DNA of 64,000 bases from a virus. The notes below the pieces were generated by a model. The model had not been told where the DNA came from and searched no databases. It saw only the letters and a program-made list of their open reading frames with translations. Below, in pieces: positions 1 through 64,000 of this stretch. The position numbers and the translations under genes were made by a program. Positions within the stretch are counted from its first letter, which is position 1, and the number at the start of each line of letters is the position of its first letter. The stretch lies in IMG/VR virus record IMGVR_UViG_3300015171_000001, positions 32,001 through 96,000 of that record; one strand, written 5' to 3'.

Positions 1-2
1 AT

Positions 3-164
3 TCATCAGATGATTCTATGGATAAATTAAAATCGTACTTCGCAGAAGGATTCGTTGTGGCTAAAAAAGAATTTTTGGGAGTAGATGTGTATGGTAGAAT
101 TAATAAATTGGTGACTATTAAAAAAAATAGTTCCGTAAATTATAAATTTTTGAGCGAAGCTTGA
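3..164 (+). CDS. 3' end of a hypothetical protein (partial, runs off window start)
   Basis: Frame 3 is open from the window edge to TGA at 162-164 (..SDDSMDKLKSYFAEGF..FLSEA*). Confidence 0.55.
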   Translation, partial: SSDDSMDKLKSYFAEGFVVAKKEFLGVDVYGRINKLVTIKKNSSVNYKFLSEA

Positions 165-172
165 TTATTTGT

Positions 173-201
173 TTGACAATTTTTAGTAAATAGAATATAG
201 T
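173..201 (+). promoter_or_regulatory. sigma70-type promoter for tRNA
   Basis: TTGACA (173-178), 17 nt spacer, TATAGT (196-201), upstream of tRNA at 237. Confidence 0.8.
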
Positions 202-214
202 TATTATTACGATA

Positions 215-232
215 GTTGATCTTTGATAGAAA
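215..232 (+). promoter_or_regulatory. boxA-like leader element, copy 1
   Basis: GTTGATCTTTGATAGAAA, repeated exactly at 393-410; lies between promoter and tRNA; resembles rRNA-leader boxA (GNTCTTTRA). Confidence 0.6.
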
Positions 233-236
233 ATAT

Positions 237-331
237 GGGTTCGTAGTGTAATTGGTAAGCACAAACAGATTTATATCCTGTGCGCCCCTGAATAGGGCTT
301 AGCCTCGGTTCAATTCCGAGCGAACCTACCA
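237..331 (+). tRNA. tRNA with UAU anticodon (Ile) and long variable arm
   Basis: Acceptor GGGTTCG/CGAACCT, A73, encoded CCA; D stem GTGT/GCAC with TGG loop; anticodon stem ACAG/CTGT plus an A.C pair, loop TTTATAT (TAT 272-274); V-arm GCCC/GGGC; T arm CTCGG-TTCAATT-CCGAG. Confidence 0.85.
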
Positions 332-349
332 TCCATAGTGGAAAAGATT

Positions 350-378
350 TTGCTAGTTTGTTAAAATTGATATATAAT
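350..378 (+). promoter_or_regulatory. sigma70-type promoter for second tRNA unit
   Basis: TTGCTA (350-355), 17 nt, TATAAT (373-378). Confidence 0.7.
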
Positions 379-392
379 TATCAATATGTTAG

Positions 393-410
393 GTTGATCT
401 TTGATAGAAA
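393..410 (+). promoter_or_regulatory. boxA-like leader element, copy 2
   Basis: Exact 18 bp repeat of 215-232 in the same promoter-element-tRNA context. Confidence 0.6.
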
Positions 411-416
411 TTACAT

Positions 417-496
417 CGCGGGAAAGACAAAAAGTTGAGTCGCTTCGCTCATAACGAAGAAATAGGGTCTTGGTGCAATTCCCCCTCCCGCAATCA
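417..496 (+). tRNA. tRNA-Met(CAT), initiator-like but degenerate
   Basis: CGCGGGA/TCCCGCA with C1:A72 mismatch; anticodon arm CTTCG-CTCATAA-CGAAG (CAT 450-452); T stem GGG[TCTT]GG/CCCCC has a 4 nt insertion; ends TCA rather than CCA. Confidence 0.7.
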
Positions 497-498
497 TA

Positions 499-583
499 AA
501 GATACACACAGCAATCCAAAAAATATGGAAAGATAGAAGAAATTCTATCAAAACTCATGAAGGAGTCTAAACTGATGTATCTT
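499..583 (+). ncRNA. putative four-way-junction structured RNA between tRNAs
   Basis: Closing helix AAGATACA..CAG / CTG.TGTATCTT encloses hairpins TCCA/TGGA, GATAGAA-GAAA-TTCTATC and ACTC/GAGT. Confidence 0.55.
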
Positions 584-591
584 GTTTTTAT

Positions 592-664
592 GCGATTGGT
601 AGTTTAATTAGAATATCTATCTACCAGATAGAAGAATGTGGCTCTAATCCACACCAACGCTCCA
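592..664 (+). tRNA. tRNA-Gly(ACC), atypical
   Basis: Acceptor GCG(A)TTGG/CCAACGC, U73, CCA; anticodon arm TCTAT-CTACCAG-ATAGA (ACC 623-625); T stem TGTGG/CCACA with non-canonical loop CTCTAAT; short D loop without GG. Confidence 0.7.
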
Positions 665-674
665 GTTTTTCGCA

Positions 675-782
675 GGACATTATACATGACGAGATATGAA
701 AATAGGTGTAATGTCCCAGATAGGAGAGGTCAACGCTTAACATATTTTCTTGTTCTCGTTAAGTTTGTCATTGACCTCTCCT
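675..782 (+). ncRNA. putative two-hairpin RNA with complementary loops
   Basis: Stem GGACATTATAC/GTGTAATGTCC (675-716); stem AGGAGAGGTCAA/TTGACCTCTCCT (722-782); loop 1 is complementary to the interior of hairpin 2. Confidence 0.5.
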
Positions 783-799
783 TTAAAATAACATATAAT
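771..799 (+). promoter_or_regulatory. sigma70-type promoter
   Basis: TTGACC (771-776), 17 nt, TATAAT (794-799); ATG at 806. Confidence 0.75.
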
Positions 800-805
800 A
801 TTAAA

Positions 806-1066
806 ATGAAATTAAAAGAAGCTGATGATAAGTTGTCCATGTATTTAATGCAACAAGAATGGTTACACAACCAAATTTCCAAATTATCAAATAAAATGGA
901 AAAAACAAAAACATTAAATAGTTCTGATAGAAAGAAATTTAAGGAACTTTATGCCAGATTGCATTCTTTCAATAAAGAAATTGATAGTTTTATGTTAGAG
1001 AATTTTCAAACATCAAATATTAATGAAGTTAAAAAAGAAATAAAGAACATTTCAAGAGATATTTAG
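806..1066 (+). CDS. hypothetical coiled-coil protein (start revised from 638 to 806)
   Basis: In-frame ATG 806 (MKLKEADD..) just downstream of a promoter; the upstream extension overlaps the tRNA and hairpins. Confidence 0.7.
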   Translation: MKLKEADDKLSMYLMQQEWLHNQISKLSNKMEKTKTLNSSDRKKFKELYARLHSFNKEIDSFMLENFQTSNINEVKKEIKNISRDI

Positions 1067-1076
1067 ATTTGTTAAT

Positions 1077-1367
1077 ATGGCCACTCAGGAATTCAATTTT
1101 ATCATCTCTAACCAAAATTTAGAGTCGAATAAGGATTTGATATCATTTTTGTTTAATGATGATCCTATAGAGTTTTTAGAGCCAACAATGACCATGTGGG
1201 ATATTTTAGTTAAATGTGAGATATTTCAAAGCAAGTCACAAGCAAGAAAAGATCCAAAATGGACATCTTCTACTATTCCAGAAGGATTTAATATATTTGC
1301 TCTTGGAAAATTAAAGCATAAAATATATATTTGGAATCCAATTAATTATGAAAATTTTATGTATTAG
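1077..1367 (+). CDS. small S4-like (TyrRS C-terminal-type) RNA-binding domain protein
   Basis: DILVKCEIFQSKSQARK..IPEG resembles the S4 motif LxxxGLxxSxSEARRxIxxG. Confidence 0.5.
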   Translation: MATQEFNFIISNQNLESNKDLISFLFNDDPIEFLEPTMTMWDILVKCEIFQSKSQARKDPKWTSSTIPEGFNIFALGKLKHKIYIWNPINYENFMY

Positions 1368-2142
1368 TGATATTCATCTTAGGCGAGAAATGTTTAGTAA
1401 TAAACTTCAAAAGATTTACAATCCCGATTTAACGATATTTTTAGGAGATTATTTTGATAATTGGCCAGAGACACATAAGCAAACAGAAAAGACTGCCATC
1501 GAATTAGCATGGTCATTACAGCAACCCAACAGAATTCATTTAATTGGCAATCACGATGCTTTTTATGCTTCTGGTGGAAAATATGCATTTGAGTGTAGTG
1601 GATTTACTCATCAAAAATTAGAAATTATAAATGATTATATCTCTCAAAAAATGTGGCAAGAACAATTTAAATTGGTTCATATAATAGATAATATTATATT
1701 TTCACATGCAGGATTATCAGAAGCAATTTGGTTTTGTCCATTTGTTAAAGATATTAAAAAATATATTTATGACAAAGAAGAACTTGCTATGAAATCTCTT
1801 TTGACTGGAGAAGAAGTCCCTCAATTATATGCAAGTTATCTTCGCGGAGATTATCGACGAAAATTAGGACATGCTGGTTGTACATGGATGGATTGGAAAG
1901 AATTTTCTTTGGTTGAAGATTATATACAAATTGTTGGTCATAGCAAAGGAACTGATGTAAAATTAAATATGAAAAACAAAAATACTTTTAATTTCTGTTT
2001 AGATACGAAAAATAACCACGTATTAACCATTGATACAGATAAAAAAGAATTTTTAGTGCATGATAACCACGAATATTTAAAAAATCCTAGAAATAAATCT
2101 TTAAAAGACTGTGTCACTGGAAGAAATATATTTTCTCTATAA
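1348..2142 (+). CDS. calcineurin-like metallophosphoesterase
   Basis: Motifs SDIH, GDYFD, GNHD, HAG, GHS. Confidence 0.9.
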   Translation: MKILCISDIHLRREMFSNKLQKIYNPDLTIFLGDYFDNWPETHKQTEKTAIELAWSLQQPNRIHLIGNHDAFYASGGKYAFECSGFTHQKLEIINDYISQKMWQEQFKLVHIIDNIIFSHAGLSEAIWFCPFVKDIKKYIYDKEELAMKSLLTGEEVPQLYASYLRGDYRRKLGHAGCTWMDWKEFSLVEDYIQIVGHSKGTDVKLNMKNKNTFNFCLDTKNNHVLTIDTDKKEFLVHDNHEYLKNPRNKSLKDCVTGRNIFSL

Positions 2143-2172
2143 AAATGAATATAATTAAATTCTTAATCAATC

Positions 2173-2352
2173 ATGAAAAAAACAAATTGTAAAGAAGATT
2201 ATAATTTATCTAACAGAGAAAAATCGCAATCTCCAAGAAAAGTTTATTTGTGGTGTGATTGTGATATGAATATGGTGGCACCATATCAAAAATGTTCGGT
2301 TTGTGGAAACAGAGTAGGAAAATTCAGACTCAAGCGAGATTCTAATTCTTAA
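2173..2352 (+). CDS. 59 aa zinc-ribbon-like protein (not in ORF track)
   Basis: MKKTNCK..WCDCDMNMVAPYQKCSVCG..; fills the intergenic gap. Confidence 0.6.
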   Translation: MKKTNCKEDYNLSNREKSQSPRKVYLWCDCDMNMVAPYQKCSVCGNRVGKFRLKRDSNS

Positions 2353-2393
2353 TTAATATTTACATTCCCCAGATAAAATTCCAATAAAAATTC

Positions 2394-2422
2394 TTTACAT
2401 TTTATAAAAATCGTGATATATT
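2394..2422 (+). promoter_or_regulatory. sigma70-type promoter with extended -10
   Basis: TTTACA, 17 nt, TG-n-TATATT; ATG at 2429. Confidence 0.6.
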
Positions 2423-2428
2423 AATTAA

Positions 2429-2878
2429 ATGATTAAATCTTTGTTTAAATATATGTTCAATATTGTTGAGGATCAAATCGATCCTACATATGAAATAACT
2501 ATTCCCACAAATAAGTGTTTTTATAAAGTAACTTTTATAGATGACTCGTTGTTTGAAAATTGGATAGAGCCCACCATAGATGAAAATTATATTTATTCTG
2601 GACTACATCACGCAAATAATATGCTCCTTTCAGATGAACAATTTTATAAAGTGTCTGGTACTTCTGTAAATTACCCAAAAAGTTCAATTAAAAATATATT
2701 TTTACACACATTGCCATTAAATGTACAAATGACAGTTAAAAAGTCCGATCTATACATTTATATAGATGGAAAAAAGAAGCCACTTTCTAACTTTGATAAG
2801 AAGGAAATTCCAATAAATATTCCATCAGATATAGTAAATTCAATTTCTTTTTGTATAAACCACATTGGAAATAGTTAA
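2429..2878 (+). CDS. hypothetical protein
   Basis: 149 aa ORF preceded by a promoter. Confidence 0.7.
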   Translation: MIKSLFKYMFNIVEDQIDPTYEITIPTNKCFYKVTFIDDSLFENWIEPTIDENYIYSGLHHANNMLLSDEQFYKVSGTSVNYPKSSIKNIFLHTLPLNVQMTVKKSDLYIYIDGKKKPLSNFDKKEIPINIPSDIVNSISFCINHIGNS

Positions 2879-3771
2879 ATTAGAATTCTATTCATTATCT
2901 CTTCTACATTTCCATTTTTATAAAAATATTGACTTTTATAAACTGCGGTCAAAACTTTAGTAATTTGTTCTTCTGTTGATTTATTATCTATTTTATTTGA
3001 TAAAATAATACCTTCTCCAATAGATATTGTTGGGACTCCTAATATTAAACTCTGATATAGACTTGTGGAATTAATGCCATATACCAATTTTGCTTTACTG
3101 GCTAATTTCATAAAAGCATCATTAGATTCTTTATAAGACAAATTAATATCCATTACAAATTTATTTTTAGATAACTTCTTATACTTTTTATAATTTTTAA
3201 AATCTCGTGGATGTATTTTATATATTATTTTTTCATTTTCAAATTTTTCCTCGCAGTGTTTTATAAAGTCTGTCATTTTTAAAAATGGTGAATGTAATTT
3301 GATACTACAGTCCCATTCCATTTGTGTGGGAATTAGAATATAATCTTGAGGGGAAATAATATAATCTTTCACATATTCTTTTTGAAAATATTTAAATTCA
3401 TTAATATCTGTTTGAGATACCCACGATATATCTTTACAGAGAGAAGATTTTCCAATGATGCCCTGTGGGTCAATCTGAACAGTTTCGTCCTGTGGCAAGA
3501 ATCCTGATTCAAAATAGAGGGTCTTCTTACTTAATTGCTCACAAGCAAAACGACAATTGATTATTTCTTCTCTAGATCCATTATACACAATACAGATGTC
3601 GTATGAAGTTATCAATTTTTTCCACTGATTTGTTGTTAATTTATTTCCACAACAAAAATCTACCGAATAGTTTTTATCTATGAAGTATTTTACATGGGGC
3701 AGGGTTTTATAATATTTGCTTCCATATAATGAAGTTATTTCATCTAACCAATGACAGTACAAAATTTTCAT
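2875..3771 (-). CDS. KpsS/KpsC-like capsular polysaccharide biosynthesis glycosyltransferase
   Basis: YFESGFLP..QIDPQGI, ILIPTQMEWDCSI, KIHP and INSTSLYQSL..GVP match the E-x-G, QxxxD, HP and INS motifs of the Capsule_synth family. Confidence 0.75.
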   Translation of the reverse strand: MKILYCHWLDEITSLYGSKYYKTLPHVKYFIDKNYSVDFCCGNKLTTNQWKKLITSYDICIVYNGSREEIINCRFACEQLSKKTLYFESGFLPQDETVQIDPQGIIGKSSLCKDISWVSQTDINEFKYFQKEYVKDYIISPQDYILIPTQMEWDCSIKLHSPFLKMTDFIKHCEEKFENEKIIYKIHPRDFKNYKKYKKLSKNKFVMDINLSYKESNDAFMKLASKAKLVYGINSTSLYQSLILGVPTISIGEGIILSNKIDNKSTEEQITKVLTAVYKSQYFYKNGNVEEIMNRILI

Positions 3772-3924
3772 TAAAATATTAAAATAAATTTATTTTTTAT
3801 TAAATTTCAAATATATATTGAATAGAAATTAAATCAACAGGGTTTAATTTCCATTTATGCCAACAAGAGTTGGGTAAATTTTAATATAAATTGTGTGCCA
3901 TATTGGACATAATAGGAGATAGAA

Positions 3925-4434
3925 ATGAGTACAAAGACAATAGTAAGTCATCCAAGAAATGACTTTAAATATAATGCAGTTCCATATAAATCATTCGATT
4001 CAATATTTGAATCATTTGATAAAATATTCGAGACTGCTTTTCGAGATTCTTTTCCAGAGTTTGAAAAGAGTTTTGGTTTTAGTTCAATAACAAATCAAGC
4101 TTATCCAAAAGTAGATATTATTGATTATCCAGAAAAAGTAGTAATCAAATCAGAAATTCATGGAATTGATAAGAAGGATATTAAAGTAACTTTAGAAAAA
4201 GGTTATTTAACCATATCTGGAAATAAACAAGATTCAGTTAAATCTGATGAAAAAGATGACGGAAAATATATTAGACGAGAAATTAAAAAGTCTTCTTTTT
4301 CCAGATCATTTACATTAGATGATCGTTTTGATGAATCTTCTATAAAAGCCGATCATAAAGATGGTATTCTATCGATAACCGTAAAGAAAAAGGTTATTTT
4401 AGAAGATCCTGTAAAAGTGATTAACATAGAATAA
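3925..4434 (+). CDS. hsp20: small heat-shock protein (Hsp20/alpha-crystallin)
   Basis: YPKVDI, LTISG, YIRREI..SFSRSFTL, ADHKDGILSITV; Shine-Dalgarno AGGAG at 3914-3918. Confidence 0.95.
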   Translation: MSTKTIVSHPRNDFKYNAVPYKSFDSIFESFDKIFETAFRDSFPEFEKSFGFSSITNQAYPKVDIIDYPEKVVIKSEIHGIDKKDIKVTLEKGYLTISGNKQDSVKSDEKDDGKYIRREIKKSSFSRSFTLDDRFDESSIKADHKDGILSITVKKKVILEDPVKVINIE

Positions 4435-4444
4435 TCAAAATATT

Positions 4445-4479
4445 AAAGGCACAGTTGAAATATACTGTGCCTTTGTTTT
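4445..4479 (+). terminator. intrinsic terminator
   Basis: AAAGGCACAGT-loop-ACTGTGCCTTT followed by a T-rich tail, after hsp20. Confidence 0.85.
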
Positions 4480-4503
4480 ATTTAGTAATTAATAGTTATA
4501 TAG

Positions 4504-5475
4504 ATGAATCAAAACAAATTTTTTATATATATTGTACTTTTTAGTGCTTTATTTATAGCATCTTGTGCGGCATTCTTTTCAATAAGAGGAATGGTTTTAT
4601 TATTTGCTAGTGCATATGTGGGAATTATGGGGAGTTCTCTTGAACTGGGTAAGGTGGTAACAATATCATTTTTATATAGATATTGGAATAAAATAAATAA
4701 TTTACTCAAAGTATATTTGTTTGTGGCGGTGTTATTCTTGATGGGTATAACATCATTGGGAATTTTTGGATTTATGTCCAGCTTATTTAGTACAAGTGCT
4801 GATAGTTTTGGGATATATACTCAAAAAATTGAATTAGTTCAGAATCAAAAGAATTATCTTGATATAGAATTAAAACAAAAACAAAAAAGAATAGATGATC
4901 TAAATAATATAAGAAACGAGCAAGAAAAAAGAATATCTTCTATTACGAATAATGCGACAAATAATAATTTAACAAGTATTCGTAAATTACAAGAACAAAA
5001 TATTCAAGAAGGAACTAATACAGAAACTCAAATTAAACAAATAAATTCAGAGGTAGATGTAATAAACAATAAAGAAATAGATTTAGATACTCAAATAGCA
5101 AAATTAAAATCAGATTCTACAAATACTAAAGATATTCAGACATTCAAATTTATAGCCGACGCCTTTAATATTCCACTAAATACAGCAGTAAAGTGGTTTA
5201 TTATTTTAATTATAATTGTGTTTGATCCATTAGCCGCAGGATTAATATTAGCATATAATATTGCATCTTTTGGAAAAATTAATAGAGATTTGGAAACTAA
5301 TGAAATAAATTCGACACAAAAAATAACTAATACATCACCTAATATTCAAGAAACAATAATTCCCAAAATTATTAAAGAAGCCCCGATTCCAGAAGAAAGA
5401 AATAATTTTTTAGAAGATTTGAAACAAGTCGAACAAATTATTGACGAGACAAATAAAAAAAAAGTAGTGAAATAA
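4504..5475 (+). CDS. membrane protein with coiled coil
   Basis: Three N-terminal hydrophobic segments, a long heptad region and a C-terminal TM (WFIILIIIVFDPLA). Confidence 0.75.
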   Translation: MNQNKFFIYIVLFSALFIASCAAFFSIRGMVLLFASAYVGIMGSSLELGKVVTISFLYRYWNKINNLLKVYLFVAVLFLMGITSLGIFGFMSSLFSTSADSFGIYTQKIELVQNQKNYLDIELKQKQKRIDDLNNIRNEQEKRISSITNNATNNNLTSIRKLQEQNIQEGTNTETQIKQINSEVDVINNKEIDLDTQIAKLKSDSTNTKDIQTFKFIADAFNIPLNTAVKWFIILIIIVFDPLAAGLILAYNIASFGKINRDLETNEINSTQKITNTSPNIQETIIPKIIKEAPIPEERNNFLEDLKQVEQIIDETNKKKVVK

Positions 5476-5738
5476 TAGAAGAAATTCCTAAGTATGCCTT
5501 GACTGCTTCTATGATCAATAACATTATAGTAGAAAATGTTTATGGGGAAACTCCTAACTATGTTGATAATAAAAAAGTTATATTGAATGATTATGATCAA
5601 TCTCAAATAGAACTGGATAAAAAAAGAGGAAATCTCAGACCTTATGAACAGTGGAATGCTGGTCGATAAAAATATTTAATACACAAAAATGTTTAATATA
5701 ATTTTTTTTTAATATGTAACTAATATATTATTACTACA

Positions 5739-6368
5739 ATGGAATATAAATTAGTATCAAAAACAAAGTTGATTAGAACAAATACTCAAGTTCTAAATGA
5801 AGAAGAAGGAAAACAAATAACCTCTAAATTATTAGAAGCATTAACACAATTTCACGAAAACAAAATACCTTTATTAGCACTATCTGCTCCAATGATTGGA
5901 ATTTGTAAGAGAGTTATTGTCACAATGTGCAACGGCTCAGAACCTAAAGTTTTTATAAATCCAGAAATTATAGAAAAAAGTCAAGATTTGGTTTTTTATG
6001 TTGAGCATAATCCATGTGTATCTTCTAAACATTATAAAACTATTAGAAGTAGATCAATTACAGTAAAAGATTCTTCAACAAATTATGTTAGAATATTTTC
6101 TAATGAAGTGGAATTAAAAGAAGAAAAAATGTATTCTGATCTTGGATTGAGAGAGTGTGTTTTATTACAGGAACAAATTGAATTATTAAATAATGTATTA
6201 CTATGTAATAATTCCGACATTAAAGTAAATAAATTTGTTAAAAAAGAACCTATTCAAAAATATGGTAGGAATGATAAGGTTTATATAGAAAAGGATGGGG
6301 AATCTCAATTTATAAAATATAAACTCGCAATAGAGTTAATTAATAAAGAAAATTGGAAATTAATTTGA
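5739..6368 (+). CDS. peptide deformylase homologue with degenerate active site
   Basis: LSAPMIG..RVIV, VFINPEII and R..SITV fit the PDF fold; EGCLS reads EHNPCVS and QHExDH reads QEQIEL. Confidence 0.75.
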   Translation: MEYKLVSKTKLIRTNTQVLNEEEGKQITSKLLEALTQFHENKIPLLALSAPMIGICKRVIVTMCNGSEPKVFINPEIIEKSQDLVFYVEHNPCVSSKHYKTIRSRSITVKDSSTNYVRIFSNEVELKEEKMYSDLGLRECVLLQEQIELLNNVLLCNNSDIKVNKFVKKEPIQKYGRNDKVYIEKDGESQFIKYKLAIELINKENWKLI

Positions 6369-6401
6369 TTTTTCATTAAATTTTTTTATATATAGATAAT
6401 T

Positions 6402-6551
6402 ATGACGAAAAAGACTATCAAGGAATTAATTAATATTATTGAATACTGTTTAGAGAAAAACAAAGTATCTAATTTAGAAGAAGCATTAGAAATTTTATAT
6501 GACGCTTTAGAAGAGTGTGATTATGGATCTGATGATTATGAAGATCAGTAA
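6402..6551 (+). CDS. 49 aa acidic hypothetical protein (not in ORF track)
   Basis: MTKKTIKELINIIEYCLE..DDYEDQ*, fills the gap. Confidence 0.6.
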   Translation: MTKKTIKELINIIEYCLEKNKVSNLEEALEILYDALEECDYGSDDYEDQ

Positions 6552-6554
6552 TAT

Positions 6555-6827
6555 ATGACAATTTATATTTTATTTGCAGTTTCCATTATTATTAACATAC
6601 TACTAATATATGGGATTATAAATTTATATAAAAAACTAAATAATTGTGAAGAATTAGTAGACTATAATGAAAAATGGTCACAATATTTCATATTAGAAAT
6701 TGAAAAACTTTATAATTCATTAAAGTTAATAGACGACAAAAATCTTTTTGAAAAAGATGATGAAGTTGGTTTTATCTTCTCAGAAATCTTAAAGATTACT
6801 GAAGAATTCAAAGAAAAAATCAAATAA
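6555..6827 (+). CDS. small protein with N-terminal TM helix
   Basis: Hydrophobic residues 2-25, then helical FEKDDEVGFIF. Confidence 0.7.
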   Translation: MTIYILFAVSIIINILLIYGIINLYKKLNNCEELVDYNEKWSQYFILEIEKLYNSLKLIDDKNLFEKDDEVGFIFSEILKITEEFKEKIK

Positions 6828-6839
6828 AAATAAGTAAAA

Positions 6840-7646
6840 ATGTCCAAAGGATATAGAGTACCATCAGAAAACGTGTCTTCAGAAAAAATGTATTTTAAAG
6901 AAGAAAATCAAATAGCAATTCTAGAATATATTAAAGAACAGGATATTAAAGTTAGAGAACATTTATATGAAAACAAAATAAAAAGACCTTTTGAAAAATT
7001 GGCGGAGAATGTTTTTAATACATTTAAATTTCAATATTTTGAGGTAGGTCCTCTTGATGCTCAGCGCGAATGCATCACACATTTGATGGAAAATATTCAT
7101 AAATTTACTGAATTTAAAAATGATGACGAAAAATATCAATTTGATGAAGATCTTAAATTATATTGCATAGATCCAAAAACAAAACAAAGAACTAAAAATC
7201 AAGCATTTTCATATTTTTCAGTAGTTGCAAAACATTTTTATATTGGTAGAAATAATAATAATTACAAAAACAATCAGCGACATGTGGATTTTAATGATTG
7301 CCCAATGAATCAAAAAGAATTTGTTGTTGATTCTGAGAATTCTTCTAAAAAAACTTATTTAAAAGAATTTATTCCATTGATGATTAATTTCTGGGAAAAA
7401 AATATTAATAATTTATTCTCAAAAGAGAGAGATATTATTATTGCTAATTCAATTATTCACTTATTTAGAAGAACCGCTCATATAGAAGAATTTAATAAAA
7501 AAGCAATTTATTTATATATTAGAGAAATGACAAATTGTAAAACCCAACATATTACTAAAGTTGTTAATAAAATGATGAGTTGCCAGAAAAACTTATCTAG
7601 AGAATTTAAGAATACTGGACTTGTTACTCAAGAAATGTCCAATTAA
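6840..7646 (+). CDS. gp55-like late-transcription sigma factor
   Basis: KLAENVFNTFKF, CITHLMENIHKF and AFSYFSVVAK resemble sigma region 2 of T4 gp55 (NPFAYFT); lies immediately before the late genes. Confidence 0.65.
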   Translation: MSKGYRVPSENVSSEKMYFKEENQIAILEYIKEQDIKVREHLYENKIKRPFEKLAENVFNTFKFQYFEVGPLDAQRECITHLMENIHKFTEFKNDDEKYQFDEDLKLYCIDPKTKQRTKNQAFSYFSVVAKHFYIGRNNNNYKNNQRHVDFNDCPMNQKEFVVDSENSSKKTYLKEFIPLMINFWEKNINNLFSKERDIIIANSIIHLFRRTAHIEEFNKKAIYLYIREMTNCKTQHITKVVNKMMSCQKNLSREFKNTGLVTQEMSN

Positions 7647-7670
7647 ATAAGTTTTAAACTATTTATATCT

Positions 7671-8081
7671 ATGGATTTAAAAGAAATAGAGATATTTGGT
7701 GGAAAAAATGCTTCTCAATTGGCCGAAGAGATTTACAGAAATTCTTTGGACAAAAGAAATCAAATAGATGTTATAATTTCCGAGTTACGAAGTCTAGTAA
7801 AAGGACTAAATGACGCTGTAATGATTGTACCATTAATAAAAGATCAACTAGATGTTGGTGTTAAAAATGATGAACAATTATTAAAATTATTTGCTATTAT
7901 TCAAAGAATAAATGCTAATAATGAAAATGCTAATTCATCTGATGGTGGCGGAATGTTAATAAGTGATGAAGAAAAAGCAGCTATTATGAAAGAAATAGAA
8001 GAGTCTCAAAAAATCAATAAGAAAATTGATAAGAAAATTCAAGAAGGGGAATCAAGTGTCTTACATAAAAGTAAACAATAA
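7671..8081 (+). CDS. helical hypothetical protein
   Basis: 136 aa ORF preceded by TATTTATA. Confidence 0.7.
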   Translation: MDLKEIEIFGGKNASQLAEEIYRNSLDKRNQIDVIISELRSLVKGLNDAVMIVPLIKDQLDVGVKNDEQLLKLFAIIQRINANNENANSSDGGGMLISDEEKAAIMKEIEESQKINKKIDKKIQEGESSVLHKSKQ

Positions 8082-9441
8082 ATGTCAACCAATTAAAAGA
8101 CAAACTGGTGGTTTACTAGATAGATCCTATAAATCTACCGAAGCCGATTCTAATTTTTATGAGTTGGAACCTGCTATTGTTATAGACATTATTTTAGACA
8201 GTCACCATCCAGCTTTCACGCAAACAATTTATGATATTAATGATTTTCCATTAAGATCTGATGGAACATCACACACCACAAACGACCCAGATTATTCTTG
8301 GATAGGTAAAGCGAAGATTAGATTATTTTATAGTGATCAAGGAAAAGAAGTTTCTAAAATGGTGTGGGCAACTCCATTAGAAAACAATATTAAAGAATAT
8401 CCTTTAATTAATGAAGTAGTTATTGTTGCAAAATATTTTGAAAAATATTATTATACAAGAAAACTAAATTTCAAAAATACAATTAATTCCAATGCAGATT
8501 TTCTTTTTGAAAAAAGAGCAAGTTTAAATAATACTTCTGCTGGTGTTGGAAAAGGAGTCTCTAGTCAAATAAATGTTAATCCAATTTCAACAAATTCTAA
8601 TGGAGTTTTAGGAAAATATTTTCAATTTAATAATAAAATAAGACCATTACAATCTTATGAGGGCGATTCTATAATAGAAAGTAGATTTGGATCTTCCATT
8701 AGATTTGGTGCATATATTGACAATCCAAGCATTGATTCCGATTTTGGAAATCCCTCTATATTGATTAGAAATGTTCAACGACCATTAGTAGGAAATGAAA
8801 CAATAATTAATACGCCATTAACAGAAGATGTAAATAAAGATGGATCTTCCATTCAAATTACTTCTGGAAAAAGTATAAGTAATTGGATAACAACTGTTGG
8901 AATGTCTACATCATTTACAAAATTGAATAGTAGTGATTTAACTAATAACCAGATTATTATTAATACAGACAGATTAATATTATCCTCTAGAGAAAACGAA
9001 ATATTTAACTTTTCTAAAAAAAGATATGCTATCGTAACTGATGATGAATTTACGGTAGATTCTAATAAAGGAATGACTCATTATACTAACGAAACTTTTG
9101 ATTTGTTTGCAAAAAAAACAATAACAATCAATTCAAATGAGGAAACAATAATAAATTCAAATCAAATATATTTAGGAGACACAAATAAAACACAGCCTGC
9201 TATATTAGGAAACAATTGTATAGATATATTGAATGAATTAATAAATTGGTTAAAAATGCATACGCATTGGTATAAACATTCCCATAAAAATGCTGGTGAA
9301 GCAGAGCCAGATGTGACACAGCAACCAGTTGAACTACAGCAATTAATAGAAATTCAATCAAAATTAACATCTATGTTAAGTGACCGCGTATTTATTGTAG
9401 ATAAAAATTTATTACCACAAGTGTATGTACAAGATAGATAA
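8026..9441 (+). CDS. baseplate central spike/hub protein (gp5/gpV-like); start uncertain
   Basis: N-terminal OB-like region (GKAKIR..YPLINEVV), ESRFGSSIRFG, beta-rich repeats, C-terminal HTHWYKHSH; upstream of gp25. Confidence 0.65.
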   Translation: MIRKFKKGNQVSYIKVNNKCQPIKRQTGGLLDRSYKSTEADSNFYELEPAIVIDIILDSHHPAFTQTIYDINDFPLRSDGTSHTTNDPDYSWIGKAKIRLFYSDQGKEVSKMVWATPLENNIKEYPLINEVVIVAKYFEKYYYTRKLNFKNTINSNADFLFEKRASLNNTSAGVGKGVSSQINVNPISTNSNGVLGKYFQFNNKIRPLQSYEGDSIIESRFGSSIRFGAYIDNPSIDSDFGNPSILIRNVQRPLVGNETIINTPLTEDVNKDGSSIQITSGKSISNWITTVGMSTSFTKLNSSDLTNNQIIINTDRLILSSRENEIFNFSKKRYAIVTDDEFTVDSNKGMTHYTNETFDLFAKKTITINSNEETIINSNQIYLGDTNKTQPAILGNNCIDILNELINWLKMHTHWYKHSHKNAGEAEPDVTQQPVELQQLIEIQSKLTSMLSDRVFIVDKNLLPQVYVQDR

Positions 9442-9444
9442 AAT

Positions 9445-9852
9445 ATGAAAATAGAAGAATTAAAAATTATAATCGAGGAATGTGTTAGAAAAGTTATTAA
9501 GGAAGAACTATCAAATAAAGGTATTTTAGCGGAAACAAAAAAATCACCAATTTCTCCTATTAATAAAATTATTCCAAAAGAAAAACTTTTGGGATTGTCG
9601 GGATTGCCTATTAACAAAATAAAATTAAAAACAGGAAATGTTTTATTAGACAACGTATTGGCAGAAACTACTGGAGGAATTCCACAACAAGATGGGTCAT
9701 CTGTGATGCAGATGCTTCCTATGCAATCAATGTTAAATGAATCTAATGAATCTGAAATAAAGGAAAATGCTCCAGAAGTATACAAAGCAATGACAAGAGA
9801 TTACTCATCTATGTTGAAAAAGATGGAACAAATAAAGCCTTCTAAAAAATAA
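9445..9852 (+). CDS. hypothetical virion protein with LKxIIxEC N-terminal motif
   Basis: MKIEELKIIIEECVRKVIKEEL. Confidence 0.7.
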   Translation: MKIEELKIIIEECVRKVIKEELSNKGILAETKKSPISPINKIIPKEKLLGLSGLPINKIKLKTGNVLLDNVLAETTGGIPQQDGSSVMQMLPMQSMLNESNESEIKENAPEVYKAMTRDYSSMLKKMEQIKPSKK

Positions 9853-9896
9853 ATTGATAACTTGATTGAGATTAGGATATTTTTATATTTATATAG

Positions 9897-10289
9897 ATGC
9901 TGCCTCAAAATCAAATACCAATTGGAATAATTTTTCCTATAAGATTAGGTAATAGTGGATATTTTGAACAATCATTTGATACAATAACTCAAATTACAAC
10001 AAATTTAATTAATTTTTTTTCTACTAAAAAAGGAGAACGTCCATTAAATCCAGAATTTGGGACAGATTTATTTTCTAATTTAATGGAAGAAGATACAGAT
10101 TCTTTAAAAATAATAGCTCAAAATATAATACAATCTGAACTGAGTTTATATTTTTCAACATTACAATTTGTTTCTGCAACTATAAGCAATGTATCTGATT
10201 CAGATAGAAATGTTCAACGCATATCGATTACTGTGCAAGAAACATTGAGTACAGAATTTATAAACATAGAGGTGATTTCAAATATATGA
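9897..10289 (+). CDS. gp25: baseplate wedge/sheath initiator, gp25-like
   Basis: NL..FFSTKKGERPLNPEFG motif. Confidence 0.9.
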   Translation: MLPQNQIPIGIIFPIRLGNSGYFEQSFDTITQITTNLINFFSTKKGERPLNPEFGTDLFSNLMEEDTDSLKIIAQNIIQSELSLYFSTLQFVSATISNVSDSDRNVQRISITVQETLSTEFINIEVISNI

Positions 10290-12190
10290 TAACATCCACA
10301 AACAAATCTTTTACGCCAAATTCAAAGAATGTTAGTTATCTTAATAAAGATTTTGATTCTCTGAAAAATGCGTTAATTACATTTGCACAAACATATTATC
10401 CAAATACATATAAGGATTTTAATTCCGCTTCTCCAGGAATGATGTTTATTGAATTGGCGGCGTATGTGGGTGATGTATTGTCATTTTATATTGATTATCA
10501 GTTTAAAGAATCTCTGATGGAATATGCGGAGGAAAGAAAAAATTTAATAACACTTGCTAGATTTTTAGGTTATAAAACAAAAGTCACATCTCCATCCGTT
10601 ACAACATTAGATGTTTTTCAAGTTATACCAGCATTACAAAACGATGATGGAACATACAGTCCAGATTATAAATACGCATTATCCATTCAAGAGGGGATGT
10701 CAGTAAAAGGATCTTCTGGAATATCTTTTAGAACTTTATCATCAATTGATTTTTCTATAAATACAAATACAGATCCTACAGAAATTTCTATATATAATAG
10801 AGATCAATCAGGAAATCCTCAATTATTTTTATTAAAAAAATCTGTTGGGGCAACATCAGGAACGATTGTTACAAGAAATTATAACATTGGAGATTCTCAA
10901 CAATTTTATAGAATCAATTTACCAGAGAATAATATTATAGAAATAACTGGTGTTGTGGATAGCAATAATAATAATTGGTACGAAGTTGATTGTTTGGCAC
11001 AAGAATTAGTTTTTGAAAGTATTCCAAATAATGAAATTTATCAGACCACATTTTCTACATATAAAAACACAGTTCCATATATTATAAGTGCATTAAAAAC
11101 ATCTAATAGATTTATTACTGGTGTGTATGATGACAACACAACATATTTGGAATTTGGTGCTGGAACAAATACATCTGCTGATGAGTTAATAATTCCTAGT
11201 ATAAATACTGTAGGAAAGGGATTGACACAACAAATAAGAGACAATGTTTCTTATGATCCTTCTAATTTTCTAAAAACAAAAACTTATGGTGCTGCTCCAT
11301 CAAATACAACATTAACAATAACATATGTAATTGGAGGTGGTATTGAGTCAAATATTAATACGGGAGACTTAAATTCCGTAACAAATATAACATATCTAAA
11401 TGATATAAATGATTTTTCTTCAAACGAGCAACAATTAGTTAATGTTGTTAGAAATTCGTTATCTATAATAAATTCAAGTCCTGCTGTTGGTGGTGCTGGT
11501 CCAGAAACAACTGATGAAATTAGACAAAATGGACTAGGTAATTTCTTTTCACAAAATAGAATAGTTACAAAAGACGATTATATTATTAGAATTTATGGTA
11601 TGCCTCAAAAATTTGGAGCCATTGCAAAAACATATCTTATTCAAGATCAATCTATTGATATGAATAATGTATTATATAAAGAGAATAATAATCAATTTGC
11701 TATAAATCTATACACTCTTTGTTATGATAATAACAAAAATTTAACACAACCAAATGATGCTGTTCTATATAATTTAAAAAATTATTTGGATAGATATAGA
11801 ATGATAACAGATTCAATAAACATTTACTCAGGATTTATAATTAATATTGGAGTAAAATTTCAAATATTAACTTATAAAAACTATAATAAACAACAAGTTT
11901 TGTCAAATTGCATAGTTGCTGTTCAAAATTTCTTTAATATTGATTTGTGGAATTTCAATGATGTTATAAATTTAAACAGTTTGCAATTGGAAATAGCTAA
12001 AGTAGCTGGTGTTCAAAGCGTTTCTAATTTACAAATATACAACCTAACATCAAATGATGGTGATGGATACTCTTCAAATGCATATGATTTTAATAAAGCT
12101 ACTGTGGATAATATAGTATATCCTTCTTTAGATCCTTGCATTTTTGAATTAAAATATCCCAACACAGACATTATTGGAAGCGCAAATTAA
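10286..12190 (+). CDS. gp6: baseplate wedge protein, gp6/Baseplate J-like
   Basis: DFDSLK..L, MFIELAAYVGDVLSFY, FGAG, GGAGPET.DEIR, QNRIVTKDDY. Confidence 0.9.
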   Translation: MITSTNKSFTPNSKNVSYLNKDFDSLKNALITFAQTYYPNTYKDFNSASPGMMFIELAAYVGDVLSFYIDYQFKESLMEYAEERKNLITLARFLGYKTKVTSPSVTTLDVFQVIPALQNDDGTYSPDYKYALSIQEGMSVKGSSGISFRTLSSIDFSINTNTDPTEISIYNRDQSGNPQLFLLKKSVGATSGTIVTRNYNIGDSQQFYRINLPENNIIEITGVVDSNNNNWYEVDCLAQELVFESIPNNEIYQTTFSTYKNTVPYIISALKTSNRFITGVYDDNTTYLEFGAGTNTSADELIIPSINTVGKGLTQQIRDNVSYDPSNFLKTKTYGAAPSNTTLTITYVIGGGIESNINTGDLNSVTNITYLNDINDFSSNEQQLVNVVRNSLSIINSSPAVGGAGPETTDEIRQNGLGNFFSQNRIVTKDDYIIRIYGMPQKFGAIAKTYLIQDQSIDMNNVLYKENNNQFAINLYTLCYDNNKNLTQPNDAVLYNLKNYLDRYRMITDSINIYSGFIINIGVKFQILTYKNYNKQQVLSNCIVAVQNFFNIDLWNFNDVINLNSLQLEIAKVAGVQSVSNLQIYNLTSNDGDGYSSNAYDFNKATVDNIVYPSLDPCIFELKYPNTDIIGSAN

Positions 12191-12210
12191 TTTGACACAT
12201 ATTTATTTGC

Positions 12211-13371
12211 ATGGCAGTTATTAGACTTTTTCCAACACAAGATACATATATTACAAATAATACCTTATTATTAAATAATAATTTTGGTATAGATGAGGTA
12301 TTGTTATTACAAAAGTCTTCAATATTCAATCCTAGACAATATAGATTGTCTCAAACACAATCTTTTCAAGAAGAAGTTGATTCTCGAATTTTAATACAAT
12401 TTGATTTAAATAAAGTTTCATCTCAAGTTTCGGGAGGAGTTATTCAAAATCCAAAATGTTTTTTAAATCTAAAAACATTAAATGCAGTTGAACTTCCTTT
12501 AAATTATAATATCGATATATTTCCCGTCTCACAGAGTTGGAATATGGGGACGGGGAGAAGTGCTGTAAATGTACAAAACGGAGCAAGTTGGAAGTATAAA
12601 GACAATTATAGCGGGTCCTATTGGATAAGTGGATCACAACCATTTGATAAATCTGGCGGCGGAACTTATTATGTCGGAAGTGTTTTCAATCACTTAAATA
12701 TTAACACATCTTCATTTTTATATAATTTTTGCAATTATTCATCTTCATTACAAATATCTCAATCTTTTTCATATCAAGATTCTGATATTAATGTTGATGT
12801 GACTGATATAGTTAGAAGTTGGGTGTGTGGACAAATTCCAAATAATGGATTTCTCATAACATATCCAACCGCAAGTGATGGTATAGATTATGGATCATTA
12901 CAATTTTATTCTAAAGACACAAACACAATATATTCTCCTTATTTAGAAATAAAGTGGGATGATTCTATTTATAATACAGGATCTTTAAATTCAGCCTCTT
13001 TAAATAAAGTAGTTTATGCCAATAATTTAGGAAAACAATATAAACAAAACTCTTATTCAAGAATAAACGTATTTGCAAGAGAATTATATCCATTAAAAAC
13101 ATTTAATAAATTTTTCTTTGGATATATTGATTTAACATATTTACCAAAAACCAGTTATTATTCTATTTTAGATGCTGAGAGCAGAGAAATTATTATTGAT
13201 TTTGATGATAATTTTACAAAAATAAGTTGTGATTCGTGTGGAAATTATTTTATGTTAAATATGTGTGGACTTCCTCAAGAAAGATTTTTCAAAATATCAT
13301 TTAAAATTATAGAATCTGATGGAAGTATAAATTTTTATGAAGATCCAAATTATTTTAAAGTCGTTAGATAA
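12211..13371 (+). CDS. virion structural protein with DNRLRE/CBM96-like beta domain
   Basis: QDTYIT..NFG, SRILIQFDL, DVTDIVRSW..NNGF, FYSKD..PYLEIKW. Confidence 0.6.
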   Translation: MAVIRLFPTQDTYITNNTLLLNNNFGIDEVLLLQKSSIFNPRQYRLSQTQSFQEEVDSRILIQFDLNKVSSQVSGGVIQNPKCFLNLKTLNAVELPLNYNIDIFPVSQSWNMGTGRSAVNVQNGASWKYKDNYSGSYWISGSQPFDKSGGGTYYVGSVFNHLNINTSSFLYNFCNYSSSLQISQSFSYQDSDINVDVTDIVRSWVCGQIPNNGFLITYPTASDGIDYGSLQFYSKDTNTIYSPYLEIKWDDSIYNTGSLNSASLNKVVYANNLGKQYKQNSYSRINVFARELYPLKTFNKFFFGYIDLTYLPKTSYYSILDAESREIIIDFDDNFTKISCDSCGNYFMLNMCGLPQERFFKISFKIIESDGSINFYEDPNYFKVVR

Positions 13372-13871
13372 TGAAAAATTTTACAGATTATTTACAAGTT
13401 TTTGACAGTATAGAACTTCAAAATATTTTATCGAGTGGTTCTAGTGGATCTTATTTTACACCAGTGACAAATTCATTAGGTAAGATTTTATTAAATTATT
13501 CTCAATCTAGTGTCACGGGAAGTTGTATTTTTATTCCATTAATAAATTATACATACGATGAAACAAAAGCAATGTCTTTATATGGAATAACATCGAGTAT
13601 AACAAATATAACCTCGCAATCTATAAATAGTTCATCTGTAAGTACATCTGTAGATTTTAGATCTCTTTATTTACAAACATTAAATCAAAAAACAAATTTG
13701 GAAACTCAATTAAACACAATTGTCAGTCAAAGTATTGACACGAGTGCTTTGTCAGATGTGTCGGCAGCAAAATCAGTAATTGAGAATCTTAGAATACAAT
13801 TAAGTCAGGGTGTTTCTTCTTCAGATTTTTCTGATATATTTCCTTATTTACCAATCACGAATAATAGATAA
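13371..13871 (+). CDS. hypothetical baseplate-region protein
   Basis: TAATG-coupled to both neighbours. Confidence 0.7.
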   Translation: MKNFTDYLQVFDSIELQNILSSGSSGSYFTPVTNSLGKILLNYSQSSVTGSCIFIPLINYTYDETKAMSLYGITSSITNITSQSINSSSVSTSVDFRSLYLQTLNQKTNLETQLNTIVSQSIDTSALSDVSAAKSVIENLRIQLSQGVSSSDFSDIFPYLPITNNR

Positions 13872-16800
13872 TGAGTTTTATTAATCAAATAGGCAGTGGT
13901 AGTTTATATTCATTTTTAGACGAATCTGATTTAGATTTTATCCAAAATGGACAGTATGTACCAGAATTTGGCACGTATGAAAATGATGTTTTAGAGTGCT
14001 CTATTTTTGATTACAACAATAATTTATTATCTTGGAGTGTTGATTATCCATCTAACAATTTTACAGAAATAAATACAATCTACAATGGAACAGATGGTGT
14101 TAATTATCCTTTAAATTATAAATTATTTAAAGGATATTTTCAAAATAGCGATGGAAATTTGTTAATAAATCCAGTGTTTTTCTTACAACAAAATAATCTT
14201 CCACAAGGGGATTATAAAATAAAGTTTTTTCCGACAAAAAACTTTTTGGGGAGTGATGTATCTAATGAAAAATTAAAAGTTATTTCTATAAATAATAATG
14301 GAACACAAGTAAATTGCGTCCCTAATACATCATATAATGCTACTTCTTCTGAAGAAATAAATTTCAATAAACAATATAACGATTTTATTCAAAATAAAAT
14401 ATATGTTAAATATATTTCTCAAGAAATTATAAATCAAATAAATTCTCCTGAATTAAATCAAAATTATCAATCTGTTAAAAAATCAAACCAAAACATATTT
14501 AATGAGATTTCTCTAAATTACGCTTTTATAAATGATTCTGCCTATTATAATTTCATATTCAATGTTTATTCAATAATTTCAAATTACTATCAGTATTTTA
14601 TTTTATCAAATTATGATTCTGTATTCTTTTATGATGAAATAAAAAATGTATTTTATAATTATATAATTTCTACAATTAATTCCTCATTAAATCAAATAAG
14701 ATCTACATTAACTCCATATTTTCAAAAAAATCACGATCAATATGTAAATTTCTTTTTTAATATTTTTGCACCAACTATTGATTTTGATTCTATTTTTGAA
14801 AATTATTCTTCTAACTTTTTTGGAATATTTAAATATTCTTTAAATTTTGGAAATGATAATATCTACCCATATTTAAATTTCACAACAATTCCGCAGGATA
14901 ATAATCACACAATTATTTCTTTCTTAATAGAACCTTCTATTTTAAATGATATTTCTATTGGAGATTATTGTTGGATAATAAATAATGTAGCACTCCCTAT
15001 TGAGCAAGAATATTTAATTTATGGTTCTTCTCCAGATACATTAAATTATTTACAGGGACCAAATCTCCAATTAAAAACACAAATTTTTGGAAGTTCTACT
15101 AAACAATTAAGTTATTCCCAATTAACAAAAAATCAATCTTCTTTACAAAAGATAAATTCTTATTTTTCACAATCTCTTCAAATTGGAAAAATTAATGTAG
15201 ATTATAGATATTTTGAGAATTTTATTAATTTTTCTAGTGCTCAACAAAGATTAAATAATTATAATTATAAATTAACAACAATTTCTCAATTATCAGAAGA
15301 ACAAAATACTTTATTAATAGAGGCAAATAATAATTTAGACATATATTATCAATCAGAATCTATTGATTTAAATACTAAAACCCAAACTGTACTAAATAGT
15401 TTCGATGGTTATGAGAATTTTTTATATCAAAATCCAAATTGGTATGATATACATAGTTCTCAAGTTGGGGCTGGGGCGAATTCTTATACATCAGCATCAT
15501 TATATGATTCATTTAATAATAATAATTTATTAGTGAGTACTCCTGAATTCATAAGGAGCAATTCAGATAATCAAGATTATTTAACGTTTGTTCAAATGAT
15601 CGGACAATTTTTTGATCAAATTTGGTTACATATTAAAGAAATGCCTTCATTAAAATATCCAGAAAATAATGATGATTTGGGAATTTCAAAAGAACTTATT
15701 TGGAACATACTTTCGTCATTTGGGTTTGAATTAGATTCTGGATTTAATGATACTGATTTATTGTTAAGTATTTTGGGACAAGATGGAGATGGAAATACTA
15801 TAGAGACGACTCCAAGTCAAGATAGAACAAAAACAATTTGGAGAAGAATATTAGCATGTCTCCCATATATGTTAAAAACAAAAGGTTCTCAGGAATGTAT
15901 TAAATACTTACTGTCTTGTTATGGAATCCCAGATGGACTTTTTAGAATTAGAGAATTTTCTGGATTGAGAAATTCATATATTCAAACAAATGATTCCAAT
16001 TTTATATTTGATTCTGGAGATTTTTCATTGAGATTTATTTCTGGAAGTGAATATTTGAGTCTTCCATTTTATTCTGGGTCACAAACAGTAGAAATGAAAT
16101 TTGCATTTGATACTTCAAAAAATTATATTTCTGGGTCACAATATCAATTATTTTCAGGAGATGACACTTGGGCATGTGGGTTAATTAGAGATGTTGGAAC
16201 ATATTGGGGAAGAGGATATTTTACTATTCAATATTCTGGAAGTTATTTATCTGCTATAACTGATAAAGTTCCGGTTTTTAATGGAGATACATTTTCATTT
16301 GTATTTAGAAAATATGATAAAAATATTTATTTTGATCCAACACAAACAACCAGTTCAATTGATTTAATACCATTGCAATATGAAATTATTGTCACAAATA
16401 ATCAAGAGGACTCAATAAATTTTGATCAAAGAGCTTCTGTTATTTTGAGCAGTTCTTATAATACTACATTTAAAAGTGCATCAATATTATATTTTGGAAA
16501 TTATAATTCACCGGCATCTTTTTATGGAAATGTAGAACAAATAAAAGTGTGGAAAAGATTTATTCCAGACGACAGAATTGCTTCTCATGTAATGTTTAAT
16601 GATTCTTATGATAGTGATGATTATACAACAAATGTGTCTGATTTATTAGTAAATTTAAATTTTATCAATCCTACAAATTTATATACATCAAGCAACGTAT
16701 CATATATTCAAAACGAATCCTATAATCAAAATTTTGTAACATATATTACTGCTTCTAATTTTCCAGATTTAGATATAAATTCACAATCATTGTCAGATTG

Positions 16801-17986
16801 TAAATGTGATACAATTGATACTATAATCTCCGCATCATTTCCATGGCAATTTTCGGAAAAGATTGTAACAAATTATGCATCTGTTCCAAGTTTTGGTTCT
16901 CCAATCTATTCAAATTCAAAAATAAGATTGGGTTCACAAAGTTTAGTGGCACCATTGTCTCCTACAGAACGAGCTACAGAAAGATCAATAACATTATATC
17001 AAAATGATACAAATAAAGTGGGAGTATATTTCTCTCCAATAGATTTGGTAAATGATGATATTTTAAAATTCTTCGGAAATTTAGACTTATCAGATATTAT
17101 AGGAACTCCTGCAAATGTTTATGACAGACAATATACTCAATTAAAATCTTTTATATTGTCTTATTTTAAATATGGATCGTTGAGTTTTGATAATATTTTT
17201 TATATAAATGTCGTAAAATCTTATTTTGATAAAAGCATATTCAAACAAATTGAGAAATTAGTTCCCGCAAAATCCAAATTAATCACTGGTCTTTTAATTG
17301 AGCCACATATTTTGGAAAGACCAAAAATAAAATATAGTCCTCCAATTGTTTTATTAGAAAACAATTTTGCATCTAGTTTAAATGTAAAACCTGCCCCAAA
17401 ATCTTCATTATTTCCAAGATTGTCAGATACAGTATCATTTAATTTTGGGGTAAAAGAAAATGCAATGAACATATCTGGACTAATATCACAAACAGGAAAT
17501 TCTTCATTTGAAAATAATTACTTTACATATATTGAGGATGATCCGTTATTATTTAAAACATATACACAAAATGGATTACTAATTTCTTTAGAAAAAACAG
17601 ATGTGTATTACACAACAAAATATTATAAATTGGAATTATTTAATAAAAAATTTAGTAAAGCCTCTGATAATGGAGACGGAACATTTTCGACATCTTCTAA
17701 AAATATTAAAAAATTAAATTTAATACCCATTTCTTCAATAGATTCATTTAATTCTACTCCATTAACATTTTCCGACTCAATTATATACAAAGGATCAAAT
17801 ACAAATCACTCTAGATATAGAAGAAGAATATTTAAAAGTATAAGTAGGCAAGACTCAACTACCACAATAGATCCAACAAGTGGAATCGAAAATGGTTCTT
17901 TGCCAATAGTCTCCACACAAGTAGATAGTGGAACGCTTTCGGTAGGAAATCAAAATTCTGGAGTTATTTTAAATACAAATAGCTAA
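13871..17986 (+). CDS. large baseplate wedge protein (gp7/tail protein I-like core plus LamG-like region)
   Basis: MIGQFFDQIW..I, LPYMLKTKGS..I..LLSCYG.P, LVPA; position in the baseplate block. Confidence 0.6.
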   Translation: MSFINQIGSGSLYSFLDESDLDFIQNGQYVPEFGTYENDVLECSIFDYNNNLLSWSVDYPSNNFTEINTIYNGTDGVNYPLNYKLFKGYFQNSDGNLLINPVFFLQQNNLPQGDYKIKFFPTKNFLGSDVSNEKLKVISINNNGTQVNCVPNTSYNATSSEEINFNKQYNDFIQNKIYVKYISQEIINQINSPELNQNYQSVKKSNQNIFNEISLNYAFINDSAYYNFIFNVYSIISNYYQYFILSNYDSVFFYDEIKNVFYNYIISTINSSLNQIRSTLTPYFQKNHDQYVNFFFNIFAPTIDFDSIFENYSSNFFGIFKYSLNFGNDNIYPYLNFTTIPQDNNHTIISFLIEPSILNDISIGDYCWIINNVALPIEQEYLIYGSSPDTLNYLQGPNLQLKTQIFGSSTKQLSYSQLTKNQSSLQKINSYFSQSLQIGKINVDYRYFENFINFSSAQQRLNNYNYKLTTISQLSEEQNTLLIEANNNLDIYYQSESIDLNTKTQTVLNSFDGYENFLYQNPNWYDIHSSQVGAGANSYTSASLYDSFNNNNLLVSTPEFIRSNSDNQDYLTFVQMIGQFFDQIWLHIKEMPSLKYPENNDDLGISKELIWNILSSFGFELDSGFNDTDLLLSILGQDGDGNTIETTPSQDRTKTIWRRILACLPYMLKTKGSQECIKYLLSCYGIPDGLFRIREFSGLRNSYIQTNDSNFIFDSGDFSLRFISGSEYLSLPFYSGSQTVEMKFAFDTSKNYISGSQYQLFSGDDTWACGLIRDVGTYWGRGYFTIQYSGSYLSAITDKVPVFNGDTFSFVFRKYDKNIYFDPTQTTSSIDLIPLQYEIIVTNNQEDSINFDQRASVILSSSYNTTFKSASILYFGNYNSPASFYGNVEQIKVWKRFIPDDRIASHVMFNDSYDSDDYTTNVSDLLVNLNFINPTNLYTSSNVSYIQNESYNQNFVTYITASNFPDLDINSQSLSDCKCDTIDTIISASFPWQFSEKIVTNYASVPSFGSPIYSNSKIRLGSQSLVAPLSPTERATERSITLYQNDTNKVGVYFSPIDLVNDDILKFFGNLDLSDIIGTPANVYDRQYTQLKSFILSYFKYGSLSFDNIFYINVVKSYFDKSIFKQIEKLVPAKSKLITGLLIEPHILERPKIKYSPPIVLLENNFASSLNVKPAPKSSLFPRLSDTVSFNFGVKENAMNISGLISQTGNSSFENNYFTYIEDDPLLFKTYTQNGLLISLEKTDVYYTTKYYKLELFNKKFSKASDNGDGTFSTSSKNIKKLNLIPISSIDSFNSTPLTFSDSIIYKGSNTNHSRYRRRIFKSISRQDSTTTIDPTSGIENGSLPIVSTQVDSGTLSVGNQNSGVILNTNS

Positions 17987-18031
17987 TTTTTATAAAATTT
18001 AATAGTTATGTATAATCATTAAGAAAAAATT

Positions 18032-18682
18032 ATGGCATTTTTAGACAATCAAACAATAAGCGTAAACGCAATTTTAACAAAAAAAGGCAGAGAACTGCTT
18101 GCCTCTCAAGGTGCGTTGAATATCACATCATTTGCTTTGGCAGACGATGAGATTGATTATTCATTATATGACCCAAATCATCCAAATGGATCTTCTTACT
18201 ACGATGTTGCCATAAGAAACACTCCTATTCAAGAGCCATTCTCAGATGAGACTCAAGTTCTAAAATTTAAATTGGTGACTTTACCTTCTGGCGTAACTAG
18301 CATCCCAATAATAACATTAGATAGAAGTTCTATTATTGTAAATATTAATAATTATAGTGGACAATTCACAATTACGCCTTCCACAAATCCTTCTTATAAT
18401 ACAACGCTCGGATATACTGCGATATTATCAAATAAAAATGCCGGAACAATTGTTGGACAAAATTTACCAAATACCAATGCAACAGTTCCTAGTTTTATTG
18501 GAGATGCCGAATCTACTACAGCACAGGTTGCTATTGGATTAAGTTTTATTTTCATACCTAATACGTCTATTACAACAAATATTACCACACGATTAACCAT
18601 AATTGGGAATGAAAGTGGGGGAAATGTATCTATTCCAATTACTGTATATAATAATACACTACCATCTTCATTACTAAACTAA
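18032..18682 (+). CDS. baseplate/tail structural protein
   Basis: AILTKKGRELLA..ITSFALADDEIDY resembles fibre/baseplate-attachment N-termini. Confidence 0.6.
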   Translation: MAFLDNQTISVNAILTKKGRELLASQGALNITSFALADDEIDYSLYDPNHPNGSSYYDVAIRNTPIQEPFSDETQVLKFKLVTLPSGVTSIPIITLDRSSIIVNINNYSGQFTITPSTNPSYNTTLGYTAILSNKNAGTIVGQNLPNTNATVPSFIGDAESTTAQVAIGLSFIFIPNTSITTNITTRLTIIGNESGGNVSIPITVYNNTLPSSLLN

Positions 18683-18683
18683 T

Positions 18684-19769
18684 ATGAGTACAAGCTTTAT
18701 TTTCAAAGATTTTCAATCCACAGATGTAGTTACTGGGAGAATACAAAGTGTGTCCAATCCATTGTGGACATCTGGAGATTTTGAATTAAATAATTTTTAT
18801 ACTTCTAGTATACAAACAATTATTACTGGCGCAAATGCATTAGAACCATTATCTGGTTTATATTATTTAAATGTATATGATTCCGATCCAAATATAGATC
18901 CAACAGCAGAGATTCAATTTTCTATTTCTTATGGGAATCAAGTCGGTTCTGGTAGTTTTTCTTCTGTAAATTCGGCATCAATTTATCCCACACAAACAAT
19001 TTATACACAGTATAAAAACATCATATTATCTCCAAATGAAAGTCAATTTACATTTGCAACCGCCAGTTTTAATAATGGAATTGCATCTCAAGATATTTAT
19101 GTGATAAGTATTTCTGGAAATAGATATAAAGAAAATTTTGATGCTGGTCAGTTCCAATTTGCTTTATATGGAAATAATGGAATTTCATATTTCATCGACG
19201 ATTCCTCTCAATCTACTCAAAATGGAGTATCTACAAATAATGTATTTAATATTGTTTCTGGAACATTAGACGATGGAATTTATCTACAAAATGGAAGTTC
19301 TAGCTTATATGCCGGATTGGTGTATCCAACAATTGGAACTATTATTTTATATCCAAAGGCTTTGGGTGATATTGTTGGATCAAATTTATATCCAAATACA
19401 AGTTCAAATGCAACACAATTAAATCAATATAGATTATTTTCAGCAATTTCGAATGTATTTTCAACAAATTCCGGCTCATTTATCGCAAGATCAACCGAAT
19501 ATATTCCATCTGAACAATATTTTATAAGAGCGGGAAATCAAGAATTTAATTATAGCAATAATCCAACATTTGTGTTGTCAAATCAAACAAATCAATCATT
19601 AAATGGGCAATTATTGTTTACTAGTTTTTATACAGATCCACATACATATGTGACTACTGTTGGATTATATGATGCAAATAATGACTTGGTTGCAGTCGCT
19701 AAATTAAGTCAGCCTATTGAAAAAACTTTTGAGAATGAATTATTAATAAAGGTAAAATTAAACTTTTGA
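18684..19769 (+). CDS. baseplate/tail structural protein
   Basis: C-terminal YVTTVGLYD..LVAVAKLSQP domain shared with 20302..23382. Confidence 0.65.
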   Translation: MSTSFIFKDFQSTDVVTGRIQSVSNPLWTSGDFELNNFYTSSIQTIITGANALEPLSGLYYLNVYDSDPNIDPTAEIQFSISYGNQVGSGSFSSVNSASIYPTQTIYTQYKNIILSPNESQFTFATASFNNGIASQDIYVISISGNRYKENFDAGQFQFALYGNNGISYFIDDSSQSTQNGVSTNNVFNIVSGTLDDGIYLQNGSSSLYAGLVYPTIGTIILYPKALGDIVGSNLYPNTSSNATQLNQYRLFSAISNVFSTNSGSFIARSTEYIPSEQYFIRAGNQEFNYSNNPTFVLSNQTNQSLNGQLLFTSFYTDPHTYVTTVGLYDANNDLVAVAKLSQPIEKTFENELLIKVKLNF

Positions 19770-19775
19770 TGAAAA

Positions 19776-20165
19776 ATGTCTTTATATCCTACTCCGACTC
19801 CCGATCCATTTTTAATTTTAACATCAACTGTGCCATTACAGCCTGATTATATTCCAGTACCTGCATATTTCACTTATCCAACACCAACAGCAAGTCCTAC
19901 ATCACCACCAGATTGTGGTCCATTTACTAATTCTTTATATCCATCATTCTCATACTTAATAAGTTCATCAACAGTAACATTTATTAATACGACAATATCC
20001 AATACGAAAATATCTGGATATAATTGGGATTTTGCAGATGGATTCACTGGCTATGTAAAAAATCCCACGCATAAATATGCAACTCCAGGAACTTATAATG
20101 TAAATCTAACAGAAATGACAATTACTGGATTAACAGCATCCTTTACTCAATCTTTGACTATATAA
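19776..20165 (+). CDS. PKD-domain protein with Pro/Thr-rich linker
   Basis: VTFINT..YNWDFADG..NPTHKYATPGTYNVNLT. Confidence 0.85.
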   Translation: MSLYPTPTPDPFLILTSTVPLQPDYIPVPAYFTYPTPTASPTSPPDCGPFTNSLYPSFSYLISSSTVTFINTTISNTKISGYNWDFADGFTGYVKNPTHKYATPGTYNVNLTEMTITGLTASFTQSLTI

Positions 20166-20170
20166 ATTAT

Positions 20171-20302
20171 ATGATTAAGCCTATAAAGCAATCCAATATA
20201 ACTGTAAATCAATTTAAAGTATTTAAAAATTGGCACATTTATACAATTCCAAATACGTTATATACCGGATCATTATTAGTTAATACAACCAATAGTAATT
20301 AA
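20171..20302 (+). CDS. 43 aa ORF translationally coupled to the next gene (not in ORF track)
   Basis: MIKPIKQSNITVNQFKVFKNW..; stop overlaps the next ATG (TAATG). Confidence 0.5.
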   Translation: MIKPIKQSNITVNQFKVFKNWHIYTIPNTLYTGSLLVNTTNSN

Positions 20303-23300
20303 TGTCTCCGAATATACCACAATTTGTTTATATAGATTCTAGAGATGTAACACAAGATGTAAAAATTCTTGAGGGGATTTCTGGTTCTGGAACATTTTTT
20401 GAAACAATAGATAAGAGATATAATTCATTAAAGAATCCAATTAATTGGGACAACTCTTATAAACGGATTATTTATAGTACATACAAACATATGTTTTATG
20501 AATATATAAATCAACCCGATTATCTATTTGGAGTTGAAAGAGATAATGATGGGCCTGATGGACAATTTGAAGTAAGAAATATAAATGATAGAATTACTGT
20601 TTTAAAACTTCCTCAACCATTATTTGGAGAAACTATTGTCCCAAATACTGTTAAAATAAATGATAGATCAAATTTAAGTACAGAATTAAATATTACAGAT
20701 GATGGATATAGTAATTTAATATTTTCGACACAAAGTATTATTACTACAGGATCTTTTGTTGGAAATAATTTTAACAATATTGAGGAAATTAATGCCGAAA
20801 TAAATCCAGAAATTTATTTAGACCCGCAATATAGAAAATATGATCCAGTGAATGAAAGATATGGATATGCCGTTTCTTCTTGGGATAATTACTTATTAGT
20901 TGGGTCTCCTATGGACACAAATAGTTTTTGTAGTTCTAAAACAGGAAAGGCCGATTTATTAAAATTTGATATAATTGAACAACAATATAGATACATAAAA
21001 ACATTTTATAATATCTATACACAAAATGGATTTGCAACAGAAGAATCTAGTGATGGATCTGAATTATTCATAAATGAATTTGGAGAATTTTTAACAGAAA
21101 ACACATCATCTGTAAATGATAGATTTGGCCAATCAGTATCAATAAATGAATCATTTTCAGCTATTGGATCTTTAGAAAATTGTGGGTGTAATTTTAATGA
21201 TCAATGCGGAGCGGTATTCATTTATGATAAATATAAAGGAGGGGCTGATAATTGGGGATTAATTAATTTATATGTTGGAGAATCAATTGGGGATCAATTT
21301 GGATATTCAGTATCTATTACTGATGATTGGTTGGCGGTGGGTGCTCCATATTTTAGTGGGTCTGGGGCAGTGTATATTTTCAAAAAGGAAATTATTGGAC
21401 AAACAATACCAACAAGTTCTATAACAAGAACATTTCAAAATGAACTTTATAGTATAATAAATTGTCCACCAACACTAATCGACGAAATTACTGATGAAGA
21501 TTTAATAGACGAATTACAATATACAGGTCCATCAGGATCTATTAATGATAACAGTTATCAATTTTATCAAAGAATTCCATCTCCAAATAATTTATCAAAT
21601 GATTGTTTTGGAGGAAGTTTGCAATTAAGTGGAAGTATTTTAGTTGTTGGAAATTGTAAAATTAATCCAACTGGAGATGTCAAACTTTTCCATTTAAATC
21701 AACTAGGAACCGGCTCATATTATGGAACCGGATCATGGGATTTATTTCAATCCATAACAGGATCAATTACACAAACAGGAAATGTTAATTTCTTTAGTTC
21801 ATCAATTGTTCCAGTAACACACTCGCTACAATATTTTGGAAATGCGGTTTGTCTAAATAATAATTTATTATTCATAGGTTCTCCTAGTGACAAATGGTAT
21901 TATGAATATCAAGGAGCAACAACATTATATAAATCTGGCGCAGTTTATATTTATCAATATAATTTATCATCCTCGTATAATTTTGTTGATAAAATATTTG
22001 CAAATGAAATAGATTCAAGAACAGATGAATTTGGTTGTTCAATAGATTCTAAAAATAATTTAGTGGCAATTGGAGCGTTAATAGGAGATCAAATAATTTC
22101 GGCATCATATGTGCCAACATCTTCTGGAACAGGATCTTTTATTATACAACACTACCAAGATTATGCTCAAAGTATAGACGATATTAACCATGTTAATGGA
22201 AAGGCATATTTTTATGAAATACAGACTTTTCTTGGAAATTATTCAGAATTAATTCCACTACAAAATGTTAAAGAAAATAAATTATATGCTGCTCCAAAAC
22301 GACAATATGGGTGGAGCGTAGCTGTTTCGGATAATGGTTATGCTTTTATCGGAGATCCTTTATTTTCCTATCAAAATCCAACAAGTTCTGCTTTTTATGA
22401 TCAAAACATATTAAGAAATAATTATCCATATTTTTATTCTGGGTCTGTATTCGCATATAATCTAAACTCATTAACCGGATCAATAAATTCCAATATTTTA
22501 GGAAATGTTTTTTATAAAAATGGAATTATAACCATAACAGCAACTGGATCGAATATAAATAATACAATAAATCCCGCACAAAGTAGATTTGGATTTGATA
22601 TTGAATATGTTTCTCAGCACACTATAAATGAATACGAAATTATTTGTCCCGTAGAAATTGGAGAATTTAATGTATCTACAAATCCATCATCAGTTATTAG
22701 ATCTAGAATTTTATTTGACGTAAATAACGATGGGGTATTTGATGAAAAAGATTTAGATTTAATTTTAAGATTCATAAATAAATTAATTCAATATAATTCA
22801 CAAACATTAAATAATTCTAGTTTTGAAGATGAAAATGGATTTATATTGGAACAATCAGAAGATTGGTGGAATCCATCGGTATTAATTACGGAAAATATCG
22901 ATGTTATATATGTTAATTCTATTTTACAATCCTTGCCTTCACAAGAAGATTTTATTATTGATTCGGAGATTAATCAATCCACATATGATTATTTGATATT
23001 TTTATTTAATTCTGGATATTTGGATTTAAATGGAGACAATACGGTTAATTCTAAAGATATGGCTATATTGATTAATTATTTTTATTCCAATTTTGATTTT
23101 AAAGGAATTAGAAATAATATAGGATCTTTAAAAAATGCGACTACTATTATTACCAATTTAAATCAATATACTGGTAAAAATAATGGGATTTATATAGATG
23201 GGAATTTTTTAAATTATGCAGAATCGGCATCTATAGACAAAACCGGAAGTTATTTGGCTCCATATGTTACGACAGTTGGCTTATATTCAAACTACGAATT

Positions 23301-23382
23301 GGTTGCAGTGGCTAAATTGGCCAAGCCTTATAAAATAACTTCGGAATTTCCAATAAATTTTCGTATTACTTTTGATTTTTAA
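20302..23382 (+). CDS. tail/baseplate protein with FG-GAP beta-propeller and dockerin/EF-hand-like loops
   Basis: Repeats FGYSVSI..LAVGAP..GAVYIF; DVNNDGVFDEKD and DLNGDNTVNSKD; C-terminal TTVGLY..AVAKL. Confidence 0.75.
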   Translation: MSPNIPQFVYIDSRDVTQDVKILEGISGSGTFFETIDKRYNSLKNPINWDNSYKRIIYSTYKHMFYEYINQPDYLFGVERDNDGPDGQFEVRNINDRITVLKLPQPLFGETIVPNTVKINDRSNLSTELNITDDGYSNLIFSTQSIITTGSFVGNNFNNIEEINAEINPEIYLDPQYRKYDPVNERYGYAVSSWDNYLLVGSPMDTNSFCSSKTGKADLLKFDIIEQQYRYIKTFYNIYTQNGFATEESSDGSELFINEFGEFLTENTSSVNDRFGQSVSINESFSAIGSLENCGCNFNDQCGAVFIYDKYKGGADNWGLINLYVGESIGDQFGYSVSITDDWLAVGAPYFSGSGAVYIFKKEIIGQTIPTSSITRTFQNELYSIINCPPTLIDEITDEDLIDELQYTGPSGSINDNSYQFYQRIPSPNNLSNDCFGGSLQLSGSILVVGNCKINPTGDVKLFHLNQLGTGSYYGTGSWDLFQSITGSITQTGNVNFFSSSIVPVTHSLQYFGNAVCLNNNLLFIGSPSDKWYYEYQGATTLYKSGAVYIYQYNLSSSYNFVDKIFANEIDSRTDEFGCSIDSKNNLVAIGALIGDQIISASYVPTSSGTGSFIIQHYQDYAQSIDDINHVNGKAYFYEIQTFLGNYSELIPLQNVKENKLYAAPKRQYGWSVAVSDNGYAFIGDPLFSYQNPTSSAFYDQNILRNNYPYFYSGSVFAYNLNSLTGSINSNILGNVFYKNGIITITATGSNINNTINPAQSRFGFDIEYVSQHTINEYEIICPVEIGEFNVSTNPSSVIRSRILFDVNNDGVFDEKDLDLILRFINKLIQYNSQTLNNSSFEDENGFILEQSEDWWNPSVLITENIDVIYVNSILQSLPSQEDFIIDSEINQSTYDYLIFLFNSGYLDLNGDNTVNSKDMAILINYFYSNFDFKGIRNNIGSLKNATTIITNLNQYTGKNNGIYIDGNFLNYAESASIDKTGSYLAPYVTTVGLYSNYELVAVAKLAKPYKITSEFPINFRITFDF

Positions 23383-23406
23383 TTTTATATTTATATTTAT
23401 TATATT

Positions 23407-23631
23407 ATGGCAGACAATACCTTTAACAGACCTTCATTAACAACTAATCTCGTTGCAAGATATAATAATCTTGGGGGGAAATATGATCCAATGGCCGTAC
23501 ACTTTTTCCAAAGTGTTTTTGCACAAGGATTTACATTAAATGAGACGACAACTGAATTTACATTTCAGGCATCAACATATGCTCCAACAGGGAACGAAAT
23601 TACACCATATTATGTAGGTGTAAATGCATAA
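23407..23631 (+). CDS. hypothetical protein
   Basis: 74 aa, preceded by the late-type motif, coupled to ruvC. Confidence 0.6.
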   Translation: MADNTFNRPSLTTNLVARYNNLGGKYDPMAVHFFQSVFAQGFTLNETTTEFTFQASTYAPTGNEITPYYVGVNA

Positions 23632-24146
23632 TGATATTTTTAGGACTAGATTTATCCACTACAACATGTGGATGGGCGTTTACTGAAAACAATTCTTTAA
23701 ATAATAAAAATATATTGGATTGTGGATTTTTAGATATATCCAAATTTTCTTCACATAAAGAAAAAGCAGAATTTATAATTTCTGAATTAGATAAAAAAAG
23801 TATTGTTTTTGATGAAATAAATTTAGAAGCTGCATTGGGTGGTTGGTCTGGTGGGGGTGGTAATATGCAAACAGTTATAAAATTAGCAAGATGGAATGCT
23901 GTATTTGAATATATTCTTTCCGAAAATTATAATATAAAAATAAATTTATCTAATGCTGTTACAATGCGAAAACAAATTTTAGGAAAATGTTTTATAAAAG
24001 GGGTTAAACCAAAAGATTTTGTTAAAGAACACCTTGAAAAAATGTACGATTTAAATAAATGGCTTATTTTAAATAAAAAAGGAAATGAAGACAAAAGAAT
24101 GTCAGACATCAGAGACGCTATAATTTGTTCGTTGTATCGACCATGA
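23631..24146 (+). CDS. ruvC: RuvC-like Holliday junction resolvase
   Basis: LGLDLSTTTCGW, INLE, K.FV, SDIRDA catalytic pattern. Confidence 0.8.
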   Translation: MIFLGLDLSTTTCGWAFTENNSLNNKNILDCGFLDISKFSSHKEKAEFIISELDKKSIVFDEINLEAALGGWSGGGGNMQTVIKLARWNAVFEYILSENYNIKINLSNAVTMRKQILGKCFIKGVKPKDFVKEHLEKMYDLNKWLILNKKGNEDKRMSDIRDAIICSLYRP

Positions 24147-24192
24147 CTTAATATAAGTTTATTTTATTTGGAACCTCGTCTATTATTTATAG

Positions 24193-25143
24193 GTGGATAT
24201 TGTTTTAGAACAAAAATTAATAGATCTTCTTAATAGAACATTAAATCAATCCCCGATTGTTAAAAATACAAAAAACGGGAGACAATTTATTTATTATTCT
24301 CCATTTATTTCACACAGAAAAAGAAAATTGGAAGTAAATTTTCCCACAATGAAATGGCATTGTTGGATATCAAATAAAGGCGGATTTAGTATAAAAAGTC
24401 TTATTTTTAAAATAAATCCACCAGAATGCATTTTAAGAGAATTACAATCTTTATTAAAAGATGAACCAATAAAATTCCACAGTGAATTTTCAAAAACAGA
24501 AGTTATTTTAAAACTCCCAGACGAATATATTCCTTTAATAAAAAAATCAAACACAATAGAATATAAACATGCTATAAATTATTGCAAAAAAAGAGGACTA
24601 TCAATATTAGATATTTTTAGATATAAAATTGGTTATTGTATAGAAGGAAAATATAAAAATAGAATAATAATTCCTTCATATGATTCAAATTTCAATATAA
24701 AATTTTTTGTCGGCAGAAGTTGGTATTCAAATTCAACTTTACCATACTTAAACTCGCCATTTTCAAAAAATATTATAGGATTTGAATCTTTAATTAATTG
24801 GAAGTATCCAATTGTGTTAGTGGAAGGCAGCTTTGATGCAATTTCTGTAAAAATAAATGCTATTCCGCTTTTTGGAAAAGTTTTGTCTGAAAATTTAATA
24901 CTCAAAATTATAGATGAGGGAGTAAAAGAAATACATGTTTGTTTAGATAATGATGCTCTTTCCAGTAATTTGAGAATATGTGAAAAATTCTTAAAATATG
25001 GAATCAAAGTAAAATTCATAAATTTGCTAGAAAAAGACCCTTCTGCAATAGGTTACAAAAAAATCACAGAAATAATACAAAATACAGATTATATTGATGA
25101 ATTTTCATTGTTAAAATTTAAAATTAAATATGGAATAAAATAA
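24193..25143 (+). CDS. DNA primase (TOPRIM)
   Basis: RIIIPSYD..FFVGR, LVEGSFDA, CLDNDA, KDPS; N-terminal zinc-finger region WHCW. Confidence 0.9.
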   Translation: MDIVLEQKLIDLLNRTLNQSPIVKNTKNGRQFIYYSPFISHRKRKLEVNFPTMKWHCWISNKGGFSIKSLIFKINPPECILRELQSLLKDEPIKFHSEFSKTEVILKLPDEYIPLIKKSNTIEYKHAINYCKKRGLSILDIFRYKIGYCIEGKYKNRIIIPSYDSNFNIKFFVGRSWYSNSTLPYLNSPFSKNIIGFESLINWKYPIVLVEGSFDAISVKINAIPLFGKVLSENLILKIIDEGVKEIHVCLDNDALSSNLRICEKFLKYGIKVKFINLLEKDPSAIGYKKITEIIQNTDYIDEFSLLKFKIKYGIK

Positions 25144-25144
25144 A

Positions 25145-28100
25145 ATGGACTATAAAATAACAAAATTAGAGACACAAATTTCAAAGGTCAAAAGAATATT
25201 TCATATAGGAGATATTCATCTTAGACTATTAAAAAGACATGATGAATACAATGTCGTGTTCAATAAAATGTTCTCAAAATTTTCAGAAATTGGTTTGGAA
25301 GATAGTATAATATGTATTTTAGGAGATTTGGTTCATTCAAAAGTAGAATTAAGTCCAGAATTAATTAGAGAATGTTCTAAATTTTTAAAAAAATGTGCGG
25401 AACTATGTCCAACAATATTAATTGCTGGAAACCACGATGCCAATTTAAACAATAAAAATAGATTAGATTCATTAACTCCCATTGTGGACAGTTTAAATCT
25501 TAAAGATCTATTTTATTTAAAAGACACCGGATTATATCAATTTGCCGATTGTCTTTTTTCTAATTTTAGCGTATTCGATCATAATAATGTCGAGAAATAC
25601 ATTAAAATGACCAAAGTTCCAAAATCTATTAAGCGAAATGCCTCTCATTTAATTGGGTTATTTCATGGTCCCTTACATAATTCCATAACAGACGTTGGAT
25701 ATAGGGTGGATAATAAATCGTTGTGCCTAGACCTATTTGACGGACTGCATACTGTATTGTGTGCAGATATTCATAAAAGACAGACATTACAAACACGAGA
25801 TGATTTAAATGACAAACCAATTGTTATTTATCCAGGGAGTTTAATTCAACAAAATTATGGTGAAACATTGGAAAATCACGGATTTTGTTCATGGGATTTG
25901 ACTAATCAAACACATAAATTTTATGATATTGATAATGATTATGGATTCTGTACATTAGAAATAATGAATGGGAAATTAATATCTCCATTATCAACTCTCA
26001 CTAAAAACACCAGACTCCGATTAAAATGCACAGATACTTTGCCATCAGAAGTTAAAAAAATACTCGAAAAAATACAAGAAAAATTTAACATCGAAGAAGT
26101 TTGTTATTTAAAGGATTCTACAATAGAAAAATCTAGAAATAATTTAAATGAATTAAAATTAGAAGATGTTCATAATGTTGAATATCAGAATTCTTTAATA
26201 AAACAATTCTTAATTCAAGATTCAATTGATGTTGATGTTTTAGAAGAAGTTTGTAATATAAATAAAGAAATTAATTTGTCGATAATTAAAAATGACAAGG
26301 CACAAAACATAAAATGGATTCCAAAGAAATTTGAATTTTCTAATATATTTTCTTATGGAGAAAATAATGTTCTTGATTTTTCAAAAATGAAAGATCTCAT
26401 AGGACTCTTTTCAAAAAATGCGTCAGGAAAATCGAGCCTTTTCCACATATTATCTTTTTGTTTATTTGACAAATGTTCGGAAACTTCCAGAACAGCAAAA
26501 ATGATGAATACTCAAAAAGATACATTTAAATGTAAATTTAATTTTTTATTAAATGGAGAAGACTATTTTATCGAAAGAATTGGGAAAAAAGACAAAAAAG
26601 GAAATGTTAAGGTTGATGTTTCTTTTTATAAAATAAAAAATGGGAATAAATTGGAATTAAATGGAGAAGGCAGATATTCAACGAATGACGTTATTCGAGA
26701 TTATGTTGGTACATTTGATGATTTTATATTGACTTCATTATCATTGCAGGGAGGGAAATCACTATCTTTTATTGAGTTAGGACAAACAGAAAAGAAAGAT
26801 TTATTAATCAAATTTATGGGAATTGATGTGTTTGATAATTTAGAAACATGTGCCTCAAAAAAATTACAAGAAATTATATTGGACCTAAAAAAAGATAATA
26901 TTGAACAATTGAATCAAGACTCTTCGGATTATTCAAAAAATTTAGAGTTTTTATTAGAAAATACTGTTGAAATAAAAGAGAAACTATCGATTGAAAATGA
27001 TCAATTAAATAACATAACAACTTTGATTGAAAATGAGAATAAAAAATTAATCCCATTGCAATATGTTCCAAAAAAGTCTTTAGAACAATATAAAAAAGAT
27101 TTGGTTATTAAAAAAGAAAACGAAATTTCAACACTTTCTTCTATATCGGAAAATAAAAATATTGAAAAACAACTGTCTATAGAAATAGAAAAGCTGACAA
27201 TTTATAAAGAAAAATTTGAAGAAACTAATTTGTTAAATAATGTTACGGAGTACCAAAATATATCAAAAGAATTGGAGATTAAAACACATTGTTTTGAAAA
27301 AGAAAAGGTTATAATTAACTCTAAAATAGAAAAGTTAAAAAATCTAGAATCTCATAAATATGACCCATCTTGTCAATATTGTATCGACAATGTATTTGTA
27401 AAAGATGCTATTAAAACAAGAGAAGAACTAATCACAGATAAATTAAGGATGTCTGAATTAATTAATAAACTTTCCGAATTAAAAAATAAAAAAGAATCCT
27501 TTGGGGATATATTAGAACAATATGAAAAATATAAAAAGTTATTGGAAGAAATTAATAACAAAAATAAAAAACAATATCTAATATCAAATACATTGTTAAA
27601 ATTACAAAATGAATTACAATCTATTTCTTCAAGTGTTTTAAACATAGAATCCGAAATAAATCAATATATCCAGAGTGAAGATAATATAAAACACAATCTA
27701 ATTATCGAAAAAAATATTGTTGATCTAAAAAATAAAAGGAATGTAATCAAGTCTACTCAAACAGAATTAAATAGTTTGTTATATAAAAATGCGACAAAAC
27801 AATCTAGCATAGAAGATAAAATTGTTTATTTAAAAAATAGAATATTGGAAATTGGTTCTTTGGAAAAAAAGAAAGATTGTTACGAACTGTACATTTCTTC
27901 TATTTCTAGAAATGGAATTCCCAATATGTTAATTGAGAGAAGTGTTCCTAAAATTCAAGACGAAGTAAATAATATATTAAGACAAATTGTCGATTTTACT
28001 CTAGAAATTTTCATAGAAGATAAAGATGTTTATAGTAATATTGTTTATGAAGATAAAAAATCTTCTTTAGAATTAGGAAGTGGAATGGAGAAATTTATAT

Positions 28101-28351
28101 CATCTCTTACATTGCGATGTGCTATATCTAATATTTGTCACTTGCCAAAATCAAACTTCCTTGTTATAGACGAAGGATTTGGTCAATTGGATAGTGATCA
28201 TTTCCAATCAATTGTTACATTTTTTAATTTTTTAAAAACACAATATGAATTTATTATTATAATAAGTCATTTGGAAGCTATGAGGGAATTGGTAGATTGT
28301 CAATTGGAAATTAAAAAAGAAGGTTCTTTCTCTAAAATTGAATATCTCTGA
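25145..28351 (+). CDS. fused Mre11/SbcD nuclease + Rad50/SbcC ATPase (gp47-gp46 fusion)
   Basis: GDIH, GDLVH, GNHD, DIHKRQ, YPGS; then NASGKSS Walker A, coiled coil with CQYC hook, GSGMEK signature, LVIDEGFG.LD, IISH. Confidence 0.92.
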   Translation: MDYKITKLETQISKVKRIFHIGDIHLRLLKRHDEYNVVFNKMFSKFSEIGLEDSIICILGDLVHSKVELSPELIRECSKFLKKCAELCPTILIAGNHDANLNNKNRLDSLTPIVDSLNLKDLFYLKDTGLYQFADCLFSNFSVFDHNNVEKYIKMTKVPKSIKRNASHLIGLFHGPLHNSITDVGYRVDNKSLCLDLFDGLHTVLCADIHKRQTLQTRDDLNDKPIVIYPGSLIQQNYGETLENHGFCSWDLTNQTHKFYDIDNDYGFCTLEIMNGKLISPLSTLTKNTRLRLKCTDTLPSEVKKILEKIQEKFNIEEVCYLKDSTIEKSRNNLNELKLEDVHNVEYQNSLIKQFLIQDSIDVDVLEEVCNINKEINLSIIKNDKAQNIKWIPKKFEFSNIFSYGENNVLDFSKMKDLIGLFSKNASGKSSLFHILSFCLFDKCSETSRTAKMMNTQKDTFKCKFNFLLNGEDYFIERIGKKDKKGNVKVDVSFYKIKNGNKLELNGEGRYSTNDVIRDYVGTFDDFILTSLSLQGGKSLSFIELGQTEKKDLLIKFMGIDVFDNLETCASKKLQEIILDLKKDNIEQLNQDSSDYSKNLEFLLENTVEIKEKLSIENDQLNNITTLIENENKKLIPLQYVPKKSLEQYKKDLVIKKENEISTLSSISENKNIEKQLSIEIEKLTIYKEKFEETNLLNNVTEYQNISKELEIKTHCFEKEKVIINSKIEKLKNLESHKYDPSCQYCIDNVFVKDAIKTREELITDKLRMSELINKLSELKNKKESFGDILEQYEKYKKLLEEINNKNKKQYLISNTLLKLQNELQSISSSVLNIESEINQYIQSEDNIKHNLIIEKNIVDLKNKRNVIKSTQTELNSLLYKNATKQSSIEDKIVYLKNRILEIGSLEKKKDCYELYISSISRNGIPNMLIERSVPKIQDEVNNILRQIVDFTLEIFIEDKDVYSNIVYEDKKSSLELGSGMEKFISSLTLRCAISNICHLPKSNFLVIDEGFGQLDSDHFQSIVTFFNFLKTQYEFIIIISHLEAMRELVDCQLEIKKEGSFSKIEYL

Positions 28352-28368
28352 TATACTTATAGAGTATA

Positions 28369-31200
28369 ATGCCTACTGATTTAAGAACTATAACTGCCGA
28401 TATTGTTGATACCGGAACAAATTCCAATTATTTTATTGTTGGAGAATTATCTAACACACTTACTTCTGGAAAAAATGCACTGACATTAAACGGATCTAAT
28501 TTATTATTACCTACTAGTAATATTTATTTTCAGGTATATGATTCCTCTGGAAATTTGTTATATACAGAAATCGCCAGGGGGAGTTCGAATATAAATTATA
28601 GGGAAGGGGTATCTATAATTATTTCTATTTGGGTAGATGATTCTACTGCAATTGGTACTGGAAAATTAATAATTGTTGGGCAAGACACAAATTCTAAAAT
28701 AGTAAAATGGACAAAAAATGTAAATATTAATCCATACCAAATAAATTCCTCAAAAATAAGATTTTATAATACTCCATCGATAGAAGTTGACCCATATCTA
28801 TCAGAAATTATAGTTTTTGATTCATTTTCAGACAATTTTAATTCTGGAACATCTAATACAAAGGCAATTGTTCCAAAACAAAATTTTCCATATTTTTCCT
28901 TCGATTACTTAAGAAACACAATAGATTATAGAGTGTATAATACATCAGGAAATCCATTCGATTCCTTCATGGAAGGTAATGTGATGAATTTCACAAATAT
29001 TAATGGAACTACAGCATCATTCTCTTCTAATGTATTGGAAGTCATTTCTGACTCGGAATTGAAAATAGAATTTCCATATCTAGAAAATAATATAGTAAAA
29101 AGTATAAGTTCATCAAATTGGAATATTTCTTATATACCATACGAAGAATTAAATTCACCACAATTTGTGGAAAAAGAATTGTCGGGGTCTATATTCACAT
29201 ATAAACAATCAGTAGCATATGTGTATTTCAAAAATATAAATACATTCACCGGAAATGTATATAGATTTAAATTATATAGAAAAGGATTAAATTCTAATTT
29301 TGATAGTGAATGTATAGCAGATGACTTAATTACTACAAAAGAAATATTAATAGATGATACTACACCAAATAGATCTTTAGAAAATATCGGGTATTTTTAT
29401 GAAACAGACCATATACAAAAATATTGGTTTACTAGTAGTAATGTATCATATTCATATACTACATTCCCTCTTATTGATAGCATGTTTATTGAAAATTCAT
29501 ACACAGGATCATCTAATATTTTTTCAAGACCATATATTTTATCAAAAGATGATACCACAACAGATTTCAGAAACTCTACATATATTCCTTATGATGCAAC
29601 GCAATCTTCTGCTTTATCTGGAAGTGCATATGATAGTAATTTTTTGAGAATATTTAATGGTGTCGAGTATGTCTTAACAGCAAATATTATTGCAACAAAT
29701 TCGGGAAGTTTTTCTACAGATAATGGAATTTTAGATTTTTATCTAACTGGATCTTTATTAAATAATTCCGTATCTAATCAATATGATGGTTATGGTGTAA
29801 AATTAATGTCAGTAATAGTCCCGAGTGGAACAGGAACAAAATACTTATATCAAGTAAGTAGTTCATTTACATTAAATGAAGATGTAAATTGTGCGCTGGT
29901 TTTATCTCCATATAATGCAAGCTTTTATGTTTCTAAAATATCAATACAACCAAAAGAAAGTTTTTCTTTTTCTCCTCAAATATTTTATATAAAAGTTCCA
30001 TTTCCTATAGATACAAGAAATTCTAGATATGTAATTTCTGCTGAATTGTTTGATGTGAATAGTGACCACGTTCCTATAACATTAGAAACTACTCAAAATT
30101 TTGACCCTCTTGGGGAATCATTATTTATGCCATCGGCAAGTATATCAGAATCTCCTAATTATGTAGTAAATGCAACAAATGCTAGTTTTCAAAGTTTAAC
30201 AGTATATCCAGGATTAACAAATTTATCTAATTTAATTGTTCAAAATATTACTGCAAATGGACAAGTCACATTTAATAATCAAGTCTATATTCCAGGAGGA
30301 AATGCATTATTTACATCAAGTTGGGCCAATAATTCTATAAATTCAATTTCTTCATCATATAGTAGTGTTTCATCTTACACATTAAATTCAATTTCTTCAT
30401 CATATGCATCAAGTTCTACTTTTTCAAATACCGCATCATTTTTATTAGGAACAATTGCATCTGCATCATATGCCACAACGTCTTCTTATTCTAATAATAC
30501 AATTTCATCATCATTTGCATCTAATTCAAATTTTTCAAATACAGCATCTTATGCTTTAAATTCTGGCATTAGCATAATTGCTAGGTCATTCACTTCATCT
30601 GTTACTTATATACCAACTACAGGGACGCGTTATGCTATTATAGAGGGCGTTGGTGGTGGTGGTGGGTCAGCAGGATCTCCTTCTACAAATTCAACAACAA
30701 TAGTAGTCGGTGGTGGTGCTGGAGGAGGTGCTTATTTTAGAAAAGTAGCAACCTCTGCAGAATTAATTTCTGGAGCAGTTATAGTTATTGGAAATGCTGG
30801 ATCGCCAGGTTCTAGTGGAGGCGGTGTGGGTGGTAATGGAGGAAATACAGTTATTACATACAGTTCTGTCACTCTTACAGCGGGAGGTGGGCAAGGTGGT
30901 AGTTATAACAGCATTTCGGTAAACTGGGCTGCAATAGCAGGAAGTCAAGGAGGAGTTGCTACTGGCGGAGATGATAATTTTTCTGGAGGAGTTGGTGGAA
31001 CTGGTGCTGGATATGGAAATCAAGATTCTGGATACGGTGGAAATGGAGGAAGTAGTTTCTTTAGTGGTGGTTCTACAAGCGCAGAACCTGGAAATGGGTA
31101 TGGATCTGGTGCTGGTGGATTATTTATTGGGGTTAGTGGTGCAGCCACTCCTGGACTTATTGGGGGCATTGGTTATGTACGAATTACCGAATTCTTATAA
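28369..31200 (+). CDS. tail-associated/fibre protein with (A/S)SY(A/S) repeats and Gly-rich C-terminal domain
   Basis: Ser/Ala 6-residue repeats at about 30310-30560; GGGGG-rich domain at about 30600-31200. Confidence 0.7.
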   Translation: MPTDLRTITADIVDTGTNSNYFIVGELSNTLTSGKNALTLNGSNLLLPTSNIYFQVYDSSGNLLYTEIARGSSNINYREGVSIIISIWVDDSTAIGTGKLIIVGQDTNSKIVKWTKNVNINPYQINSSKIRFYNTPSIEVDPYLSEIIVFDSFSDNFNSGTSNTKAIVPKQNFPYFSFDYLRNTIDYRVYNTSGNPFDSFMEGNVMNFTNINGTTASFSSNVLEVISDSELKIEFPYLENNIVKSISSSNWNISYIPYEELNSPQFVEKELSGSIFTYKQSVAYVYFKNINTFTGNVYRFKLYRKGLNSNFDSECIADDLITTKEILIDDTTPNRSLENIGYFYETDHIQKYWFTSSNVSYSYTTFPLIDSMFIENSYTGSSNIFSRPYILSKDDTTTDFRNSTYIPYDATQSSALSGSAYDSNFLRIFNGVEYVLTANIIATNSGSFSTDNGILDFYLTGSLLNNSVSNQYDGYGVKLMSVIVPSGTGTKYLYQVSSSFTLNEDVNCALVLSPYNASFYVSKISIQPKESFSFSPQIFYIKVPFPIDTRNSRYVISAELFDVNSDHVPITLETTQNFDPLGESLFMPSASISESPNYVVNATNASFQSLTVYPGLTNLSNLIVQNITANGQVTFNNQVYIPGGNALFTSSWANNSINSISSSYSSVSSYTLNSISSSYASSSTFSNTASFLLGTIASASYATTSSYSNNTISSSFASNSNFSNTASYALNSGISIIARSFTSSVTYIPTTGTRYAIIEGVGGGGGSAGSPSTNSTTIVVGGGAGGGAYFRKVATSAELISGAVIVIGNAGSPGSSGGGVGGNGGNTVITYSSVTLTAGGGQGGSYNSISVNWAAIAGSQGGVATGGDDNFSGGVGGTGAGYGNQDSGYGGNGGSSFFSGGSTSAEPGNGYGSGAGGLFIGVSGAATPGLIGGIGYVRITEFL

Positions 31201-31247
31201 TAAAAAGTGGAATGTAATATATCAATAGTTAATTATATTTATAATAT

Positions 31248-31847
31248 ATGAAAATCAAAATTTCAGAATTAAAATCAATAATACGTGAATGTATTAATGA
31301 GGAAAAACAAGTTTTATACGAAGCAATGACATATGATCAATTAGTACATGCGACTAAATCCAATTGGCCTACTAGATTTGAAAATACAAAAAATGTAATA
31401 ACAGTTCCTCCAAAATTAGTTGTTTTAAAAAGTGGAAATGTTGATTTGCAATTCAATTATAGATCAACAACATCAAAAAGTGGAAATTCTCACTTGGGGC
31501 AAATTATTTTCTTTCCAAATAAAATGAGTGCAATAAATAAATTTGGTAATTGGTGGAAGAAAATAAAAGATCAATTTAATAGATTTATTGGAAAGTCTGT
31601 TCCTCCAAATGTATTAAATAATGATGATTTGAGAAAAATGAATTGTAAATGCACTTGTGATTGCGAAGATTTTTTATATAGAATGGAAGTTGCCAATCAT
31701 AAGAAAGATGCTTCTGATATTAAATATAGCAATGGAAAAGATCCTATAATAAGAAACCCCCAAATGAGACCAGGATTATGTAAACATCTATTGGGAACTT
31801 TAAAATATCTTATAAACAAAAAACCATTAGAATCTGAAATAGATTAA
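31248..31847 (+). CDS. SWIM zinc-finger protein with LKxIIxEC N-terminal motif
   Basis: CTCDCEDF..GLCKHL. Confidence 0.75.
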   Translation: MKIKISELKSIIRECINEEKQVLYEAMTYDQLVHATKSNWPTRFENTKNVITVPPKLVVLKSGNVDLQFNYRSTTSKSGNSHLGQIIFFPNKMSAINKFGNWWKKIKDQFNRFIGKSVPPNVLNNDDLRKMNCKCTCDCEDFLYRMEVANHKKDASDIKYSNGKDPIIRNPQMRPGLCKHLLGTLKYLINKKPLESEID

Positions 31848-31848
31848 T

Positions 31849-32454
31849 ATGAAACTTTCAAAATTAAAAACATTAATAAAAGAATGTATATTGGAAATTA
31901 AAGATTCCCAAAGTAATGTGGAATTATTTAAGAAAAAATATAATATATCTGATAATGACGAAATTTATGATTTATTTAAAAGATTTAATAAAAATCTTCC
32001 TAGATTAACAAACAAAGATATTTTCAAATATTCTTCTTTAAATGATCTTACCTCGGCATTAAATAATACTGAATCAACTATTAGTAAAACACAAAGCAAA
32101 ATAAATATTTCAAAAAATGAAGTTGAAAAAATATTTGATAATGAAGAATGTTTAGTTATTAAACCATTAACTCATAACGCAATTATGAAATATGGAAGTG
32201 GGACAAAATGGTGCATTACTAGTGAAGATGGTGAGCATTATAAACAATATTTGGATCTTGGAATCACTTTTTATTTTATATTATGCAAAAAACTTCTGAC
32301 CACTGATCATTTATATAAAATATGCGTTATTGTTTATCCAAATGATATGCGTAAATATAGAAATTCCTTGGATCAAATTATTGATTTTAATAAAATTTCT
32401 TTTCTAAATTTATCAGAATCAATTTTTAAATCAACTCCACATAAATTACAATAA
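31849..32454 (+). CDS. hypothetical protein with LKxLIxEC N-terminal motif and YGxGTKWCI domain
   Basis: MKLSKLKTLIKECILE; KYGSGTKWCIT. Confidence 0.7.
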   Translation: MKLSKLKTLIKECILEIKDSQSNVELFKKKYNISDNDEIYDLFKRFNKNLPRLTNKDIFKYSSLNDLTSALNNTESTISKTQSKINISKNEVEKIFDNEECLVIKPLTHNAIMKYGSGTKWCITSEDGEHYKQYLDLGITFYFILCKKLLTTDHLYKICVIVYPNDMRKYRNSLDQIIDFNKISFLNLSESIFKSTPHKLQ

Positions 32455-32492
32455 TGCATTTTATTATAATTTCGTATTGATATATAATCTAT

Positions 32493-33104
32493 ATGTCGAT
32501 TAAATATAAAGATTTCTTAAAAGTTGCCGCCAATGATTTTTCTTGTTTTGCACCAAAAGTAGGATGGACTCCAAAAAAAGGAAAAAGAAAAGTTGGAGAT
32601 ATTTGGGAAGATAGAGGTGGAAGAAAGTGGATTCAAAAAAATGGATATGTCGCATCTTATAATGAACAAGCAGACTCTATAAGAGAACAATTAAAAAAAC
32701 TGTGCGGTGTATGTAAAAAAAATATAGATTATGGTTCTAGAAATGATGTCGCAATTTATAAAAGTACTGGTAATTGTTTTGATTGTCAAATTGAATATGA
32801 AACAAAATTGAGATTTGAAGGGAAATATCCATATTATGAGAAAAAAAAGATGACCCAAAATGAATTATCTGAATATTCTGAATTTAAACAAAAAATTAGA
32901 GAAGGATATTATTCCATAAAAAAGAAAGAAGAAAATGTTTTTTATGATATTACCGGCCTAGATAATACATTGTTAAATGAAGACAAATGGTCAACTGTTG
33001 ATTCACAAGCATTAAAAAAGAGTTACATAGAAGATTATAAAATTGTTTGTAAACATATGTATAAATTAAAGAAATACATAAAAGAGTTAGATAAACATTT
33101 GTAA
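32493..33104 (+). CDS. zinc-finger protein upstream of terminase
   Basis: CGVC..CFDC; stop lies 1 nt before terL. Confidence 0.7.
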   Translation: MSIKYKDFLKVAANDFSCFAPKVGWTPKKGKRKVGDIWEDRGGRKWIQKNGYVASYNEQADSIREQLKKLCGVCKKNIDYGSRNDVAIYKSTGNCFDCQIEYETKLRFEGKYPYYEKKKMTQNELSEYSEFKQKIREGYYSIKKKEENVFYDITGLDNTLLNEDKWSTVDSQALKKSYIEDYKIVCKHMYKLKKYIKELDKHL

Positions 33105-33105
33105 T

Positions 33106-36100
33106 ATGAGTTCACATGAACAAGCAATTAAAAATAAAATTAAGGAAGAGTATAGACTGTGTGCTCAAGATCCAATTTATTTCATAAAAAAATACGTTAA
33201 AATAGAACATCCTGGAAAAGGTGTTATCCCATTTGAACTTTTCCCATTTCAAGAAGATGTCCTAAATCAATTTAGAGGTCATAATAAAAATATCGTCTTA
33301 AAAGCAAGACAAATGGGTATATCCACAGTTACTGCCGCTTATTGTTTGTGGTTGATGGTTTTCTTTGATAATAAAAAAATTGTTTGTTTGGCTACAAAAC
33401 AAGATACCGCTAAAGAAATTGTTACCCGTTGTAAATTTGGTTATGAACATTTGCCAAGTTGGTTGAGACCACTTGCTATTGAAAATAATAAACTTTCATT
33501 GGAATTAAAAACTGGTGGGAGAATTGCTGCTGAAACTGCTGCTATTGACTCTGCCAGAGGTAAGGCTCTATCTTTATTAATATTAGATGAAGTTGCATCT
33601 ATGAAGGATGCTGATGAAATATGGACTGCTGCGCAGAGTGCAACGACCCATGGTGGAGGCAGAGCAATATTAATTTCTTGTGTTACCAAAGATACATATG
33701 TTTTTACAAACCAAGGAATAAAACAAGTTAATGATTTTATAAAACACAAAAATATTGGAGGATATAATATTGAAAATTATTCAATATTGGGAAAATCTAA
33801 ACAAAGGACCGGAAATTTGTTCAAAAATAATGGAATTTGCGATACTATAAAAATAAAAACAAAATTTTCTGAGTTAGAAGGAAGTTCTGAGCATAAATTA
33901 TGGGCTTATAAAAAATCGGAACTTAAATTTGGGTGGTATAAATTAAAAGATTTGTCTTTAGAGGATTTTGTTTCAATACAATATGGAATGAACATTTGGG
34001 GGGGGAATGATTTATTAGATTATAAAACAACAAACAGAATTTATAATAAAAATAATTATCATTTCGACAAAATTACTCCCGCTTTAGCATATTTTTTTGG
34101 ATTATATATCTCAGAAGGATATATTAGTAAATCTTGCAATAAGGAAGGAAAATCAACAAGTGCTCGTATACACATATCTTGTGGAGATCCAGAAATTAAA
34201 TGGTGTTTTGAAAAATTAAATATAAAATACCACGTTAGAAATAATTTACAATATACTATAAACTCGAAAAATTTATTAGAATTATTTGAATATGTAGGAT
34301 TTGATATATCAAGAAGAGCGCAAAATAAAATAATTCCCAAAAGATTATTAGAAATGAGCAGAGAAAATATGATATATTTGTTACGAGGGATTTTTGATGG
34401 TGATGGAACTGCTTCAAAAGGTAATGTGTCGATTACATCAACATCTTCTATATTAATTGATCAATTACGAATAATTTTAAATAATTTTGGAATATTATCC
34501 TCCAGATATGTCCAAGACATAACTAAAAAAAATTTAGTTAATAAAAAAAATATTAATCCAAGTAATTTGCACATTAAAGGAAATTATGATAGTCATATAT
34601 TAGAAATTTATGGAAAAAATGCTTTGCAATATTTTAATGAAATTGGTTTTTGTCTAACAAGAAAACAGAATAAAAAAGAATTATTATTAGCACATAATTT
34701 AAATAGATCTTCTACTTCCGACATTATTCCAAATTCTGTTAAACTTGTTAAAGAATTAGTGAGAGTTTCTAATAAAACTACCACTTTTATTTATAAAAAT
34801 AACGATATATTTTTAAATTGTATATGCAACAATATAACAAAATATAAAACAAACAATGTATCAAGAGAACTTGTTTTGAAATTATACGACTTATTTGGAA
34901 AAAATTTATCTATAGAAAATAAAATCGAATATGATAAAATATTGTCCAGTAATTTGTGTTGGGTTAAAATAGATAAAATATTATATGATAGAAAAGAAAC
35001 ATATGATTTTTCTTTGCCGGAAAATGATGACGATTTTTGGTGTCACTCAATAATATATAATGGATTTTTAGGACATCAAACTCCAAAAGGTATAGGCAAT
35101 TTTTATCACAAAATGTGGGTAGACGCAGAAAATGGGGAAAATGGTTTTAATGCAATTAGATTACATTGGAGATTGCATCCAGAATATGATCAGACTTGGA
35201 GAGATGAACAAACAAAAACTCTTGGAGAAAAGGCGGCAAATCAGGAGTGCGAAGGAATATTTTTAGGAACTGGACATACTGTTATAGATGAACAATTTTT
35301 AAAACATTATAGAGAAAATGTAGTAAAAGAACCTATTTCCAAAACACAAGTTGGAGAATCTTTATGGACTTGGAAATATGCAAATTATAGTAAACAATAT
35401 TTAGTATCTGCTGACGTGGCAAGAGGAGATGGAAACGATTTTTCGGCAGCACAAATAATAGATTTAGATAATTTGGAACAAGTTGCTGAATTTAAAGGAA
35501 AAATGCCACCAAAAGAATTTGGAGCATTTTGTATAGGATTGGCAAGTCAATATAATAATGCGGTATTGGTAATAGAAAATAATAGCTTCGGCCATACAAC
35601 AATACAAGAATGCATAGACAGAGAATATCCTAATTTATTTTATTCAACAAATGATTTGCAATTTGTGGATGTTGAAAGAAATATATCAAATAAATTAAAT
35701 AGAGATGATAAAAGATTAATTCCAGGACATACTACAACATCTAAAAATAGAGTTCCAATGATTTCTAAATTGGAAATGGCAATGAGAGAAAAATCAATCA
35801 TAATAAATTCTCAGAGAACTATAGATGAATTGACTACTTTTATTTGGAATAATGGAAAACCAGAAGCTATGCGCTCTTATAATGACGACTTAATCATGTC
35901 ATTGTGTATAGCACTATGGATTAGAGACACAGCGATAAGACTTAAAGTAGAAAAAATTTCCCTTCAAAAAGAATTATTATTACATATGGGGAAAACTAAA
36001 CTTAATAACGAAAGACCTAGACAAGATAATTATAGTACCGCAGATAAAACTACTTCGGGAACACAAATATATAGTATCGGCGTTATGAATAAAAAAGAAA

Positions 36101-36159
36101 ATCCATATATCTATAAAATGGGAAATGGACATACAGAAGATTTTAAGTGGTTATTATAA
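33106..36159 (+). CDS. terL: terminase large subunit (gp17-like) with one intein
   Basis: KARQMGIST Walker A, LLILDEVA Walker B, IS|TPKG motif split by the intein, ADVARG, NDDLIMS. Confidence 0.95.
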   Translation: MSSHEQAIKNKIKEEYRLCAQDPIYFIKKYVKIEHPGKGVIPFELFPFQEDVLNQFRGHNKNIVLKARQMGISTVTAAYCLWLMVFFDNKKIVCLATKQDTAKEIVTRCKFGYEHLPSWLRPLAIENNKLSLELKTGGRIAAETAAIDSARGKALSLLILDEVASMKDADEIWTAAQSATTHGGGRAILISCVTKDTYVFTNQGIKQVNDFIKHKNIGGYNIENYSILGKSKQRTGNLFKNNGICDTIKIKTKFSELEGSSEHKLWAYKKSELKFGWYKLKDLSLEDFVSIQYGMNIWGGNDLLDYKTTNRIYNKNNYHFDKITPALAYFFGLYISEGYISKSCNKEGKSTSARIHISCGDPEIKWCFEKLNIKYHVRNNLQYTINSKNLLELFEYVGFDISRRAQNKIIPKRLLEMSRENMIYLLRGIFDGDGTASKGNVSITSTSSILIDQLRIILNNFGILSSRYVQDITKKNLVNKKNINPSNLHIKGNYDSHILEIYGKNALQYFNEIGFCLTRKQNKKELLLAHNLNRSSTSDIIPNSVKLVKELVRVSNKTTTFIYKNNDIFLNCICNNITKYKTNNVSRELVLKLYDLFGKNLSIENKIEYDKILSSNLCWVKIDKILYDRKETYDFSLPENDDDFWCHSIIYNGFLGHQTPKGIGNFYHKMWVDAENGENGFNAIRLHWRLHPEYDQTWRDEQTKTLGEKAANQECEGIFLGTGHTVIDEQFLKHYRENVVKEPISKTQVGESLWTWKYANYSKQYLVSADVARGDGNDFSAAQIIDLDNLEQVAEFKGKMPPKEFGAFCIGLASQYNNAVLVIENNSFGHTTIQECIDREYPNLFYSTNDLQFVDVERNISNKLNRDDKRLIPGHTTTSKNRVPMISKLEMAMREKSIIINSQRTIDELTTFIWNNGKPEAMRSYNDDLIMSLCIALWIRDTAIRLKVEKISLQKELLLHMGKTKLNNERPRQDNYSTADKTTSGTQIYSIGVMNKKENPYIYKMGNGHTEDFKWLL
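33679..35079 (+). mobile_element. intein (467 aa, LAGLIDADG) in terminase
   Basis: Starts CVTKDT, contains GLYISEG and LRGIFDGDG, ends GHQ|T. Confidence 0.92.
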
Positions 36160-36194
36160 AGGTTTTACAAAAAATTTCTCGATATATATACTAC

Positions 36195-36584
36195 ATGTCT
36201 ATTTTTCAATTAAAAAAACTAATTAATGAACAACTTTCCCTCTTATCTGAGGACTTTGATCCAAATACCTACGCAGCTAATGAAAAATCTGCATCAGATC
36301 AAAAAACACAAAGAGCATCAGATATAAATAAAAAATTGGCAACTGAAAAAGATCCTCTAAATAAATTAAAATTACAAAAGGCTTACGCTCTTGCGATGAG
36401 TGATAAGTCAGAAGCAGATTCTAAATTTAATAAAAAATTGTCAGAAGGTTATAAAAAATCAGCATCAGATACAGATAATCAAATAAAAATGTATAATATC
36501 AAATTGCAACAACAAAAAAATAATCCCCAAAATAATAGCCCCGATAATCAACCAAATCAAAATAATAACAATCCAAATTCATAA
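36195..36584 (+). CDS. hypothetical protein, Q/N-rich tail (start revised to 36195)
   Basis: ATG 36195 MSIFQLKKLINEQL avoids overlap with terL. Confidence 0.65.
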   Translation: MSIFQLKKLINEQLSLLSEDFDPNTYAANEKSASDQKTQRASDINKKLATEKDPLNKLKLQKAYALAMSDKSEADSKFNKKLSEGYKKSASDTDNQIKMYNIKLQQQKNNPQNNSPDNQPNQNNNNPNS

Positions 36585-36587
36585 GTT

Positions 36588-39500
36588 ATGGCAGAAAAAT
36601 CAATATTCGCAGCACTTAAAAAAATATTCTCAAATGATGTCATCGTTCGTAATGTCGGTGGTAAAAAATTAAAAATAGTAGATCCTTCTAATGTTCAATA
36701 TGCTCCAGATGCTAATTCATTAAAAGATCGTTTTAATAGATTAAGATCTTCTAATTACGGAATATATTCTAGAGATATGATCATGTCATATCAATCAGCT
36801 AGAATTGAACTTTTTCGTGATTATGATTGTGTTTCTGGAGATACAATTATTCCTCTTCCTGATGGAACTAAACCAACTATAAAGGAACTGGCGGAGAAAT
36901 ATAAATATTTGCCACAAGAAAAATTTTATGTGTATTCATATGATCACGAAACAGATTCTATTAAATTAGGAAATGCTTTTCATCCCAGATCTAAAGGAAT
37001 TAAGCCAACATTCAAAGTAATATTAGATAATGATGAACATATTATTGGAACAGAAGATCATTTATTTCTTTGTAAAAATGGAGAATATAAAAAATTAAAA
37101 GAGTTAACAACAGGAGAATCTTTAATGCCATTTTATCAAAAAGATTTTTATGATAAAGGATATAGACATTTATACAATTTTTCTAAAGGATGGCAACCAG
37201 AACATAATGTTGTAGCAGAACAATTTTATAATAGACCCGTTTCAGAAAATGAAGTTGTACATCACAAAAATTTTAAACCATTTTGTAATTTTCCAGAAAA
37301 TTTGCAAATAATGGATAAAAAAGCTCATAGACAATTTCACATGGATCTAAATAATAAAAAAATATGGAGCCCAGAAAATTATGAAAAGCAATGCGAAATT
37401 ATAAGAGAAGCTGTTAAAAAAAGACCCATTTATTCTTGGAATGGAAAAAGAAAAGGAGAAAATAATCCCTTTTTTGGCAAAAAACATTCCGAAAATAGTA
37501 ATTTGATTAGATCTAAAAAATTAAAAGAATTTTCAAAAACCAGAAATTATACTTCAGAAAAAAATCCAAATTTTAATTCTAATATAACATTTGATTTAAT
37601 AAAAAACTTTTGTATTGATTTTTATAAAAATAACGGGGAATTTATAACAAGAAAAGAAATTAGAAAAGAATTGTCTTGCGATGAATCTATCATAACAAAT
37701 AGATTGAAAAATAACAATTATGATTGGAACAAATTTAAAAAAGAAATAATTTATACATTAAATCACAAAGTAAAATCAATTGAATATTATGGAGAAATTG
37801 AAGTATTTGATATTTCTGTTGAAAAGTATAACAACTTCGCTACCAACAACTTATTCTTACATAATTGTATGGACCTCGATCCAATCTTGGCGGCGGCACT
37901 AGATATATTTTCGGACGAAAGTCTAACAGAAAATGAATTTGGAAAAATTCTTTCTATTAAATCAGATGATGAGAATATTAAAGATATTCTTCATAATTTA
38001 TTTTATGATATTTTAAATATTGAATTTAATTTGTGGAGTTGGGTTAGAAATATGGTTAAGATGGGAGATTTTTTCTTAAAACTTGATATATCGAGTGAAT
38101 ATGGTGTCTTCATGGTTCACCCATTAAGTTCATATGAAGTTAGCCGAATAGAAACTATTGATGATAACGGAAATATCGTTTATAAGTTTAGACATGATGG
38201 TTCTAGAGGTCAGGGTGAGTTGGAAAATTATGAAGTGGCACATTTTAGATTACTTTCTGACACAAATTTTTTGCCTTATGGACGATCTATGTTAGAGGGC
38301 GCAAGAAGAACATGGAAACAACTTTGTTTACATTCTAATTCAAACATATGGACATCCAATGGATATAAAAAGATAAAAGACATAGAAATTGGAGATATTG
38401 TTTATTCATATGATTATAAAACATGCAAAACAATTCCAACTAAAGTCAAAAATTGTTTAAAAACAGGAAACAAAAAAACATACAAATTAAAAACAAGAAC
38501 TAGAGAATTAATATTAACAGGAGAACATCCGGTTTTAGTTAAGGATGTAGAAAATAATTATTCTTATAAAAAAGCAAAAGAATTAACAAAAAAAGACTAT
38601 ATTATTATTCCTACTATTGAAGATAATTTTGAGGAAAATAAAAAAATATTAATAAATAATACAAATTATTGTGTTAAATTAAATGATTTGGGAATAAATT
38701 ATGTTAAAAATACTATAAATTCCGTAGGAATTATTAAAAGAATTAAAGATTTAAATGTAAACCACAACTTTAAACAAATCCATGCATTTTTACAAGGAGA
38801 TAAAACATTACCTATAATTATTTTTAATAAAATAAAAGAAGAATTTAAAATAAATTATTCTCATATAAATTATCATATTGTTGGAAGTAAAAGAAATAGT
38901 ATATTAAATAAAGATTTTAATTTCGTCTTAACTAAAGAATTTGTTAGATTTTTTGGATTTATGTTAGGAGATGGTTGGACAAAAAATAATAATGTTTCAT
39001 TTGCAAGAGGAATTTATGATAATAAAAATGATTTTTATACAAATATATTAAAAAACTATTGTGAATCGGTCACAGTAAAAATCGGAACAAAGACAAGACC
39101 AAATTATCCAGGAAGTGTTAATGGATATTCAAAAGAATTATCTCATATATTTAATGAACTAGGATTCAAAACTGGATTTCAAAATAAAGAAATTCCTAAT
39201 TGGGTTTGGAATTTAAGCAAAGAACACAAAAAAGAATTTATAAAAGGGTTATTTGATGCCGATGGTTCTTGGAAGTGGGGTATTATTGGATTATCAAATG
39301 AAAAATTAATAACTCAATATAAAATATTATGTCAACAAACAGGCATAATGTGTAATGAAGTTAAATTGTGTGGCAATCGATCCGAACCAAAAACAGACAA
39401 ATTTGGGGTGACTAGGCAACCAACTTATAAATTATATGTTAATTTTAATAATGAATTTAATTTAGATTTTCAAAAAGTTTGTAGTGTGGATGAGTTTGAA

Positions 39501-40808
39501 GAAAATTCGGAAGTGTGGGATTTGGAAGTGGATAATGAATTACATAATTTCATAGCAAATGGAATTGTTGTACATAATTGTTTATTAGAAGATGCTATGT
39601 TAATTCATAGAATCATGAGAGCACCTGAAAAAAGAATTTTCAAAATAGATATTGGCAATATTCCGGCTTCAGAAATTGATGGATTTATGGAAAAAATTGT
39701 TAATCAAATGAAAAAGGTTCCATATATGGACCCAAATACAGGTGATTATAATTTAAAATTCAATATTAATAACATGATCGAGGATTTCTTTTTGCCAGTT
39801 CGTGGTGGGGATAGTGGAACGTCTATTGACACACTTCCTGGTATGGAATTTACTGGAATTGAAGATGTAGAATATGTGAAAAATAAAATGATGGCTGCTC
39901 TTAAAATTCCAAAAACATTTTTGGGTTATGGAGAAGCTGTGGGTGGGAAGTCAACACTTGCTCAAGAAGATATTCGCTTTGCTAGAACAATTACCAGAAT
40001 TCAAAAAATAATTGTTTCTGAACTAACAAAAATCGCCATATTACATTTATATGTACAAGGATATAGGGACGCATCATTGGTTAATTTTGAATTATCATTA
40101 AGTAATCCGTCTACCATATTTGAGCAAGAAAAAATTGCTATTTGGTCTGATAAGATTTCTTTAGCTAAAGACATGATGGAATCTCAACTTATTTCCAAGA
40201 ATTGGATTTACAAATACATATTTGAACTTTCTGATGATGTTATTGAAGAAATGAAAGAAGATATTGTTAAAGATTCCCAAGAAGTTTTTAGATATAAGAA
40301 AATAGCTGAAGATGGTGAAGATCCTGCAAAAGACTTTACAAAACTTGGAAAAGAAAATAATGATGATGGGGATACTTCGGGAGGTGCCTCTACTGAACCA
40401 CCAAGTGACTTAGGTGGAGGAGAAGGATCAAATCAAGGTGAAGAGCCACCAACTCCAAACGAACCTACCACATCTAATTCTACGCCTCCTCCGCCTCCCT
40501 CCAATCCAGCAGGAGGAACGGGTGCGCCATTACAAGAAGAAAAAGATCCTAGGAATGGATTTCGATTAAGCAAAGACACTACTAGAAAGAATCATTCTGG
40601 TTTGGGAGAAGATCCATTAGGAAAATTACAAAAAGTTAGAGATACTAAACTAAAAAAGGATCAATCTAAGAATAGATATAAGAATAAATCTCCATTAGCC
40701 CTTGAGACATTAACCAACAGAAAAGTACTTAAATATAATACTATCTTAAAAGAAAAGATGAAAAGATTATCATTATTAGATGAAAATAACATTTTATCTA
40801 ACGATTAA
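36588..40808 (+). CDS. gp20: portal protein (gp20-like) with two inteins
   Basis: LEDAMLIHRIMRAPEKRIFKIDIGN, EDFFLPVRGG..IDTLPG, EDIRFARTI; 642 aa after splicing. Confidence 0.95.
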   Translation: MAEKSIFAALKKIFSNDVIVRNVGGKKLKIVDPSNVQYAPDANSLKDRFNRLRSSNYGIYSRDMIMSYQSARIELFRDYDCVSGDTIIPLPDGTKPTIKELAEKYKYLPQEKFYVYSYDHETDSIKLGNAFHPRSKGIKPTFKVILDNDEHIIGTEDHLFLCKNGEYKKLKELTTGESLMPFYQKDFYDKGYRHLYNFSKGWQPEHNVVAEQFYNRPVSENEVVHHKNFKPFCNFPENLQIMDKKAHRQFHMDLNNKKIWSPENYEKQCEIIREAVKKRPIYSWNGKRKGENNPFFGKKHSENSNLIRSKKLKEFSKTRNYTSEKNPNFNSNITFDLIKNFCIDFYKNNGEFITRKEIRKELSCDESIITNRLKNNNYDWNKFKKEIIYTLNHKVKSIEYYGEIEVFDISVEKYNNFATNNLFLHNCMDLDPILAAALDIFSDESLTENEFGKILSIKSDDENIKDILHNLFYDILNIEFNLWSWVRNMVKMGDFFLKLDISSEYGVFMVHPLSSYEVSRIETIDDNGNIVYKFRHDGSRGQGELENYEVAHFRLLSDTNFLPYGRSMLEGARRTWKQLCLHSNSNIWTSNGYKKIKDIEIGDIVYSYDYKTCKTIPTKVKNCLKTGNKKTYKLKTRTRELILTGEHPVLVKDVENNYSYKKAKELTKKDYIIIPTIEDNFEENKKILINNTNYCVKLNDLGINYVKNTINSVGIIKRIKDLNVNHNFKQIHAFLQGDKTLPIIIFNKIKEEFKINYSHINYHIVGSKRNSILNKDFNFVLTKEFVRFFGFMLGDGWTKNNNVSFARGIYDNKNDFYTNILKNYCESVTVKIGTKTRPNYPGSVNGYSKELSHIFNELGFKTGFQNKEIPNWVWNLSKEHKKEFIKGLFDADGSWKWGIIGLSNEKLITQYKILCQQTGIMCNEVKLCGNRSEPKTDKFGVTRQPTYKLYVNFNNEFNLDFQKVCSVDEFEENSEVWDLEVDNELHNFIANGIVVHNCLLEDAMLIHRIMRAPEKRIFKIDIGNIPASEIDGFMEKIVNQMKKVPYMDPNTGDYNLKFNINNMIEDFFLPVRGGDSGTSIDTLPGMEFTGIEDVEYVKNKMMAALKIPKTFLGYGEAVGGKSTLAQEDIRFARTITRIQKIIVSELTKIAILHLYVQGYRDASLVNFELSLSNPSTIFEQEKIAIWSDKISLAKDMMESQLISKNWIYKYIFELSDDVIEEMKEDIVKDSQEVFRYKKIAEDGEDPAKDFTKLGKENNDDGDTSGGASTEPPSDLGGGEGSNQGEEPPTPNEPTTSNSTPPPPPSNPAGGTGAPLQEEKDPRNGFRLSKDTTRKNHSGLGEDPLGKLQKVRDTKLKKDQSKNRYKNKSPLALETLTNRKVLKYNTILKEKMKRLSLLDENNILSND
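36828..37865 (+). mobile_element. intein 1 in portal (346 aa, HNH + NUMOD3)
   Basis: CVSGDT..LHN|C; VVHHKNF..N.PENL..H..H; GENNPFFGKKHS. Confidence 0.9.
38325..39578 (+). mobile_element. intein 2 in portal (418 aa, LAGLIDADG)
   Basis: CLHSNS..VHN|C; GFMLGDG and FIKGLFDADG. Confidence 0.92.
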
Positions 40809-40836
40809 CAAATAAGTATATATTTATTTTAATAAT

Positions 40837-41718
40837 ATGCAAAAGATTAAACATTCCAAATTCCGTAACACAGGGATTCTATTTGAACTTCTAGTCAGAC
40901 AAGTTACTGCTGACATTTTAAATGGAAATGAAAATTCGAAAGCAAATTATTTTTTGCAAAAATATTTCAAAGAAAGCTACGAACTTGGGAAAGAACTTAA
41001 TTTATATCAATTAATATTAAAAGAGAACACGAAATCCGAAAACTTAGCAAATTGTTTTGTTGATATTATTTTGAAAGAAAGAAAGAAATTAAATAACGTT
41101 AAACTTTCGGAACAAAAATATAATTTAATAAAAGAAATAAAAGAGAATTATCCAATCGAAGATTTTTTAAATGGTAAGATTTCGAATTATAGACTTTTGG
41201 CGAGTGTATATAAAATATTTGAAGAATGTACATCAAATAAAAATTTTGATCCTAAAGAGTTATATGAATCAAAAATATATATTATTGAGTCTTTATACCG
41301 CAAACCTAGTAAGAAGATTGCATTAGATGAATTTAAAGAGAATTCAGAATTAATGGAAATTTATAAAAATCAAGATGAAGATTCAAAATTTCTCATTTAT
41401 AAATTATTAGTAGATTCATTTAATAAAAAATACAATACTGCATTTGATAATAATCAAAAAGCATTATTGAAGGAATATATTTATAATATTTCAAACACAA
41501 ATTCTCTCAGGGAATATGTTAATAAAGAAGTAAATTCTGTAAAGATAAAACTTCAAGAAAAATGTAATGAAAGTAAAGATAATACTTTAAAAATAAAATT
41601 AACTGAAGTTAATAAACAATTAGACAATTTAAAAGTCGGGTCAATAGTTAAAGATAATCAAATTATTTCATTATTAAATACTTACGAATTGATTAAAGAA
41701 TTAGAATTAAAAAAGTAA
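40837..41718 (+). CDS. head-module helical protein
   Basis: 293 aa ORF between portal and protease. Confidence 0.7.
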   Translation: MQKIKHSKFRNTGILFELLVRQVTADILNGNENSKANYFLQKYFKESYELGKELNLYQLILKENTKSENLANCFVDIILKERKKLNNVKLSEQKYNLIKEIKENYPIEDFLNGKISNYRLLASVYKIFEECTSNKNFDPKELYESKIYIIESLYRKPSKKIALDEFKENSELMEIYKNQDEDSKFLIYKLLVDSFNKKYNTAFDNNQKALLKEYIYNISNTNSLREYVNKEVNSVKIKLQEKCNESKDNTLKIKLTEVNKQLDNLKVGSIVKDNQIISLLNTYELIKELELKK

Positions 41719-42191
41719 TGAAAAAATATTCTTTAAAACATTTACTTGAGTCGGAAAATCTTGCTGAAGAACTGGAAGAAATTTCTGGAGCTTCTGCTGC
41801 GGGTGCATATAATACACCATTTGCATTTTCAAAAAATAAAAAAGGAAATGTTAAGGCGGCTGAATCTGAGGGATATACATTAGCAAAGAATGATAATAGA
41901 AATCAGATTAAATATGAAAGTACTTCAAAATTAATAGAAGGAAGATCTAGATATTTGAATTTCAAAGAGAGCGAAACTTATAAGAAACCTAGTGCAAAAA
42001 TTAGTTTTTGTATTAGAGAGATAAAGAAGATGATTAAAGAAGTAAATTATTTAACAAAAATTGGTACTAAACTAAAAGAAGAAACTAATAGTACTCCAGA
42101 TTTATATTGGAAAAGATCATTACAGGATTTACAAGAATTTGATTCATTGATTGAAGAATTAAAAAGAAATTTAGTTAGTTTCAGAAAATAA
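41718..42191 (+). CDS. head-module hypothetical protein
   Basis: TAATG-coupled; GAYNTPFAF; several L/I-x-E sites. Confidence 0.7.
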   Translation: MKKYSLKHLLESENLAEELEEISGASAAGAYNTPFAFSKNKKGNVKAAESEGYTLAKNDNRNQIKYESTSKLIEGRSRYLNFKESETYKKPSAKISFCIREIKKMIKEVNYLTKIGTKLKEETNSTPDLYWKRSLQDLQEFDSLIEELKRNLVSFRK

Positions 42192-42592
42192 TGAGTGGAA
42201 TTAATTTACATAGTATAGTAAAAGAGATTCTTGATTCTCCCGTGGGTAATTCTGAAAAGAATGTAGATTTGTTAAATGCATATTCTGCTTTTATAAAAAA
42301 AATAAATGAATCCAAATCGGTTATTATTAATAATTTTCAAAACGGACTTAAAAAAACATTCATTAATAAAAGAATAAAAATTAGAGCGAAAAAATCTAAT
42401 CAATATAGTGTTGAACAAGAATATACTATATTAGTAAAAACTATCACTGTTTCTCCTTTTGAGAAAGAATATATTATTATTTTTAAAGATGATAAGAATG
42501 TCCCATATTACCTTTCTAATGATTTTAATCCAAAAATTATAGAAAGTTCTGTAAATTCTGCCCCAAATGTAACTTCTGGAGAAAATATTTAA
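42191..42592 (+). CDS. head-module hypothetical protein
   Basis: TAATG-coupled. Confidence 0.7.
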   Translation: MSGINLHSIVKEILDSPVGNSEKNVDLLNAYSAFIKKINESKSVIINNFQNGLKKTFINKRIKIRAKKSNQYSVEQEYTILVKTITVSPFEKEYIIIFKDDKNVPYYLSNDFNPKIIESSVNSAPNVTSGENI

Positions 42593-42604
42593 TATTTATA
42601 ATTT

Positions 42605-44284
42605 ATGTCTAAATCATTATTAATCGAAGTCAGAGATTCAAAATTTACTTCTAAAAAAGAAGGAGATAAATTCTTTGTAGAGGGTATTCTTACTCATAAA
42701 GATGAAAAAAGAAATCAAAATGGACGAATTTATCCCGAAGAAACTCTTTTCAGAGAAGTTGAAAAATACAAGAATAATGTTATTAAAGAGAATAGAGCTA
42801 TGGGTGAACTAGACCATCCGGATTGTGTCGCAAGTGGTTCATTAATAATGACTTATGAAGGATGGAAGCCTCTAGAAAATATCAAAAATGATGAAATTAT
42901 TGCTACATTAAATATTGAAACTAATAAAATTGAATATCAAAAAATCACAGAAAAAATAGATCAAGAATATAAAGGAACGATGTATCGTGTAAAAGGAAGA
43001 AATATTAATATTTTAGTTACTCCAAATCACAGATTTGTTGTTAGAGATAGAAAAGGAAAATTGGGGTTTGATTGTGCTGAGAATCTTTATAATAGATTGC
43101 AAAATAATGAATATCCCCATTTATCAATTCCATCAAATTCATTTGGGTGGGACAAAGAGTCTCCAGAAAAATTTTTATTAAAAAGAGCCGAGAATGTTAG
43201 AAATGATTTAAGAGACAAATATAGTGAAGATATAGAAATAGATTTTTCTGTATGGATGGGATTTATTGGAATTTATTTAGCAGAAGGATATTTTAAAGGA
43301 TGTAGAAGAAGACAAGAATCTGTTAAAAAATCTGGATATTCTATTACTATTTCTCAAAATGAGGGAATTAAAAAAGATAAAATTAGAGAATTATTAAATA
43401 AATTTCCCGAAGAATTAAAGTGGAAAGAAGTAAAATGTGGATTTACCATCACAGATGCTAGATTACACAATTATGTTTCCAAATTAGGATCTTGTTATGA
43501 CAAATATATTCCACAAGAATTAAAAGAACAATCCATACCTTTATTAGAAGAATTATTAGAATTTTATTTTATTGGAGATGGAAGAGCACCAATTTATAAA
43601 GGACGTTCTTCTAAGGATGTATTTTCAACTTCTAAAAAATTAATAGAAGATTTACACGAAATTCTAACAAAAACCGGATGTTCTGGAAGTATTGCTGTGG
43701 AATATCCAAAAAAAGATTATAAATTTGCTGGGAGAATTATAAAAGCAAAAAATAAATCTCCATTATGGTTGTTGACTTTTAAAACAACTGGAGCAATTCA
43801 TATAGATCCAAGATTTTTAAAAATTGAAAAGGTTGATTATGATGGAAGAGTTTATTGTGTTAAAGTTCCAAATCAAACTTTTTATGCAATGAATGAAGGA
43901 AAATGTTTTTGGAGCGGCAATTCATCTGTAATTAATTTAAAAAATGTATCTCATAATATTGTTAGTTGTTGGTGGGAAGGTGATAGTTTAATTGGAAAAT
44001 TAGAAATTTTAGGAACTCCTTGTGGAAATATTGCAAAGGCTTTATTTGAGGCAGGTATTCCTGTAGGAATTTCTTCCAGAGCACTTGGAAGTGTTAAGAC
44101 TATCGGAGAAAATACTGTGGAGGTACAAGATGATTTAGAGCTTCTAGCATTTGATTTGGTCAGCACTCCATCTGCCAATGGAGCATATTTACAACCTCTC
44201 CACGAAGCAAAAGGAAACATAATAATTTTAGATAACAACGACAGAATAAATGAAATTATCAGAGAAATTTTAACAACAATATAA
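42605..44284 (+). CDS. gp21: prohead protease (gp21-like) with one intein
   Basis: NQNGRIYP, GELDHPD|SSVINLKNVSH, GISSRALGS, FDLVSTPS; 193 aa after splicing. Confidence 0.95.
   Translation: MSKSLLIEVRDSKFTSKKEGDKFFVEGILTHKDEKRNQNGRIYPEETLFREVEKYKNNVIKENRAMGELDHPDCVASGSLIMTYEGWKPLENIKNDEIIATLNIETNKIEYQKITEKIDQEYKGTMYRVKGRNINILVTPNHRFVVRDRKGKLGFDCAENLYNRLQNNEYPHLSIPSNSFGWDKESPEKFLLKRAENVRNDLRDKYSEDIEIDFSVWMGFIGIYLAEGYFKGCRRRQESVKKSGYSITISQNEGIKKDKIRELLNKFPEELKWKEVKCGFTITDARLHNYVSKLGSCYDKYIPQELKEQSIPLLEELLEFYFIGDGRAPIYKGRSSKDVFSTSKKLIEDLHEILTKTGCSGSIAVEYPKKDYKFAGRIIKAKNKSPLWLLTFKTTGAIHIDPRFLKIEKVDYDGRVYCVKVPNQTFYAMNEGKCFWSGNSSVINLKNVSHNIVSCWWEGDSLIGKLEILGTPCGNIAKALFEAGIPVGISSRALGSVKTIGENTVEVQDDLELLAFDLVSTPSANGAYLQPLHEAKGNIIILDNNDRINEIIREILTTI
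42824..43921 (+). mobile_element. intein (366 aa, LAGLIDADG) in prohead protease
   Basis: CVASGS..TPNH..GIYLAEG..IGDG..WSGN|S. Confidence 0.92.
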
Positions 44285-44285
44285 T

Positions 44286-45536
44286 ATGAACGAAAATTTA
44301 AGAAAAATACTTAGCGAAATATCTTCCGGGACAACAGATGGAAGACTTGTAACAGACATTCCAGTTGTTAAAGAATATGCTTCTGTAAAAAGCAAAGATG
44401 GATTAACATTTTTATTGGGAACACAAATCAAAGATGCTTTAAAGAGCAATGAATTAGATTCATTATCAAATAGTTTAATTAATTCATTACAAATCAAGAG
44501 TGAGCAAGATTTAAAGAATTTTGCAGTAGAGACTAATTTCTTACAATCTAATGCTGGGTATAAAGAATTACTTGATAGTATGTCCACAATTTTATCTGGA
44601 AAAACAGAACAACCTGTAAATGAAGTTAAAGTAAAAAGAAATTTTGTTATTAACGAGAATTGGGATTCTGGCGAAGAAAAGAAAAAGGTTATTTCTAAAG
44701 AAGACCGTGGACAAATCTTAGAAACTATTAAGAAATTAAATTTTCATGGTAAGGATTTAAAACATGAATGTGATTATAAGGGATTATCAAAAACTTTAAA
44801 AAACATTTCTGCTGCAAATGAAACATTACTTGGAGAACAAGTTGATGGAGATTGGTTTGATGGACTTACAGTAAAAAGAAATTGTGTAAACTTAAATAAG
44901 CTTGTGGATGAATTTGAAAAAACTGCTAGAGAGTGTGATGTTTATCAACAAAGATTATTAGCTCTTTGGGATGAAGTAGGAACAATTCTTAGTCGTTATT
45001 ATGAAATTGAAGATTATTCCGAAACACCAGGAAATGAATCCATTCAATCTTTAAAAAGACCAGAAACAGTAGAAATTGATGAAGAATCAAATGATATTGA
45101 TGGTAATAGAGAAGATGATTGTAATACAGAAGATATTACTGCCACAAATTTTCGTGAAACTGGTAAGGATGAAGATGGTGATAATATCGAAGAAACTGTT
45201 GAAGATTCTGCCGGAATGGAATATCAAGATGCAGACGAAGATGAGGACAAATCATCTAGTTTATTTGAGACTATATTAAAGAAAATTCACAATAAATCAA
45301 TATTTAATGAGATTGCCGAAAAACAAAAAGCAAAGACAAAACCTACAGAAAAAGTTGCCAATAAACATAAAGAAAAAACTTCATTACATGTTTTAAAAAC
45401 CGCAAAAAATAATACCCATATTGTTTCTGGTATGACAAGACTGTCTGCTAGAAAACATTTAAAGACTATTGGATATAAGGACAAACAGTTAAAAGCAATT
45501 GAAGATAAGTCTAAGGCTAAATCTTCTTCAAAATAA
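44286..45536 (+). CDS. head-module protein with acidic region and basic tail
   Basis: 416 aa directly after the protease; D/E-rich then K-rich. Confidence 0.7.
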   Translation: MNENLRKILSEISSGTTDGRLVTDIPVVKEYASVKSKDGLTFLLGTQIKDALKSNELDSLSNSLINSLQIKSEQDLKNFAVETNFLQSNAGYKELLDSMSTILSGKTEQPVNEVKVKRNFVINENWDSGEEKKKVISKEDRGQILETIKKLNFHGKDLKHECDYKGLSKTLKNISAANETLLGEQVDGDWFDGLTVKRNCVNLNKLVDEFEKTARECDVYQQRLLALWDEVGTILSRYYEIEDYSETPGNESIQSLKRPETVEIDEESNDIDGNREDDCNTEDITATNFRETGKDEDGDNIEETVEDSAGMEYQDADEDEDKSSSLFETILKKIHNKSIFNEIAEKQKAKTKPTEKVANKHKEKTSLHVLKTAKNNTHIVSGMTRLSARKHLKTIGYKDKQLKAIEDKSKAKSSSK

Positions 45537-45548
45537 GAAAAATAATTT

Positions 45549-45932
45549 ATGGAAATTACTAAGTCTCAATTAAAATCATTAATTCTTGAATGTTTAAAAG
45601 AAGATTGGGATTTGGTGGACAAAAAAGAAAAAATAGAGACAAAATCTATAATTCCTTCAGAATTTTCAATACCTTTATCTAAACAAGAAATTGATCAATT
45701 TGGCGAATATTTTAGAAAATCATTAATATGTGCTGCTGGATATAATCCAAGAACAAATATATTTGGAAAAGCTTTAAATATAAAAAAAGATATTACAACT
45801 AAAGATCCAGAGGATGCACAAGAAGAATATGCTAGAAAAATAGAAAAAGCTGTGTCGGAATTATCTTCAAGTGGGTTAATAAAATTAATGTTAACTACAT
45901 GCACTGAAGAAGATTTTGATCATATGTTTTAA
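45549..45932 (+). CDS. hypothetical protein with LKxLIxEC N-terminal motif
   Basis: MEITKSQLKSLILECLKE. Confidence 0.7.
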   Translation: MEITKSQLKSLILECLKEDWDLVDKKEKIETKSIIPSEFSIPLSKQEIDQFGEYFRKSLICAAGYNPRTNIFGKALNIKKDITTKDPEDAQEEYARKIEKAVSELSSSGLIKLMLTTCTEEDFDHMF

Positions 45933-45953
45933 TTAAATTACAAAAACACAACT

Positions 45954-46550
45954 ATGAAACTAACAAAAACACAACTTAAAAATTTAATAGCAGAATGTTT
46001 AAGAGAAACAACTGAAGAAATTCCTACATGGAAAGATGGTAATTATCAAGGAATGAAAGGAACTTCTTCAATAGAAGCAAAAAATAATGTTCCTACAAAT
46101 ATCAAAGAAGATTATGATTCTGTTAGAGTTAATGATGAAGTAGAAATAAAAGGAAAAGATATTGAGGGGAGTACTCGTTTTAATGGAATGGTTGGTATTG
46201 TGACAAGAGTTAATTCTGAATATATCGGAGTTATGTTTGGTAAAGAAATTCATCTTTTTCCTAAAAATAATGTCCAAAAAACTTCTCTTTTAGAAGGCGA
46301 ACCAACATGGAAAGATGGTAATTTTAAAGGAATGAATAGTAAAGAAGATAAAGTAGCTAAAAGTTGTGTTCCAAATAAAATTAAAGAAGGAAGTTTTGTT
46401 CCTACTTTAGAAACTGTTAGAGAAGATTTAATATATTTAAAAAGATCTATTGAAAAACGCGATAACCAAGAATCTCTGCATTTAGTCAATATGATATTAA
46501 AATATTTAGATAACGTGTCGTTTGTAAAAAATAATTTATATTTCTCATAA
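45954..46550 (+). CDS. hypothetical protein with LKxLIxEC motif, two PTWKDG repeats and an SH3/KOW-like module
   Basis: MKLTKTQLKNLIAECLRE; PTWKDGN twice. Confidence 0.7.
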   Translation: MKLTKTQLKNLIAECLRETTEEIPTWKDGNYQGMKGTSSIEAKNNVPTNIKEDYDSVRVNDEVEIKGKDIEGSTRFNGMVGIVTRVNSEYIGVMFGKEIHLFPKNNVQKTSLLEGEPTWKDGNFKGMNSKEDKVAKSCVPNKIKEGSFVPTLETVREDLIYLKRSIEKRDNQESLHLVNMILKYLDNVSFVKNNLYFS

Positions 46551-46780
46551 CATTAGTTAGAAATCAAATCATCTCTCTACATATTTGTTTTCTTTGGCTT
46601 GTTTTTATTATTCTTGTGGCAGTTATTTGACAAATTATTAATTTGTCAACATTTTTTAAATATATTAATGTTTTTGTTATTCATTAATATATTTATAATT
46701 CAATAACATGAAGTATTCATGTTCAAAATAAAATAAAATTTTAGAAATTCTAATAATTTCTTATAAAAAGAATAAACAAT

Positions 46781-47992
46781 ATGAGTAAATCAAATTTATT
46801 AGCAGAAGCAATGGCCGACATCAAAGCATTGAGAGCCGTTGCATATGCTAATGCAAAAAGCGTTCTTGAAGAAGCATTCACACCAAAAGTGACTGAGATG
46901 CTTACAAAGAAATTAAAAGAAGAAGCAGAAATGGAAGAAGATGATAAAGATAAAAATCTCGATGAATCTTCTGACCAAGATGATGCTGATTACAAGAAAA
47001 AATCAAAGGGTCATTCCACAAAGAAAGAATTTTCTGATTCAGTTAAGACTGTTTCGGTTAATGAAACTTCCGATCAAGATGATGCTGATTATAAAAAGAA
47101 ATCAAAAGGACATTCTACTAAAAAAGAATTTTCTGATGGTGTAAAAACTGTAGTTGTTGAAAATGAAGAAGAAATTGCTTCAGATGATACAGAAACTCTT
47201 GATGACAAATCAGAAGTATCAACTGACGAAAATGAAGAAGGTTTACACAAAGATGTCAATGCTGAAATTGACGAAATTTTAAGAGAATTCGAAGGTTCAA
47301 CTGAAGAGGAATCTTCCGAAGAAGCTCCTGATGCTCTTGCTCAAGCCCCATCTGCTGAAAAGACTGATGTTTCTGCTCCTTCCGACGAAGAAGTTGAAAT
47401 TGATGTTACTCCAGAAGAAGGCGAATCCGAACACGTTGCTGAAGTGCCTGCTGAGGGTGATGGTGATAATGATGAGGAAAAACATAGTGAAGTTAATATC
47501 GACGAAATTCTTGCTGAGTTGGAAAATGAAAAAGAATATGCTCATCACAGAGGAATCGATGGTTCCGAAGAGAATTTGGAAGAACTTAATTCACTTAAGA
47601 CCGAAAATAAAAAACTAAAAACTGCTCTTTTAGAAATGAAAAAGCAAGTAAATGAAGTTAATTTACTAAACAGTAGATTGTTATATGTTGGGAAATTATT
47701 TAAGGAAAATTCCTTGAATATTAAACAAAAAGAACAAATCGTTGAAGCATTTGATTCTGCAAATACTTTGAAGGAGATTACATTGACCTTCAAACTTCTT
47801 TCAGAAACTTTCAAAGGTCATGTTCCTAAATCACCAACAATTAAAAGTTCAAAACAAACTATTGTCGAAGGTTTAGCTTCTAAAGTTATTACATCAACAA
47901 AACCAAATTTGATTACAGAATCTAAAGCTAATGCTGAAGATGTCTCACTTTCTCAACGTTTGCAAAAACTTGCGGGAATTAAAATCAAATAA
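46781..47992 (+). CDS. prohead scaffold/core protein (gp22-like)
   Basis: Highly acidic coiled coil immediately upstream of the major capsid gene; ends RLQKLAGIK. Confidence 0.8.
   Translation: MSKSNLLAEAMADIKALRAVAYANAKSVLEEAFTPKVTEMLTKKLKEEAEMEEDDKDKNLDESSDQDDADYKKKSKGHSTKKEFSDSVKTVSVNETSDQDDADYKKKSKGHSTKKEFSDGVKTVVVENEEEIASDDTETLDDKSEVSTDENEEGLHKDVNAEIDEILREFEGSTEEESSEEAPDALAQAPSAEKTDVSAPSDEEVEIDVTPEEGESEHVAEVPAEGDGDNDEEKHSEVNIDEILAELENEKEYAHHRGIDGSEENLEELNSLKTENKKLKTALLEMKKQVNEVNLLNSRLLYVGKLFKENSLNIKQKEQIVEAFDSANTLKEITLTFKLLSETFKGHVPKSPTIKSSKQTIVEGLASKVITSTKPNLITESKANAEDVSLSQRLQKLAGIKIK
46964..47161 (+). repeat. 99 bp (33 aa) tandem duplication in scaffold
   Basis: SDQDDADYKKKSKGHSTKKEFSDxVKTV twice, 99 nt apart. 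Confidence 0.9.
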
Positions 47993-48019
47993 TTAAACAA
48001 CAAAACAAACAACAAAAAT

Positions 48020-49645
48020 ATGAGTATTAAGTCCTTATTAACAAACTCTAATTCTGCTCAAGATCGCTTGACTACAGAAACAAGAGCGTTACAATCAAAA
48101 TGGGCAAAGACTGGATTATTAGAAGGTTTATCAGAAATTGATAGATCTAATATGTCCGTGATCCTTGAAAATCAAGCTAAACAATTATTAGACGAAGCAA
48201 CCAGAACTGGTACTTCTGCAAATTCTGAACAATGGGCTGGCGTTGCTCTTCCATTAGTAAGACGTTTGTTCTCAGAAATCGCTTCTAAAGAATTCGTTTC
48301 AGTACAACCAATGAACCTTCCTTCGGGATTGGTATTCTATTTGGATTTCAAATATGGTACAAATCAAGCTGGTAATCCTGCTTTCTTGGGACAAAGCTTA
48401 TTCGGTGGAACAGGTATTAAACTTGGATCTACAGATTCAGCAGTAAATGGTCTTTATGGAACAGCACGTTATGGTTATTCAATGAATGATTATGTGAGTG
48501 CATCATTGTCATTAACAAGTGGTTCAGTATCATTTGATGATGTCGATTATAACTCTGCTTATAGTGCTTCAGCCATTGCTGGTCAATTAAGTAAAGTAAC
48601 TGTTGCTATCGGTGGAGACGCTGATCTTAATGGTGTTAGAGCATTTACTGTGTCTGGATCTGGTTTCTCAACCTATCTTCCACAATTCACAAAGGCTTCT
48701 AACGGTTTCGTAACATTCATTGTGTCAGGTTCTCCTTCCACAACCGCTACTGTTACTTATCAAGTTCAACCTGCTGACTTGTCAAGAGGTGACTTCGAAG
48801 ATAAAGCAACTGCTGCTGGTCCTGTTGGAAACAACTCTGGTGTTTATGCTGATATCGGCATTCCTGAAATTAACTTAGAAGTTAAGAGTGAAGCAATTGT
48901 TGCTAGGACACGTAAATTAAAAGCTGTTTGGACACCTGAACTTGCTCAAGATTTAAATGCTTATCACAGTATTGATGCTGAAGCTGAATTAACTGCTCTT
49001 CTTTCTGAGTATGTTGCTATGGAAGTTGACTTGGAAATTATTGACATGTTAGTTACTGCTGCTCCTGGACAAAACACAGAAGCTTGGAGTGCTATTATTG
49101 GTAATGAAATCATAAAGCAAGGCTACAATACAGATGGTAGTGCTACTTTCCAATATCAAGCTAACACAGCCACAAATCGTACTGCTTATGTAAAGTCCAC
49201 TTGGTATCAAACACTTGGTAACAAGATTCAAAAGGTATCTAACAATATTCACAAATTGACATTAAGAGGTGGTGCTAACTTCATCGTTTGTTCACCAGAT
49301 GTTGCTACTATTATCGAAAGTATTCCTGGATTCGTTCCTGATACTGATGGTGATAAGAGTAAATTTGCTATGGGCGTTGCTAAAGTTGGTGGTCTTTCAA
49401 ATCGTTGGACTATCTACAAGAATCCTTACATGACCGAGAACACCATGTTACTAGGATTCAGAGGAAACAACTTCTTTGAGTGTGGTGCTGTTTATAGCCC
49501 ATATATTCCATTGATTCAAACTCCATTAGTGTATGATCCTGTGAACTTTACACCTCGTAGAGGCGTGATGACTCGTTATGCAAAAAAGATGCTTAGACCG
49601 GAGTTCTTCGGCAAAATCTATGTAGGAGATTTAAATTATATCTAA
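48020..49645 (+). CDS. gp23: major capsid protein (gp23-like)
   Basis: VSVQPMNLPSGLVFYL, RTRKLKAVWTPELAQDLNAYHSIDAEAEL, YSPYIPL, PRRGVMTRYA. Confidence 0.97.
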   Translation: MSIKSLLTNSNSAQDRLTTETRALQSKWAKTGLLEGLSEIDRSNMSVILENQAKQLLDEATRTGTSANSEQWAGVALPLVRRLFSEIASKEFVSVQPMNLPSGLVFYLDFKYGTNQAGNPAFLGQSLFGGTGIKLGSTDSAVNGLYGTARYGYSMNDYVSASLSLTSGSVSFDDVDYNSAYSASAIAGQLSKVTVAIGGDADLNGVRAFTVSGSGFSTYLPQFTKASNGFVTFIVSGSPSTTATVTYQVQPADLSRGDFEDKATAAGPVGNNSGVYADIGIPEINLEVKSEAIVARTRKLKAVWTPELAQDLNAYHSIDAEAELTALLSEYVAMEVDLEIIDMLVTAAPGQNTEAWSAIIGNEIIKQGYNTDGSATFQYQANTATNRTAYVKSTWYQTLGNKIQKVSNNIHKLTLRGGANFIVCSPDVATIIESIPGFVPDTDGDKSKFAMGVAKVGGLSNRWTIYKNPYMTENTMLLGFRGNNFFECGAVYSPYIPLIQTPLVYDPVNFTPRRGVMTRYAKKMLRPEFFGKIYVGDLNYI

Positions 49646-49676
49646 TTGATTATCAATTACTTATAAACTGTTTTAT

Positions 49677-49709
49677 AAAAAAGAGCGATAGAAATATCGC
49701 TCTTTTTTT
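49677..49709 (+). terminator. intrinsic terminator after capsid gene
   Basis: AAAAAAGAGCGATA-GAAA-TATCGCTCTTTTTTT. Confidence 0.9.
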
Positions 49710-49738
49710 ATTTTTAACCACTTTCTAGGAATTTGTTA

Positions 49739-49767
49739 TTGACAAATTTTTTATATATTGATATAAT
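49739..49767 (+). promoter_or_regulatory. consensus sigma70 promoter
   Basis: TTGACA, 17 nt, TG-n-TATAAT; ATG at 49773. Confidence 0.85.
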
Positions 49768-49772
49768 AATAT

Positions 49773-51773
49773 ATGATTAAAAATAATAATGAAATTGTTA
49801 TATCAGAAGAAGAATCTAAAATTTGTTTAATTGATAATAAAAAATTTGATTCTAGTAGAAAAATGATATGGTATGTTAGAAAAACATATAATTTATCCTT
49901 CGAAGATTATATTATTAAATATTATTATAATAATAACATTCCTACTTGTTTAAAAACAGGAAAACTTTTAACATTTAAAGCACATAAAACCGGTCCGTGG
50001 TTTTCTAATTATTCAAAAAACAATTTTCCAAGAAAAGAACATACTTTAGAAAGCAAAGAAAAAATAAAAAATTCTCTTAAGAAGAATACAATGATAAAAT
50101 ACGGAGTTGAGAATATTTTTCAATTGGATTGGTGTAAAGAAAAAATTAAAAATACTAATTTACAAAAATATAATGTAGACAATCCTGCGAAAAATAAAGA
50201 AATTTATGATAAAGTAAAAAATACTAATTTAGAAAAATATGGAGTAGATAATCCTAGAAAAAACAAAGAAATTAACAAAAAAATAGAAGATACAAATTTA
50301 AAAAAGTATGGGAAGCCTACAGTGTGGGGGACAGATCATTTTATTAAAGTTTTTAAAAAGAATTTTTTAAAAAAATATGGGGTAGATAATCCTATGCATG
50401 TTAAAGAATTTAGAGATAAATGTGCTGAAAAAATTAAAAAATACATGCTAGAAAATTTCTTAAAAAATAGAAATAATAGATCAAATACTAAACCAGAAAA
50501 ACAATTCATAGAATTTTTGAAACAAATTAATGAACCATATGTGCATCAATTTAAAACAAAGCATGGCATTATAGACTTTTACCTGCCTTCAAAAAAATTA
50601 TTTATAGAAATTGATGGAGATTATTGGCACAGAGAAATAAAAGAAAATTTGAATTATACTCAATTGTATAACTCCATTAGAGATTTTAATAAAAATAAAA
50701 ATATTAAAAAGCTAATAAGAATAAAAGCCTCTGCCGTTAAAAATTTAAAAACGATGGATGACATTTATAATAATCAATATTATCAACAAACTTCTTTAAA
50801 TTTTGATCAAAAGATATTAAATAAAGATTATAATATATGGAGCATTATAAATAAAGGAAAAGAAAAAGTTGAAAAAAGACTATATACATTAGTAAAATTT
50901 ATAAAATTATTTAGTCCGAACTTTCCAAAATATGTTTCTTTGGAAACCGATATTTTAAAAATATCTGAATATATTAAAAAATATATAATAGATGAAAATA
51001 ATATAGATTACTTTCATTGGAAAATACCTTCTATCGGGAATGGTTATTTAAAAAACATATTTGATTCATATTGGAAATCGTCATATAATAAGAGTATTTC
51101 GCCAAAAGATTTGTGGGAAAATGAAAAAATATTATATTCTATTATAAAATATAGAATAGGGTGTAATAATAGTGGAGAAGTATTTGATTTTTCTTTAAAA
51201 GAAATTCTTAAAGGAATGTCTGCACAAAGATATACAATATCTTTTTTTAAACCTTGTTTGGCTGCTCTTATTTATAAAAAATATTTGGGAAACAAAATAA
51301 CTCCTATAGTCTTAGATCCTTGTTGTGGATTTGGTGGAAGACTCCTTGGGTTTAAAAGTGTTTATTCTAATGGAATATATATTGGCTGCGAACCAAATAC
51401 AGAAACATATAATGAATTAATTATTCTTAGAAATAATATGGGATATGATGAGAGTACTGTAAAATTATTTAATTGTAAATTTGAAGACTTTCAATATCCA
51501 TTAGATAATATTGATTTTACATTTACAAGTATTCCATATTATGATTTAGAAATATATTCGGAAAAAATAGAATATTTGGATTTTAATGAATGGAAAAATA
51601 CTTTTATATATTCTATAGAAAATAAAACAAAAAATTGCTATATAAACGCACCTATAGATATTTGCGAAAAATTGGGATGGACAAATTGTGTGTCAAAAAT
51701 ATTTATAAATTCTTCTCATTTTTCTAAAGACAAAGAAAACAAAAAATTTGAAAACATTGTTAAATTAAATTAA
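49773..51773 (+). CDS. KYGV-repeat Vsr/DUF559-like PD-(D/E)XK endonuclease fused to an amino-DNA-methyltransferase-like domain
   Basis: Repeats TNLxKYGVDNP; DFYLP..IEIDGDYWH; VLDPCCGFGGRLLG (motif I); FTSIPYYDLE (motif IV-like). Confidence 0.75.
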   Translation: MIKNNNEIVISEEESKICLIDNKKFDSSRKMIWYVRKTYNLSFEDYIIKYYYNNNIPTCLKTGKLLTFKAHKTGPWFSNYSKNNFPRKEHTLESKEKIKNSLKKNTMIKYGVENIFQLDWCKEKIKNTNLQKYNVDNPAKNKEIYDKVKNTNLEKYGVDNPRKNKEINKKIEDTNLKKYGKPTVWGTDHFIKVFKKNFLKKYGVDNPMHVKEFRDKCAEKIKKYMLENFLKNRNNRSNTKPEKQFIEFLKQINEPYVHQFKTKHGIIDFYLPSKKLFIEIDGDYWHREIKENLNYTQLYNSIRDFNKNKNIKKLIRIKASAVKNLKTMDDIYNNQYYQQTSLNFDQKILNKDYNIWSIINKGKEKVEKRLYTLVKFIKLFSPNFPKYVSLETDILKISEYIKKYIIDENNIDYFHWKIPSIGNGYLKNIFDSYWKSSYNKSISPKDLWENEKILYSIIKYRIGCNNSGEVFDFSLKEILKGMSAQRYTISFFKPCLAALIYKKYLGNKITPIVLDPCCGFGGRLLGFKSVYSNGIYIGCEPNTETYNELIILRNNMGYDESTVKLFNCKFEDFQYPLDNIDFTFTSIPYYDLEIYSEKIEYLDFNEWKNTFIYSIENKTKNCYINAPIDICEKLGWTNCVSKIFINSSHFSKDKENKKFENIVKLN

Positions 51774-52058
51774 TGCATTTAATTTAACAATTCCTTCTTC
51801 ATCAACATACTCCAAAACCTTTCCACTAGTAGAATTATAAATATTCAATAACACGACAGATTCCCTAGATTTTTTAGAATGTATTCCTTTATTAGATTCT
51901 GGGATATATATTTTCCTATGACAATTTGGGCATAACCAGATTCTATTCCAATCATCATTTTGTCCTTTTAACTCTCTAGGAACAATATGATGATAATCAA
52001 TTTTAGTTCTATCGTTGGTCGTGTAAGAACATTTAGGAAATTGACATTTATAACGCAT
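51765..52058 (-). CDS. small HNH endonuclease
   Basis: CQFPKC..HHIVPR..N..LCPNCH. Confidence 0.85.
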   Translation of the reverse strand: MRYKCQFPKCSYTTNDRTKIDYHHIVPRELKGQNDDWNRIWLCPNCHRKIYIPESNKGIHSKKSRESVVLLNIYNSTSGKVLEYVDEEGIVKLNALI

Positions 52059-52078
52059 TTGATTATATATATTAAATT

Positions 52079-52816
52079 ATGGTTGAAAAATGTGATTTAG
52101 TAAAGGTTCTCAGTGAAAGTGATTTATCCGAAGCGGATATTGATAAAATAAATTCTTATATTAATAGTTTACCCGCCTTCCAAAAAGAAGAAAAGATTCA
52201 TAGAGAAAGTAGTTATACATCAAAAGATCCTGAAGTAACTGTTATTTCAAAAAATTTAGAAGAATCTATAAAAATAATAAAAGGGTTTAAAAATGATTTA
52301 TGTAGACCACTTGACAATTATCAACAAAAGTATTCTAAAGAAATTGACGAAGGAGATAATAAAATTGCTTTATTATTAGAAGAAGGTAAGAAAGAAGGAT
52401 ATGATGTCAATAATCCAAAAATAAGAGAACAATTATTAGAACAAGCTTTTACTGGAAAAGAATTGTTTGTTCCTACTTCAGAAACACCCATTCTAAATTT
52501 TCTATATTTTTCAATGAAGGAAACGGAAAATATTGATAGTGGTTATAGATTATTAAATGAAAGAAAAAAGAATGAAGACGATGAACATGCTATAAAGTTC
52601 TATAATAAGGATGATAAGCATGGAGAAGAATCTTTGCCAGACATGACAAAGATGGCATTTAAAACTGTTGATGTAGAAACATTTAAGAAAATTTCAAAAT
52701 TAAAATCATTAGCTACTAGTTTAAATACCCACGAAGCAGAAGCGTCTTTGAAAAAATGTAAAATATTGTGTGAAAAATATTATTTAGATTTTGATAAAAT
52801 TCCCGCGATTAAATGA
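52079..52816 (+). CDS. hypothetical protein with C-terminal DUF2786-like helix pair
   Basis: KISKLKSLATSLNTHEAEASLKKCKILCEKY. Confidence 0.6.
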   Translation: MVEKCDLVKVLSESDLSEADIDKINSYINSLPAFQKEEKIHRESSYTSKDPEVTVISKNLEESIKIIKGFKNDLCRPLDNYQQKYSKEIDEGDNKIALLLEEGKKEGYDVNNPKIREQLLEQAFTGKELFVPTSETPILNFLYFSMKETENIDSGYRLLNERKKNEDDEHAIKFYNKDDKHGEESLPDMTKMAFKTVDVETFKKISKLKSLATSLNTHEAEASLKKCKILCEKYYLDFDKIPAIK

Positions 52817-53076
52817 ATATAAAGAGAAATATAGATTCTTTAGAGTTCTTTTGTAAGACAATTAAATGGCTTAGAGAAAACTACGAAAATTCTATAGAAG
52901 AAGCAGATTGCAAAAACATATGGTTATATTCAAATAGATTAGAGAATGAGTTAATATTTTCCCAAGAAATTTGTATGAATATAATCAATGATTTCTTTTT
53001 TGATAAACTCCCGGCGGATTTTCAAGAAGAAATATGGGAGTTTCATGTAGAAATATACAATGAATTAGATTACTAG
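52813..53076 (+). CDS. hypothetical acidic protein
   Basis: 87 aa, start overlaps the upstream stop. Confidence 0.6.
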   Translation: MNIKRNIDSLEFFCKTIKWLRENYENSIEEADCKNIWLYSNRLENELIFSQEICMNIINDFFFDKLPADFQEEIWEFHVEIYNELDY

Positions 53077-53093
53077 TTCATATTTATTTTATT

Positions 53094-53381
53094 ATGGATA
53101 AAAAAGTATTAAATGAAAGAATGTTAGGTTTGGCAGGAGTAGTCCCTATGAGTTCTATGGGATTTCTTAGAACCCGTGATTTACCATCTTGTGATTTAAC
53201 TGGAATTTATAAAAAAGAAACACTTTATGAAGTAACAAAGGTTGGTCAAAAAGTAATTTCTCCTATTGGGAAATTATATGAAGTTGCTAATATTTTTGAA
53301 GGATTTATATCTTTAGAAACAAATACTTACGAAAAATTACATCAACAAAATCCATTACCTAAAGGTTGGAAATTAGAATAA
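53094..53381 (+). CDS. hypothetical protein with scaffold-like RMxxLAG motif
   Basis: LNERMLGLAGV; preceded by TATTTATT. Confidence 0.65.
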   Translation: MDKKVLNERMLGLAGVVPMSSMGFLRTRDLPSCDLTGIYKKETLYEVTKVGQKVISPIGKLYEVANIFEGFISLETNTYEKLHQQNPLPKGWKLE

Positions 53382-53385
53382 AATT

Positions 53386-53967
53386 ATGAAAAAAGAAGAC
53401 TTAAAAAAACAAATTAAATCAATTATAAAAGAGCATTTTTCCATTGGAGGAGGTGTTATTTGTTTAAAACCAATTGGAACAGGAGGAAATCCATTTCCAA
53501 CAAGTAGATTGCCTGTATTAAAAAGAGATTTTGCAACTACAGAATTTTTGAAAAGTGGTCTTACTAAAGATTCGGTATGTGAATCAAACATTAAAAATGT
53601 AAAATTATTAGAAGCTATTTCAAAGATTGCAAAAACAGTTTCCAAGAAAGAATTAGTTAAAGAAGATATTGAAGAGATTGCATATAAAATTATCAAGTCT
53701 TATAAGAATGAAAATTATGCCAGTATTATTTCCGAATTAAAAAGAGAAATAGTTAAAAATGGATATAAAATTCTTAATGAAGGAAATCCGAAATCAGAAA
53801 AATTAATTAAAGAGGATGTTCTTCCTACAAATTCAACTACAGATATTAAAAATGTGAAAGACATTTTTTCGGCAGTTAAAAACAATCCAACAGAATGGTT
53901 AGATAATCAATCACAGGATATTAAAGATTCATTTGAAAGACTATATAATGTAAGTATTTCGCAATAA
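53386..53967 (+). CDS. hypothetical protein with IKxIIKE N-terminal motif
   Basis: MKKEDLKKQIKSIIKE. Confidence 0.7.
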   Translation: MKKEDLKKQIKSIIKEHFSIGGGVICLKPIGTGGNPFPTSRLPVLKRDFATTEFLKSGLTKDSVCESNIKNVKLLEAISKIAKTVSKKELVKEDIEEIAYKIIKSYKNENYASIISELKREIVKNGYKILNEGNPKSEKLIKEDVLPTNSTTDIKNVKDIFSAVKNNPTEWLDNQSQDIKDSFERLYNVSISQ

Positions 53968-53972
53968 TAGAT

Positions 53973-54302
53973 ATGTTAAAATCAGAACTTATTACTTTAA
54001 TTAAAGAATGTATTTCTGAATCATATAATTTAAATTCATATGGAACACAGGTTATTGAGAATTCTGATATTGATAAAAAATTAAAAAAATTGGGATTTAA
54101 ATGGCATGAAGGAAGTCATGAATATATTTTGGATGTAAATAAGAATTTGAGATATACCTTTGAATTTTTTCAAGAAGAAACCAGTGCTTATAGAATTTCC
54201 CGCTTAACAAAAAATTCAGATTATAAGTATAATGTTCTAGTTCCTGACTCCGAAAGTTTTGAGAATTATGACGATGCTTTAAATTGGATGTCAAAGAAAT
54301 AA
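53973..54302 (+). CDS. hypothetical protein with LxxLIxEC N-terminal motif
   Basis: MLKSELITLIKECISE. Confidence 0.7.
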   Translation: MLKSELITLIKECISESYNLNSYGTQVIENSDIDKKLKKLGFKWHEGSHEYILDVNKNLRYTFEFFQEETSAYRISRLTKNSDYKYNVLVPDSESFENYDDALNWMSKK

Positions 54303-54306
54303 AATT

Positions 54307-55608
54307 ATGCCACAAGATCCAACACCATATCCAGCAGACTTAAGGGTAAGATGGCCAGGAAGTGGCTCAAATCCTTCAGGATCGACTCCATTTGGATTTT
54401 ATGATGCTGATACTCAATTCCAATATTTAGCACCAAGGGCGGCATCCTGGGCAGCAAAAATGTTAGGTTATCCAATCATTGATGTTGAAATGTTAGATGT
54501 TAATTTCTATGCTTGTTTAGAAGGAGCTATTAATGAATATGGAAATCAAGTAAATCAATTTAATATTATTAATAATATTTCATTGTTACAAGGACTTCCC
54601 ACTACCACAACAGTTTCTGGTCAAAATATTCAAGGGATGGGATTGTCTCAACAAATACAATTAGCACAAGGTTATGGAACTGAGGCTGGTGTTGGTGGAT
54701 ATGTTAGTTGGAAAACTGGAAGTATTAGATTATATCATGGAATACAACAATATGATTTACAATCTTTATGGGGGGATGTAATAGAAAGTGGAAGTAGAAT
54801 AGAAATTAAAAGAATTTTCCATTATGCTCCACCAGCTTCTGCTAGAATTTATGATCCATTTTCTATGACCGGAATGAGTTATAGTAATATTATGAATGAG
54901 ATGGGATTTGCTGGATTCTCGCCAGCCACTCAATTCTTAATGACTCCAATATTCGAGGATTTATTAAGAATACAAGCTATTGAATTTAATGATACTGTTA
55001 GAAAAAGTGCATATTCTTTTGAATTAGTAAATAATAAAGTTAGAATATTTCCCATTCCTACATTTGGAGATGGTGCTGCTTATTGTCATCCGTCAAGTGG
55101 AAGTTGTGATGGTGGTTATGGCGAGTTTGGAGATGGATTTGATGATTTTGCTGATTATAATGATTGGTATTATGGAAAAAGACTTCATTTTGAATATATT
55201 GTTGTAAATGATAGAAATCTCGCTGATGCAAATTTATTTCCATCACAACAATCTAGTGGAAGTGTAATATCCGATTATAGTAATGTCCCATATCAAATAA
55301 TTCCTTTCTCAAATATAAATTCTCCCGGTCAACAATGGATTTACAAATATTTCTTAGCAAACTGCAAAGAAGTTTTGGGAGCCATAAGACAAAAATATCA
55401 AACTATTCCTGTTCCTGGCGCAGAAGTTACTTTAGATGGTGCAGAATTAAGACAAGAAGCATCTGCGGAAAAAGCAGAATTAATTACACAATTAAGAGAA
55501 AATTTAGAGGCCACTACTAGAAAAAGTCAATTATCCACACAATCTGAAGAAGCTGATCAATTACAAAATGTTCTAAAAAAGATTCCAACATTAATATATG
55601 TAGGTTAG
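54307..55608 (+). CDS. neck/head-tail adaptor protein (gp13-like)
   Basis: LGYPIIDVE; WIYKYFLANCKEVLG.IR.KY..PG..VTLDG.EL..EA; ends IYVG. Confidence 0.85.
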   Translation: MPQDPTPYPADLRVRWPGSGSNPSGSTPFGFYDADTQFQYLAPRAASWAAKMLGYPIIDVEMLDVNFYACLEGAINEYGNQVNQFNIINNISLLQGLPTTTTVSGQNIQGMGLSQQIQLAQGYGTEAGVGGYVSWKTGSIRLYHGIQQYDLQSLWGDVIESGSRIEIKRIFHYAPPASARIYDPFSMTGMSYSNIMNEMGFAGFSPATQFLMTPIFEDLLRIQAIEFNDTVRKSAYSFELVNNKVRIFPIPTFGDGAAYCHPSSGSCDGGYGEFGDGFDDFADYNDWYYGKRLHFEYIVVNDRNLADANLFPSQQSSGSVISDYSNVPYQIIPFSNINSPGQQWIYKYFLANCKEVLGAIRQKYQTIPVPGAEVTLDGAELRQEASAEKAELITQLRENLEATTRKSQLSTQSEEADQLQNVLKKIPTLIYVG

Positions 55609-55641
55609 GTAGGAACTTTTTAATTCTTATATTTATATAAT

Positions 55642-56121
55642 ATGGAAGAATTATTAGGTAGATATTTTTCAAACAGAGACAGAATGTACATAAATTCATT
55701 AAACTATGAATTATTACAAGATATTATTCAAACTGCTCTAGTTGTATATAAATTATTCCCAGAATATTCTAAAACAAATATGTATGGAGAATCCGAACCA
55801 ACTGAAGGAAAGGTATATTATCCTGGTGTTAAAATTGTTTTATTAATCGAACATCCTGATACAACTACAGAAGATGGTGATGCGGGTCCAGATAGAAAGA
55901 AACAAATGACATTTAAGTTCATGGAGCCATTATGTCAAGCAGTTTCATTATATCCAGAAATTGGAGATATTGTTTATTACGATCATCAATATTTTGAATT
56001 GAATAGTGTGACTCAGGAGCAACATCTTGCTGGAAATCCAGACAAGTCTTTTAGTATTATTACTACTGCACACCAAACAAAATATACAAAATTAAACGTG
56101 CAAGATAGACCAATGCAATAA
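55642..56121 (+). CDS. head closure/neck protein (gp14-like)
   Basis: NMYGES, YPEIGDIVYY..YFE; position after the gp13-like gene. Confidence 0.7.
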   Translation: MEELLGRYFSNRDRMYINSLNYELLQDIIQTALVVYKLFPEYSKTNMYGESEPTEGKVYYPGVKIVLLIEHPDTTTEDGDAGPDRKKQMTFKFMEPLCQAVSLYPEIGDIVYYDHQYFELNSVTQEQHLAGNPDKSFSIITTAHQTKYTKLNVQDRPMQ

Positions 56122-56124
56122 TTT

Positions 56125-57351
56125 ATGAGTTGGCGTCCTAATTTAGATTCAGAATATGTTCCTTCTTTTCCATCAGAAAAAGAACATTCTCCTTCAGCAC
56201 CATTGACTCAGCCAAATGAGGTTCAATATGATAAAAATTTATCTAACAAAGAAGAATTTTATGAGAGAGAACATACAGTAAGAAGAGATACTGATAAGCA
56301 AAAAGATTTTTCTATCTCTATATTAGATATTGATACTACTATTTTGGAACATCTAGAAAGTAGACTAAATATTTCTGTCGATGATTCTGAGCAAAAAATA
56401 AAAGTTCCTATAATTTATGCCTCTCCCGAAAGATGGAAATCAATTAGAAAAGACGGATATATCAGAGATAAATTAGGCCAAATTCAAAGTCCATTAATTA
56501 CATTTAAAAGGACTACTATAGAAAGAAATGATCAATTAATTACTTTTAATAAATTTTTATCATATCCTGTTATAAAAAAGTTTTCTGAAAAAAATAGATA
56601 TGATACATTTTTTGTTGCTAATAACCAACAAATTCCGGTTAAAGAAATTTATAATGTAACAATGGCAGATCATGTTATAGTCACTTATGAATTTATAGCT
56701 TGGACAGACTATGTTATCCATATGAATAAAATTATTGAGATAATAAATTTCGCCACAGAAGATTATTGGGGAGACAAAAAAAGATTTAGATTTAGAACAT
56801 CTATTCAAAATTATTCATTTGAGACTGATTTGGTTAATGATACTGATAGAATTGTAAAATCAACATTTAGTATGATTGTGTATGCATATTTACTCCCAGA
56901 ACAAAGAGAAAATTTAAAATCAACAACACAAAAAGGATTTACAAATAGAAAAATTATTATTAATGCAGAATTAGATTCCAATTGTAATAAACCAAAGCAA
57001 CATAGAATTATAAAAGATGGAATTGAGTTTGTTTCTCCTATAAATGGATATGTGGGAAATATTGTTCCAACTTATGATTTTACTATATCTGATAAAGTTT
57101 TTAATGGGCAATATATTTCCGAAGATTCTAGTACATATACTTTAAAAATACCAGCAGCCACATTAATCAAATTTGAAAATTATTATTTAAACCCGTTTAA
57201 TTTAATTGTGGATGGGAAATTAGTAGAAAAATCATTTATAACCAGTTATGAACAAAGTGGTCAAGATTTTTATATTATAATAAATAAACAGATTTATACT
57301 GAAATTATTAATTCCGAATCAAAAATTGTGATTGCGGGAAAATTTGAGTAA
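56125..57351 (+). CDS. tail terminator/sheath stabiliser (gp15-like)
   Basis: KVPIIYASPERW..PLI..R; position between neck and sheath. Confidence 0.7.
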   Translation: MSWRPNLDSEYVPSFPSEKEHSPSAPLTQPNEVQYDKNLSNKEEFYEREHTVRRDTDKQKDFSISILDIDTTILEHLESRLNISVDDSEQKIKVPIIYASPERWKSIRKDGYIRDKLGQIQSPLITFKRTTIERNDQLITFNKFLSYPVIKKFSEKNRYDTFFVANNQQIPVKEIYNVTMADHVIVTYEFIAWTDYVIHMNKIIEIINFATEDYWGDKKRFRFRTSIQNYSFETDLVNDTDRIVKSTFSMIVYAYLLPEQRENLKSTTQKGFTNRKIIINAELDSNCNKPKQHRIIKDGIEFVSPINGYVGNIVPTYDFTISDKVFNGQYISEDSSTYTLKIPAATLIKFENYYLNPFNLIVDGKLVEKSFITSYEQSGQDFYIIINKQIYTEIINSESKIVIAGKFE

Positions 57352-57444
57352 ATATTTATTAATGTTATTCATTTGAAATCATTAATTAACATTTAATATT
57401 TAATTTTATATTTATAACATACAACTTGAAAAAATTTATATAAT

Positions 57445-59019
57445 ATGATTCCTAATAGTAAATTAAAGATTTCACAATTACCATTTGCCAGTGGAAGCGA
57501 AATTACTTTTAGTGATTCTATACATTTAATAAAATATCCTCAAAAAGAAGGTAAGCAAGCCTATCTATCAGATGTTCAATCTTTATTTGGAAGTAATTTC
57601 ACAGCATCTTATTGTATTACCGCCGCTTATGCATTAAATGGTGGAAGTGGAGGAACTAATGCTTCTTATGTTATAACTGCTTCTGGAGCTAACAGCAATC
57701 TTACAGCATCGTATGCATTGACGGCAAGTCATTTTAGTGGATTGTCCCCATCAGGAAATTATTCAACAACTATTGGAGATGGTGTTCACAATACATATAC
57801 TATAATTCATGGATTGAGAACAGTTGATATATTATATTCTGTATTTGATACCGGCACTTTGCAATTTGTGATTCCAAATGTTTCTATTATTGACACAAAC
57901 ACAATCTCTGTTCATTTTTTTAATATTCCTACTACAAATCAATTTAATATTACTGTTACTGCCGGAAACATAGTATTAAATAATAGTGGAAGTGGAAATT
58001 CTGTTTCAGCTTCTTATGCAACAACAGCATCTTATGCATTAAATGGTGGGGGAGGAACTAATGCTTCTTATGTTATAACTGCCTCTGGAGCTAATAGCAA
58101 TCTTACAGCATCCTACGCTTTAACAGCTAGTTTCTTTTCTGGAATGCTTTTAACAGGATCTTTTACAAAATTAATTGGAGATGGAATAAATAATACATTT
58201 ACAGTAGTTCATAATTTAAATACTACTAATTTATTATTTTCTATGTATGATGTAGGAACACTACAAATTGTTTACCCCAATATAAGTATTTTAAATGTTA
58301 ATAGTGTAATAGTAAAGTTTTTTTCAGTTCCGACCACAAACGAATTTAGTTTAACAATTTCAGCAGGAAACACAACTTTCGGTTCTGGAGCAGTAACAGC
58401 TTCTTATGCAACAACAGCATCTTATGCATTAAATGGTGGGGGAGGAACAACAAATACTGGATCGTTTGTTGTGACTGCATCTGGAACTTCTGGTAATTTA
58501 ACAGCATCATATGCATTAAATTCAGTAACCGCATCATATAGTTTAAATGGAAATATTAATACTGGTTCATTTGTTGTTACTGCGTCTGGTACTACAGGAA
58601 ACCTTACATCAAGTTATGCATTGACTGCTAGTTATTTTTCTGGAAATTTTTCGGGTTCATACACAACATTAATTGGTGATGGGGTTCACAATTCATATAC
58701 AATTACACATAATTTAGGAACAAAAAATTTATTATTTGCAATGTATGACACAGGAACTAATCAATTAATTACTCCAGATGTAACATTTATAGATAACAAT
58801 AATATATTAGTTTCTTTTGGTACTGTACCATCTACTAATGAATATAGTTTAACAATTTCTATAGGAAATGAAATTTTTATTACTAGCACATCTACATCTA
58901 GTTATCTTGCGCCATTTAATGGTTCTGGTTCTTTGACTGGAAGTGCTGGGTCAATTGCAACATTTCTATTTGTGAATATAAACGGAACTAATTATAAAAT
59001 GGCACTATATAATTTATAA
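57445..59019 (+). CDS. fibre/decoration protein with three repeated beta modules and TASYA repeats
   Basis: KISQLP N-terminus; three copies of IGDG..N.(Y/F)T..H.L.T; many TASYAL. Confidence 0.7.
   Translation: MIPNSKLKISQLPFASGSEITFSDSIHLIKYPQKEGKQAYLSDVQSLFGSNFTASYCITAAYALNGGSGGTNASYVITASGANSNLTASYALTASHFSGLSPSGNYSTTIGDGVHNTYTIIHGLRTVDILYSVFDTGTLQFVIPNVSIIDTNTISVHFFNIPTTNQFNITVTAGNIVLNNSGSGNSVSASYATTASYALNGGGGTNASYVITASGANSNLTASYALTASFFSGMLLTGSFTKLIGDGINNTFTVVHNLNTTNLLFSMYDVGTLQIVYPNISILNVNSVIVKFFSVPTTNEFSLTISAGNTTFGSGAVTASYATTASYALNGGGGTTNTGSFVVTASGTSGNLTASYALNSVTASYSLNGNINTGSFVVTASGTTGNLTSSYALTASYFSGNFSGSYTTLIGDGVHNSYTITHNLGTKNLLFAMYDTGTNQLITPDVTFIDNNNILVSFGTVPSTNEYSLTISIGNEIFITSTSTSSYLAPFNGSGSLTGSAGSIATFLFVNINGTNYKMALYNL
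58007..58448 (+). repeat. exact 52 bp direct repeat (58007-58058 and 58397-58448)
   Basis: CAGCTTCTTATGCAACAACAGCATCTTATGCATTAAATGGTGGGGGAGGAAC twice, 390 bp apart. Confidence 0.9.
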
Positions 59020-59055
59020 GGTTTTTACAATATTTTAATTCTATATATTAAAAAT

Positions 59056-59334
59056 ATGAATACAATTAAATTTACAGAAGAAGAATTAAATAATTTAAAA
59101 GATATAGCAAATAAAACACAAAATTGTGTATTTAAATTTGGCCAAGTGTATATCGAAAGAGAAAAAATTCAAATTTCAATAAATGAATTGAAAAAATATG
59201 AAGATACTTTAAAAAAAGAATATGCACAAGTCCAAAAAGAAGAAGAATCTTTTCTAGAAAAAATAACCCAAAAATATGGAGAAGGTAATATTGATATAAA
59301 TACTGGAGAATTTATTCCAAATATAAAAAATTAA
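59056..59334 (+). CDS. small coiled-coil protein (possible fibre chaperone)
   Basis: Heptad helix ending KYGEGNIDINTGEF, after the fibre gene. Confidence 0.6.
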   Translation: MNTIKFTEEELNNLKDIANKTQNCVFKFGQVYIEREKIQISINELKKYEDTLKKEYAQVQKEEESFLEKITQKYGEGNIDINTGEFIPNIKN

Positions 59335-59338
59335 AAAT

Positions 59339-59828
59339 ATGACAAATAAAAATGATTTTCAAATTAAATGGACGGGAGGTGGCTCAAATCCATCAGGGTC
59401 CACTCCATTTGGATTTTATGATACTGATGCTCAATTCCAATATTTAGCACCAAGGGCAGCATCCTGGGGCAGCAAAAATGTTAGGTTATCCAATCATTGA
59501 TGTTGAGTTAACAGATGTTCATTTTTATACTTGTTTTGAAGATGCAATAAATGAATATAACGAACAAATAAATCTAAACATAACAATATTTTCCAATAAT
59601 CCTATTCAAATTATTCCATTTAAAGACATAAATTTTGTTGGAAAAAGATGGATCTATAAATATTTCTTAGCAAATTGCAAAGAAATTTTGGGAATAATTC
59701 GCAGAAAATATCAAACTATTCCAGTTTCTTTTGCAGAAATAACATTAGATGGTAAAGAATTAATACGAGAGGCATCTGCTGAGAAAGAAAGATTAATTAT
59801 GAAATTTAAAGAAAATTGTAAGTTATAA
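59339..59828 (+). pseudogene. shortened, frameshifted paralogue of the gp13-like neck gene
   Basis: ATG 59339 gives W.G.GSNPSGSTPFGFYD..APRAASW; an extra G (GGGG at 59466-59469 vs GGG) shifts frame into ORF 59478..59828. Confidence 0.8.
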
Positions 59829-59930
59829 TTTATAAAAATTGATAAAATATTTGTAATATTAAAAATTAATACATTTTGAAAATTAAAAAATATATTTATA
59901 AATATTAACTTATAAAACAACAACAAAAAT

Positions 59931-62906
59931 ATGGCAACATCTCAAGACTTATCCTACAAACCAATTTCAAGACTAGTTTCTCCAATAGTGGCAACTAGAG
60001 AAATTGACCAATCTTTCCTTGCACAAGGGGTAGCAAATATTGGAGGTGCAATTGTTGGTCCTTTTGCTCAAGGACCTGGATTTACTCCAGTAACTGTAAC
60101 ATCTATTGCAGATTTTGAGGCACTTTTTGGTGTTCCAGATGGCACATATTATACACCATATACAGTTGAGCAATATTTGGCTCAAAGCAATATTGTTACT
60201 ATTGTGAGAACTGGTCAATTGGGTGGATATATTCAACAAAATCCAATATTGCTTCTTGCTCAAAGTGGTTCAACATCAAGACAGGCTGGATTGGGAATAT
60301 TTACTTCGTCTATTGGATATTGCACAATTACTACTGCTGGTGTGACTGGAAGTGTTACTGGCTCGGTTACTAGCACTTTCTTAAATGGTCCTCTTTCTGG
60401 AAGTTTATTCTCAATTCCAATTACTGCTTCTTTTGTTAGTGGAAGTGTTGGATATATAAGCGGAAGTTCAAAATTCTCATCTGGATCTATTCTTTATACA
60501 TTGCCAGCATCTACTGGAAATTTTGCAGGTAGCGTGTTTACTGCTTTTGTAAGTTCATCAACAGTTGGAAGTTCTATTAAATATAATATTCAAGGAAATA
60601 TTTCTGGAAGTTATGGTGCATTTATTCCAAATACATTCGTGGCTAATGGATCTACACCATTATTACTTGCAACATTAGCAAATTCTGCTTATGACTCCGC
60701 ACAAAATTTAAATGGATTTACGGGAAGTATATTAACTGCCGTAAATACTGGATCAATTGGTTCAGATTATTTCTTGTCACTAGCTGATTTAAATCCTATT
60801 ACATTAACTACATCAAGTTATGGAACTTATAGATTCTCATTAGATTCTACAAGTCCATCATGGTTAACTAATGTATTTAGCACAGATCCAACAGCAGGTG
60901 CAGTTGCGGTTGCTGCTGGTCAAAAAATAGATGCTGCTTATATTTATAATTATTTTGAAAATACAATTGATCAAGTTTTAGGATCGATGTTAACTAATGG
61001 AAATTATCAAGTAAAAATAGCAAATGCCGATGGTGTTTATTTTGATCCAGTTTCTTCACAATATTTACCAAATCAATCACTTAAATTTAGCGATGGTGTT
61101 CCCGGTGGTGGTGGTGGAGTAAATAATGTTGCTTGGAGTGCATATGACTTACGAGAAGCTGAAACCCCATGGATTAATTCTCAAAAAATCTCATCTTGGA
61201 GTGGCAGTGTTAGTCAATCATCTACAAGATATAATTTATTCAAAGTTCACACTCTTTCTGATGGAACTTCAACAAATACAAATTATAAAATACAAATTCA
61301 AAATGTTAAATTGGCTGGTCAAGTTCCAGGAAGTGATTATGGATTATTTGATCTTGTTGTGCGATCTTTTACAGATACAGACAGAAGACCATATGTACTT
61401 GAAAGATATTCTAATTTATCATTAGATCCATCTTCAGTAAATTATATCGCAAGAAGAATTGGAGATTCTTATAGTTCAATTGACTATAATGGAAAAATTT
61501 TACAATTTGGTACATATAATAATCAAAGTAAATATGTGAGAGTTGAAATGACTGTTTCTCCAATTCCAGTAACAGCAGTTCCTTATGGATTCGATTCTTA
61601 TGCAAGTCCTATTGGTGGTCAATATGCACATTCAATTCCATTGATGACATATACAAGTGCAAGTATTTATTCTAAACAACCAGGAAAATATTCAAGTGGT
61701 ATTGTTTTTCAACCTGCACCTGCTGGTGCTGATGCAGAATTATCCGCATTATATCCTGATGGTACTTCTCAAGGGGCTGAATTAGATAACTTACAATATT
61801 TTGCACCAATTCCAGAAAATTCAGTAACAGGAAATAATTATTTTGATTTAAATGATTTCTGTGGAATTCCTGCTGTATATAGTCCGTCTAATGAAAGTAC
61901 TAATATATTGATGAGAAATTTCACATTAGGATTTCAACAAGGATTTGACGGGGGTTCTCCTTCTATTCCTAAATTATTAGGAAATGATATTCTTCCTTCA
62001 AATACACAAGGATTAGACTGTACCTCAATTGTTTCCAGTGGAAGCGTTGCTTATAAAAATTGTTTAGATGCATTGTCAAATGCAGATGAATTTGATATTA
62101 ACTTATTAGCTACACCAGGAATTCTTTATAACTTACATCCGCATGTTGTAAACTTGGGGGTTAACATTTGTGAAAATCGTGGAGATGCATTTTATATCTT
62201 TGATATTTATGCAAATCAAACTGCTGGTGGAAACTCAATTGATAATGTTGTTTCTACTGCGGCTGAATTTGATACTAATTATGCAGCTACTTATTATCCT
62301 TGGATTAAAATAGTTGATACAAACACAAACCAAATAATAACAGTTCCTCCTTCAGTTGTGATGCCTTCTATTTACGCACAAAATGATAAAGTTGCTAATG
62401 AATGGAATGCACCTGCTGGTTTAAATCGTGGTGGAATTACTCAGGCTGTTGGTGTTGTTGATAGATTGACACAAACAGATCGTGATACATTATATGATGG
62501 CAGAGTTAATCCAATTGCTTCTTTTCCAGGAACTGGAATTGTTGCGTGGGGTCAAAAAACTCTTCAAGTATTGCCAAGTGCTCTTGATAGAGTAAATGTA
62601 AGAAGATTGTTGATTGCTCTTAAAAAGTTCATTGCAAGTTCTTCAAAGTATTTGTTATTTGAACAAAATGTCGCAACTACAAGAAATAAATTCTTAAGTA
62701 TTGTTAATCCTTATCTTGAAAGTGTTGTGCAACGTAATGGTTTATACGCATTCAGAGTTCAAATGGATGCCAATAATAATACGGCTGCATTAATAGATCA
62801 AAATATATTATATGGTAACATATTTTTACAGCCAACCAAATCCATAGAAATAATTTTACTTGATTTCCGTGTACTTCCTAGTGGAGCCGTGTTCCCAAAT
62901 GACTAA
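59931..62906 (+). CDS. gp18: tail sheath protein (gp18-like)
   Basis: SP.V..REID.S, W.APAGLNRG, VNPI..FPG.G..WGQKTL, DRVNVRRLL. Confidence 0.95.
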   Translation: MATSQDLSYKPISRLVSPIVATREIDQSFLAQGVANIGGAIVGPFAQGPGFTPVTVTSIADFEALFGVPDGTYYTPYTVEQYLAQSNIVTIVRTGQLGGYIQQNPILLLAQSGSTSRQAGLGIFTSSIGYCTITTAGVTGSVTGSVTSTFLNGPLSGSLFSIPITASFVSGSVGYISGSSKFSSGSILYTLPASTGNFAGSVFTAFVSSSTVGSSIKYNIQGNISGSYGAFIPNTFVANGSTPLLLATLANSAYDSAQNLNGFTGSILTAVNTGSIGSDYFLSLADLNPITLTTSSYGTYRFSLDSTSPSWLTNVFSTDPTAGAVAVAAGQKIDAAYIYNYFENTIDQVLGSMLTNGNYQVKIANADGVYFDPVSSQYLPNQSLKFSDGVPGGGGGVNNVAWSAYDLREAETPWINSQKISSWSGSVSQSSTRYNLFKVHTLSDGTSTNTNYKIQIQNVKLAGQVPGSDYGLFDLVVRSFTDTDRRPYVLERYSNLSLDPSSVNYIARRIGDSYSSIDYNGKILQFGTYNNQSKYVRVEMTVSPIPVTAVPYGFDSYASPIGGQYAHSIPLMTYTSASIYSKQPGKYSSGIVFQPAPAGADAELSALYPDGTSQGAELDNLQYFAPIPENSVTGNNYFDLNDFCGIPAVYSPSNESTNILMRNFTLGFQQGFDGGSPSIPKLLGNDILPSNTQGLDCTSIVSSGSVAYKNCLDALSNADEFDINLLATPGILYNLHPHVVNLGVNICENRGDAFYIFDIYANQTAGGNSIDNVVSTAAEFDTNYAATYYPWIKIVDTNTNQIITVPPSVVMPSIYAQNDKVANEWNAPAGLNRGGITQAVGVVDRLTQTDRDTLYDGRVNPIASFPGTGIVAWGQKTLQVLPSALDRVNVRRLLIALKKFIASSSKYLLFEQNVATTRNKFLSIVNPYLESVVQRNGLYAFRVQMDANNNTAALIDQNILYGNIFLQPTKSIEIILLDFRVLPSGAVFPND

Positions 62907-62923
62907 TAATCAATAACTTATAA

Positions 62924-62959
62924 ACAAAAATGGAAACTGTAAAAAGTTTCCATTTTTGT
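62924..62959 (+). terminator. intrinsic terminator after sheath gene
   Basis: ACAAAAATGGAAACT-GTAAAA-AGTTTCCATTTTTGT. Confidence 0.85.
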
Positions 62960-63002
62960 ATATTAGTGGATATATTACAAATTTATCCATATATGTAAAT
63001 GT

Positions 63003-63856
63003 GTGGACAAATTACATATATTAAAAGAAGTTTTAGAAAAAAATAAAGAATGTTTTTGGATTGTGTTAAAATCTCACCATCCTTTATTATTTAATGAAAT
63101 CAACGATTTGTCTGGAAAAAATTTTTCGGAAAAAGTATATAAATTTTTAAATAATAATATCATTCCAAAATGTGAGTGTTGTGGCGGTAATTCTTCTTTT
63201 TTAAGTTTATATAAAGGATATTTAAAATATTGTTCTAATAAATGTAGAGGAAAGACGCAAACACAAAATGCGCAAAAAACATTAAATTGTGTTTTTTGTG
63301 GTAAAGAATTTTCAAAATTAAATTCAAGAAAAAACATAACTTGTTCTATTGAGTGTGCTAAAAATCATAGTGCTTCTAAATCAGTTAGAGATGTGTGTGT
63401 AATTAAACAAAAAGAAACAGTATTACAAAAGTATGGGGTTGATCATTTTTCAAAAACAAAAATGTTTTCAGAAAAATTAAAAAATACAAAATTAATAAGA
63501 TATGACGACGAAAACTATGTAAATTTTGTTAAAGCAAAAGAAACAAAATTGATTAAATATGGAAATGCTAATTTTAATAATAGAGAAAAATCAAATAAGA
63601 CCTGTTTAAAAAAATATAATGTTGACAGTGTTAGTAAAATTCCAGAAGTAAGAAAAAAAGCAGAAACAACAATGATGCTTAAATATGGAATTCATTGTGG
63701 ATTATGCTTACTAATGCAGTTGTTCATTTAACTTCCAAGGAAATTTGGGCTAAAGATAAAAATCGTGTGAAATTATTAGAATCCAAAGGATATAATGTAA
63801 ATATTATATGGGAGGATCATAATAATGAAAGTTTAAGACAATTTGATTTAATTTGA
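63003..63856 (+). pseudogene. decayed zinc-finger/KYGV-repeat endonuclease
   Basis: ORF 63003-63731 has CxxC/CSxxC and KYGV repeats; the Vsr-like C-terminus KEIWAKD..KGYNVNIIWED is in another frame ending at 63856; catalytic ExxGDYWH is absent. Confidence 0.7.
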
Positions 63857-63902
63857 TCTAATATAAAATTAAAATATATTTATATACTAATTACAAAAAA
63901 CA

Positions 63903-64000
63903 ATGATTACTTCGAACAATCCAATAGACACATCAGTTTCCAGTTTCAAAATGATTGCAAGTCCACTTGGTGGGGATTTGTTTCCTATTTTGAGTCAAAT
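63903..64000 (+). CDS. 5' end of a probable virion/fibre protein (partial)
   Basis: MITSNNPIDTSVSSFKMIASPLGGDLFPILSQ, open to the window end, preceded by TATTTATA at 63877. Confidence 0.5.
   Translation, partial: MITSNNPIDTSVSSFKMIASPLGGDLFPILSQ

Follow-up and report, generated by a model that had tools for sequence, protein, structure and literature searches.

A phage tRNA(UAU) gene at positions 237-331 (plus strand) of the stretch analyzed here belongs to a widespread phage family of long-arm tRNAs that is best described, judging from the sequences of its members, as carrying two successive hairpins that resemble anticodon arms, with a normal variable loop after the second. We consider it likely that the tRNA is a supplementary tRNA of the phage, which would be expressed from a host-type promoter, charged by the host isoleucyl-tRNA synthetase (IleRS) and able to read AUA as isoleucine without TilS. 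Throughout, "the window" refers to the whole 64,000-nt stretch, which corresponds to bases 32001-96000 of a 157,280-bp IMG/VR virus record (GC 27.8%; CheckV completeness 67%).

A phage tRNA(UAU) gene and its relatives

With default settings, ARAGORN called a 95-nt tRNA-Ile(tat) with an encoded CCA at positions 237-331, the sole tRNA that it found in the window and in the entire 157,280-bp record. The Rfam model RF00005 matched the same positions over its full length with 46.1 bits (gathering score, 29; E = 1.2e-6 for the 64-kb window). Reading of the sequence gave a 7-bp acceptor stem with a G1.U72 pair (237-243 with 321-327) and a D arm with a 4-bp stem and a 9-nt loop containing GG (246-262), followed by two extra A residues between the D and anticodon stems (263-264), that is, two nucleotides instead of one. 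The anticodon arm (265-281) pairs 265-269 with 277-281 as ACAG(A)/(C)CUGU, forming four Watson-Crick pairs and an A31.C39 mismatch, and its 7-nt loop UUUAUAU (270-276) holds the anticodon UAU at 272-274, as expected of a tRNA that reads AUA. The extra arm (284-298) consists of the 4-bp stem GCCC (284-287)/GGGC (295-298) and the 7-nt loop CUGAAUA (288-294). It is separated from the T stem by the 5-nt linker UUAGC (299-303), which has the length of a normal variable loop. A canonical T arm with the loop UUCAAUU (304-320), the discriminator A73 (328) and the encoded CCA (329-331) complete the molecule.

The cloverleaf, encoded CCA, TAT anticodon, A73 and paired arm GCCC-CTGAATA-GGGC listed in the preliminary description were thus all recovered by ARAGORN, Rfam and sequence reading. 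All five helices are intact, and G18G19, a T loop of the form UUCRANY, U33, a purine at position 37, the discriminator and CCA are present in the sequence and the Rfam alignment; within the anticodon region, U33, A35, U36 and A37 are all in place. Thermodynamic folding returned a z-score of -1.67. A register with a 9-nt anticodon loop and an A27.G43 mismatch was also considered and rejected, since the marine-group homologues, in which no additional nucleotide follows position 26, settle the register in favor of the 7-nt loop and the mismatch at 31.39.

The first distant relative recovered by BLAST was the 92-nt "tRNA-Ile-TAT" of Stenotrophomonas phage DLP_6, which aligns with the window tRNA over its full length, and the acceptor, anticodon and extra-arm stems of the two have diverged by compensatory changes. 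Scanning viral contigs with a pattern that left the variable region free yielded at least 23 distinct ARAGORN-confirmed tRNA(UAU) genes of 89-94 nt, and the same long-arm form occurs in about 40 Vibrio phage records, where it is mostly annotated as tRNA-Ile. Vibrio phage Pontus carries its long-arm tRNA(UAU) directly after a 76-nt tRNA-Ile(GAU), and for Vibrio phage henriette 12B8 the long-arm tRNA(UAU) is the only tRNA. We gathered at least 61 distinct long-arm tRNA(UAU) genes from phage contigs and from the cultured phages DLP_6, Pontus and henriette; the family pattern scans held the T-arm sequence fixed, and the family counts given here are samples, not censuses. A73 is found in 59 of the 61 genes among the matches listed, and CCA is encoded in most. 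One of the two listed members lacking A73 lies at L456:2575-2669, on the 225-kb phage contig IMGVR_UViG_3300025389_000010, and has U73 together with the extra loop UAGAUGU.

Covariation across homologues supports the predicted structure. In an alignment of 39 sequences, 93.4% of the cells are paired, versus 60.7% in shuffles. Both sides have changed in 24 of the 26 pairs, the observed covariation was reached by 0 of 500 shuffles, and no slid register came near it. The three inner pairs of the extra stem occur as several compensatory pair types. With compensatory changes in every helix among homologues, the window element is a genuine phage tRNA, beyond chance. A sample open to both lengths contained at least 59 distinct short tRNA(UAU) genes versus at least 10 long ones, and long-arm tRNA(UAU) is therefore a recurrent minority among phage tRNA(UAU) genes. 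The ordinary short phage tRNA-Ile(UAU), which is common in phage tRNA clusters, has the same anticodon and presumably the same job but lacks the extra arm.

An extra arm resembling an anticodon arm

The preliminary description had labelled the extra arm a class II long variable arm, a label that does not withstand comparison with true class II tRNAs. Class II tRNAs (bacterial Leu, Ser and Tyr; Sec) are similar to the window tRNA in being about 90 nt long and in having a paired variable-region arm. However, in the Leu, Ser and Tyr tRNAs encoded by the same contigs, the loop measures 4 nt in the median, the linker 1-3 nt and the variable region 13-18 nt, versus a region of 22 nt in long-arm tRNA(UAU), which has four pairs in the D stem and a body that can be aligned with class I tRNA-Ile. 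The extra arm of each of the 49 members parsed first comprises 1-4 unpaired nucleotides, a stem of 3-5 bp, a 7-nt loop and 4-7 unpaired nucleotides before the T stem. The window arm, with 4 bp, a 7-nt loop and a 5-nt linker in a tRNA with a UAU anticodon, a class-I-like D arm and A73, follows this architecture and not that of the Leu, Ser and Tyr arms: it is a second hairpin resembling an anticodon arm, after which comes a normal variable loop. Nor does the window tRNA belong with the allo-tRNAs, which have 8/4 or 9/3 acceptor/T branches and long arms, count UAU among their predominant anticodons and in some cases are encoded by phages (PMC5389517); its branch is the canonical 7/5 (7-bp acceptor stem, 5-bp T stem), with A73. 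Conversely, phages with long-arm tRNAs also encode tRNAs of only 74-76 nt that have Leu anticodons (CAA, UAA) and no long variable arm (L002:1413-1486, L456:6209-6284 and L461:507-580).

The loop of the extra arm is YAGAUNN or CUGAUUA in 58 of the 61 members among the matches listed, a copy of the anticodon loop of tRNA-Ile(GAU). The form YAGAUAA agrees at 6 of 7 positions with the anticodon loops YUGAUAA and CCGAUAA of the tRNA-Ile(GAU) encoded on the same contigs, and an unguided MAFFT alignment superimposes the extra arm in Pontus and DLP_6 on the anticodon arm (GAU) of the neighboring tRNA-Ile. When only the loop CAGATAA and the T arm were fixed and the anticodon was left free, the scan returned at least 46 tRNA(UAU) among at least 48 tRNAs with very different bodies. 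Since 46 of the 48 listed tRNAs with this loop are tRNA(UAU), the extra loop and the anticodon are coupled. The first hairpin is equipped for decoding, with U33 and A37; in the second, A usually stands at the position of U33. G3 and A4 of the extra loop are invariant, positions 6 and 7 vary among A, U, C and G across the 61 listed members, and U5 is replaced by A solely in the window copy among the matches listed. Positions 2 and 5 had looked like a co-varying pair (A..U; U..A for the window copy; G..C for both L016 and L073; complementarity of 100% in the 39-sequence alignment), an idea that was dropped because L046 and L371 have U..U (CUGAUUA).

U at position 33 is near-universal in tRNAs. 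The ordinary tRNA-Ile(GAU) of both Pontus (L448:2403-2478) and DLP_6 (L002:155-226) has C33, with the loops CCGAUAA and CCGAUUA, respectively, and that of DLP_6 additionally has U at position 37.

The extra arm might serve as a surrogate identity element, showing the host IleRS its usual GAU loop so that a poorly accepted UAU tRNA is still charged. This proposal, which would refine rather than replace the explanation of the tRNA as a decoder of AUA as isoleucine, strikes us as rather unlikely. It is consistent with the coupling of the CAGATAA loop to UAU across very different bodies, with the 6-of-7 match to the co-resident tRNA-Ile(GAU) loops, with the alignment of the arm on the neighboring GAU arm in Pontus and DLP_6, with the retention of GAU in nearly all listed members and with the discrimination of E. 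coli IleRS against UAU (PMC3575796). However, most phage tRNA(UAU) genes in the sample open to both lengths are short, so the arm is not required for such tRNAs to persist. Loop positions 6 and 7, which would be the counterparts of the IleRS determinants A37 and A38, vary, and the conserved A at the position equivalent to U33 has no account in IleRS recognition. Moreover, a hairpin in the variable region of a normal L-shape would probably lie far from the anticodon contact of IleRS, and a conformational switch would be needed. Finally, the window copy, L016 and L073 lack GAU yet retain all other features; under this proposal, the GAA of the window copy would mark either a weakened variant or a host IleRS that takes UAU directly.

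The D-arm pattern delineates a subgroup of about 10 tRNAs from viral and metagenome contigs to which the window copy belongs, together with DLP_6, L337, L371, L046, L039, L089, L456, L457 and L461. Traits common to the window copy and this subgroup are the G1.U72 pair, a D arm of the form GUGUAAYUGG(N)AAGCAC, an additional nucleotide following position 26, a mismatch at 31.39, and the GCCC/GGGC stem with the UUAGC linker. The extra loops of the subgroup are CAGAUUA, CUGAUUA or UAGAUGU. That of the window, CUGAAUA, is one substitution away from CUGAUUA (L046 and L371) and two from CAGAUUA (L337 and L457), all on the same stem, and a single base change relative to L046 and L371 has turned GAU into GAA. 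Only 3 of the 61 members among the matches listed have no GAU in the extra loop, namely the window copy, L016 and L073 (UGGACU for the latter two), and all three keep every other family feature. A scan with the loop CUGAATA and the T arm found no tRNA(UAU) with the loop of the window among the matches listed, and a scan with the T-arm pattern of the window for close relatives returned, among the matches listed, two tRNA-Gln genes only. On sequence grounds, the window copy is a divergent member of the family with a whole scaffold and a lost GAU.

The 31.39 mismatch (A.C, C.A or A.A) is found in 7 of the 10 tRNAs of this subgroup. Across the family, 31 of 61 long-arm tRNA(UAU) genes have it, mostly as A.C, but it is present in none of 64 short tRNA(UAU) among the matches listed and in 4% of 1,345 other tRNAs in the same loci; one of the scans contributing to this count forced A31, though not its partner. 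The mismatch is a real trait of the family.

ATA codons and the amino acid at AUA

As the preliminary description had claimed, the genome is rich in ATA. With 1,622 occurrences among 46,228 codons, ATA ranks tenth among the codons by frequency of use (35 per 1000) and accounts for 40% of Ile codons. The meaning of this codon was assessed by aligning the window proteins by tblastn to 80 loci containing gp23 homologues (53-65% identity) and neighboring genes. We then tabulated the homologue residues found at each window codon, leaving out ATA codons of the homologues. In conserved virion proteins, the fractions of I, L and V in the homologues were 0.32, 0.18 and 0.21 at ATA sites (n = 82), 0.37, 0.13 and 0.25 at ATT sites (n = 166), and 0.33, 0.16 and 0.20 at ATC sites (n = 40), compared to 0.07, 0.58 and 0.08 at TTA sites (n = 168). 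The Leu fraction at ATA sites was 0.41 below that at TTA sites (95% interval, -0.48 to -0.33). Where one residue dominated the column, it was I in 14, L in 6 and V in 4 of 28 columns at ATA sites, versus L in 77 of 86 columns at TTA sites (ATA vs TTA, P = 2e-11; ATA vs ATT+ATC, P = 0.35; Fisher's test). ATA is thus an isoleucine codon for this phage, a result that concerns the meaning of the codon and not the cargo of the tRNA. Genome-wide recoding of ATA to Leu was rejected, given that ATA sites profile like ATT and ATC sites and unlike TTA sites.

These profiles bear on a second suggestion of the preliminary description, namely that the tRNA accepts Leu and misreads AUA, in which case ATA codons might align with conserved Leu columns of homologues. 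More broadly, the window tRNA could be a class II tRNA that accepts Leu or Ser but has acquired a UAU anticodon, so that AUA would be mistranslated in the manner suggested for the nematode nev-tRNAs. A73 is also the key determinant for LeuRS, and the anticodon is not read by bacterial LeuRS. The D loop of the window tRNA, AAUUGGUAA, also resembles its counterpart in E. coli tRNA-Leu. Both the discriminator and the indifference of bacterial LeuRS to the anticodon (identity review, PMC9976931) would suit charging with Leu, and the nematode tRNA(UAU) with a V-arm is leucylated in vitro (PMC3333845, PMC4300185). Nevertheless, we judge mischarging with Leu or Ser to be highly improbable. Homologues show an Ile-like rather than a Leu-like profile at ATA sites, with none of the Leu-like footprint that a tRNA of the nev type would leave at AUA positions, and with 1,622 ATA codons, systematic insertion of Leu would strike 40% of Ile positions, making it very unlikely that such a tRNA would be kept as the only tRNA of the phage. 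The architecture argues in the same direction, since the extra arm differs from Leu, Ser and Tyr arms in its region (22 vs 13-18 nt), loop (7 vs 4 nt) and linker (4-6 vs 1-3 nt) and the 4-pair D stem and body are those of a class I tRNA-Ile; charging with Ser is further disfavored by the lack of G73. The nematode nev-tRNA-Ile(UAU) resembles the window tRNA in combining UAU with a long extra arm, but the nev-tRNAs are eukaryotic, derived from class II tRNA-Leu and leucylated in vitro (PMC3333845, PMC4300185), whereas here the arm copies an Ile anticodon arm and ATA acts as Ile.

Genomic surroundings and proposed function

A sigma-70-like promoter (TTGACA/17 nt/TATAGT, 173-201, plus strand) ends 36 nt upstream of the tRNA and matches the consensus at 11 of 12 positions; its function is predicted from this consensus match. 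It is followed by an 18-nt leader repeat, GTTGATCTTTGATAGAAA, whose first copy (215-232, plus strand) ends 4 nt before the 5' end of the tRNA. An exact second copy (393-410, plus strand) lies behind a second sigma-70-like promoter (TTGCTA/17 nt/TATAAT, 350-378, plus strand; 10 of 12 consensus matches) and before an element with a CAU loop. The chance expectation for the repeat is 0.38 matches, and two or more were found in 4 of 100 shuffles. The repeat is possibly a shared 5' leader or processing site.

The CAU-loop element (417-493, plus strand) is a weak tRNA-like sequence with the loop CUCAUAA, whose D arm is atypical and whose T stem has a bulge of 4 nt. It scored 30.1 bits with Rfam RF00005 in a permissive search (gathering score, 29) and was not called by ARAGORN even with a lowered threshold. 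It has its own promoter (350-378) and the same 18-nt leader as tRNA(UAU). A second weak tRNA-like element (592-664, plus strand), with an ACC anticodon, U73, an encoded CCA and a D loop without GG, scored 28.9 bits, just below the gathering score of 29, and was called Gly(acc) by ARAGORN only at -ps80. Neither element had any relative among the fetched phage loci.

The presence of these two degenerate elements downstream of tRNA(UAU) makes some decay of the window copy possible. Taken further, the element at 237-331 might itself be a tRNA-like RNA that is in decay or serves outside translation (for instance, a relic, a regulatory RNA or a decoy for a host defence that targets tRNAs), with no role in decoding. 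The loss of the family GAU, the 31.39 mismatch and the G1.U72 pair, the fold z-score of only -1.67 and the lack of a close relative with the same extra loop among the matches listed could be read in this way. On the other hand, none of the five helices is broken, GG, U33, A37, the T loop, A73 and CCA are canonical, and the mismatch and the G1.U72 pair are subgroup traits rather than private defects. The gene also has its own strong sigma-70-like promoter by consensus match, and the single tRNA retained by the phage reads a codon used at 35 per 1000. Weighing both sides, we find a non-decoding RNA improbable.

Among the genes of the window are those of a T4-like virion, namely gp23 capsid, gp20 portal, sheath, baseplate wedge and terminase, and several of these genes contain inteins. 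The genes for the terminase large subunit (33106-36159), gp20 portal (36588-40808) and prohead protease (42605-44284) each contain intein or homing-endonuclease domains (Intein_splicing, HNH, LAGLIDADG), which explains their unusual length. The closest cultured relatives of the capsid are from Flavobacterium and Microcystis phages (51-52% identity), both of which lack a long-arm tRNA(UAU), and megablast of the first 3 kb against cultured phages returned no match. The gene adjoining the tRNA has distant relatives only and gave no clue to the host. Just upstream of the window, on the minus strand of the record (30737-31553; L001:1-817), an IS607-like serine recombinase of 201 aa with a MerR-type N-terminus is encoded, whose best genome match is a Promethearchaeota MAG contig (61% identity); the start of a TnpB-like ORF lies beside it on the same strand, right before the tRNA region.

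A domain search of the phage record found neither a TilS-type domain nor a class Ia synthetase domain. With no aminoacyl-tRNA synthetase or TilS domain in the record, charging and modification must be provided by the host. We propose that the tRNA would be transcribed early in infection from its own host-type promoter and that host IleRS would charge it with isoleucine, thereby adding decoding capacity for AUA, a codon heavily used by this very AT-rich phage. The tRNA would have no need of host TilS to read AUA, because its anticodon is UAU and not CAU. Of the two readings offered in the preliminary description, it is this TilS-independent decoder of AUA that accords with the demand for ATA, the status of the gene as the sole confident tRNA, the sigma-70-like promoter and a record without TilS or class Ia synthetase domains; the part concerning charging with isoleucine is a prediction. 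Decoding of AUA as Ile is further favored by A35, U36, A37 and A73, all present in the window tRNA, and by the annotation of family members from cultured phages as tRNA-Ile, while the loss of GAU and the lack of a close relative with the same loop among the matches listed count against it.

TilS-independent tRNA-Ile2(UAU) is known from Mycoplasma mobile and, as a UAU suppressor, from tilS-deleted Bacillus subtilis (PMC3575796, PMC3919564). Like these tRNAs, in which UAU reads AUA without lysidine, the window tRNA has A73 and A37 after U36. They are, however, ordinary class I tRNAs with short variable loops, whereas the window tRNA is distinguished by its extra hairpin, the additional nucleotide that follows position 26 and the mismatch at 31.39. 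In addition, M. mobile has an adapted IleRS (Arg865) and ribosome, whereas a phage-borne tRNA must work with an unadapted host enzyme; a system of the M. mobile type would call for a host without tilS and an IleRS in which a basic residue takes the place of E. coli W905. The kcat/Km of E. coli IleRS is about 360-fold lower for UAU tRNA-Ile than for the lysidine form, and on E. coli ribosomes AUG is read as well by an unmodified UAU (PMC3575796). For these reasons, it is not assured that the window tRNA would work efficiently and accurately in the host. Given this weak acceptance by IleRS and the misreading of AUG, it is tempting to look for a feature that compensates, for which the arm bearing GAU is one candidate. 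One speculative and doubtful possibility, drawn from the sequence comparisons, is that the second arm acts as a portable address taken from the anticodon arm of tRNA-Ile(GAU), which would gain the UAU tRNA acceptance by the Ile machinery, be it IleRS or a modifying enzyme, of hosts that normally require lysidine, while the 31.39 mismatch would tune unmodified UAU against misreading of AUG.

GenBank phage records annotate the two-arm genes as plain tRNA-Ile, and their architecture has apparently gone unremarked. Our literature search found no paper describing a tRNA-Ile(UAU) with a second anticodon-like arm. The function of an AUA-reading tRNA-Ile is known, but the two-arm design and its coupling to UAU appear to be undescribed in the literature searched. 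To our knowledge, almost all bacteria read AUA only after TilS has modified a CAU anticodon, and their IleRS rejects plain UAU. Phages nevertheless carry many UAU tRNAs, a recurrent minority of which have a second hairpin that copies the other Ile anticodon loop. Within this minority, the window copy is an informative exception, having kept the whole scaffold and lost GAU; if the second arm is indeed a portable address, this copy would be a natural loss-of-address variant and a ready-made test case. Should the arm prove to be an identity or modification signal, it would represent a new route to tRNA identity outside the anticodon and acceptor stem and would offer synthetic biology a natural template for decoding AUA orthogonally.

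Follow-up and report, generated by a model that had tools for sequence, protein, structure and literature searches.

The window analysed here, a 64,000-nucleotide stretch of a phage genome of 157 kb and 27% G+C, contains a head gene module and six genes whose otherwise dissimilar products share a short N-terminal sequence (Table 1). Judged from its genes, the phage is a member of the T4 superfamily and a distant relative of T4, with T4-type structural families recognized by Pfam (the Gp23 capsid protein, Portal_T4 for the gp20 portal, and Peptidase_S77). The shared sequence, or tag, has the consensus M-(3-6 residues)-L-K-x-[LI]-I-x-E-C-[LIV]-x-E and is carried in the genome by six proteins in strict form and by about 12 in looser form; since the record is estimated to be 67% complete, genome-wide tag counts are lower bounds. 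All six strict N-termini lie where the first-pass annotation had placed them, as do its five looser ones (36195, 41718, 42191, 44286 and 53386), to which 6402 is added here. The tagged genes share the strand and operons of the head genes, and a ATATTTAT(A) motif that is 15-fold enriched 5′ of start codons heads virion operons and tagged-gene operons alike.

Table 1. Tagged genes and head genes in the 64,000-nucleotide window
Feature	Coordinates	Strand	Sequence and context
Variant-tag ORF, 49 aa	6402..6551	+	MTKKTIKELINIIEYC; top PSSM match after the six; without Glu directly before Cys
Strict-tag protein, 135 aa	9445..9852	+	N-terminus MKIEELKIIIEEC; just 5′ of gp25-like and gp6-like baseplate wedge genes
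Strict-tag protein, 199 aa	31248..31847	+	N-terminus MKIKISELKSIIREC; Cys-rich C-terminal part
Strict-tag protein, 201 aa	31849..32454	+	N-terminus MKLSKLKTLIKEC; one operon with 31248
Loose-tag protein, 129 aa	36195..36584	+	MSIFQLKKLINE; between terminase and portal genes
Head-core protein, 157 aa	41718..42191	+	T4 gp67/gp68 position; opens MKKYSLKHLLE
Head-core protein, 133 aa	42191..42592	+	Opens MSGINLHSIVKE
Prohead protease, T4 gp21 family (Peptidase_S77)	42605..44284	+	PF03420, 77 bits; opens MSKSLLIE
Head-core protein, 416 aa	44286..45536	+	Opens MNENLRKILSE
Strict-tag protein, 127 aa	45549..45932	+	N-terminus MEITKSQLKSLILEC; between protease and scaffold genes
Strict-tag protein, 198 aa	45954..46550	+	N-terminus MKLTKTQLKNLIAEC; between protease and scaffold genes
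Cys-free acidic scaffold-like protein, 403 aa	46781..47992	+	Opens MSKSNLLAE/A
Major capsid protein, Gp23 family	48020..49645	+	PF07068 from residue 70
ORF, 95 aa	53094..53381	+	N-terminus ..NERMLGLAGV.., similar to the conserved scaffold C-terminus
Loose-tag protein, 193 aa	53386..53967	+	MKKEDLKKQIKSIIKE
Strict-tag protein, 109 aa	53973..54302	+	N-terminus MLKSELITLIKEC; just 5′ of a 433-aa gene with a weak head-tail adaptor match

The strict tag is confined to N-termini. A six-frame scan of the whole genome for L-x-x-[LIV]-[LIV]-x-E-C gives exactly six matches, all on the plus strand and each 5-7 codons past an ATG that itself lies no more than 14 codons after a stop, and in all six the reading frame stays open for at least 104 codons beyond the motif. 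Triplet-shuffled genomes give 0-3 matches, which are randomly placed. In the called proteome, [LIV][LIV]xEC occurs seven times, six of them at residues 9-11, and seven of the ten next-best matches to a PSSM built from the six are N-terminal, as compared to 4% of positions. The hydrophobic-hydrophobic-x-Glu cut motif is short and occurs often (0.48 per 100 residues). Such quartets ending at residues 6-16 number 28, where 7.8 are expected (3.6-fold, P = 2e-8). Applied to T4, in which N-termini of this kind are known propeptides, the test gives a 2.3-fold excess and recovers IPII, IPIII, gp68, gp21, gp22, gp24 and Alt. The more distant relatives Mel-JY01 and RM378, which have S77 proteases, show no overall N-terminal quartet enrichment. 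Five of the strict tags contain [LI]-I-x-E followed by C-[LIV]-x-E, and 9445 has C-V-R-K and then V-I-K-E; the Glu-Cys pair is invariant in all six. Read directly, the tags do not resemble a Sec or lipoprotein signal peptide, which would have a hydrophobic h-region and then a lipobox or an A-x-A site; they are charged and amphipathic, with a Lys or Glu at intervals of 3-4 residues, and lack any hydrophobic stretch.

The six strict-tag proteins share no sequence past residue 25, in agreement with the earlier view that they are otherwise dissimilar, and none has an orthologue among 80 related contigs linked by their capsid genes. The 31248 gene has a ATATTTATA motif 4 nt 5′ of its ATG, and its product matches phrog_18980 over residues 133-184 only; the SWIM finger named in the first-pass annotation is here a weak SWIM-like region, with a sub-threshold Pfam match (E 0.015). 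The GTKWC motif is present in 31849, and this protein also has a weak PcfJ-like lead and a phrog_17056 match on residues 80-182; its matches in the Atlas are phage clusters only, and a further relatives search found none. The 45954 protein carries an internal duplication of PTWKDGN[YF].GM and gave no match in the phage search, and the single-sequence AlphaFold model that bears on its SH3-like assignment is unusable (pLDDT 35). After their tags, the five strict-tag cargo proteins other than 9445 together contain one quartet against 3.7 expected (0-1 each, with zero in 45549), and the cargo proteins were not found in Flavobacterium phage immuto. The 9445 protein has four more quartets beyond its tag and a positional orthologue in immuto (81525, MKLDLLKKLIKEAV..). 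This conserved gene lies beside the baseplate genes and its product has several cut motifs inside it, more in keeping with an assembly protein than with an effector.

The head-core genes show related N-termini. Seven genes run in a row from 41718 up to and including the scaffold gene; six of them open with a hydrophobic-hydrophobic-x-Glu quartet, and 41718 opens with L-L-E; gp68, gp21 and gp22 of T4 likewise open with such a quartet. The 41718 protein has an L/I-x-E density five times that of the proteome and orthologues in 24 related ORFs, the orthologues of 42191 open MVKLKTLLEA or MFKLKALLEA, and those of 44286 are 137-287 aa long, open MIKLKDILKE and align to residues 129-275. The protease gene is split by an intein (residues 74-439, nt 42824-43921; Pfam Intein_splicing), and its extein aligns with T4 gp21 through GELxHP and SSRxLGS (here GELDHP and GISSRALGS). 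The protease keeps the catalytic His and Ser motifs, and its predicted activity requires splicing of the intein. Its C-terminus ..INEIIREILTTI and the IDEILRE and IDEILAE helices of the scaffold are present as previously described, and a C-terminal quartet is found in 31 of 45 protease orthologues. The scaffold has three times the L/I-x-E density of the proteome and a conserved C-terminal ..RLQKLAGIKIK, and its opening resembles that of T4 gp22 (MLKEQLIAE/A). In the capsid protein the predicted propeptide cut falls after Glu59 (QLLDE/ATRTG, codon 48194-48196), where LLDE/A aligns with the FLTE/AEIGG site of T4 gp23, which is cut after residue 65 (PMC9026906). The capsid site follows Q-[LI]-[LVI]-x-E/[AS], all 75 distinct sequences have the Glu, and its quartet is the same as that of the tag.

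Outside the window, at genome 107901-110987, four paralogues of about 255 aa carry a looser tag and open MKLKxILxE. They belong to a family of 2966 clusters with N-termini of the form M[RK][LF]xx[YF][LI]xE, in which G36 and E223 do not vary and R35 hardly does; the family was not found in T4, immuto, Mel-JY01 or RM378. Foldseek and Pfam gave no match. In a VIA-align comparison of a paralogue AlphaFold model with a pLDDT of 91.7, 21 of the best 30 rows are ART-fold proteins, all with Z <8, including Arr (Z 6.3, the best of the ART-fold matches), diphtheria toxin (4.9), KptA, tankyrase, DarT and CteC. The predicted fold bears a weak resemblance to that of ADP-ribosyltransferases.

The tag is also found in other T4-like phages. 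A scan of IMG/VR for tag DNA gives 15 N-terminal copies by filter and about 19 when ORFs with non-ATG starts are included. In at least eight contigs the Cys-bearing tag lies on a conserved family of about 140 aa (..LKPLIKECIKEVIFEEG..), encoded directly after the S77 protease gene or one gene away, which has a long N-terminal helix with three or four tandem quartets. The closest relative bears the tag on a 266-aa protein that is not in the genome described here, and the conserved core genes keep tag-like N-termini in relatives. Neither the immuto tags nor those of the 80 capsid-linked loci contain the Cys, and Cys-free versions are common in relatives.

N-terminal capsid targeting is an established concept in T-even phages (PMC3012670, PMC9026906), and the tag has several features in common with the T4 capsid-targeting sequence (CTS): both are short N-terminal peptides (10-20 aa) on otherwise unrelated, fast-evolving small proteins, both end in hydrophobic-I-x-Glu, and both occur together with a gp21-family protease, a gp23-family capsid, an acidic scaffold and head-core genes with related N-termini. 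The sequence ..LKxLIxEC[LIV]xE differs from the MKTYQEFIAE of T4 in having two adjacent quartets and an invariant Cys, with the Glu at residues 11-14 instead of residue 10; the two share an M-K start and the hydrophobic-I-x-E end but no significant similarity, being too short for statistics. The predicted carriers are also more numerous here (six strict and about 12 loose). One protein packaged in the T4 head is the ADP-ribosyltransferase Alt, which gp21 trims and the phage injects (PMC9026906). The tagged paralogues, with their ART-like predicted fold, open in a manner similar to Alt (MELITE), but they have no sequence similarity to it and their fold match is weak. In the giant phages phiKZ, 201phi2-1 and SPN3US, a gp21-related protease cleaves the propeptides of ejection proteins behind [AGS]-x-Glu (PMC5694885, PMC7411985). 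As expected here, this head enzyme, from the same superfamily, has Glu at its cut site; it is auto-processed at its C-terminus, and many internal or ejected proteins have N-terminal propeptides, but these are mostly long (>100 aa) rather than one shared short tag, and the P3 residue is small there and hydrophobic here.

Taken together, the data suggest, with a probability of roughly 65%, that the tag is a signal of the T4 type for capsid targeting, and a propeptide, written in a new sequence. This keeps the core of the first-pass proposal of a capsid-loading tag, now linked to the T4 system by homology and gene anatomy (the protease, the aligned capsid site and the head-core N-termini), by carriers that are unrelated and vary between relatives, and by the same tag beside the protease gene in other T4-like phages; packaging, cleavage and injection remain at the level of prediction. 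The tag would fold into a short, amphipathic helix at the N-terminus and assemble together with the prohead scaffolding core. Its two adjacent quartets would be the expected substrate of a gp21-type S77 protease, so that maturation of the head would strip the tag off behind either the first Glu or the second, while the remainder of the carrier may stay in the head with the DNA. One kind of carrier would be the conserved head-core and scaffold proteins (41718, 42191, the protease, 44286, the scaffold and probably 9445), which are rich in cut sites and probably degraded. The other would be lineage-specific accessory proteins (31248, 31849, 45549, 45954, 53973 and the ADP-ribosyltransferase-like paralogues), in which further cut sites are nearly absent and which are candidate cargo for delivery into the host with the DNA, in parallel to T4 internal proteins and Alt. 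The invariant Cys is not required by the T4 model. The location of 9445 among baseplate genes, and of a tagged gene at genome 143854 among nucleotide-metabolism genes, counts against a T4-type reading, as do the frequency of the cut motif, the limited sequence likeness to the T4 CTS, the lack of the Cys in the tags of immuto and the capsid-linked loci, the absence of N-terminal enrichment in Mel-JY01 and RM378, and the weak ADP-ribosyltransferase match.

The tag could also direct proteins into the prohead core with all of its carriers being assembly or scaffold factors, degraded and expelled as the head matures, and with no delivered effectors. This would fit the further cut sites of 9445, the placement of 45549 and 45954 within the head-core operon, and the finding that the most conserved carrier of the Cys-bearing tag is the head-module protein of about 140 aa, with its tandem quartets, that adjoins the protease gene. 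It is nevertheless unlikely given the scarcity of further sites in five of the six strict carriers, the poor conservation of these carriers between relatives, unlike assembly factors, and the existence of tagged paralogues with an enzyme-like predicted fold. Two T4 CTS copies are identical even in DNA, so homology of 5′ ends does accompany gene shuffling, and the shared N-terminus might be a remnant of shared ancestry, or else a cassette for recombination whose conserved 5′ end allows gene bodies to be exchanged, with no sorting role. The strict tags have 67% pairwise nucleotide identity and the same codon at 73 of 99 identical residues, but a genome of such low G+C gives this codon sharing anyway, the DNA upstream of the tagged genes differs from gene to gene, and the motif is kept as protein on unrelated proteins in many distant contigs and coincides both with the motif of the protease and with the head module, which makes the cassette quite improbable.

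The presence of three radical-SAM proteins with SPASM domains (genome 11.7-20.9 kb) and the invariance of the Cys raise a further, scarcely plausible explanation, in which the Cys-bearing tag is not a capsid address and serves as a leader-like recognition or modification site for a phage radical-SAM/SPASM enzyme. The radical-SAM genes lie in a glycosyltransferase island 20-65 kb from the tagged genes, the Cys-bearing tag elsewhere adjoins the S77 protease gene and not radical-SAM genes, Cys-free forms are common in relatives, and the tag of phage RB43 (MKIRSGFVSNSSSSSFI) is unlike the tag here. Base composition has a negligible chance of accounting for the tag: many N-termini in this A/T-rich genome begin MKK or MKL, and A/T-rich codons after the start could give look-alike Lys/Ile/Leu-rich N-termini, but the proteome motif positions, the PSSM scan and the shuffles already refute this, and the Glu-Cys pair is invariant and the same tag recurs in other phages.

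Beyond the T4-type signal itself, a more speculative and on balance doubtful extension is that the tag belongs to a packaging code that a large and mainly uncultured T4-superfamily branch has in common, with the conserved core protein beside the protease gene as its anchor. Among its lineage-specific variants would be the double quartet with the Cys, the MIKLKxLLxE form and a second class mimicking the scaffold C-terminal ..R-x-x-x-LAG-I, and the Cys would reflect a distinct tethering chemistry or a sub-address in the head. If such a code exists, sequence alone could suffice to predict which proteins thousands of environmental phages inject; these would include the ADP-ribosyltransferase-like family (about 3000 clusters) together with its polyprotein forms. 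The N-terminus of the 53094 ORF is possibly a second class of address.

The phage record (157,280 bp, 27% G+C, 67% complete by CheckV estimate) carries in the window, its bases 32001-96000, its virion module, which is that of a remote T4-superfamily member. Among sequenced phages, the nearest are Flavobacterium phage immuto and Microcystis phage Mel-JY01, with capsid identity of about 52%, followed at greater distance by Rhodothermus phage RM378 and beyond it by thousands of T4-like phages, and a related capsid gene is present in at least 596 IMG/VR contigs. Three essential head genes, those for the protease, portal and terminase, contain intein or homing-endonuclease insertions. The protease intein lies immediately 3′ of the catalytic-His motif GELDHPD, implying that protease activity needs splicing.

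Features of the phage and its relatives discussed in the text (genome, whole-record coordinates beyond the window)
Feature	Window coordinates	Other coordinates
Baseplate wedge genes	9897, 10286	
Large terminase with intein	33106-36159	
gp20-type portal with intein and HNH insertions	36588-40808	
Peptidase_S77 (T4 gp21 family) prohead protease, intein-split	42605-44284	
Protease intein	42824-43921	
Acidic scaffold-like protein	46781-47992	
Gp23-family major capsid protein	48020-49645	
Tail sheath	59931-62906	
ATATTTAT(A) sites (include)	9886-9894, 31236-31244, 42593-42601, 53081-53089, 55630-55638	
Scaffold-end-like N-termini	53094-53381	immuto 25061, 111675; L165:4201-5058
Four tandem tagged paralogues of ~255 aa		genome 107901-110987 (L005:7901-10987)

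The N-terminal tag L-x-x-[LIV]-[LIV]-x-E-C opens six small proteins, the strict carriers, named here by their start coordinates in the window (9445, 31248, 31849, 45549, 45954 and 53973). These and five looser versions (36195, 41718, 42191, 44286 and 53386) all lie where the first-pass annotation had placed them, and the similar sequences that it reported within the scaffold (IDEILRE and IDEILAE) and at the C-terminal end of the protease (..INEIIREILTTI) are present as well. A six-frame scan of the whole genome returns exactly six matches to the strict motif, each five to seven codons past an ATG that is itself at most 14 codons after a stop, and each followed by at least 104 open codons; triplet-shuffled genomes give 0-3 matches, randomly placed. 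The shorter pattern [LIV][LIV]xEC occurs seven times in the called proteome, six times at residues 9-11. When a position matrix built from the six strict tags is used, seven of the ten next-best matches are N-terminal, against 4% of all positions; these next-best matches include 6402, 36195 and 53386 in the window, and matches beyond it include genome 107901, 110214 and 118674. The gene at genome 143854 ranks lower in the matrix and was picked up by regular-expression search. Tag-like sequences also occur internally in two proteins encoded beyond the window at genome 117992-119948 (L005:17992-19948), at residue 127 of a 217-aa protein and at residue 283 of a 424-aa protein that has an N-terminal tag as well, where they are possible interdomain cut sites.

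The strict carriers are otherwise dissimilar, as had been proposed, and are not paralogues of one another. No pair of them gives a BLASTP match with E below 1 once the first 25 residues are trimmed off, and the tag DNA is only 67% identical between copies with differing DNA upstream; the copies are therefore not products of recent duplication. No orthologue of a strict carrier was found in immuto or in 80 related loci (10 kb on each side of the capsid gene), with the sole exception of a weak match to the C-terminal part of 31248 in one locus (L009), while head-core genes conserved in the same loci have matching ORFs (n = 24 for 41718, 2 for 42191 and 45 for 44286). Searches by tblastn against 50,697 phage records return no match to 45954 or 9445, and word-indexed homologue searches with 31849 and the paralogue at genome 110214 return the queries themselves only. 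Pfam and PHROGs assign no function to any of the six; 31248 has a sub-threshold SWIM match in Pfam, and 31849 has a PcfJ-like lead. The single-sequence AlphaFold model of 45954, at a pLDDT of 35, is too poor to bear out an SH3-like domain. This protein (45954-46550) is internally duplicated, with PTWKDGNYQGM after the tag and PTWKDGNFKGM after a second L-L-E at about residue 114, suggesting two modules, each behind a predicted cut site.

The tag fits the model of the T4 head-protein propeptides, for which comparison sequences were taken from the T4 record. The pattern MKTYQEFIAE has two matches in T4, at the starts of internal protein genes of 100 and 193 aa, and a hydrophobic-x-Glu opening is shared by gp68, gp21 (MNEPQLLIE), gp22 (MLKEQLIAE/A, the slash marking the known or predicted cut point), gp24 (MAKINELLRE/S) and Alt (MELITE). 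As in the T4 head genes, six of the seven genes in the unbroken run between 41718 and the scaffold gene (both included) open in this way, reading IVKE, LLIE (protease), ILSE, LILE-C, LIAE-C and LLAE/A (scaffold); the opening of 41718, HLLE, matches L-x-E and not the four-residue quartet (two hydrophobic residues, any residue and Glu) that a gp21-type protease is expected to cut. The protease without its intein aligns with T4 gp21 across GELxHP and SSRxLGS, and the capsid protein sequence QLLDE/ATRTG aligns exactly with the T4 gp23 site FLTE/AEIGG, where T4 gp23 is cut after residue 65 (PMC9026906). Among 75 distinct clade sequences, the predicted capsid site has an invariant Glu, L/V/I at P3, L/I at P4 and Ala at P1′ in 61. 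L/I-x-E is threefold denser in the scaffold and fivefold denser in 41718 than in the proteome, as expected of proteins that are chopped up, and five of the strict carriers contain one further quartet against 3.7 expected.

A generic test comparing quartets that end at residues 6-16 with the internal rate, with T4 as positive control, gives a 3.6-fold excess in the tag-bearing phage (28 sites against 7.8 expected, P = 2e-8), 2.4-fold in immuto and 2.3-fold in T4. As the T4 matches include known processed proteins, the test recovers a known system. There is no such excess in Mel-JY01 or RM378; the N-terminal signal here is at least as strong as that of T4 and is not universal among phages with an S77 protease. 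Signal-peptide and lipobox readings of the tag are rejected on inspection of the sequences. A propeptide and capsid address of the T4 type is a very probable identity for the tag. The first-pass annotation had gone further, to a portable tag that loads diverse cargo into the prohead, is clipped at the Glu and delivers injected effectors, a reading that is supported in part; we infer loading, cutting and injection from the T4-like pattern, and for 9445 a part in assembly is likelier than one as an effector.

The tag can be read as two quartets side by side, [LI]-I-x-E and C-[LIV]-x-E, and either Glu may thus be the one that precedes the predicted cut. The Cys that opens the second quartet, on the hydrophobic face of the predicted tag helix, is invariant in the strict tags and in a family of ~140 aa found in other contigs, an invariance not required by the T4 model. 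A recognition tag for a radical-SAM enzyme would be another use for such a Cys, but the RB43 tag MKIRSGFVSNSSSSSFI is unlike the present one, the genome's three SPASM radical-SAM genes lie 20-65 kb off within a glycosyltransferase island, and the neighbour of the Cys-bearing tag in other contigs is the protease gene. This reading is therefore rejected as the main explanation and is given very little weight beside that of a T4-type propeptide. The three radical-SAM proteins, encoded beyond the window (genome 11757-13891 and 19499-20902; L132, L119), have their domains in an unusual, permuted order, with SPASM on the N-terminal side of the core.

Among the 80 capsid-linked loci, N-termini such as MIKLKDILKE, MKLEQLRQLVQE and MKASELRNIIRE are five times commoner than the same pattern internally, and one contig has four adjacent genes each opening MIKLKxLLxE; in none of these tag-like N-termini is the Glu followed by Cys. 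Scanning IMG/VR with a DNA pattern for the Cys-bearing tag gives 45 matches, 15 of them N-terminal by script filter and about 19 when ORFs with non-ATG starts are included. Most of the N-terminal copies belong to the ~140-aa family, opening ..LKPLIKECIKEVIFEEG... In at least eight T4-like contigs the gene for this family lies upstream of the scaffold and capsid genes, and either immediately follows the S77 protease gene or is one gene away from it. The family HMM gives a weak match to the immuto 81525 protein (E 6e-4, over the N-terminal 45 aa) and none to 9445, which is therefore not counted as an orthologue of the family. In the closest relative found (L165, sheath 77% identical), the tag is on a 266-aa protein without counterpart in the studied genome. 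Together with the protease-linked family, this indicates that the Cys-bearing tag is of old origin and linked to the head-core module, and that the accessory proteins on which it rides differ between lineages. A strict Cys-bearing tag (MNKEDLKRLIREC) is also present at L135:9592-10248, on a contig syntenic with the nucleotide-metabolism region, in a gene that corresponds by position to the loosely tagged one (158 aa) at genome 143854-144330; tagged genes are thus not confined to the virion module.

The four tandem tagged paralogues are likely, but not proven, to be ADP-ribosyltransferase-like. Their profile matches 2966 clusters among 1.84 billion representatives, with N-termini mostly M-[RK]-[LF]-x-x-[YF]-[LI]-x-E-[GS]-R. 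The AlphaFold model (90 sequences) has a pLDDT of 91.7, and only 60 over the first ten residues; the top ranks of an all-against-all structural search are Arr, diphtheria toxin, KptA, tankyrase, DarT, PARP16, CteC and cholix toxin, with Z at most 6.3. Foldseek finds no match to the model in the PDB, and a profile search of PDB sequences returns helical-bundle noise only. T4, immuto, Mel-JY01, RM378 and the retrieved loci have no member of the family. Among fused forms, a 570-aa protein has two copies and a 2645-aa protein about five, with hydrophobic-x-Glu before most, not all, copies. If the likeness holds, the paralogues would be the counterpart of T4 Alt.

In T4, head-carried proteins injected with the DNA are the first strike on the host, with IPI blocking a restriction enzyme and Alt reprogramming host RNA polymerase. 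To our knowledge, almost nothing is known of injected head cargo outside the T-even and phiKZ-like phages, and a literature search for such tags beyond the T-even, P1 and phiKZ-like phages yielded no paper. The capsid-targeting concept dates from 1996, is already established for T-even phages and is unchanged by the present tag, the value of which lies in breadth and testable predictions. If the tag works as in T4, cargo would be identifiable from sequence alone in a widespread T4-like group related to the Flavobacterium and Microcystis phages and mostly represented by uncultured metagenomic contigs, pointing to candidate anti-defence or host-takeover proteins and providing a second, independent targeting peptide with which foreign proteins could be packaged into phage heads.

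Within 40 bases ahead of start codons, no 8-mer is more enriched than ATATTTAT(A) (15-fold), which sits only 3-11 bases from the ATG and resembles TATAAATA of T4. It heads the baseplate, fibre, portal-proximal, protease and neck operons, and also those starting at 31248 and at genome 106619 (tagged paralogues), 117564 and 143854, a distribution consistent with one late regulon. As a candidate late promoter so close to the ATG, it would imply leaderless or nearly leaderless late mRNAs.

The extreme C-terminus of the scaffold (47950-47989) reads ..R-[FWM]-x-x-L-A-G-[IL].., and 53 of 75 matching ORFs have LAG[IVL] there. The motif stands at the N-terminus of a few small proteins (NERMLGLAGV, RMQKLAGIITE and NERVLQLAGI), where it may act as a capsid address of a second class, mimicking the presumed coat-binding end of the scaffold.

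What the first reader, a model, noticed from the sequence alone, without database searches (positions are those of the whole stretch)
12211..62906. [S/T]-[G/A]-S tripeptide concentrated in virion proteins: candidate glycosylation sequon
Seen (counted by eye): about 14 SGS/TGS/SAS/TAS in the sheath, 11 of them in roughly residues 110-290. There are five in the capsid protein, all in the variable region at about residues 160-240, six in the neck protein, and many in baseplate and fibre genes (ISGSE, YSGSQ, ISGSQ, YSGSY, TASY). I found essentially none in primase, the 1068 aa Mre11-Rad50 fusion or the terminase exteins. The codons vary, so the pattern is at protein level. Known: some phages glycosylate virion proteins with their own glycosyltransferases. 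A KpsS-like transferase is encoded in this window. Inference: a genome-wide modification sequon placed on outward-facing loops, producing a glycan-coated particle.
Basis: partly seen in the sequence, partly recalled or inferred. Interest (0 to 1): 0.78.

Follow-up and report, generated by a model that had tools for sequence, protein, structure and literature searches.

The report
Ser-Gly-Ser tag on phage surface proteins
The outward-facing head, neck, sheath, baseplate and fibre proteins of this 157-kb aquatic T4-like phage carry the ordered tripeptide Ser/Thr-Gly/Ala-Ser three to five times too often.

Summary
In the window there are 104 sites against 31.6 expected. Genome-wide, SGS and TGS are the two most over-represented of all tripeptides, while permutations and classic turn formers sit near 1x. 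Codons vary. The real unit is hydrophobic-[S/T]-[G/A]-S-hydrophobic. Outside the window it forms tandem (T/S)GS(F/Y/H/L) arrays in fibres, with 111 sites in one 1397-aa protein.

The trait is lineage-specific. It is present in hundreds of metagenomic relatives, in Flavobacterium phage immuto and in Microcystis phage Mel-JY01. It is absent from T4 (0.54x) and from two huge phages. In sheath homologues the density is kept (10.7 against 3.1 expected) while positions turn over.

The glycosylation reading stays untested. The genome has a tailoring island between fibre genes (GT2, GT8, GT32-like, three radical SAM genes, a carbamoyltransferase and an amidotransferase). Its enzymes and the KpsS-like gene are not shared with other motif-bearing phages. 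The GT cassette that those phages share is missing from this record, which is estimated 67% complete. Non-virion proteins show no avoidance of the motif.

This scan has noted the same motif in more than 100 other aquatic phage genomes. I found no published description.

The parts
12211..13371 (+). Outer baseplate protein (386 aa), 5 sites
   Evidence: shuffle z 5.5. Orthologue of immuto gp111, next to the baseplate wedge gene.
13371..13871 (+). Small virion protein (166 aa), 3 sites
13871..17986 (+). Large baseplate/fibre protein (1371 aa), 9 sites, including ISGSE, YSGSQ, ISGSQ and YSGSY at residues 724-789
   Evidence: Orthologue of immuto gp109.
18684..20165 (+). Two virion ORFs (361 and 129 aa), 4 and 2 sites
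   Evidence: The first is an orthologue of immuto gp106.
20302..23382 (+). FG-GAP/dockerin-bearing baseplate protein (1026 aa), 15 sites
   Evidence: z 9.9. Pfam PF14312 and PF00404.
28369..31200 (+). Tail fibre protein (943 aa), 10 sites
   Evidence: phrog_863 and phrog_6202.
48020..49645 (+). Major capsid protein. Its 5 sites are all in the insertion domain, residues 160-238
   Evidence: phrog_138. Sites 182, 212 and 236 are kept in 88, 106 and 108 of 120 homologues. They lie at strand ends or hairpins of a beta domain with pLDDT 65-83.
54307..55608 (+). gp13-like neck protein (433 aa), 6 sites
   Evidence: z 6.2. phrog_211. Orthologues carry PF26809 Phage_T4_gp13.
57445..59019 (+). Fibre-like virion protein (524 aa), 24 sites, in internally duplicated 'TASYALTAS' and 'TGSFVVTAS' blocks
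   Evidence: Fibre and virion PHROGs.
59931..62906 (+). Tail sheath (991 aa), 14 sites, 11 of them in residues 112-273 of the outer domains
   Evidence: phrog_23. Residues 763-988 match T4 gp18 residues 430-651. Model pLDDT 81.7. 115 homologues carry 10.7 sites against 3.1 expected.
2875..3771 (-). It is a real gene but is not linked to the motif by any test made here
   Evidence: PF05159, E 2.9e-7. It does not co-occur with the motif.

Best explanation
The motif is a short ordered tag, hydrophobic-[S/T]-[G/A]-S-hydrophobic. It is displayed on well-folded, beta-rich, outward-facing domains of otherwise unrelated virion proteins and is read in trans by a factor specific to this phage lineage. 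The most likely reader is a soluble phage-encoded glycosyltransferase that O-glycosylates the invariant third-position Ser in the cytoplasm. Other enzymes would then extend and tailor the glycan, so the released particle, and above all its fibres with their tandem (T/S)GS-aromatic arrays, carries a sugar coat.

In this genome the candidate machinery is the 14-kb island between fibre genes (G000 11757-26054): GT2, GT8, a GT32-like gene, three N-twitch radical SAM genes, an AsnB-like amidotransferase, a carbamoyltransferase and a 2OG oxygenase. The KpsS-like gene is not the candidate.

Shown: the excess, its order-specificity, its restriction to outer virion proteins, its lineage distribution, and the presence and position of the island.

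Inferred: that the tag is read by an enzyme, that the modification is a sugar, which residue is the acceptor, and which enzyme starts the chain.
For: 1. The same sharply defined tripeptide is enriched in non-homologous folds of one genome. SGS and TGS rank first and second of all tripeptides, and the a-G-b matrix peaks only at S-G-S (4.4x) and T-G-S (3.7x).
2. Position 3 takes Ser and not Thr, although Thr is the better beta-former. The middle residue must be small and uncharged.
3. Homologous folds elsewhere do without it. T4 virion proteins have 14 sites against 25.8 expected. The LR756508 MCP insertion domain, 51% identical, has AAGD and LPTN where this clade has SGS.
4. In 115 sheath homologues the density is held at 3.43x, against 1.34x for permuted controls. 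The motif is spread over 116 alignment columns, and only 5 of these are kept in at least half of the sequences. This is how a sequon behaves.
5. The flanks at -1 and +3 are hydrophobic (52% and 57% against a background of 35%). In a strand the two hydroxyls would therefore point away from the core.
6. A glycan-tailoring island sits between fibre genes.
7. A gp181-gp180-GT2 cassette is shared by the motif-bearing phages immuto and Mel-JY01. Its gp180-like GT is also found, next to a GT2 match, in relatives G001-G003 (gp181 was not searched there). The gp180-like GT is absent from the motif-negative T4, LR756508 and LR756511.
Against: - There is no chemical evidence.
- This record lacks the cassette shared by the other motif-bearing phages. 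None of its own island enzymes, nor the KpsS-like gene, is shared with immuto or Mel-JY01. No conserved initiating enzyme is therefore identified here.
- The record is only about 67% complete by CheckV, so the absence is not firm.
- The GT association is confounded by phylogeny. Among GenBank phages the gp180-like GT is found only in immuto and Mel-JY01.
- Non-virion proteins show no avoidance of the motif (24 against 28.2 expected).
- Sites lie in ordered beta structure with hydrophobic flanks, and they form tandem arrays with an aromatic fourth residue. That also fits a purely structural repeat.
- The island could instead serve DNA or host-surface modification.
Confidence: 0.42

Rival explanations
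1. The motif is a purely structural beta motif. Phi-[ST]-[GA]-S-Phi would be a packing unit: a small residue between two hydrophobics on the inner face and hydroxyls on the outer face. It would belong to a lineage-specific family of beta-hairpin or beta-helix modules that build the fibres and were grafted onto capsid, sheath, neck and baseplate proteins. No modification would be involved, and the glycosyltransferases would serve another purpose (DNA, host envelope).
For: - Fibres contain tandem (T/S)GS(F/Y/H/L) arrays of period 4. The fourth residue is hydrophobic or aromatic in 86% of cases.
- Sites lie in confidently modelled strands and at hairpin ends.
- MCP sites are positionally conserved next to conserved core residues F233 and V235.
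- Non-virion proteins show no avoidance.
- GT repertoires differ between motif-bearing phages.
- Look-alikes of the fibre in the protein atlas include clusters with bactofilin-type beta-helix hits. This is a lead only.
Against: - Unrelated folds share the motif in one lineage, while the same folds in T4 and LR756508 lack it.
- Ser is strongly preferred over Thr at position 3, and ordinary turn formers (NG, DG) are not enriched.
- Positions turn over while density is kept constant in sheath homologues.
- The secondary-structure context varies between mid-strand, strand end, loop and helix start.
Confidence: 0.3
2. The tag is read in trans, but not by a glycosyltransferase. The reader could be another modifying enzyme, for example one of the three N-twitch radical SAM proteins next to the fibre genes (epimerisation or cross-linking), or an acyl- or phospho-transferase. 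It could also be a non-enzymatic binder such as a decoration protein or an assembly chaperone.
For: - Three paralogous N_Twi_rSAM genes (NF033640, E 1e-50 to 1e-58) lie directly downstream of the fibre genes.
- The arguments for a trans-acting reader listed under the best explanation apply equally here.
- The window also encodes an Hsp20.
Against: - The radical SAM genes are absent from immuto and Mel-JY01, which carry the motif.
- No kinase or acyltransferase tracks the motif.
- No known radical SAM peptide chemistry targets S-G-S. This statement rests on my own knowledge and was not tested.
Confidence: 0.13
3. The excess is an artefact of composition, of low-complexity or repeat expansion, or of a DNA-level bias in a 28% GC genome.
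For: - Virion proteins are rich in S, T and G.
- Three fibre ORFs are highly repetitive.
Against: - Expectations were computed per protein from its own composition, and permutations of the same residues are not enriched.
- The signal persists after the repeat fibres are removed.
- Both Ser codon families are used, with 97 distinct 9-mers among 175 sites.
- The excess holds in relatives with GC from 31% to 53%.
Confidence: 0.02

Closest known systems
Mycobacteriophage virion glycosylation by phage-encoded glycosyltransferases (Freeman et al. 2023, as summarised in PMC12619734; the paper itself is not held)
   Same: The phage encodes its own glycosyltransferases. The proposed targets are capsid and tail proteins of the particle.
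   Different: In the mycobacteriophages the glycans sit at the C-termini of the capsid and tail-tube subunits. Here the sites are internal and lie in folded beta domains. They follow a defined tripeptide and occur in about a dozen proteins. The tail tube has none. No chemistry exists for this lineage.
GtfA/GtfB O-GlcNAc priming of serine-rich repeat adhesins (PMC6973325)
   Same: That system is a cytosolic O-glycosylation of Ser in short Ser-small-Ser-type repeats, primed by a two-protein GT complex and extended by a variable set of further GTs. The period-4 (T/S)GS-X arrays in the fibres recall SRR domains. The sequence of the SRR repeat is recalled from my own knowledge.
   Different: The DUF1975/PF09318 domain is absent from this genome and from four relatives. 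The fourth residue here is aromatic or hydrophobic and the segments are predicted to be ordered, not disordered. There is no accessory Sec export.
Autotransporter heptosyltransferases (Aah/TibC acting on AIDA-I/TibA); recalled from my own knowledge
   Same: A cytoplasmic enzyme modifies Ser/Thr displayed on repeated, folded beta-helix rungs of a surface protein.
   Different: The enzyme family was not searched for here. The substrate repeat in that system is a 19-residue unit, not a tripeptide. It is a bacterial adhesin system, not a virion system.
Bacteroidota general O-glycosylation sequon D-[S/T]-[A/I/L/V/M/T]; recalled from my own knowledge
   Same: It is a three-residue O-glycosylation sequon in the phylum that probably includes the host. 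The nearest cultured relative infects Flavobacterium.
   Different: The sequon does not match. Position -1 here is mostly L, I, V or N and not D, and the key residue here is the third one. That pathway acts in the periplasm, which phage virion proteins do not pass through.

Membership tests
Phage virion glycosylation (mycobacteriophage type) | Phage-encoded glycosyltransferases present | tested here: met
   GT2, GT8, a GT32-like gene and a Capsule_synth gene. The island lies between fibre genes.
Phage virion glycosylation (mycobacteriophage type) | Glycans on C-terminal tails of capsid and tail-tube subunits | tested here: not met
   MCP sites lie at residues 160-238 of 541. The tail tube (G000 113640-114128) has 0 sites.
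Phage virion glycosylation (mycobacteriophage type) | Glycan demonstrated on virion proteins | not testable with these tools
   Needs mass spectrometry or glycan staining.
GtfA/GtfB serine-rich-repeat O-GlcNAc system | GtfA/GtfB pair with the DUF1975 (PF09318) domain | tested here: not met
   No PF09318 match in G000, immuto, Mel-JY01, G001 or G002.
GtfA/GtfB serine-rich-repeat O-GlcNAc system | Long tandem Ser-small-Ser-X repeats as acceptor | tested here: inconclusive
   Period-4 arrays are present in the fibres, with 64 site spacings of 4. X is aromatic, and most sites in other proteins are isolated.
KpsS/KpsC Capsule_synth (PF05159) | Match to the family profile above the curated cut-off | tested here: met
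   30.7 bits against a cut-off of 20. Residues 141-253 match profile positions 144-263 of 310, so the match is partial.
   Present in G000 and in the motif-negative LR756508. Absent from the motif-bearing immuto and Mel-JY01.
Bacteroidota general O-glycosylation | Sequon D-[ST]-[AILVMT] | tested here: not met
   The commonest residues at -1 are L, I, N, V, G and T. The enriched middle residue is G or A, followed by Ser.
immuto-type GT cassette (gp181-gp180-GT2) | gp180-like GT4 encoded in the genome | tested here: not met
   No match in G000 by tblastn, phmmer or the genome search. The record is about 67% complete, so absence from the phage itself is not proven.
T4-like tail sheath and gp23-type MCP (carrier proteins) | Profile and structure match | tested here: met
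   phrog_23 and phrog_138. PDB hits to gp18.

The most novel reading that the evidence does not exclude
A sequon-directed, virion-wide O-glycosylation system in a very large clade of aquatic T4-like phages. The third-position Ser of [S/T]-[G/A]-S, displayed on folded outer domains of capsid, neck, sheath, baseplate and fibres, would be glycosylated by soluble phage enzymes. Fibres built of tandem (T/S)GS-aromatic units would act as densely glycosylated brushes. Different sub-lineages, this one included, would have exchanged the transferase set while keeping the tag.
Probability: 0.4. Interest if true: 0.85.

Novelty: new variant of a known kind. Interest (0 to 1): 0.66.

Why it matters
If the tag is a glycosylation sequon, a large share of abundant aquatic myoviruses carry a self-made glycan coat at predictable residues. 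The MCP family has at least 8000 clusters below E 1e-30 and at least 594 IMG/VR contigs. Such a coat would bear on host recognition, on particle stickiness and decay in water, and on immune or grazer recognition. It would also be the first defined protein-glycosylation sequon for a bacteriophage.

Two cultured phages carry the trait: Flavobacterium phage immuto and Microcystis phage Mel-JY01. The idea is therefore directly testable.

If the tag proves to be structural, it defines an undescribed four-residue fibre repeat and a lineage-wide design rule for surface domains.

Tried and rejected
- KpsS-like gene as the responsible enzyme: it does not co-occur with the motif.
- N-twitch radical SAM, GT8 and GT32-like genes as conserved partners: within the five records searched (G000, immuto, Mel-JY01, LR756508, T4) they are confined to this genome, apart from GT32-like in the motif-negative LR756508.
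- Presence of the GT2 family as a discriminator: it is also present in the motif-negative LR756511.
- Orthologues of the immuto/Mel-JY01 GT cassette in G000: none found.
- GtfA/GtfB DUF1975 domain: none found.
- Avoidance of the motif in non-virion proteins: not seen, 0.85x and not significant.
- A Pfam repeat family for the fibres: none.
- A PDB sequence match for the repeat fibre: none.
- MCP whole-chain model: poor (pLDDT 42), so only the insertion domain was used.
- Closest metagenomic contigs (L095, L096): their records are not held for whole-record search.
- Literature: searches for a published description of the motif or of phage fibre modification by radical SAM enzymes found nothing relevant.


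Full report
**What the window is.** The window is G000:C1:32001-96000 of a single 157,280-bp contig with 27.8% GC. CheckV rates the record 67% complete, and it has no terminal repeats. It is a distant T4-like myovirus.

Genes identified in the window:

| Window coordinates | Gene | Evidence |
|---|---|---|
| 24193-25143 | primase | |
| 25145-28351 | Mre11-Rad50 fusion | |
| 33106-36159 | large terminase with inteins | |
| 36588-40808 | portal with inteins | |
| 42605-44284 | prohead protease with intein | |
| 48020-49645 | gp23-type MCP | |
| 54307-55608 | gp13-like neck protein | |
| 59931-62906 | 991-aa sheath | |
| 10286-23382 and 28369-31200 | baseplate and fibre genes | |

The nearest cultured relatives are Flavobacterium phage immuto (MCP 52% identical) and Microcystis phage Mel-JY01 (51%). 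The MCP family is very large in metagenomes. There are 8000 clusters below E 1e-30, the best at 66-76% identity, and at least 594 IMG/VR contigs.

- Shuffling each protein gives 31.6 expected sites in the window against 104 observed. Z-scores are 5.5 for the sheath, 6.2 for the neck, 9.9 for ORF 20302 and 10.9 for ORF 57445.
- The effect is not compositional. With the three most repetitive fibres removed, SGS and TGS are the two most over-represented of all tripeptides in the genome. SAS and TAS are about 2.1-2.2x. The permutations GSS, SSG, GST and STG and the turn formers NGS, DGS and SGN lie between 0.7x and 1.4x.
- In virion ORFs chosen beforehand by map position, [ST]-G-S is 4.1x and [ST]-A-S is 3.1x. 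Charged middle residues are depleted. In the matrix of all a-G-b tripeptides only S-G-S (4.4x) and T-G-S (3.7x) stand out, while S-G-T is 1.7x and T-G-T 1.2x.
- Codons come from both serine families, so the pattern is at protein level.

**Anatomy.** The unit is longer than three residues. Positions -1 and +3 are hydrophobic or aromatic in 52% and 57% of sites, against a background of 35%.

Outside the window the unit becomes a tandem repeat. G000 97589-101782 (1397 aa) has 111 sites and G000 27049-28467, minus strand (472 aa), has 40. These sites form runs such as TGSFTGSFTGSL between 'TASYALNAVGLN' blocks, and 64 successive spacings are exactly 4. No Pfam family or PDB sequence covers these fibres.

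In the MCP all five sites lie in the insertion domain, the only confidently modelled part (pLDDT 65-83). There they close beta strands or hairpins.

In the sheath model (pLDDT 81.7):

- Residues 763-988 correspond to the inner C-terminal part of T4 gp18.
- Eleven of the 14 sites fall in residues 112-273, within the added outer domains.
- Six sites are at strand ends next to turns, four are in mid-strand, and four are in loops or at a helix start.

Inner or hidden parts are poor in the motif. The portal has 0 sites, the tail tube 0, the inner wedge protein 1, and the scaffold and core ORFs 0.

**Distribution among relatives.**

| Genome or set | Motif observed/expected |
|---|---|
| immuto | SGS 61 vs 22.4; TGS 52 vs 22.3; GSF 35 vs 10.2, in its virion proteins |
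| 55 IMG/VR loci of the clade, GC 31-53% | 2.09x (permuted controls 1.17x) |
| Mel-JY01 | 2.0x |
| RM378 | 2.0x, but with raised controls |
| T4, 28 virion proteins | 14 vs 25.8 |
| LR756508 (huge phage) | 1.03x |
| LR756511 (huge phage) | 0.89x |

LR756508 lacks the excess although its MCP is as close to the query as immuto's. In a seven-way MCP alignment the insertion domain is clearly homologous, yet where this clade has RAFT[VI]-SGS-G and F[VI]V-SGS, LR756508 has AAGD and LPTN. The fold therefore does not need the motif.

Within the clade three MCP sites are kept in 73-90% of 120 homologues.

In 115 sheath homologues (overall 51-70% identical; 38-65% in the outer region searched):

- Each protein keeps 6-18 sites, mean 10.7 against 3.1 expected.
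- The sites occupy 116 different alignment columns.
- Only five of those columns are shared by at least half of the sequences.

Density is conserved while positions drift. This is typical of a tag that is read, not of residues that hold a fold.

**Enzymes.** The KpsS-like gene is real (window 2875-3771, minus strand; PF05159). It does not track the motif.

It holds three N-terminal-twitch radical SAM genes, a GT2, a GT8, a GT32-like gene, an AsnB-like amidotransferase, a carbamoyltransferase and a 2OG-Fe(II) oxygenase. None of these has an orthologue in immuto or Mel-JY01.

Conversely, immuto gp181-gp180 (GT4-like) and gp178 (GT2) form a cassette that is syntenic in Mel-JY01.

- The gp180-like GT is present in the two complete IMG/VR relatives and in one partial relative, with a GT2 match close beside it; gp181 itself was not searched for there.
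- It is absent from T4, LR756508, LR756511 and RM378.
- It is also absent from this record.
- Among 50,697 GenBank phages it occurs only in immuto and Mel-JY01.

The association is therefore real but cannot be separated from phylogeny. This genome is either an exception or is incomplete at the relevant place.

The orthologue of immuto gp185, which lies just upstream of the cassette in immuto, is window 4504-5475. In this genome the KpsS-like gene lies beside it and no cassette follows. This may hint at a replacement.

**Weighing.** Four points argue for a trans-acting reader:

1. The motif recurs in unrelated folds of one lineage.
2. Its specificity is sharp and asymmetric.
3. Homologous folds in other phages lack it.
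4. Its positions turn over while its density is held.

Four points keep a purely structural reading alive:

1. The context is ordered and beta-rich.
2. The fibres carry tandem arrays with an aromatic fourth residue.
3. Non-virion proteins do not avoid the motif.
4. No conserved initiating enzyme is found in this genome.

My estimates:

| Reading | Probability |
|---|---|
| O-glycosylation sequon | about 0.42 |
| Structural motif only | 0.30 |
| Another modification or a binder | 0.13 |
| Artefact | 0.02 |

The remainder is unassigned.

**Comparison with the known.** Phage virion glycosylation is established for mycobacteriophages, but at C-terminal tails (PMC12619734, citing Freeman et al. 2023). 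The nearest mechanistic analogue is cytosolic priming of Ser-rich repeats by the GtfA/GtfB complex (PMC6973325). Its defining DUF1975 domain is absent here. The Bacteroidota sequon does not fit.

I found no published description of this motif. This scan has noted it in more than 100 other aquatic phage genomes, and earlier follow-ups reached similar verdicts. Those notes are unchecked leads and are not independent evidence.

Noticed in passing
G000:C1:97589-101782 (+) and G000:C1:27049-28467 (-), outside the window (L003:2589-6782; L002:5049-6467): Fibres are built of tandem four-residue units (T/S)-G-S-(F/Y/H/L), interleaved with 'TASYALNAVGLN' and 'TSSYA' blocks. They carry 111 and 40 motif sites. 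No Pfam, PHROG-named or PDB relative was found. Look-alikes in the protein atlas are all viral hypothetical proteins, some with bactofilin-type hits.
   Followed up: partly
G000:C1:11757-26054 (L001:7757-19029; L002:1096-4054): A tailoring island lies between fibre genes. It holds three paralogous N-terminal-twitch radical SAM genes (NF033640), a GT2, a GT8, a GT32-like gene, an AsnB-like amidotransferase, a NodU-type carbamoyltransferase, a 2OG-Fe(II) oxygenase and five ORFs without a family. One radical SAM match runs through a TAA stop (G000 12944-14050).
   Followed up: partly
window 33106-36159, 36588-40808, 42605-44284: The large terminase (1017 aa), the portal (1406 aa, with HNH-type hits) and the prohead protease (559 aa) are all enlarged by intein-like insertions. 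The few motif hits in TerL and the protease lie inside these insertions.
   Followed up: no
NC_055915.1 49172-53029 (L004/L005) and PP395634.1 83441-86972 (L094): A cassette of two GT4-like genes plus a GT2 is syntenic between Flavobacterium phage immuto and Microcystis phage Mel-JY01 (37-54% identity). The first gene is split in two in Mel-JY01. The best PDB relative is the chlorovirus glycosyltransferase B736L.
   Followed up: partly
window 3925-4434 and 5739-6368: The phage encodes an Hsp20/alpha-crystallin and a peptide deformylase next to the KpsS-like gene.
   Followed up: no
window 20302-23382: A 1026-aa baseplate protein combines FG-GAP repeats with a dockerin-type Ca-binding segment, and has 15 motif sites.
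   Followed up: no
G000:C1:106619-107899 and 114697-117078 (L093): A nucleotidyltransferase fused to a zeta-toxin-type kinase. Separately, a SPRY-domain protein is followed by a weak GT4-like ORF that scores below the Pfam cut-off.
   Followed up: no
window 57445-59019: An internal duplication: residues about 70-100 and about 205-235 are near-identical ('GTNASYVITASGANSNLTASYALTAS'), and 338-350 repeats at 373-385.
   Followed up: no
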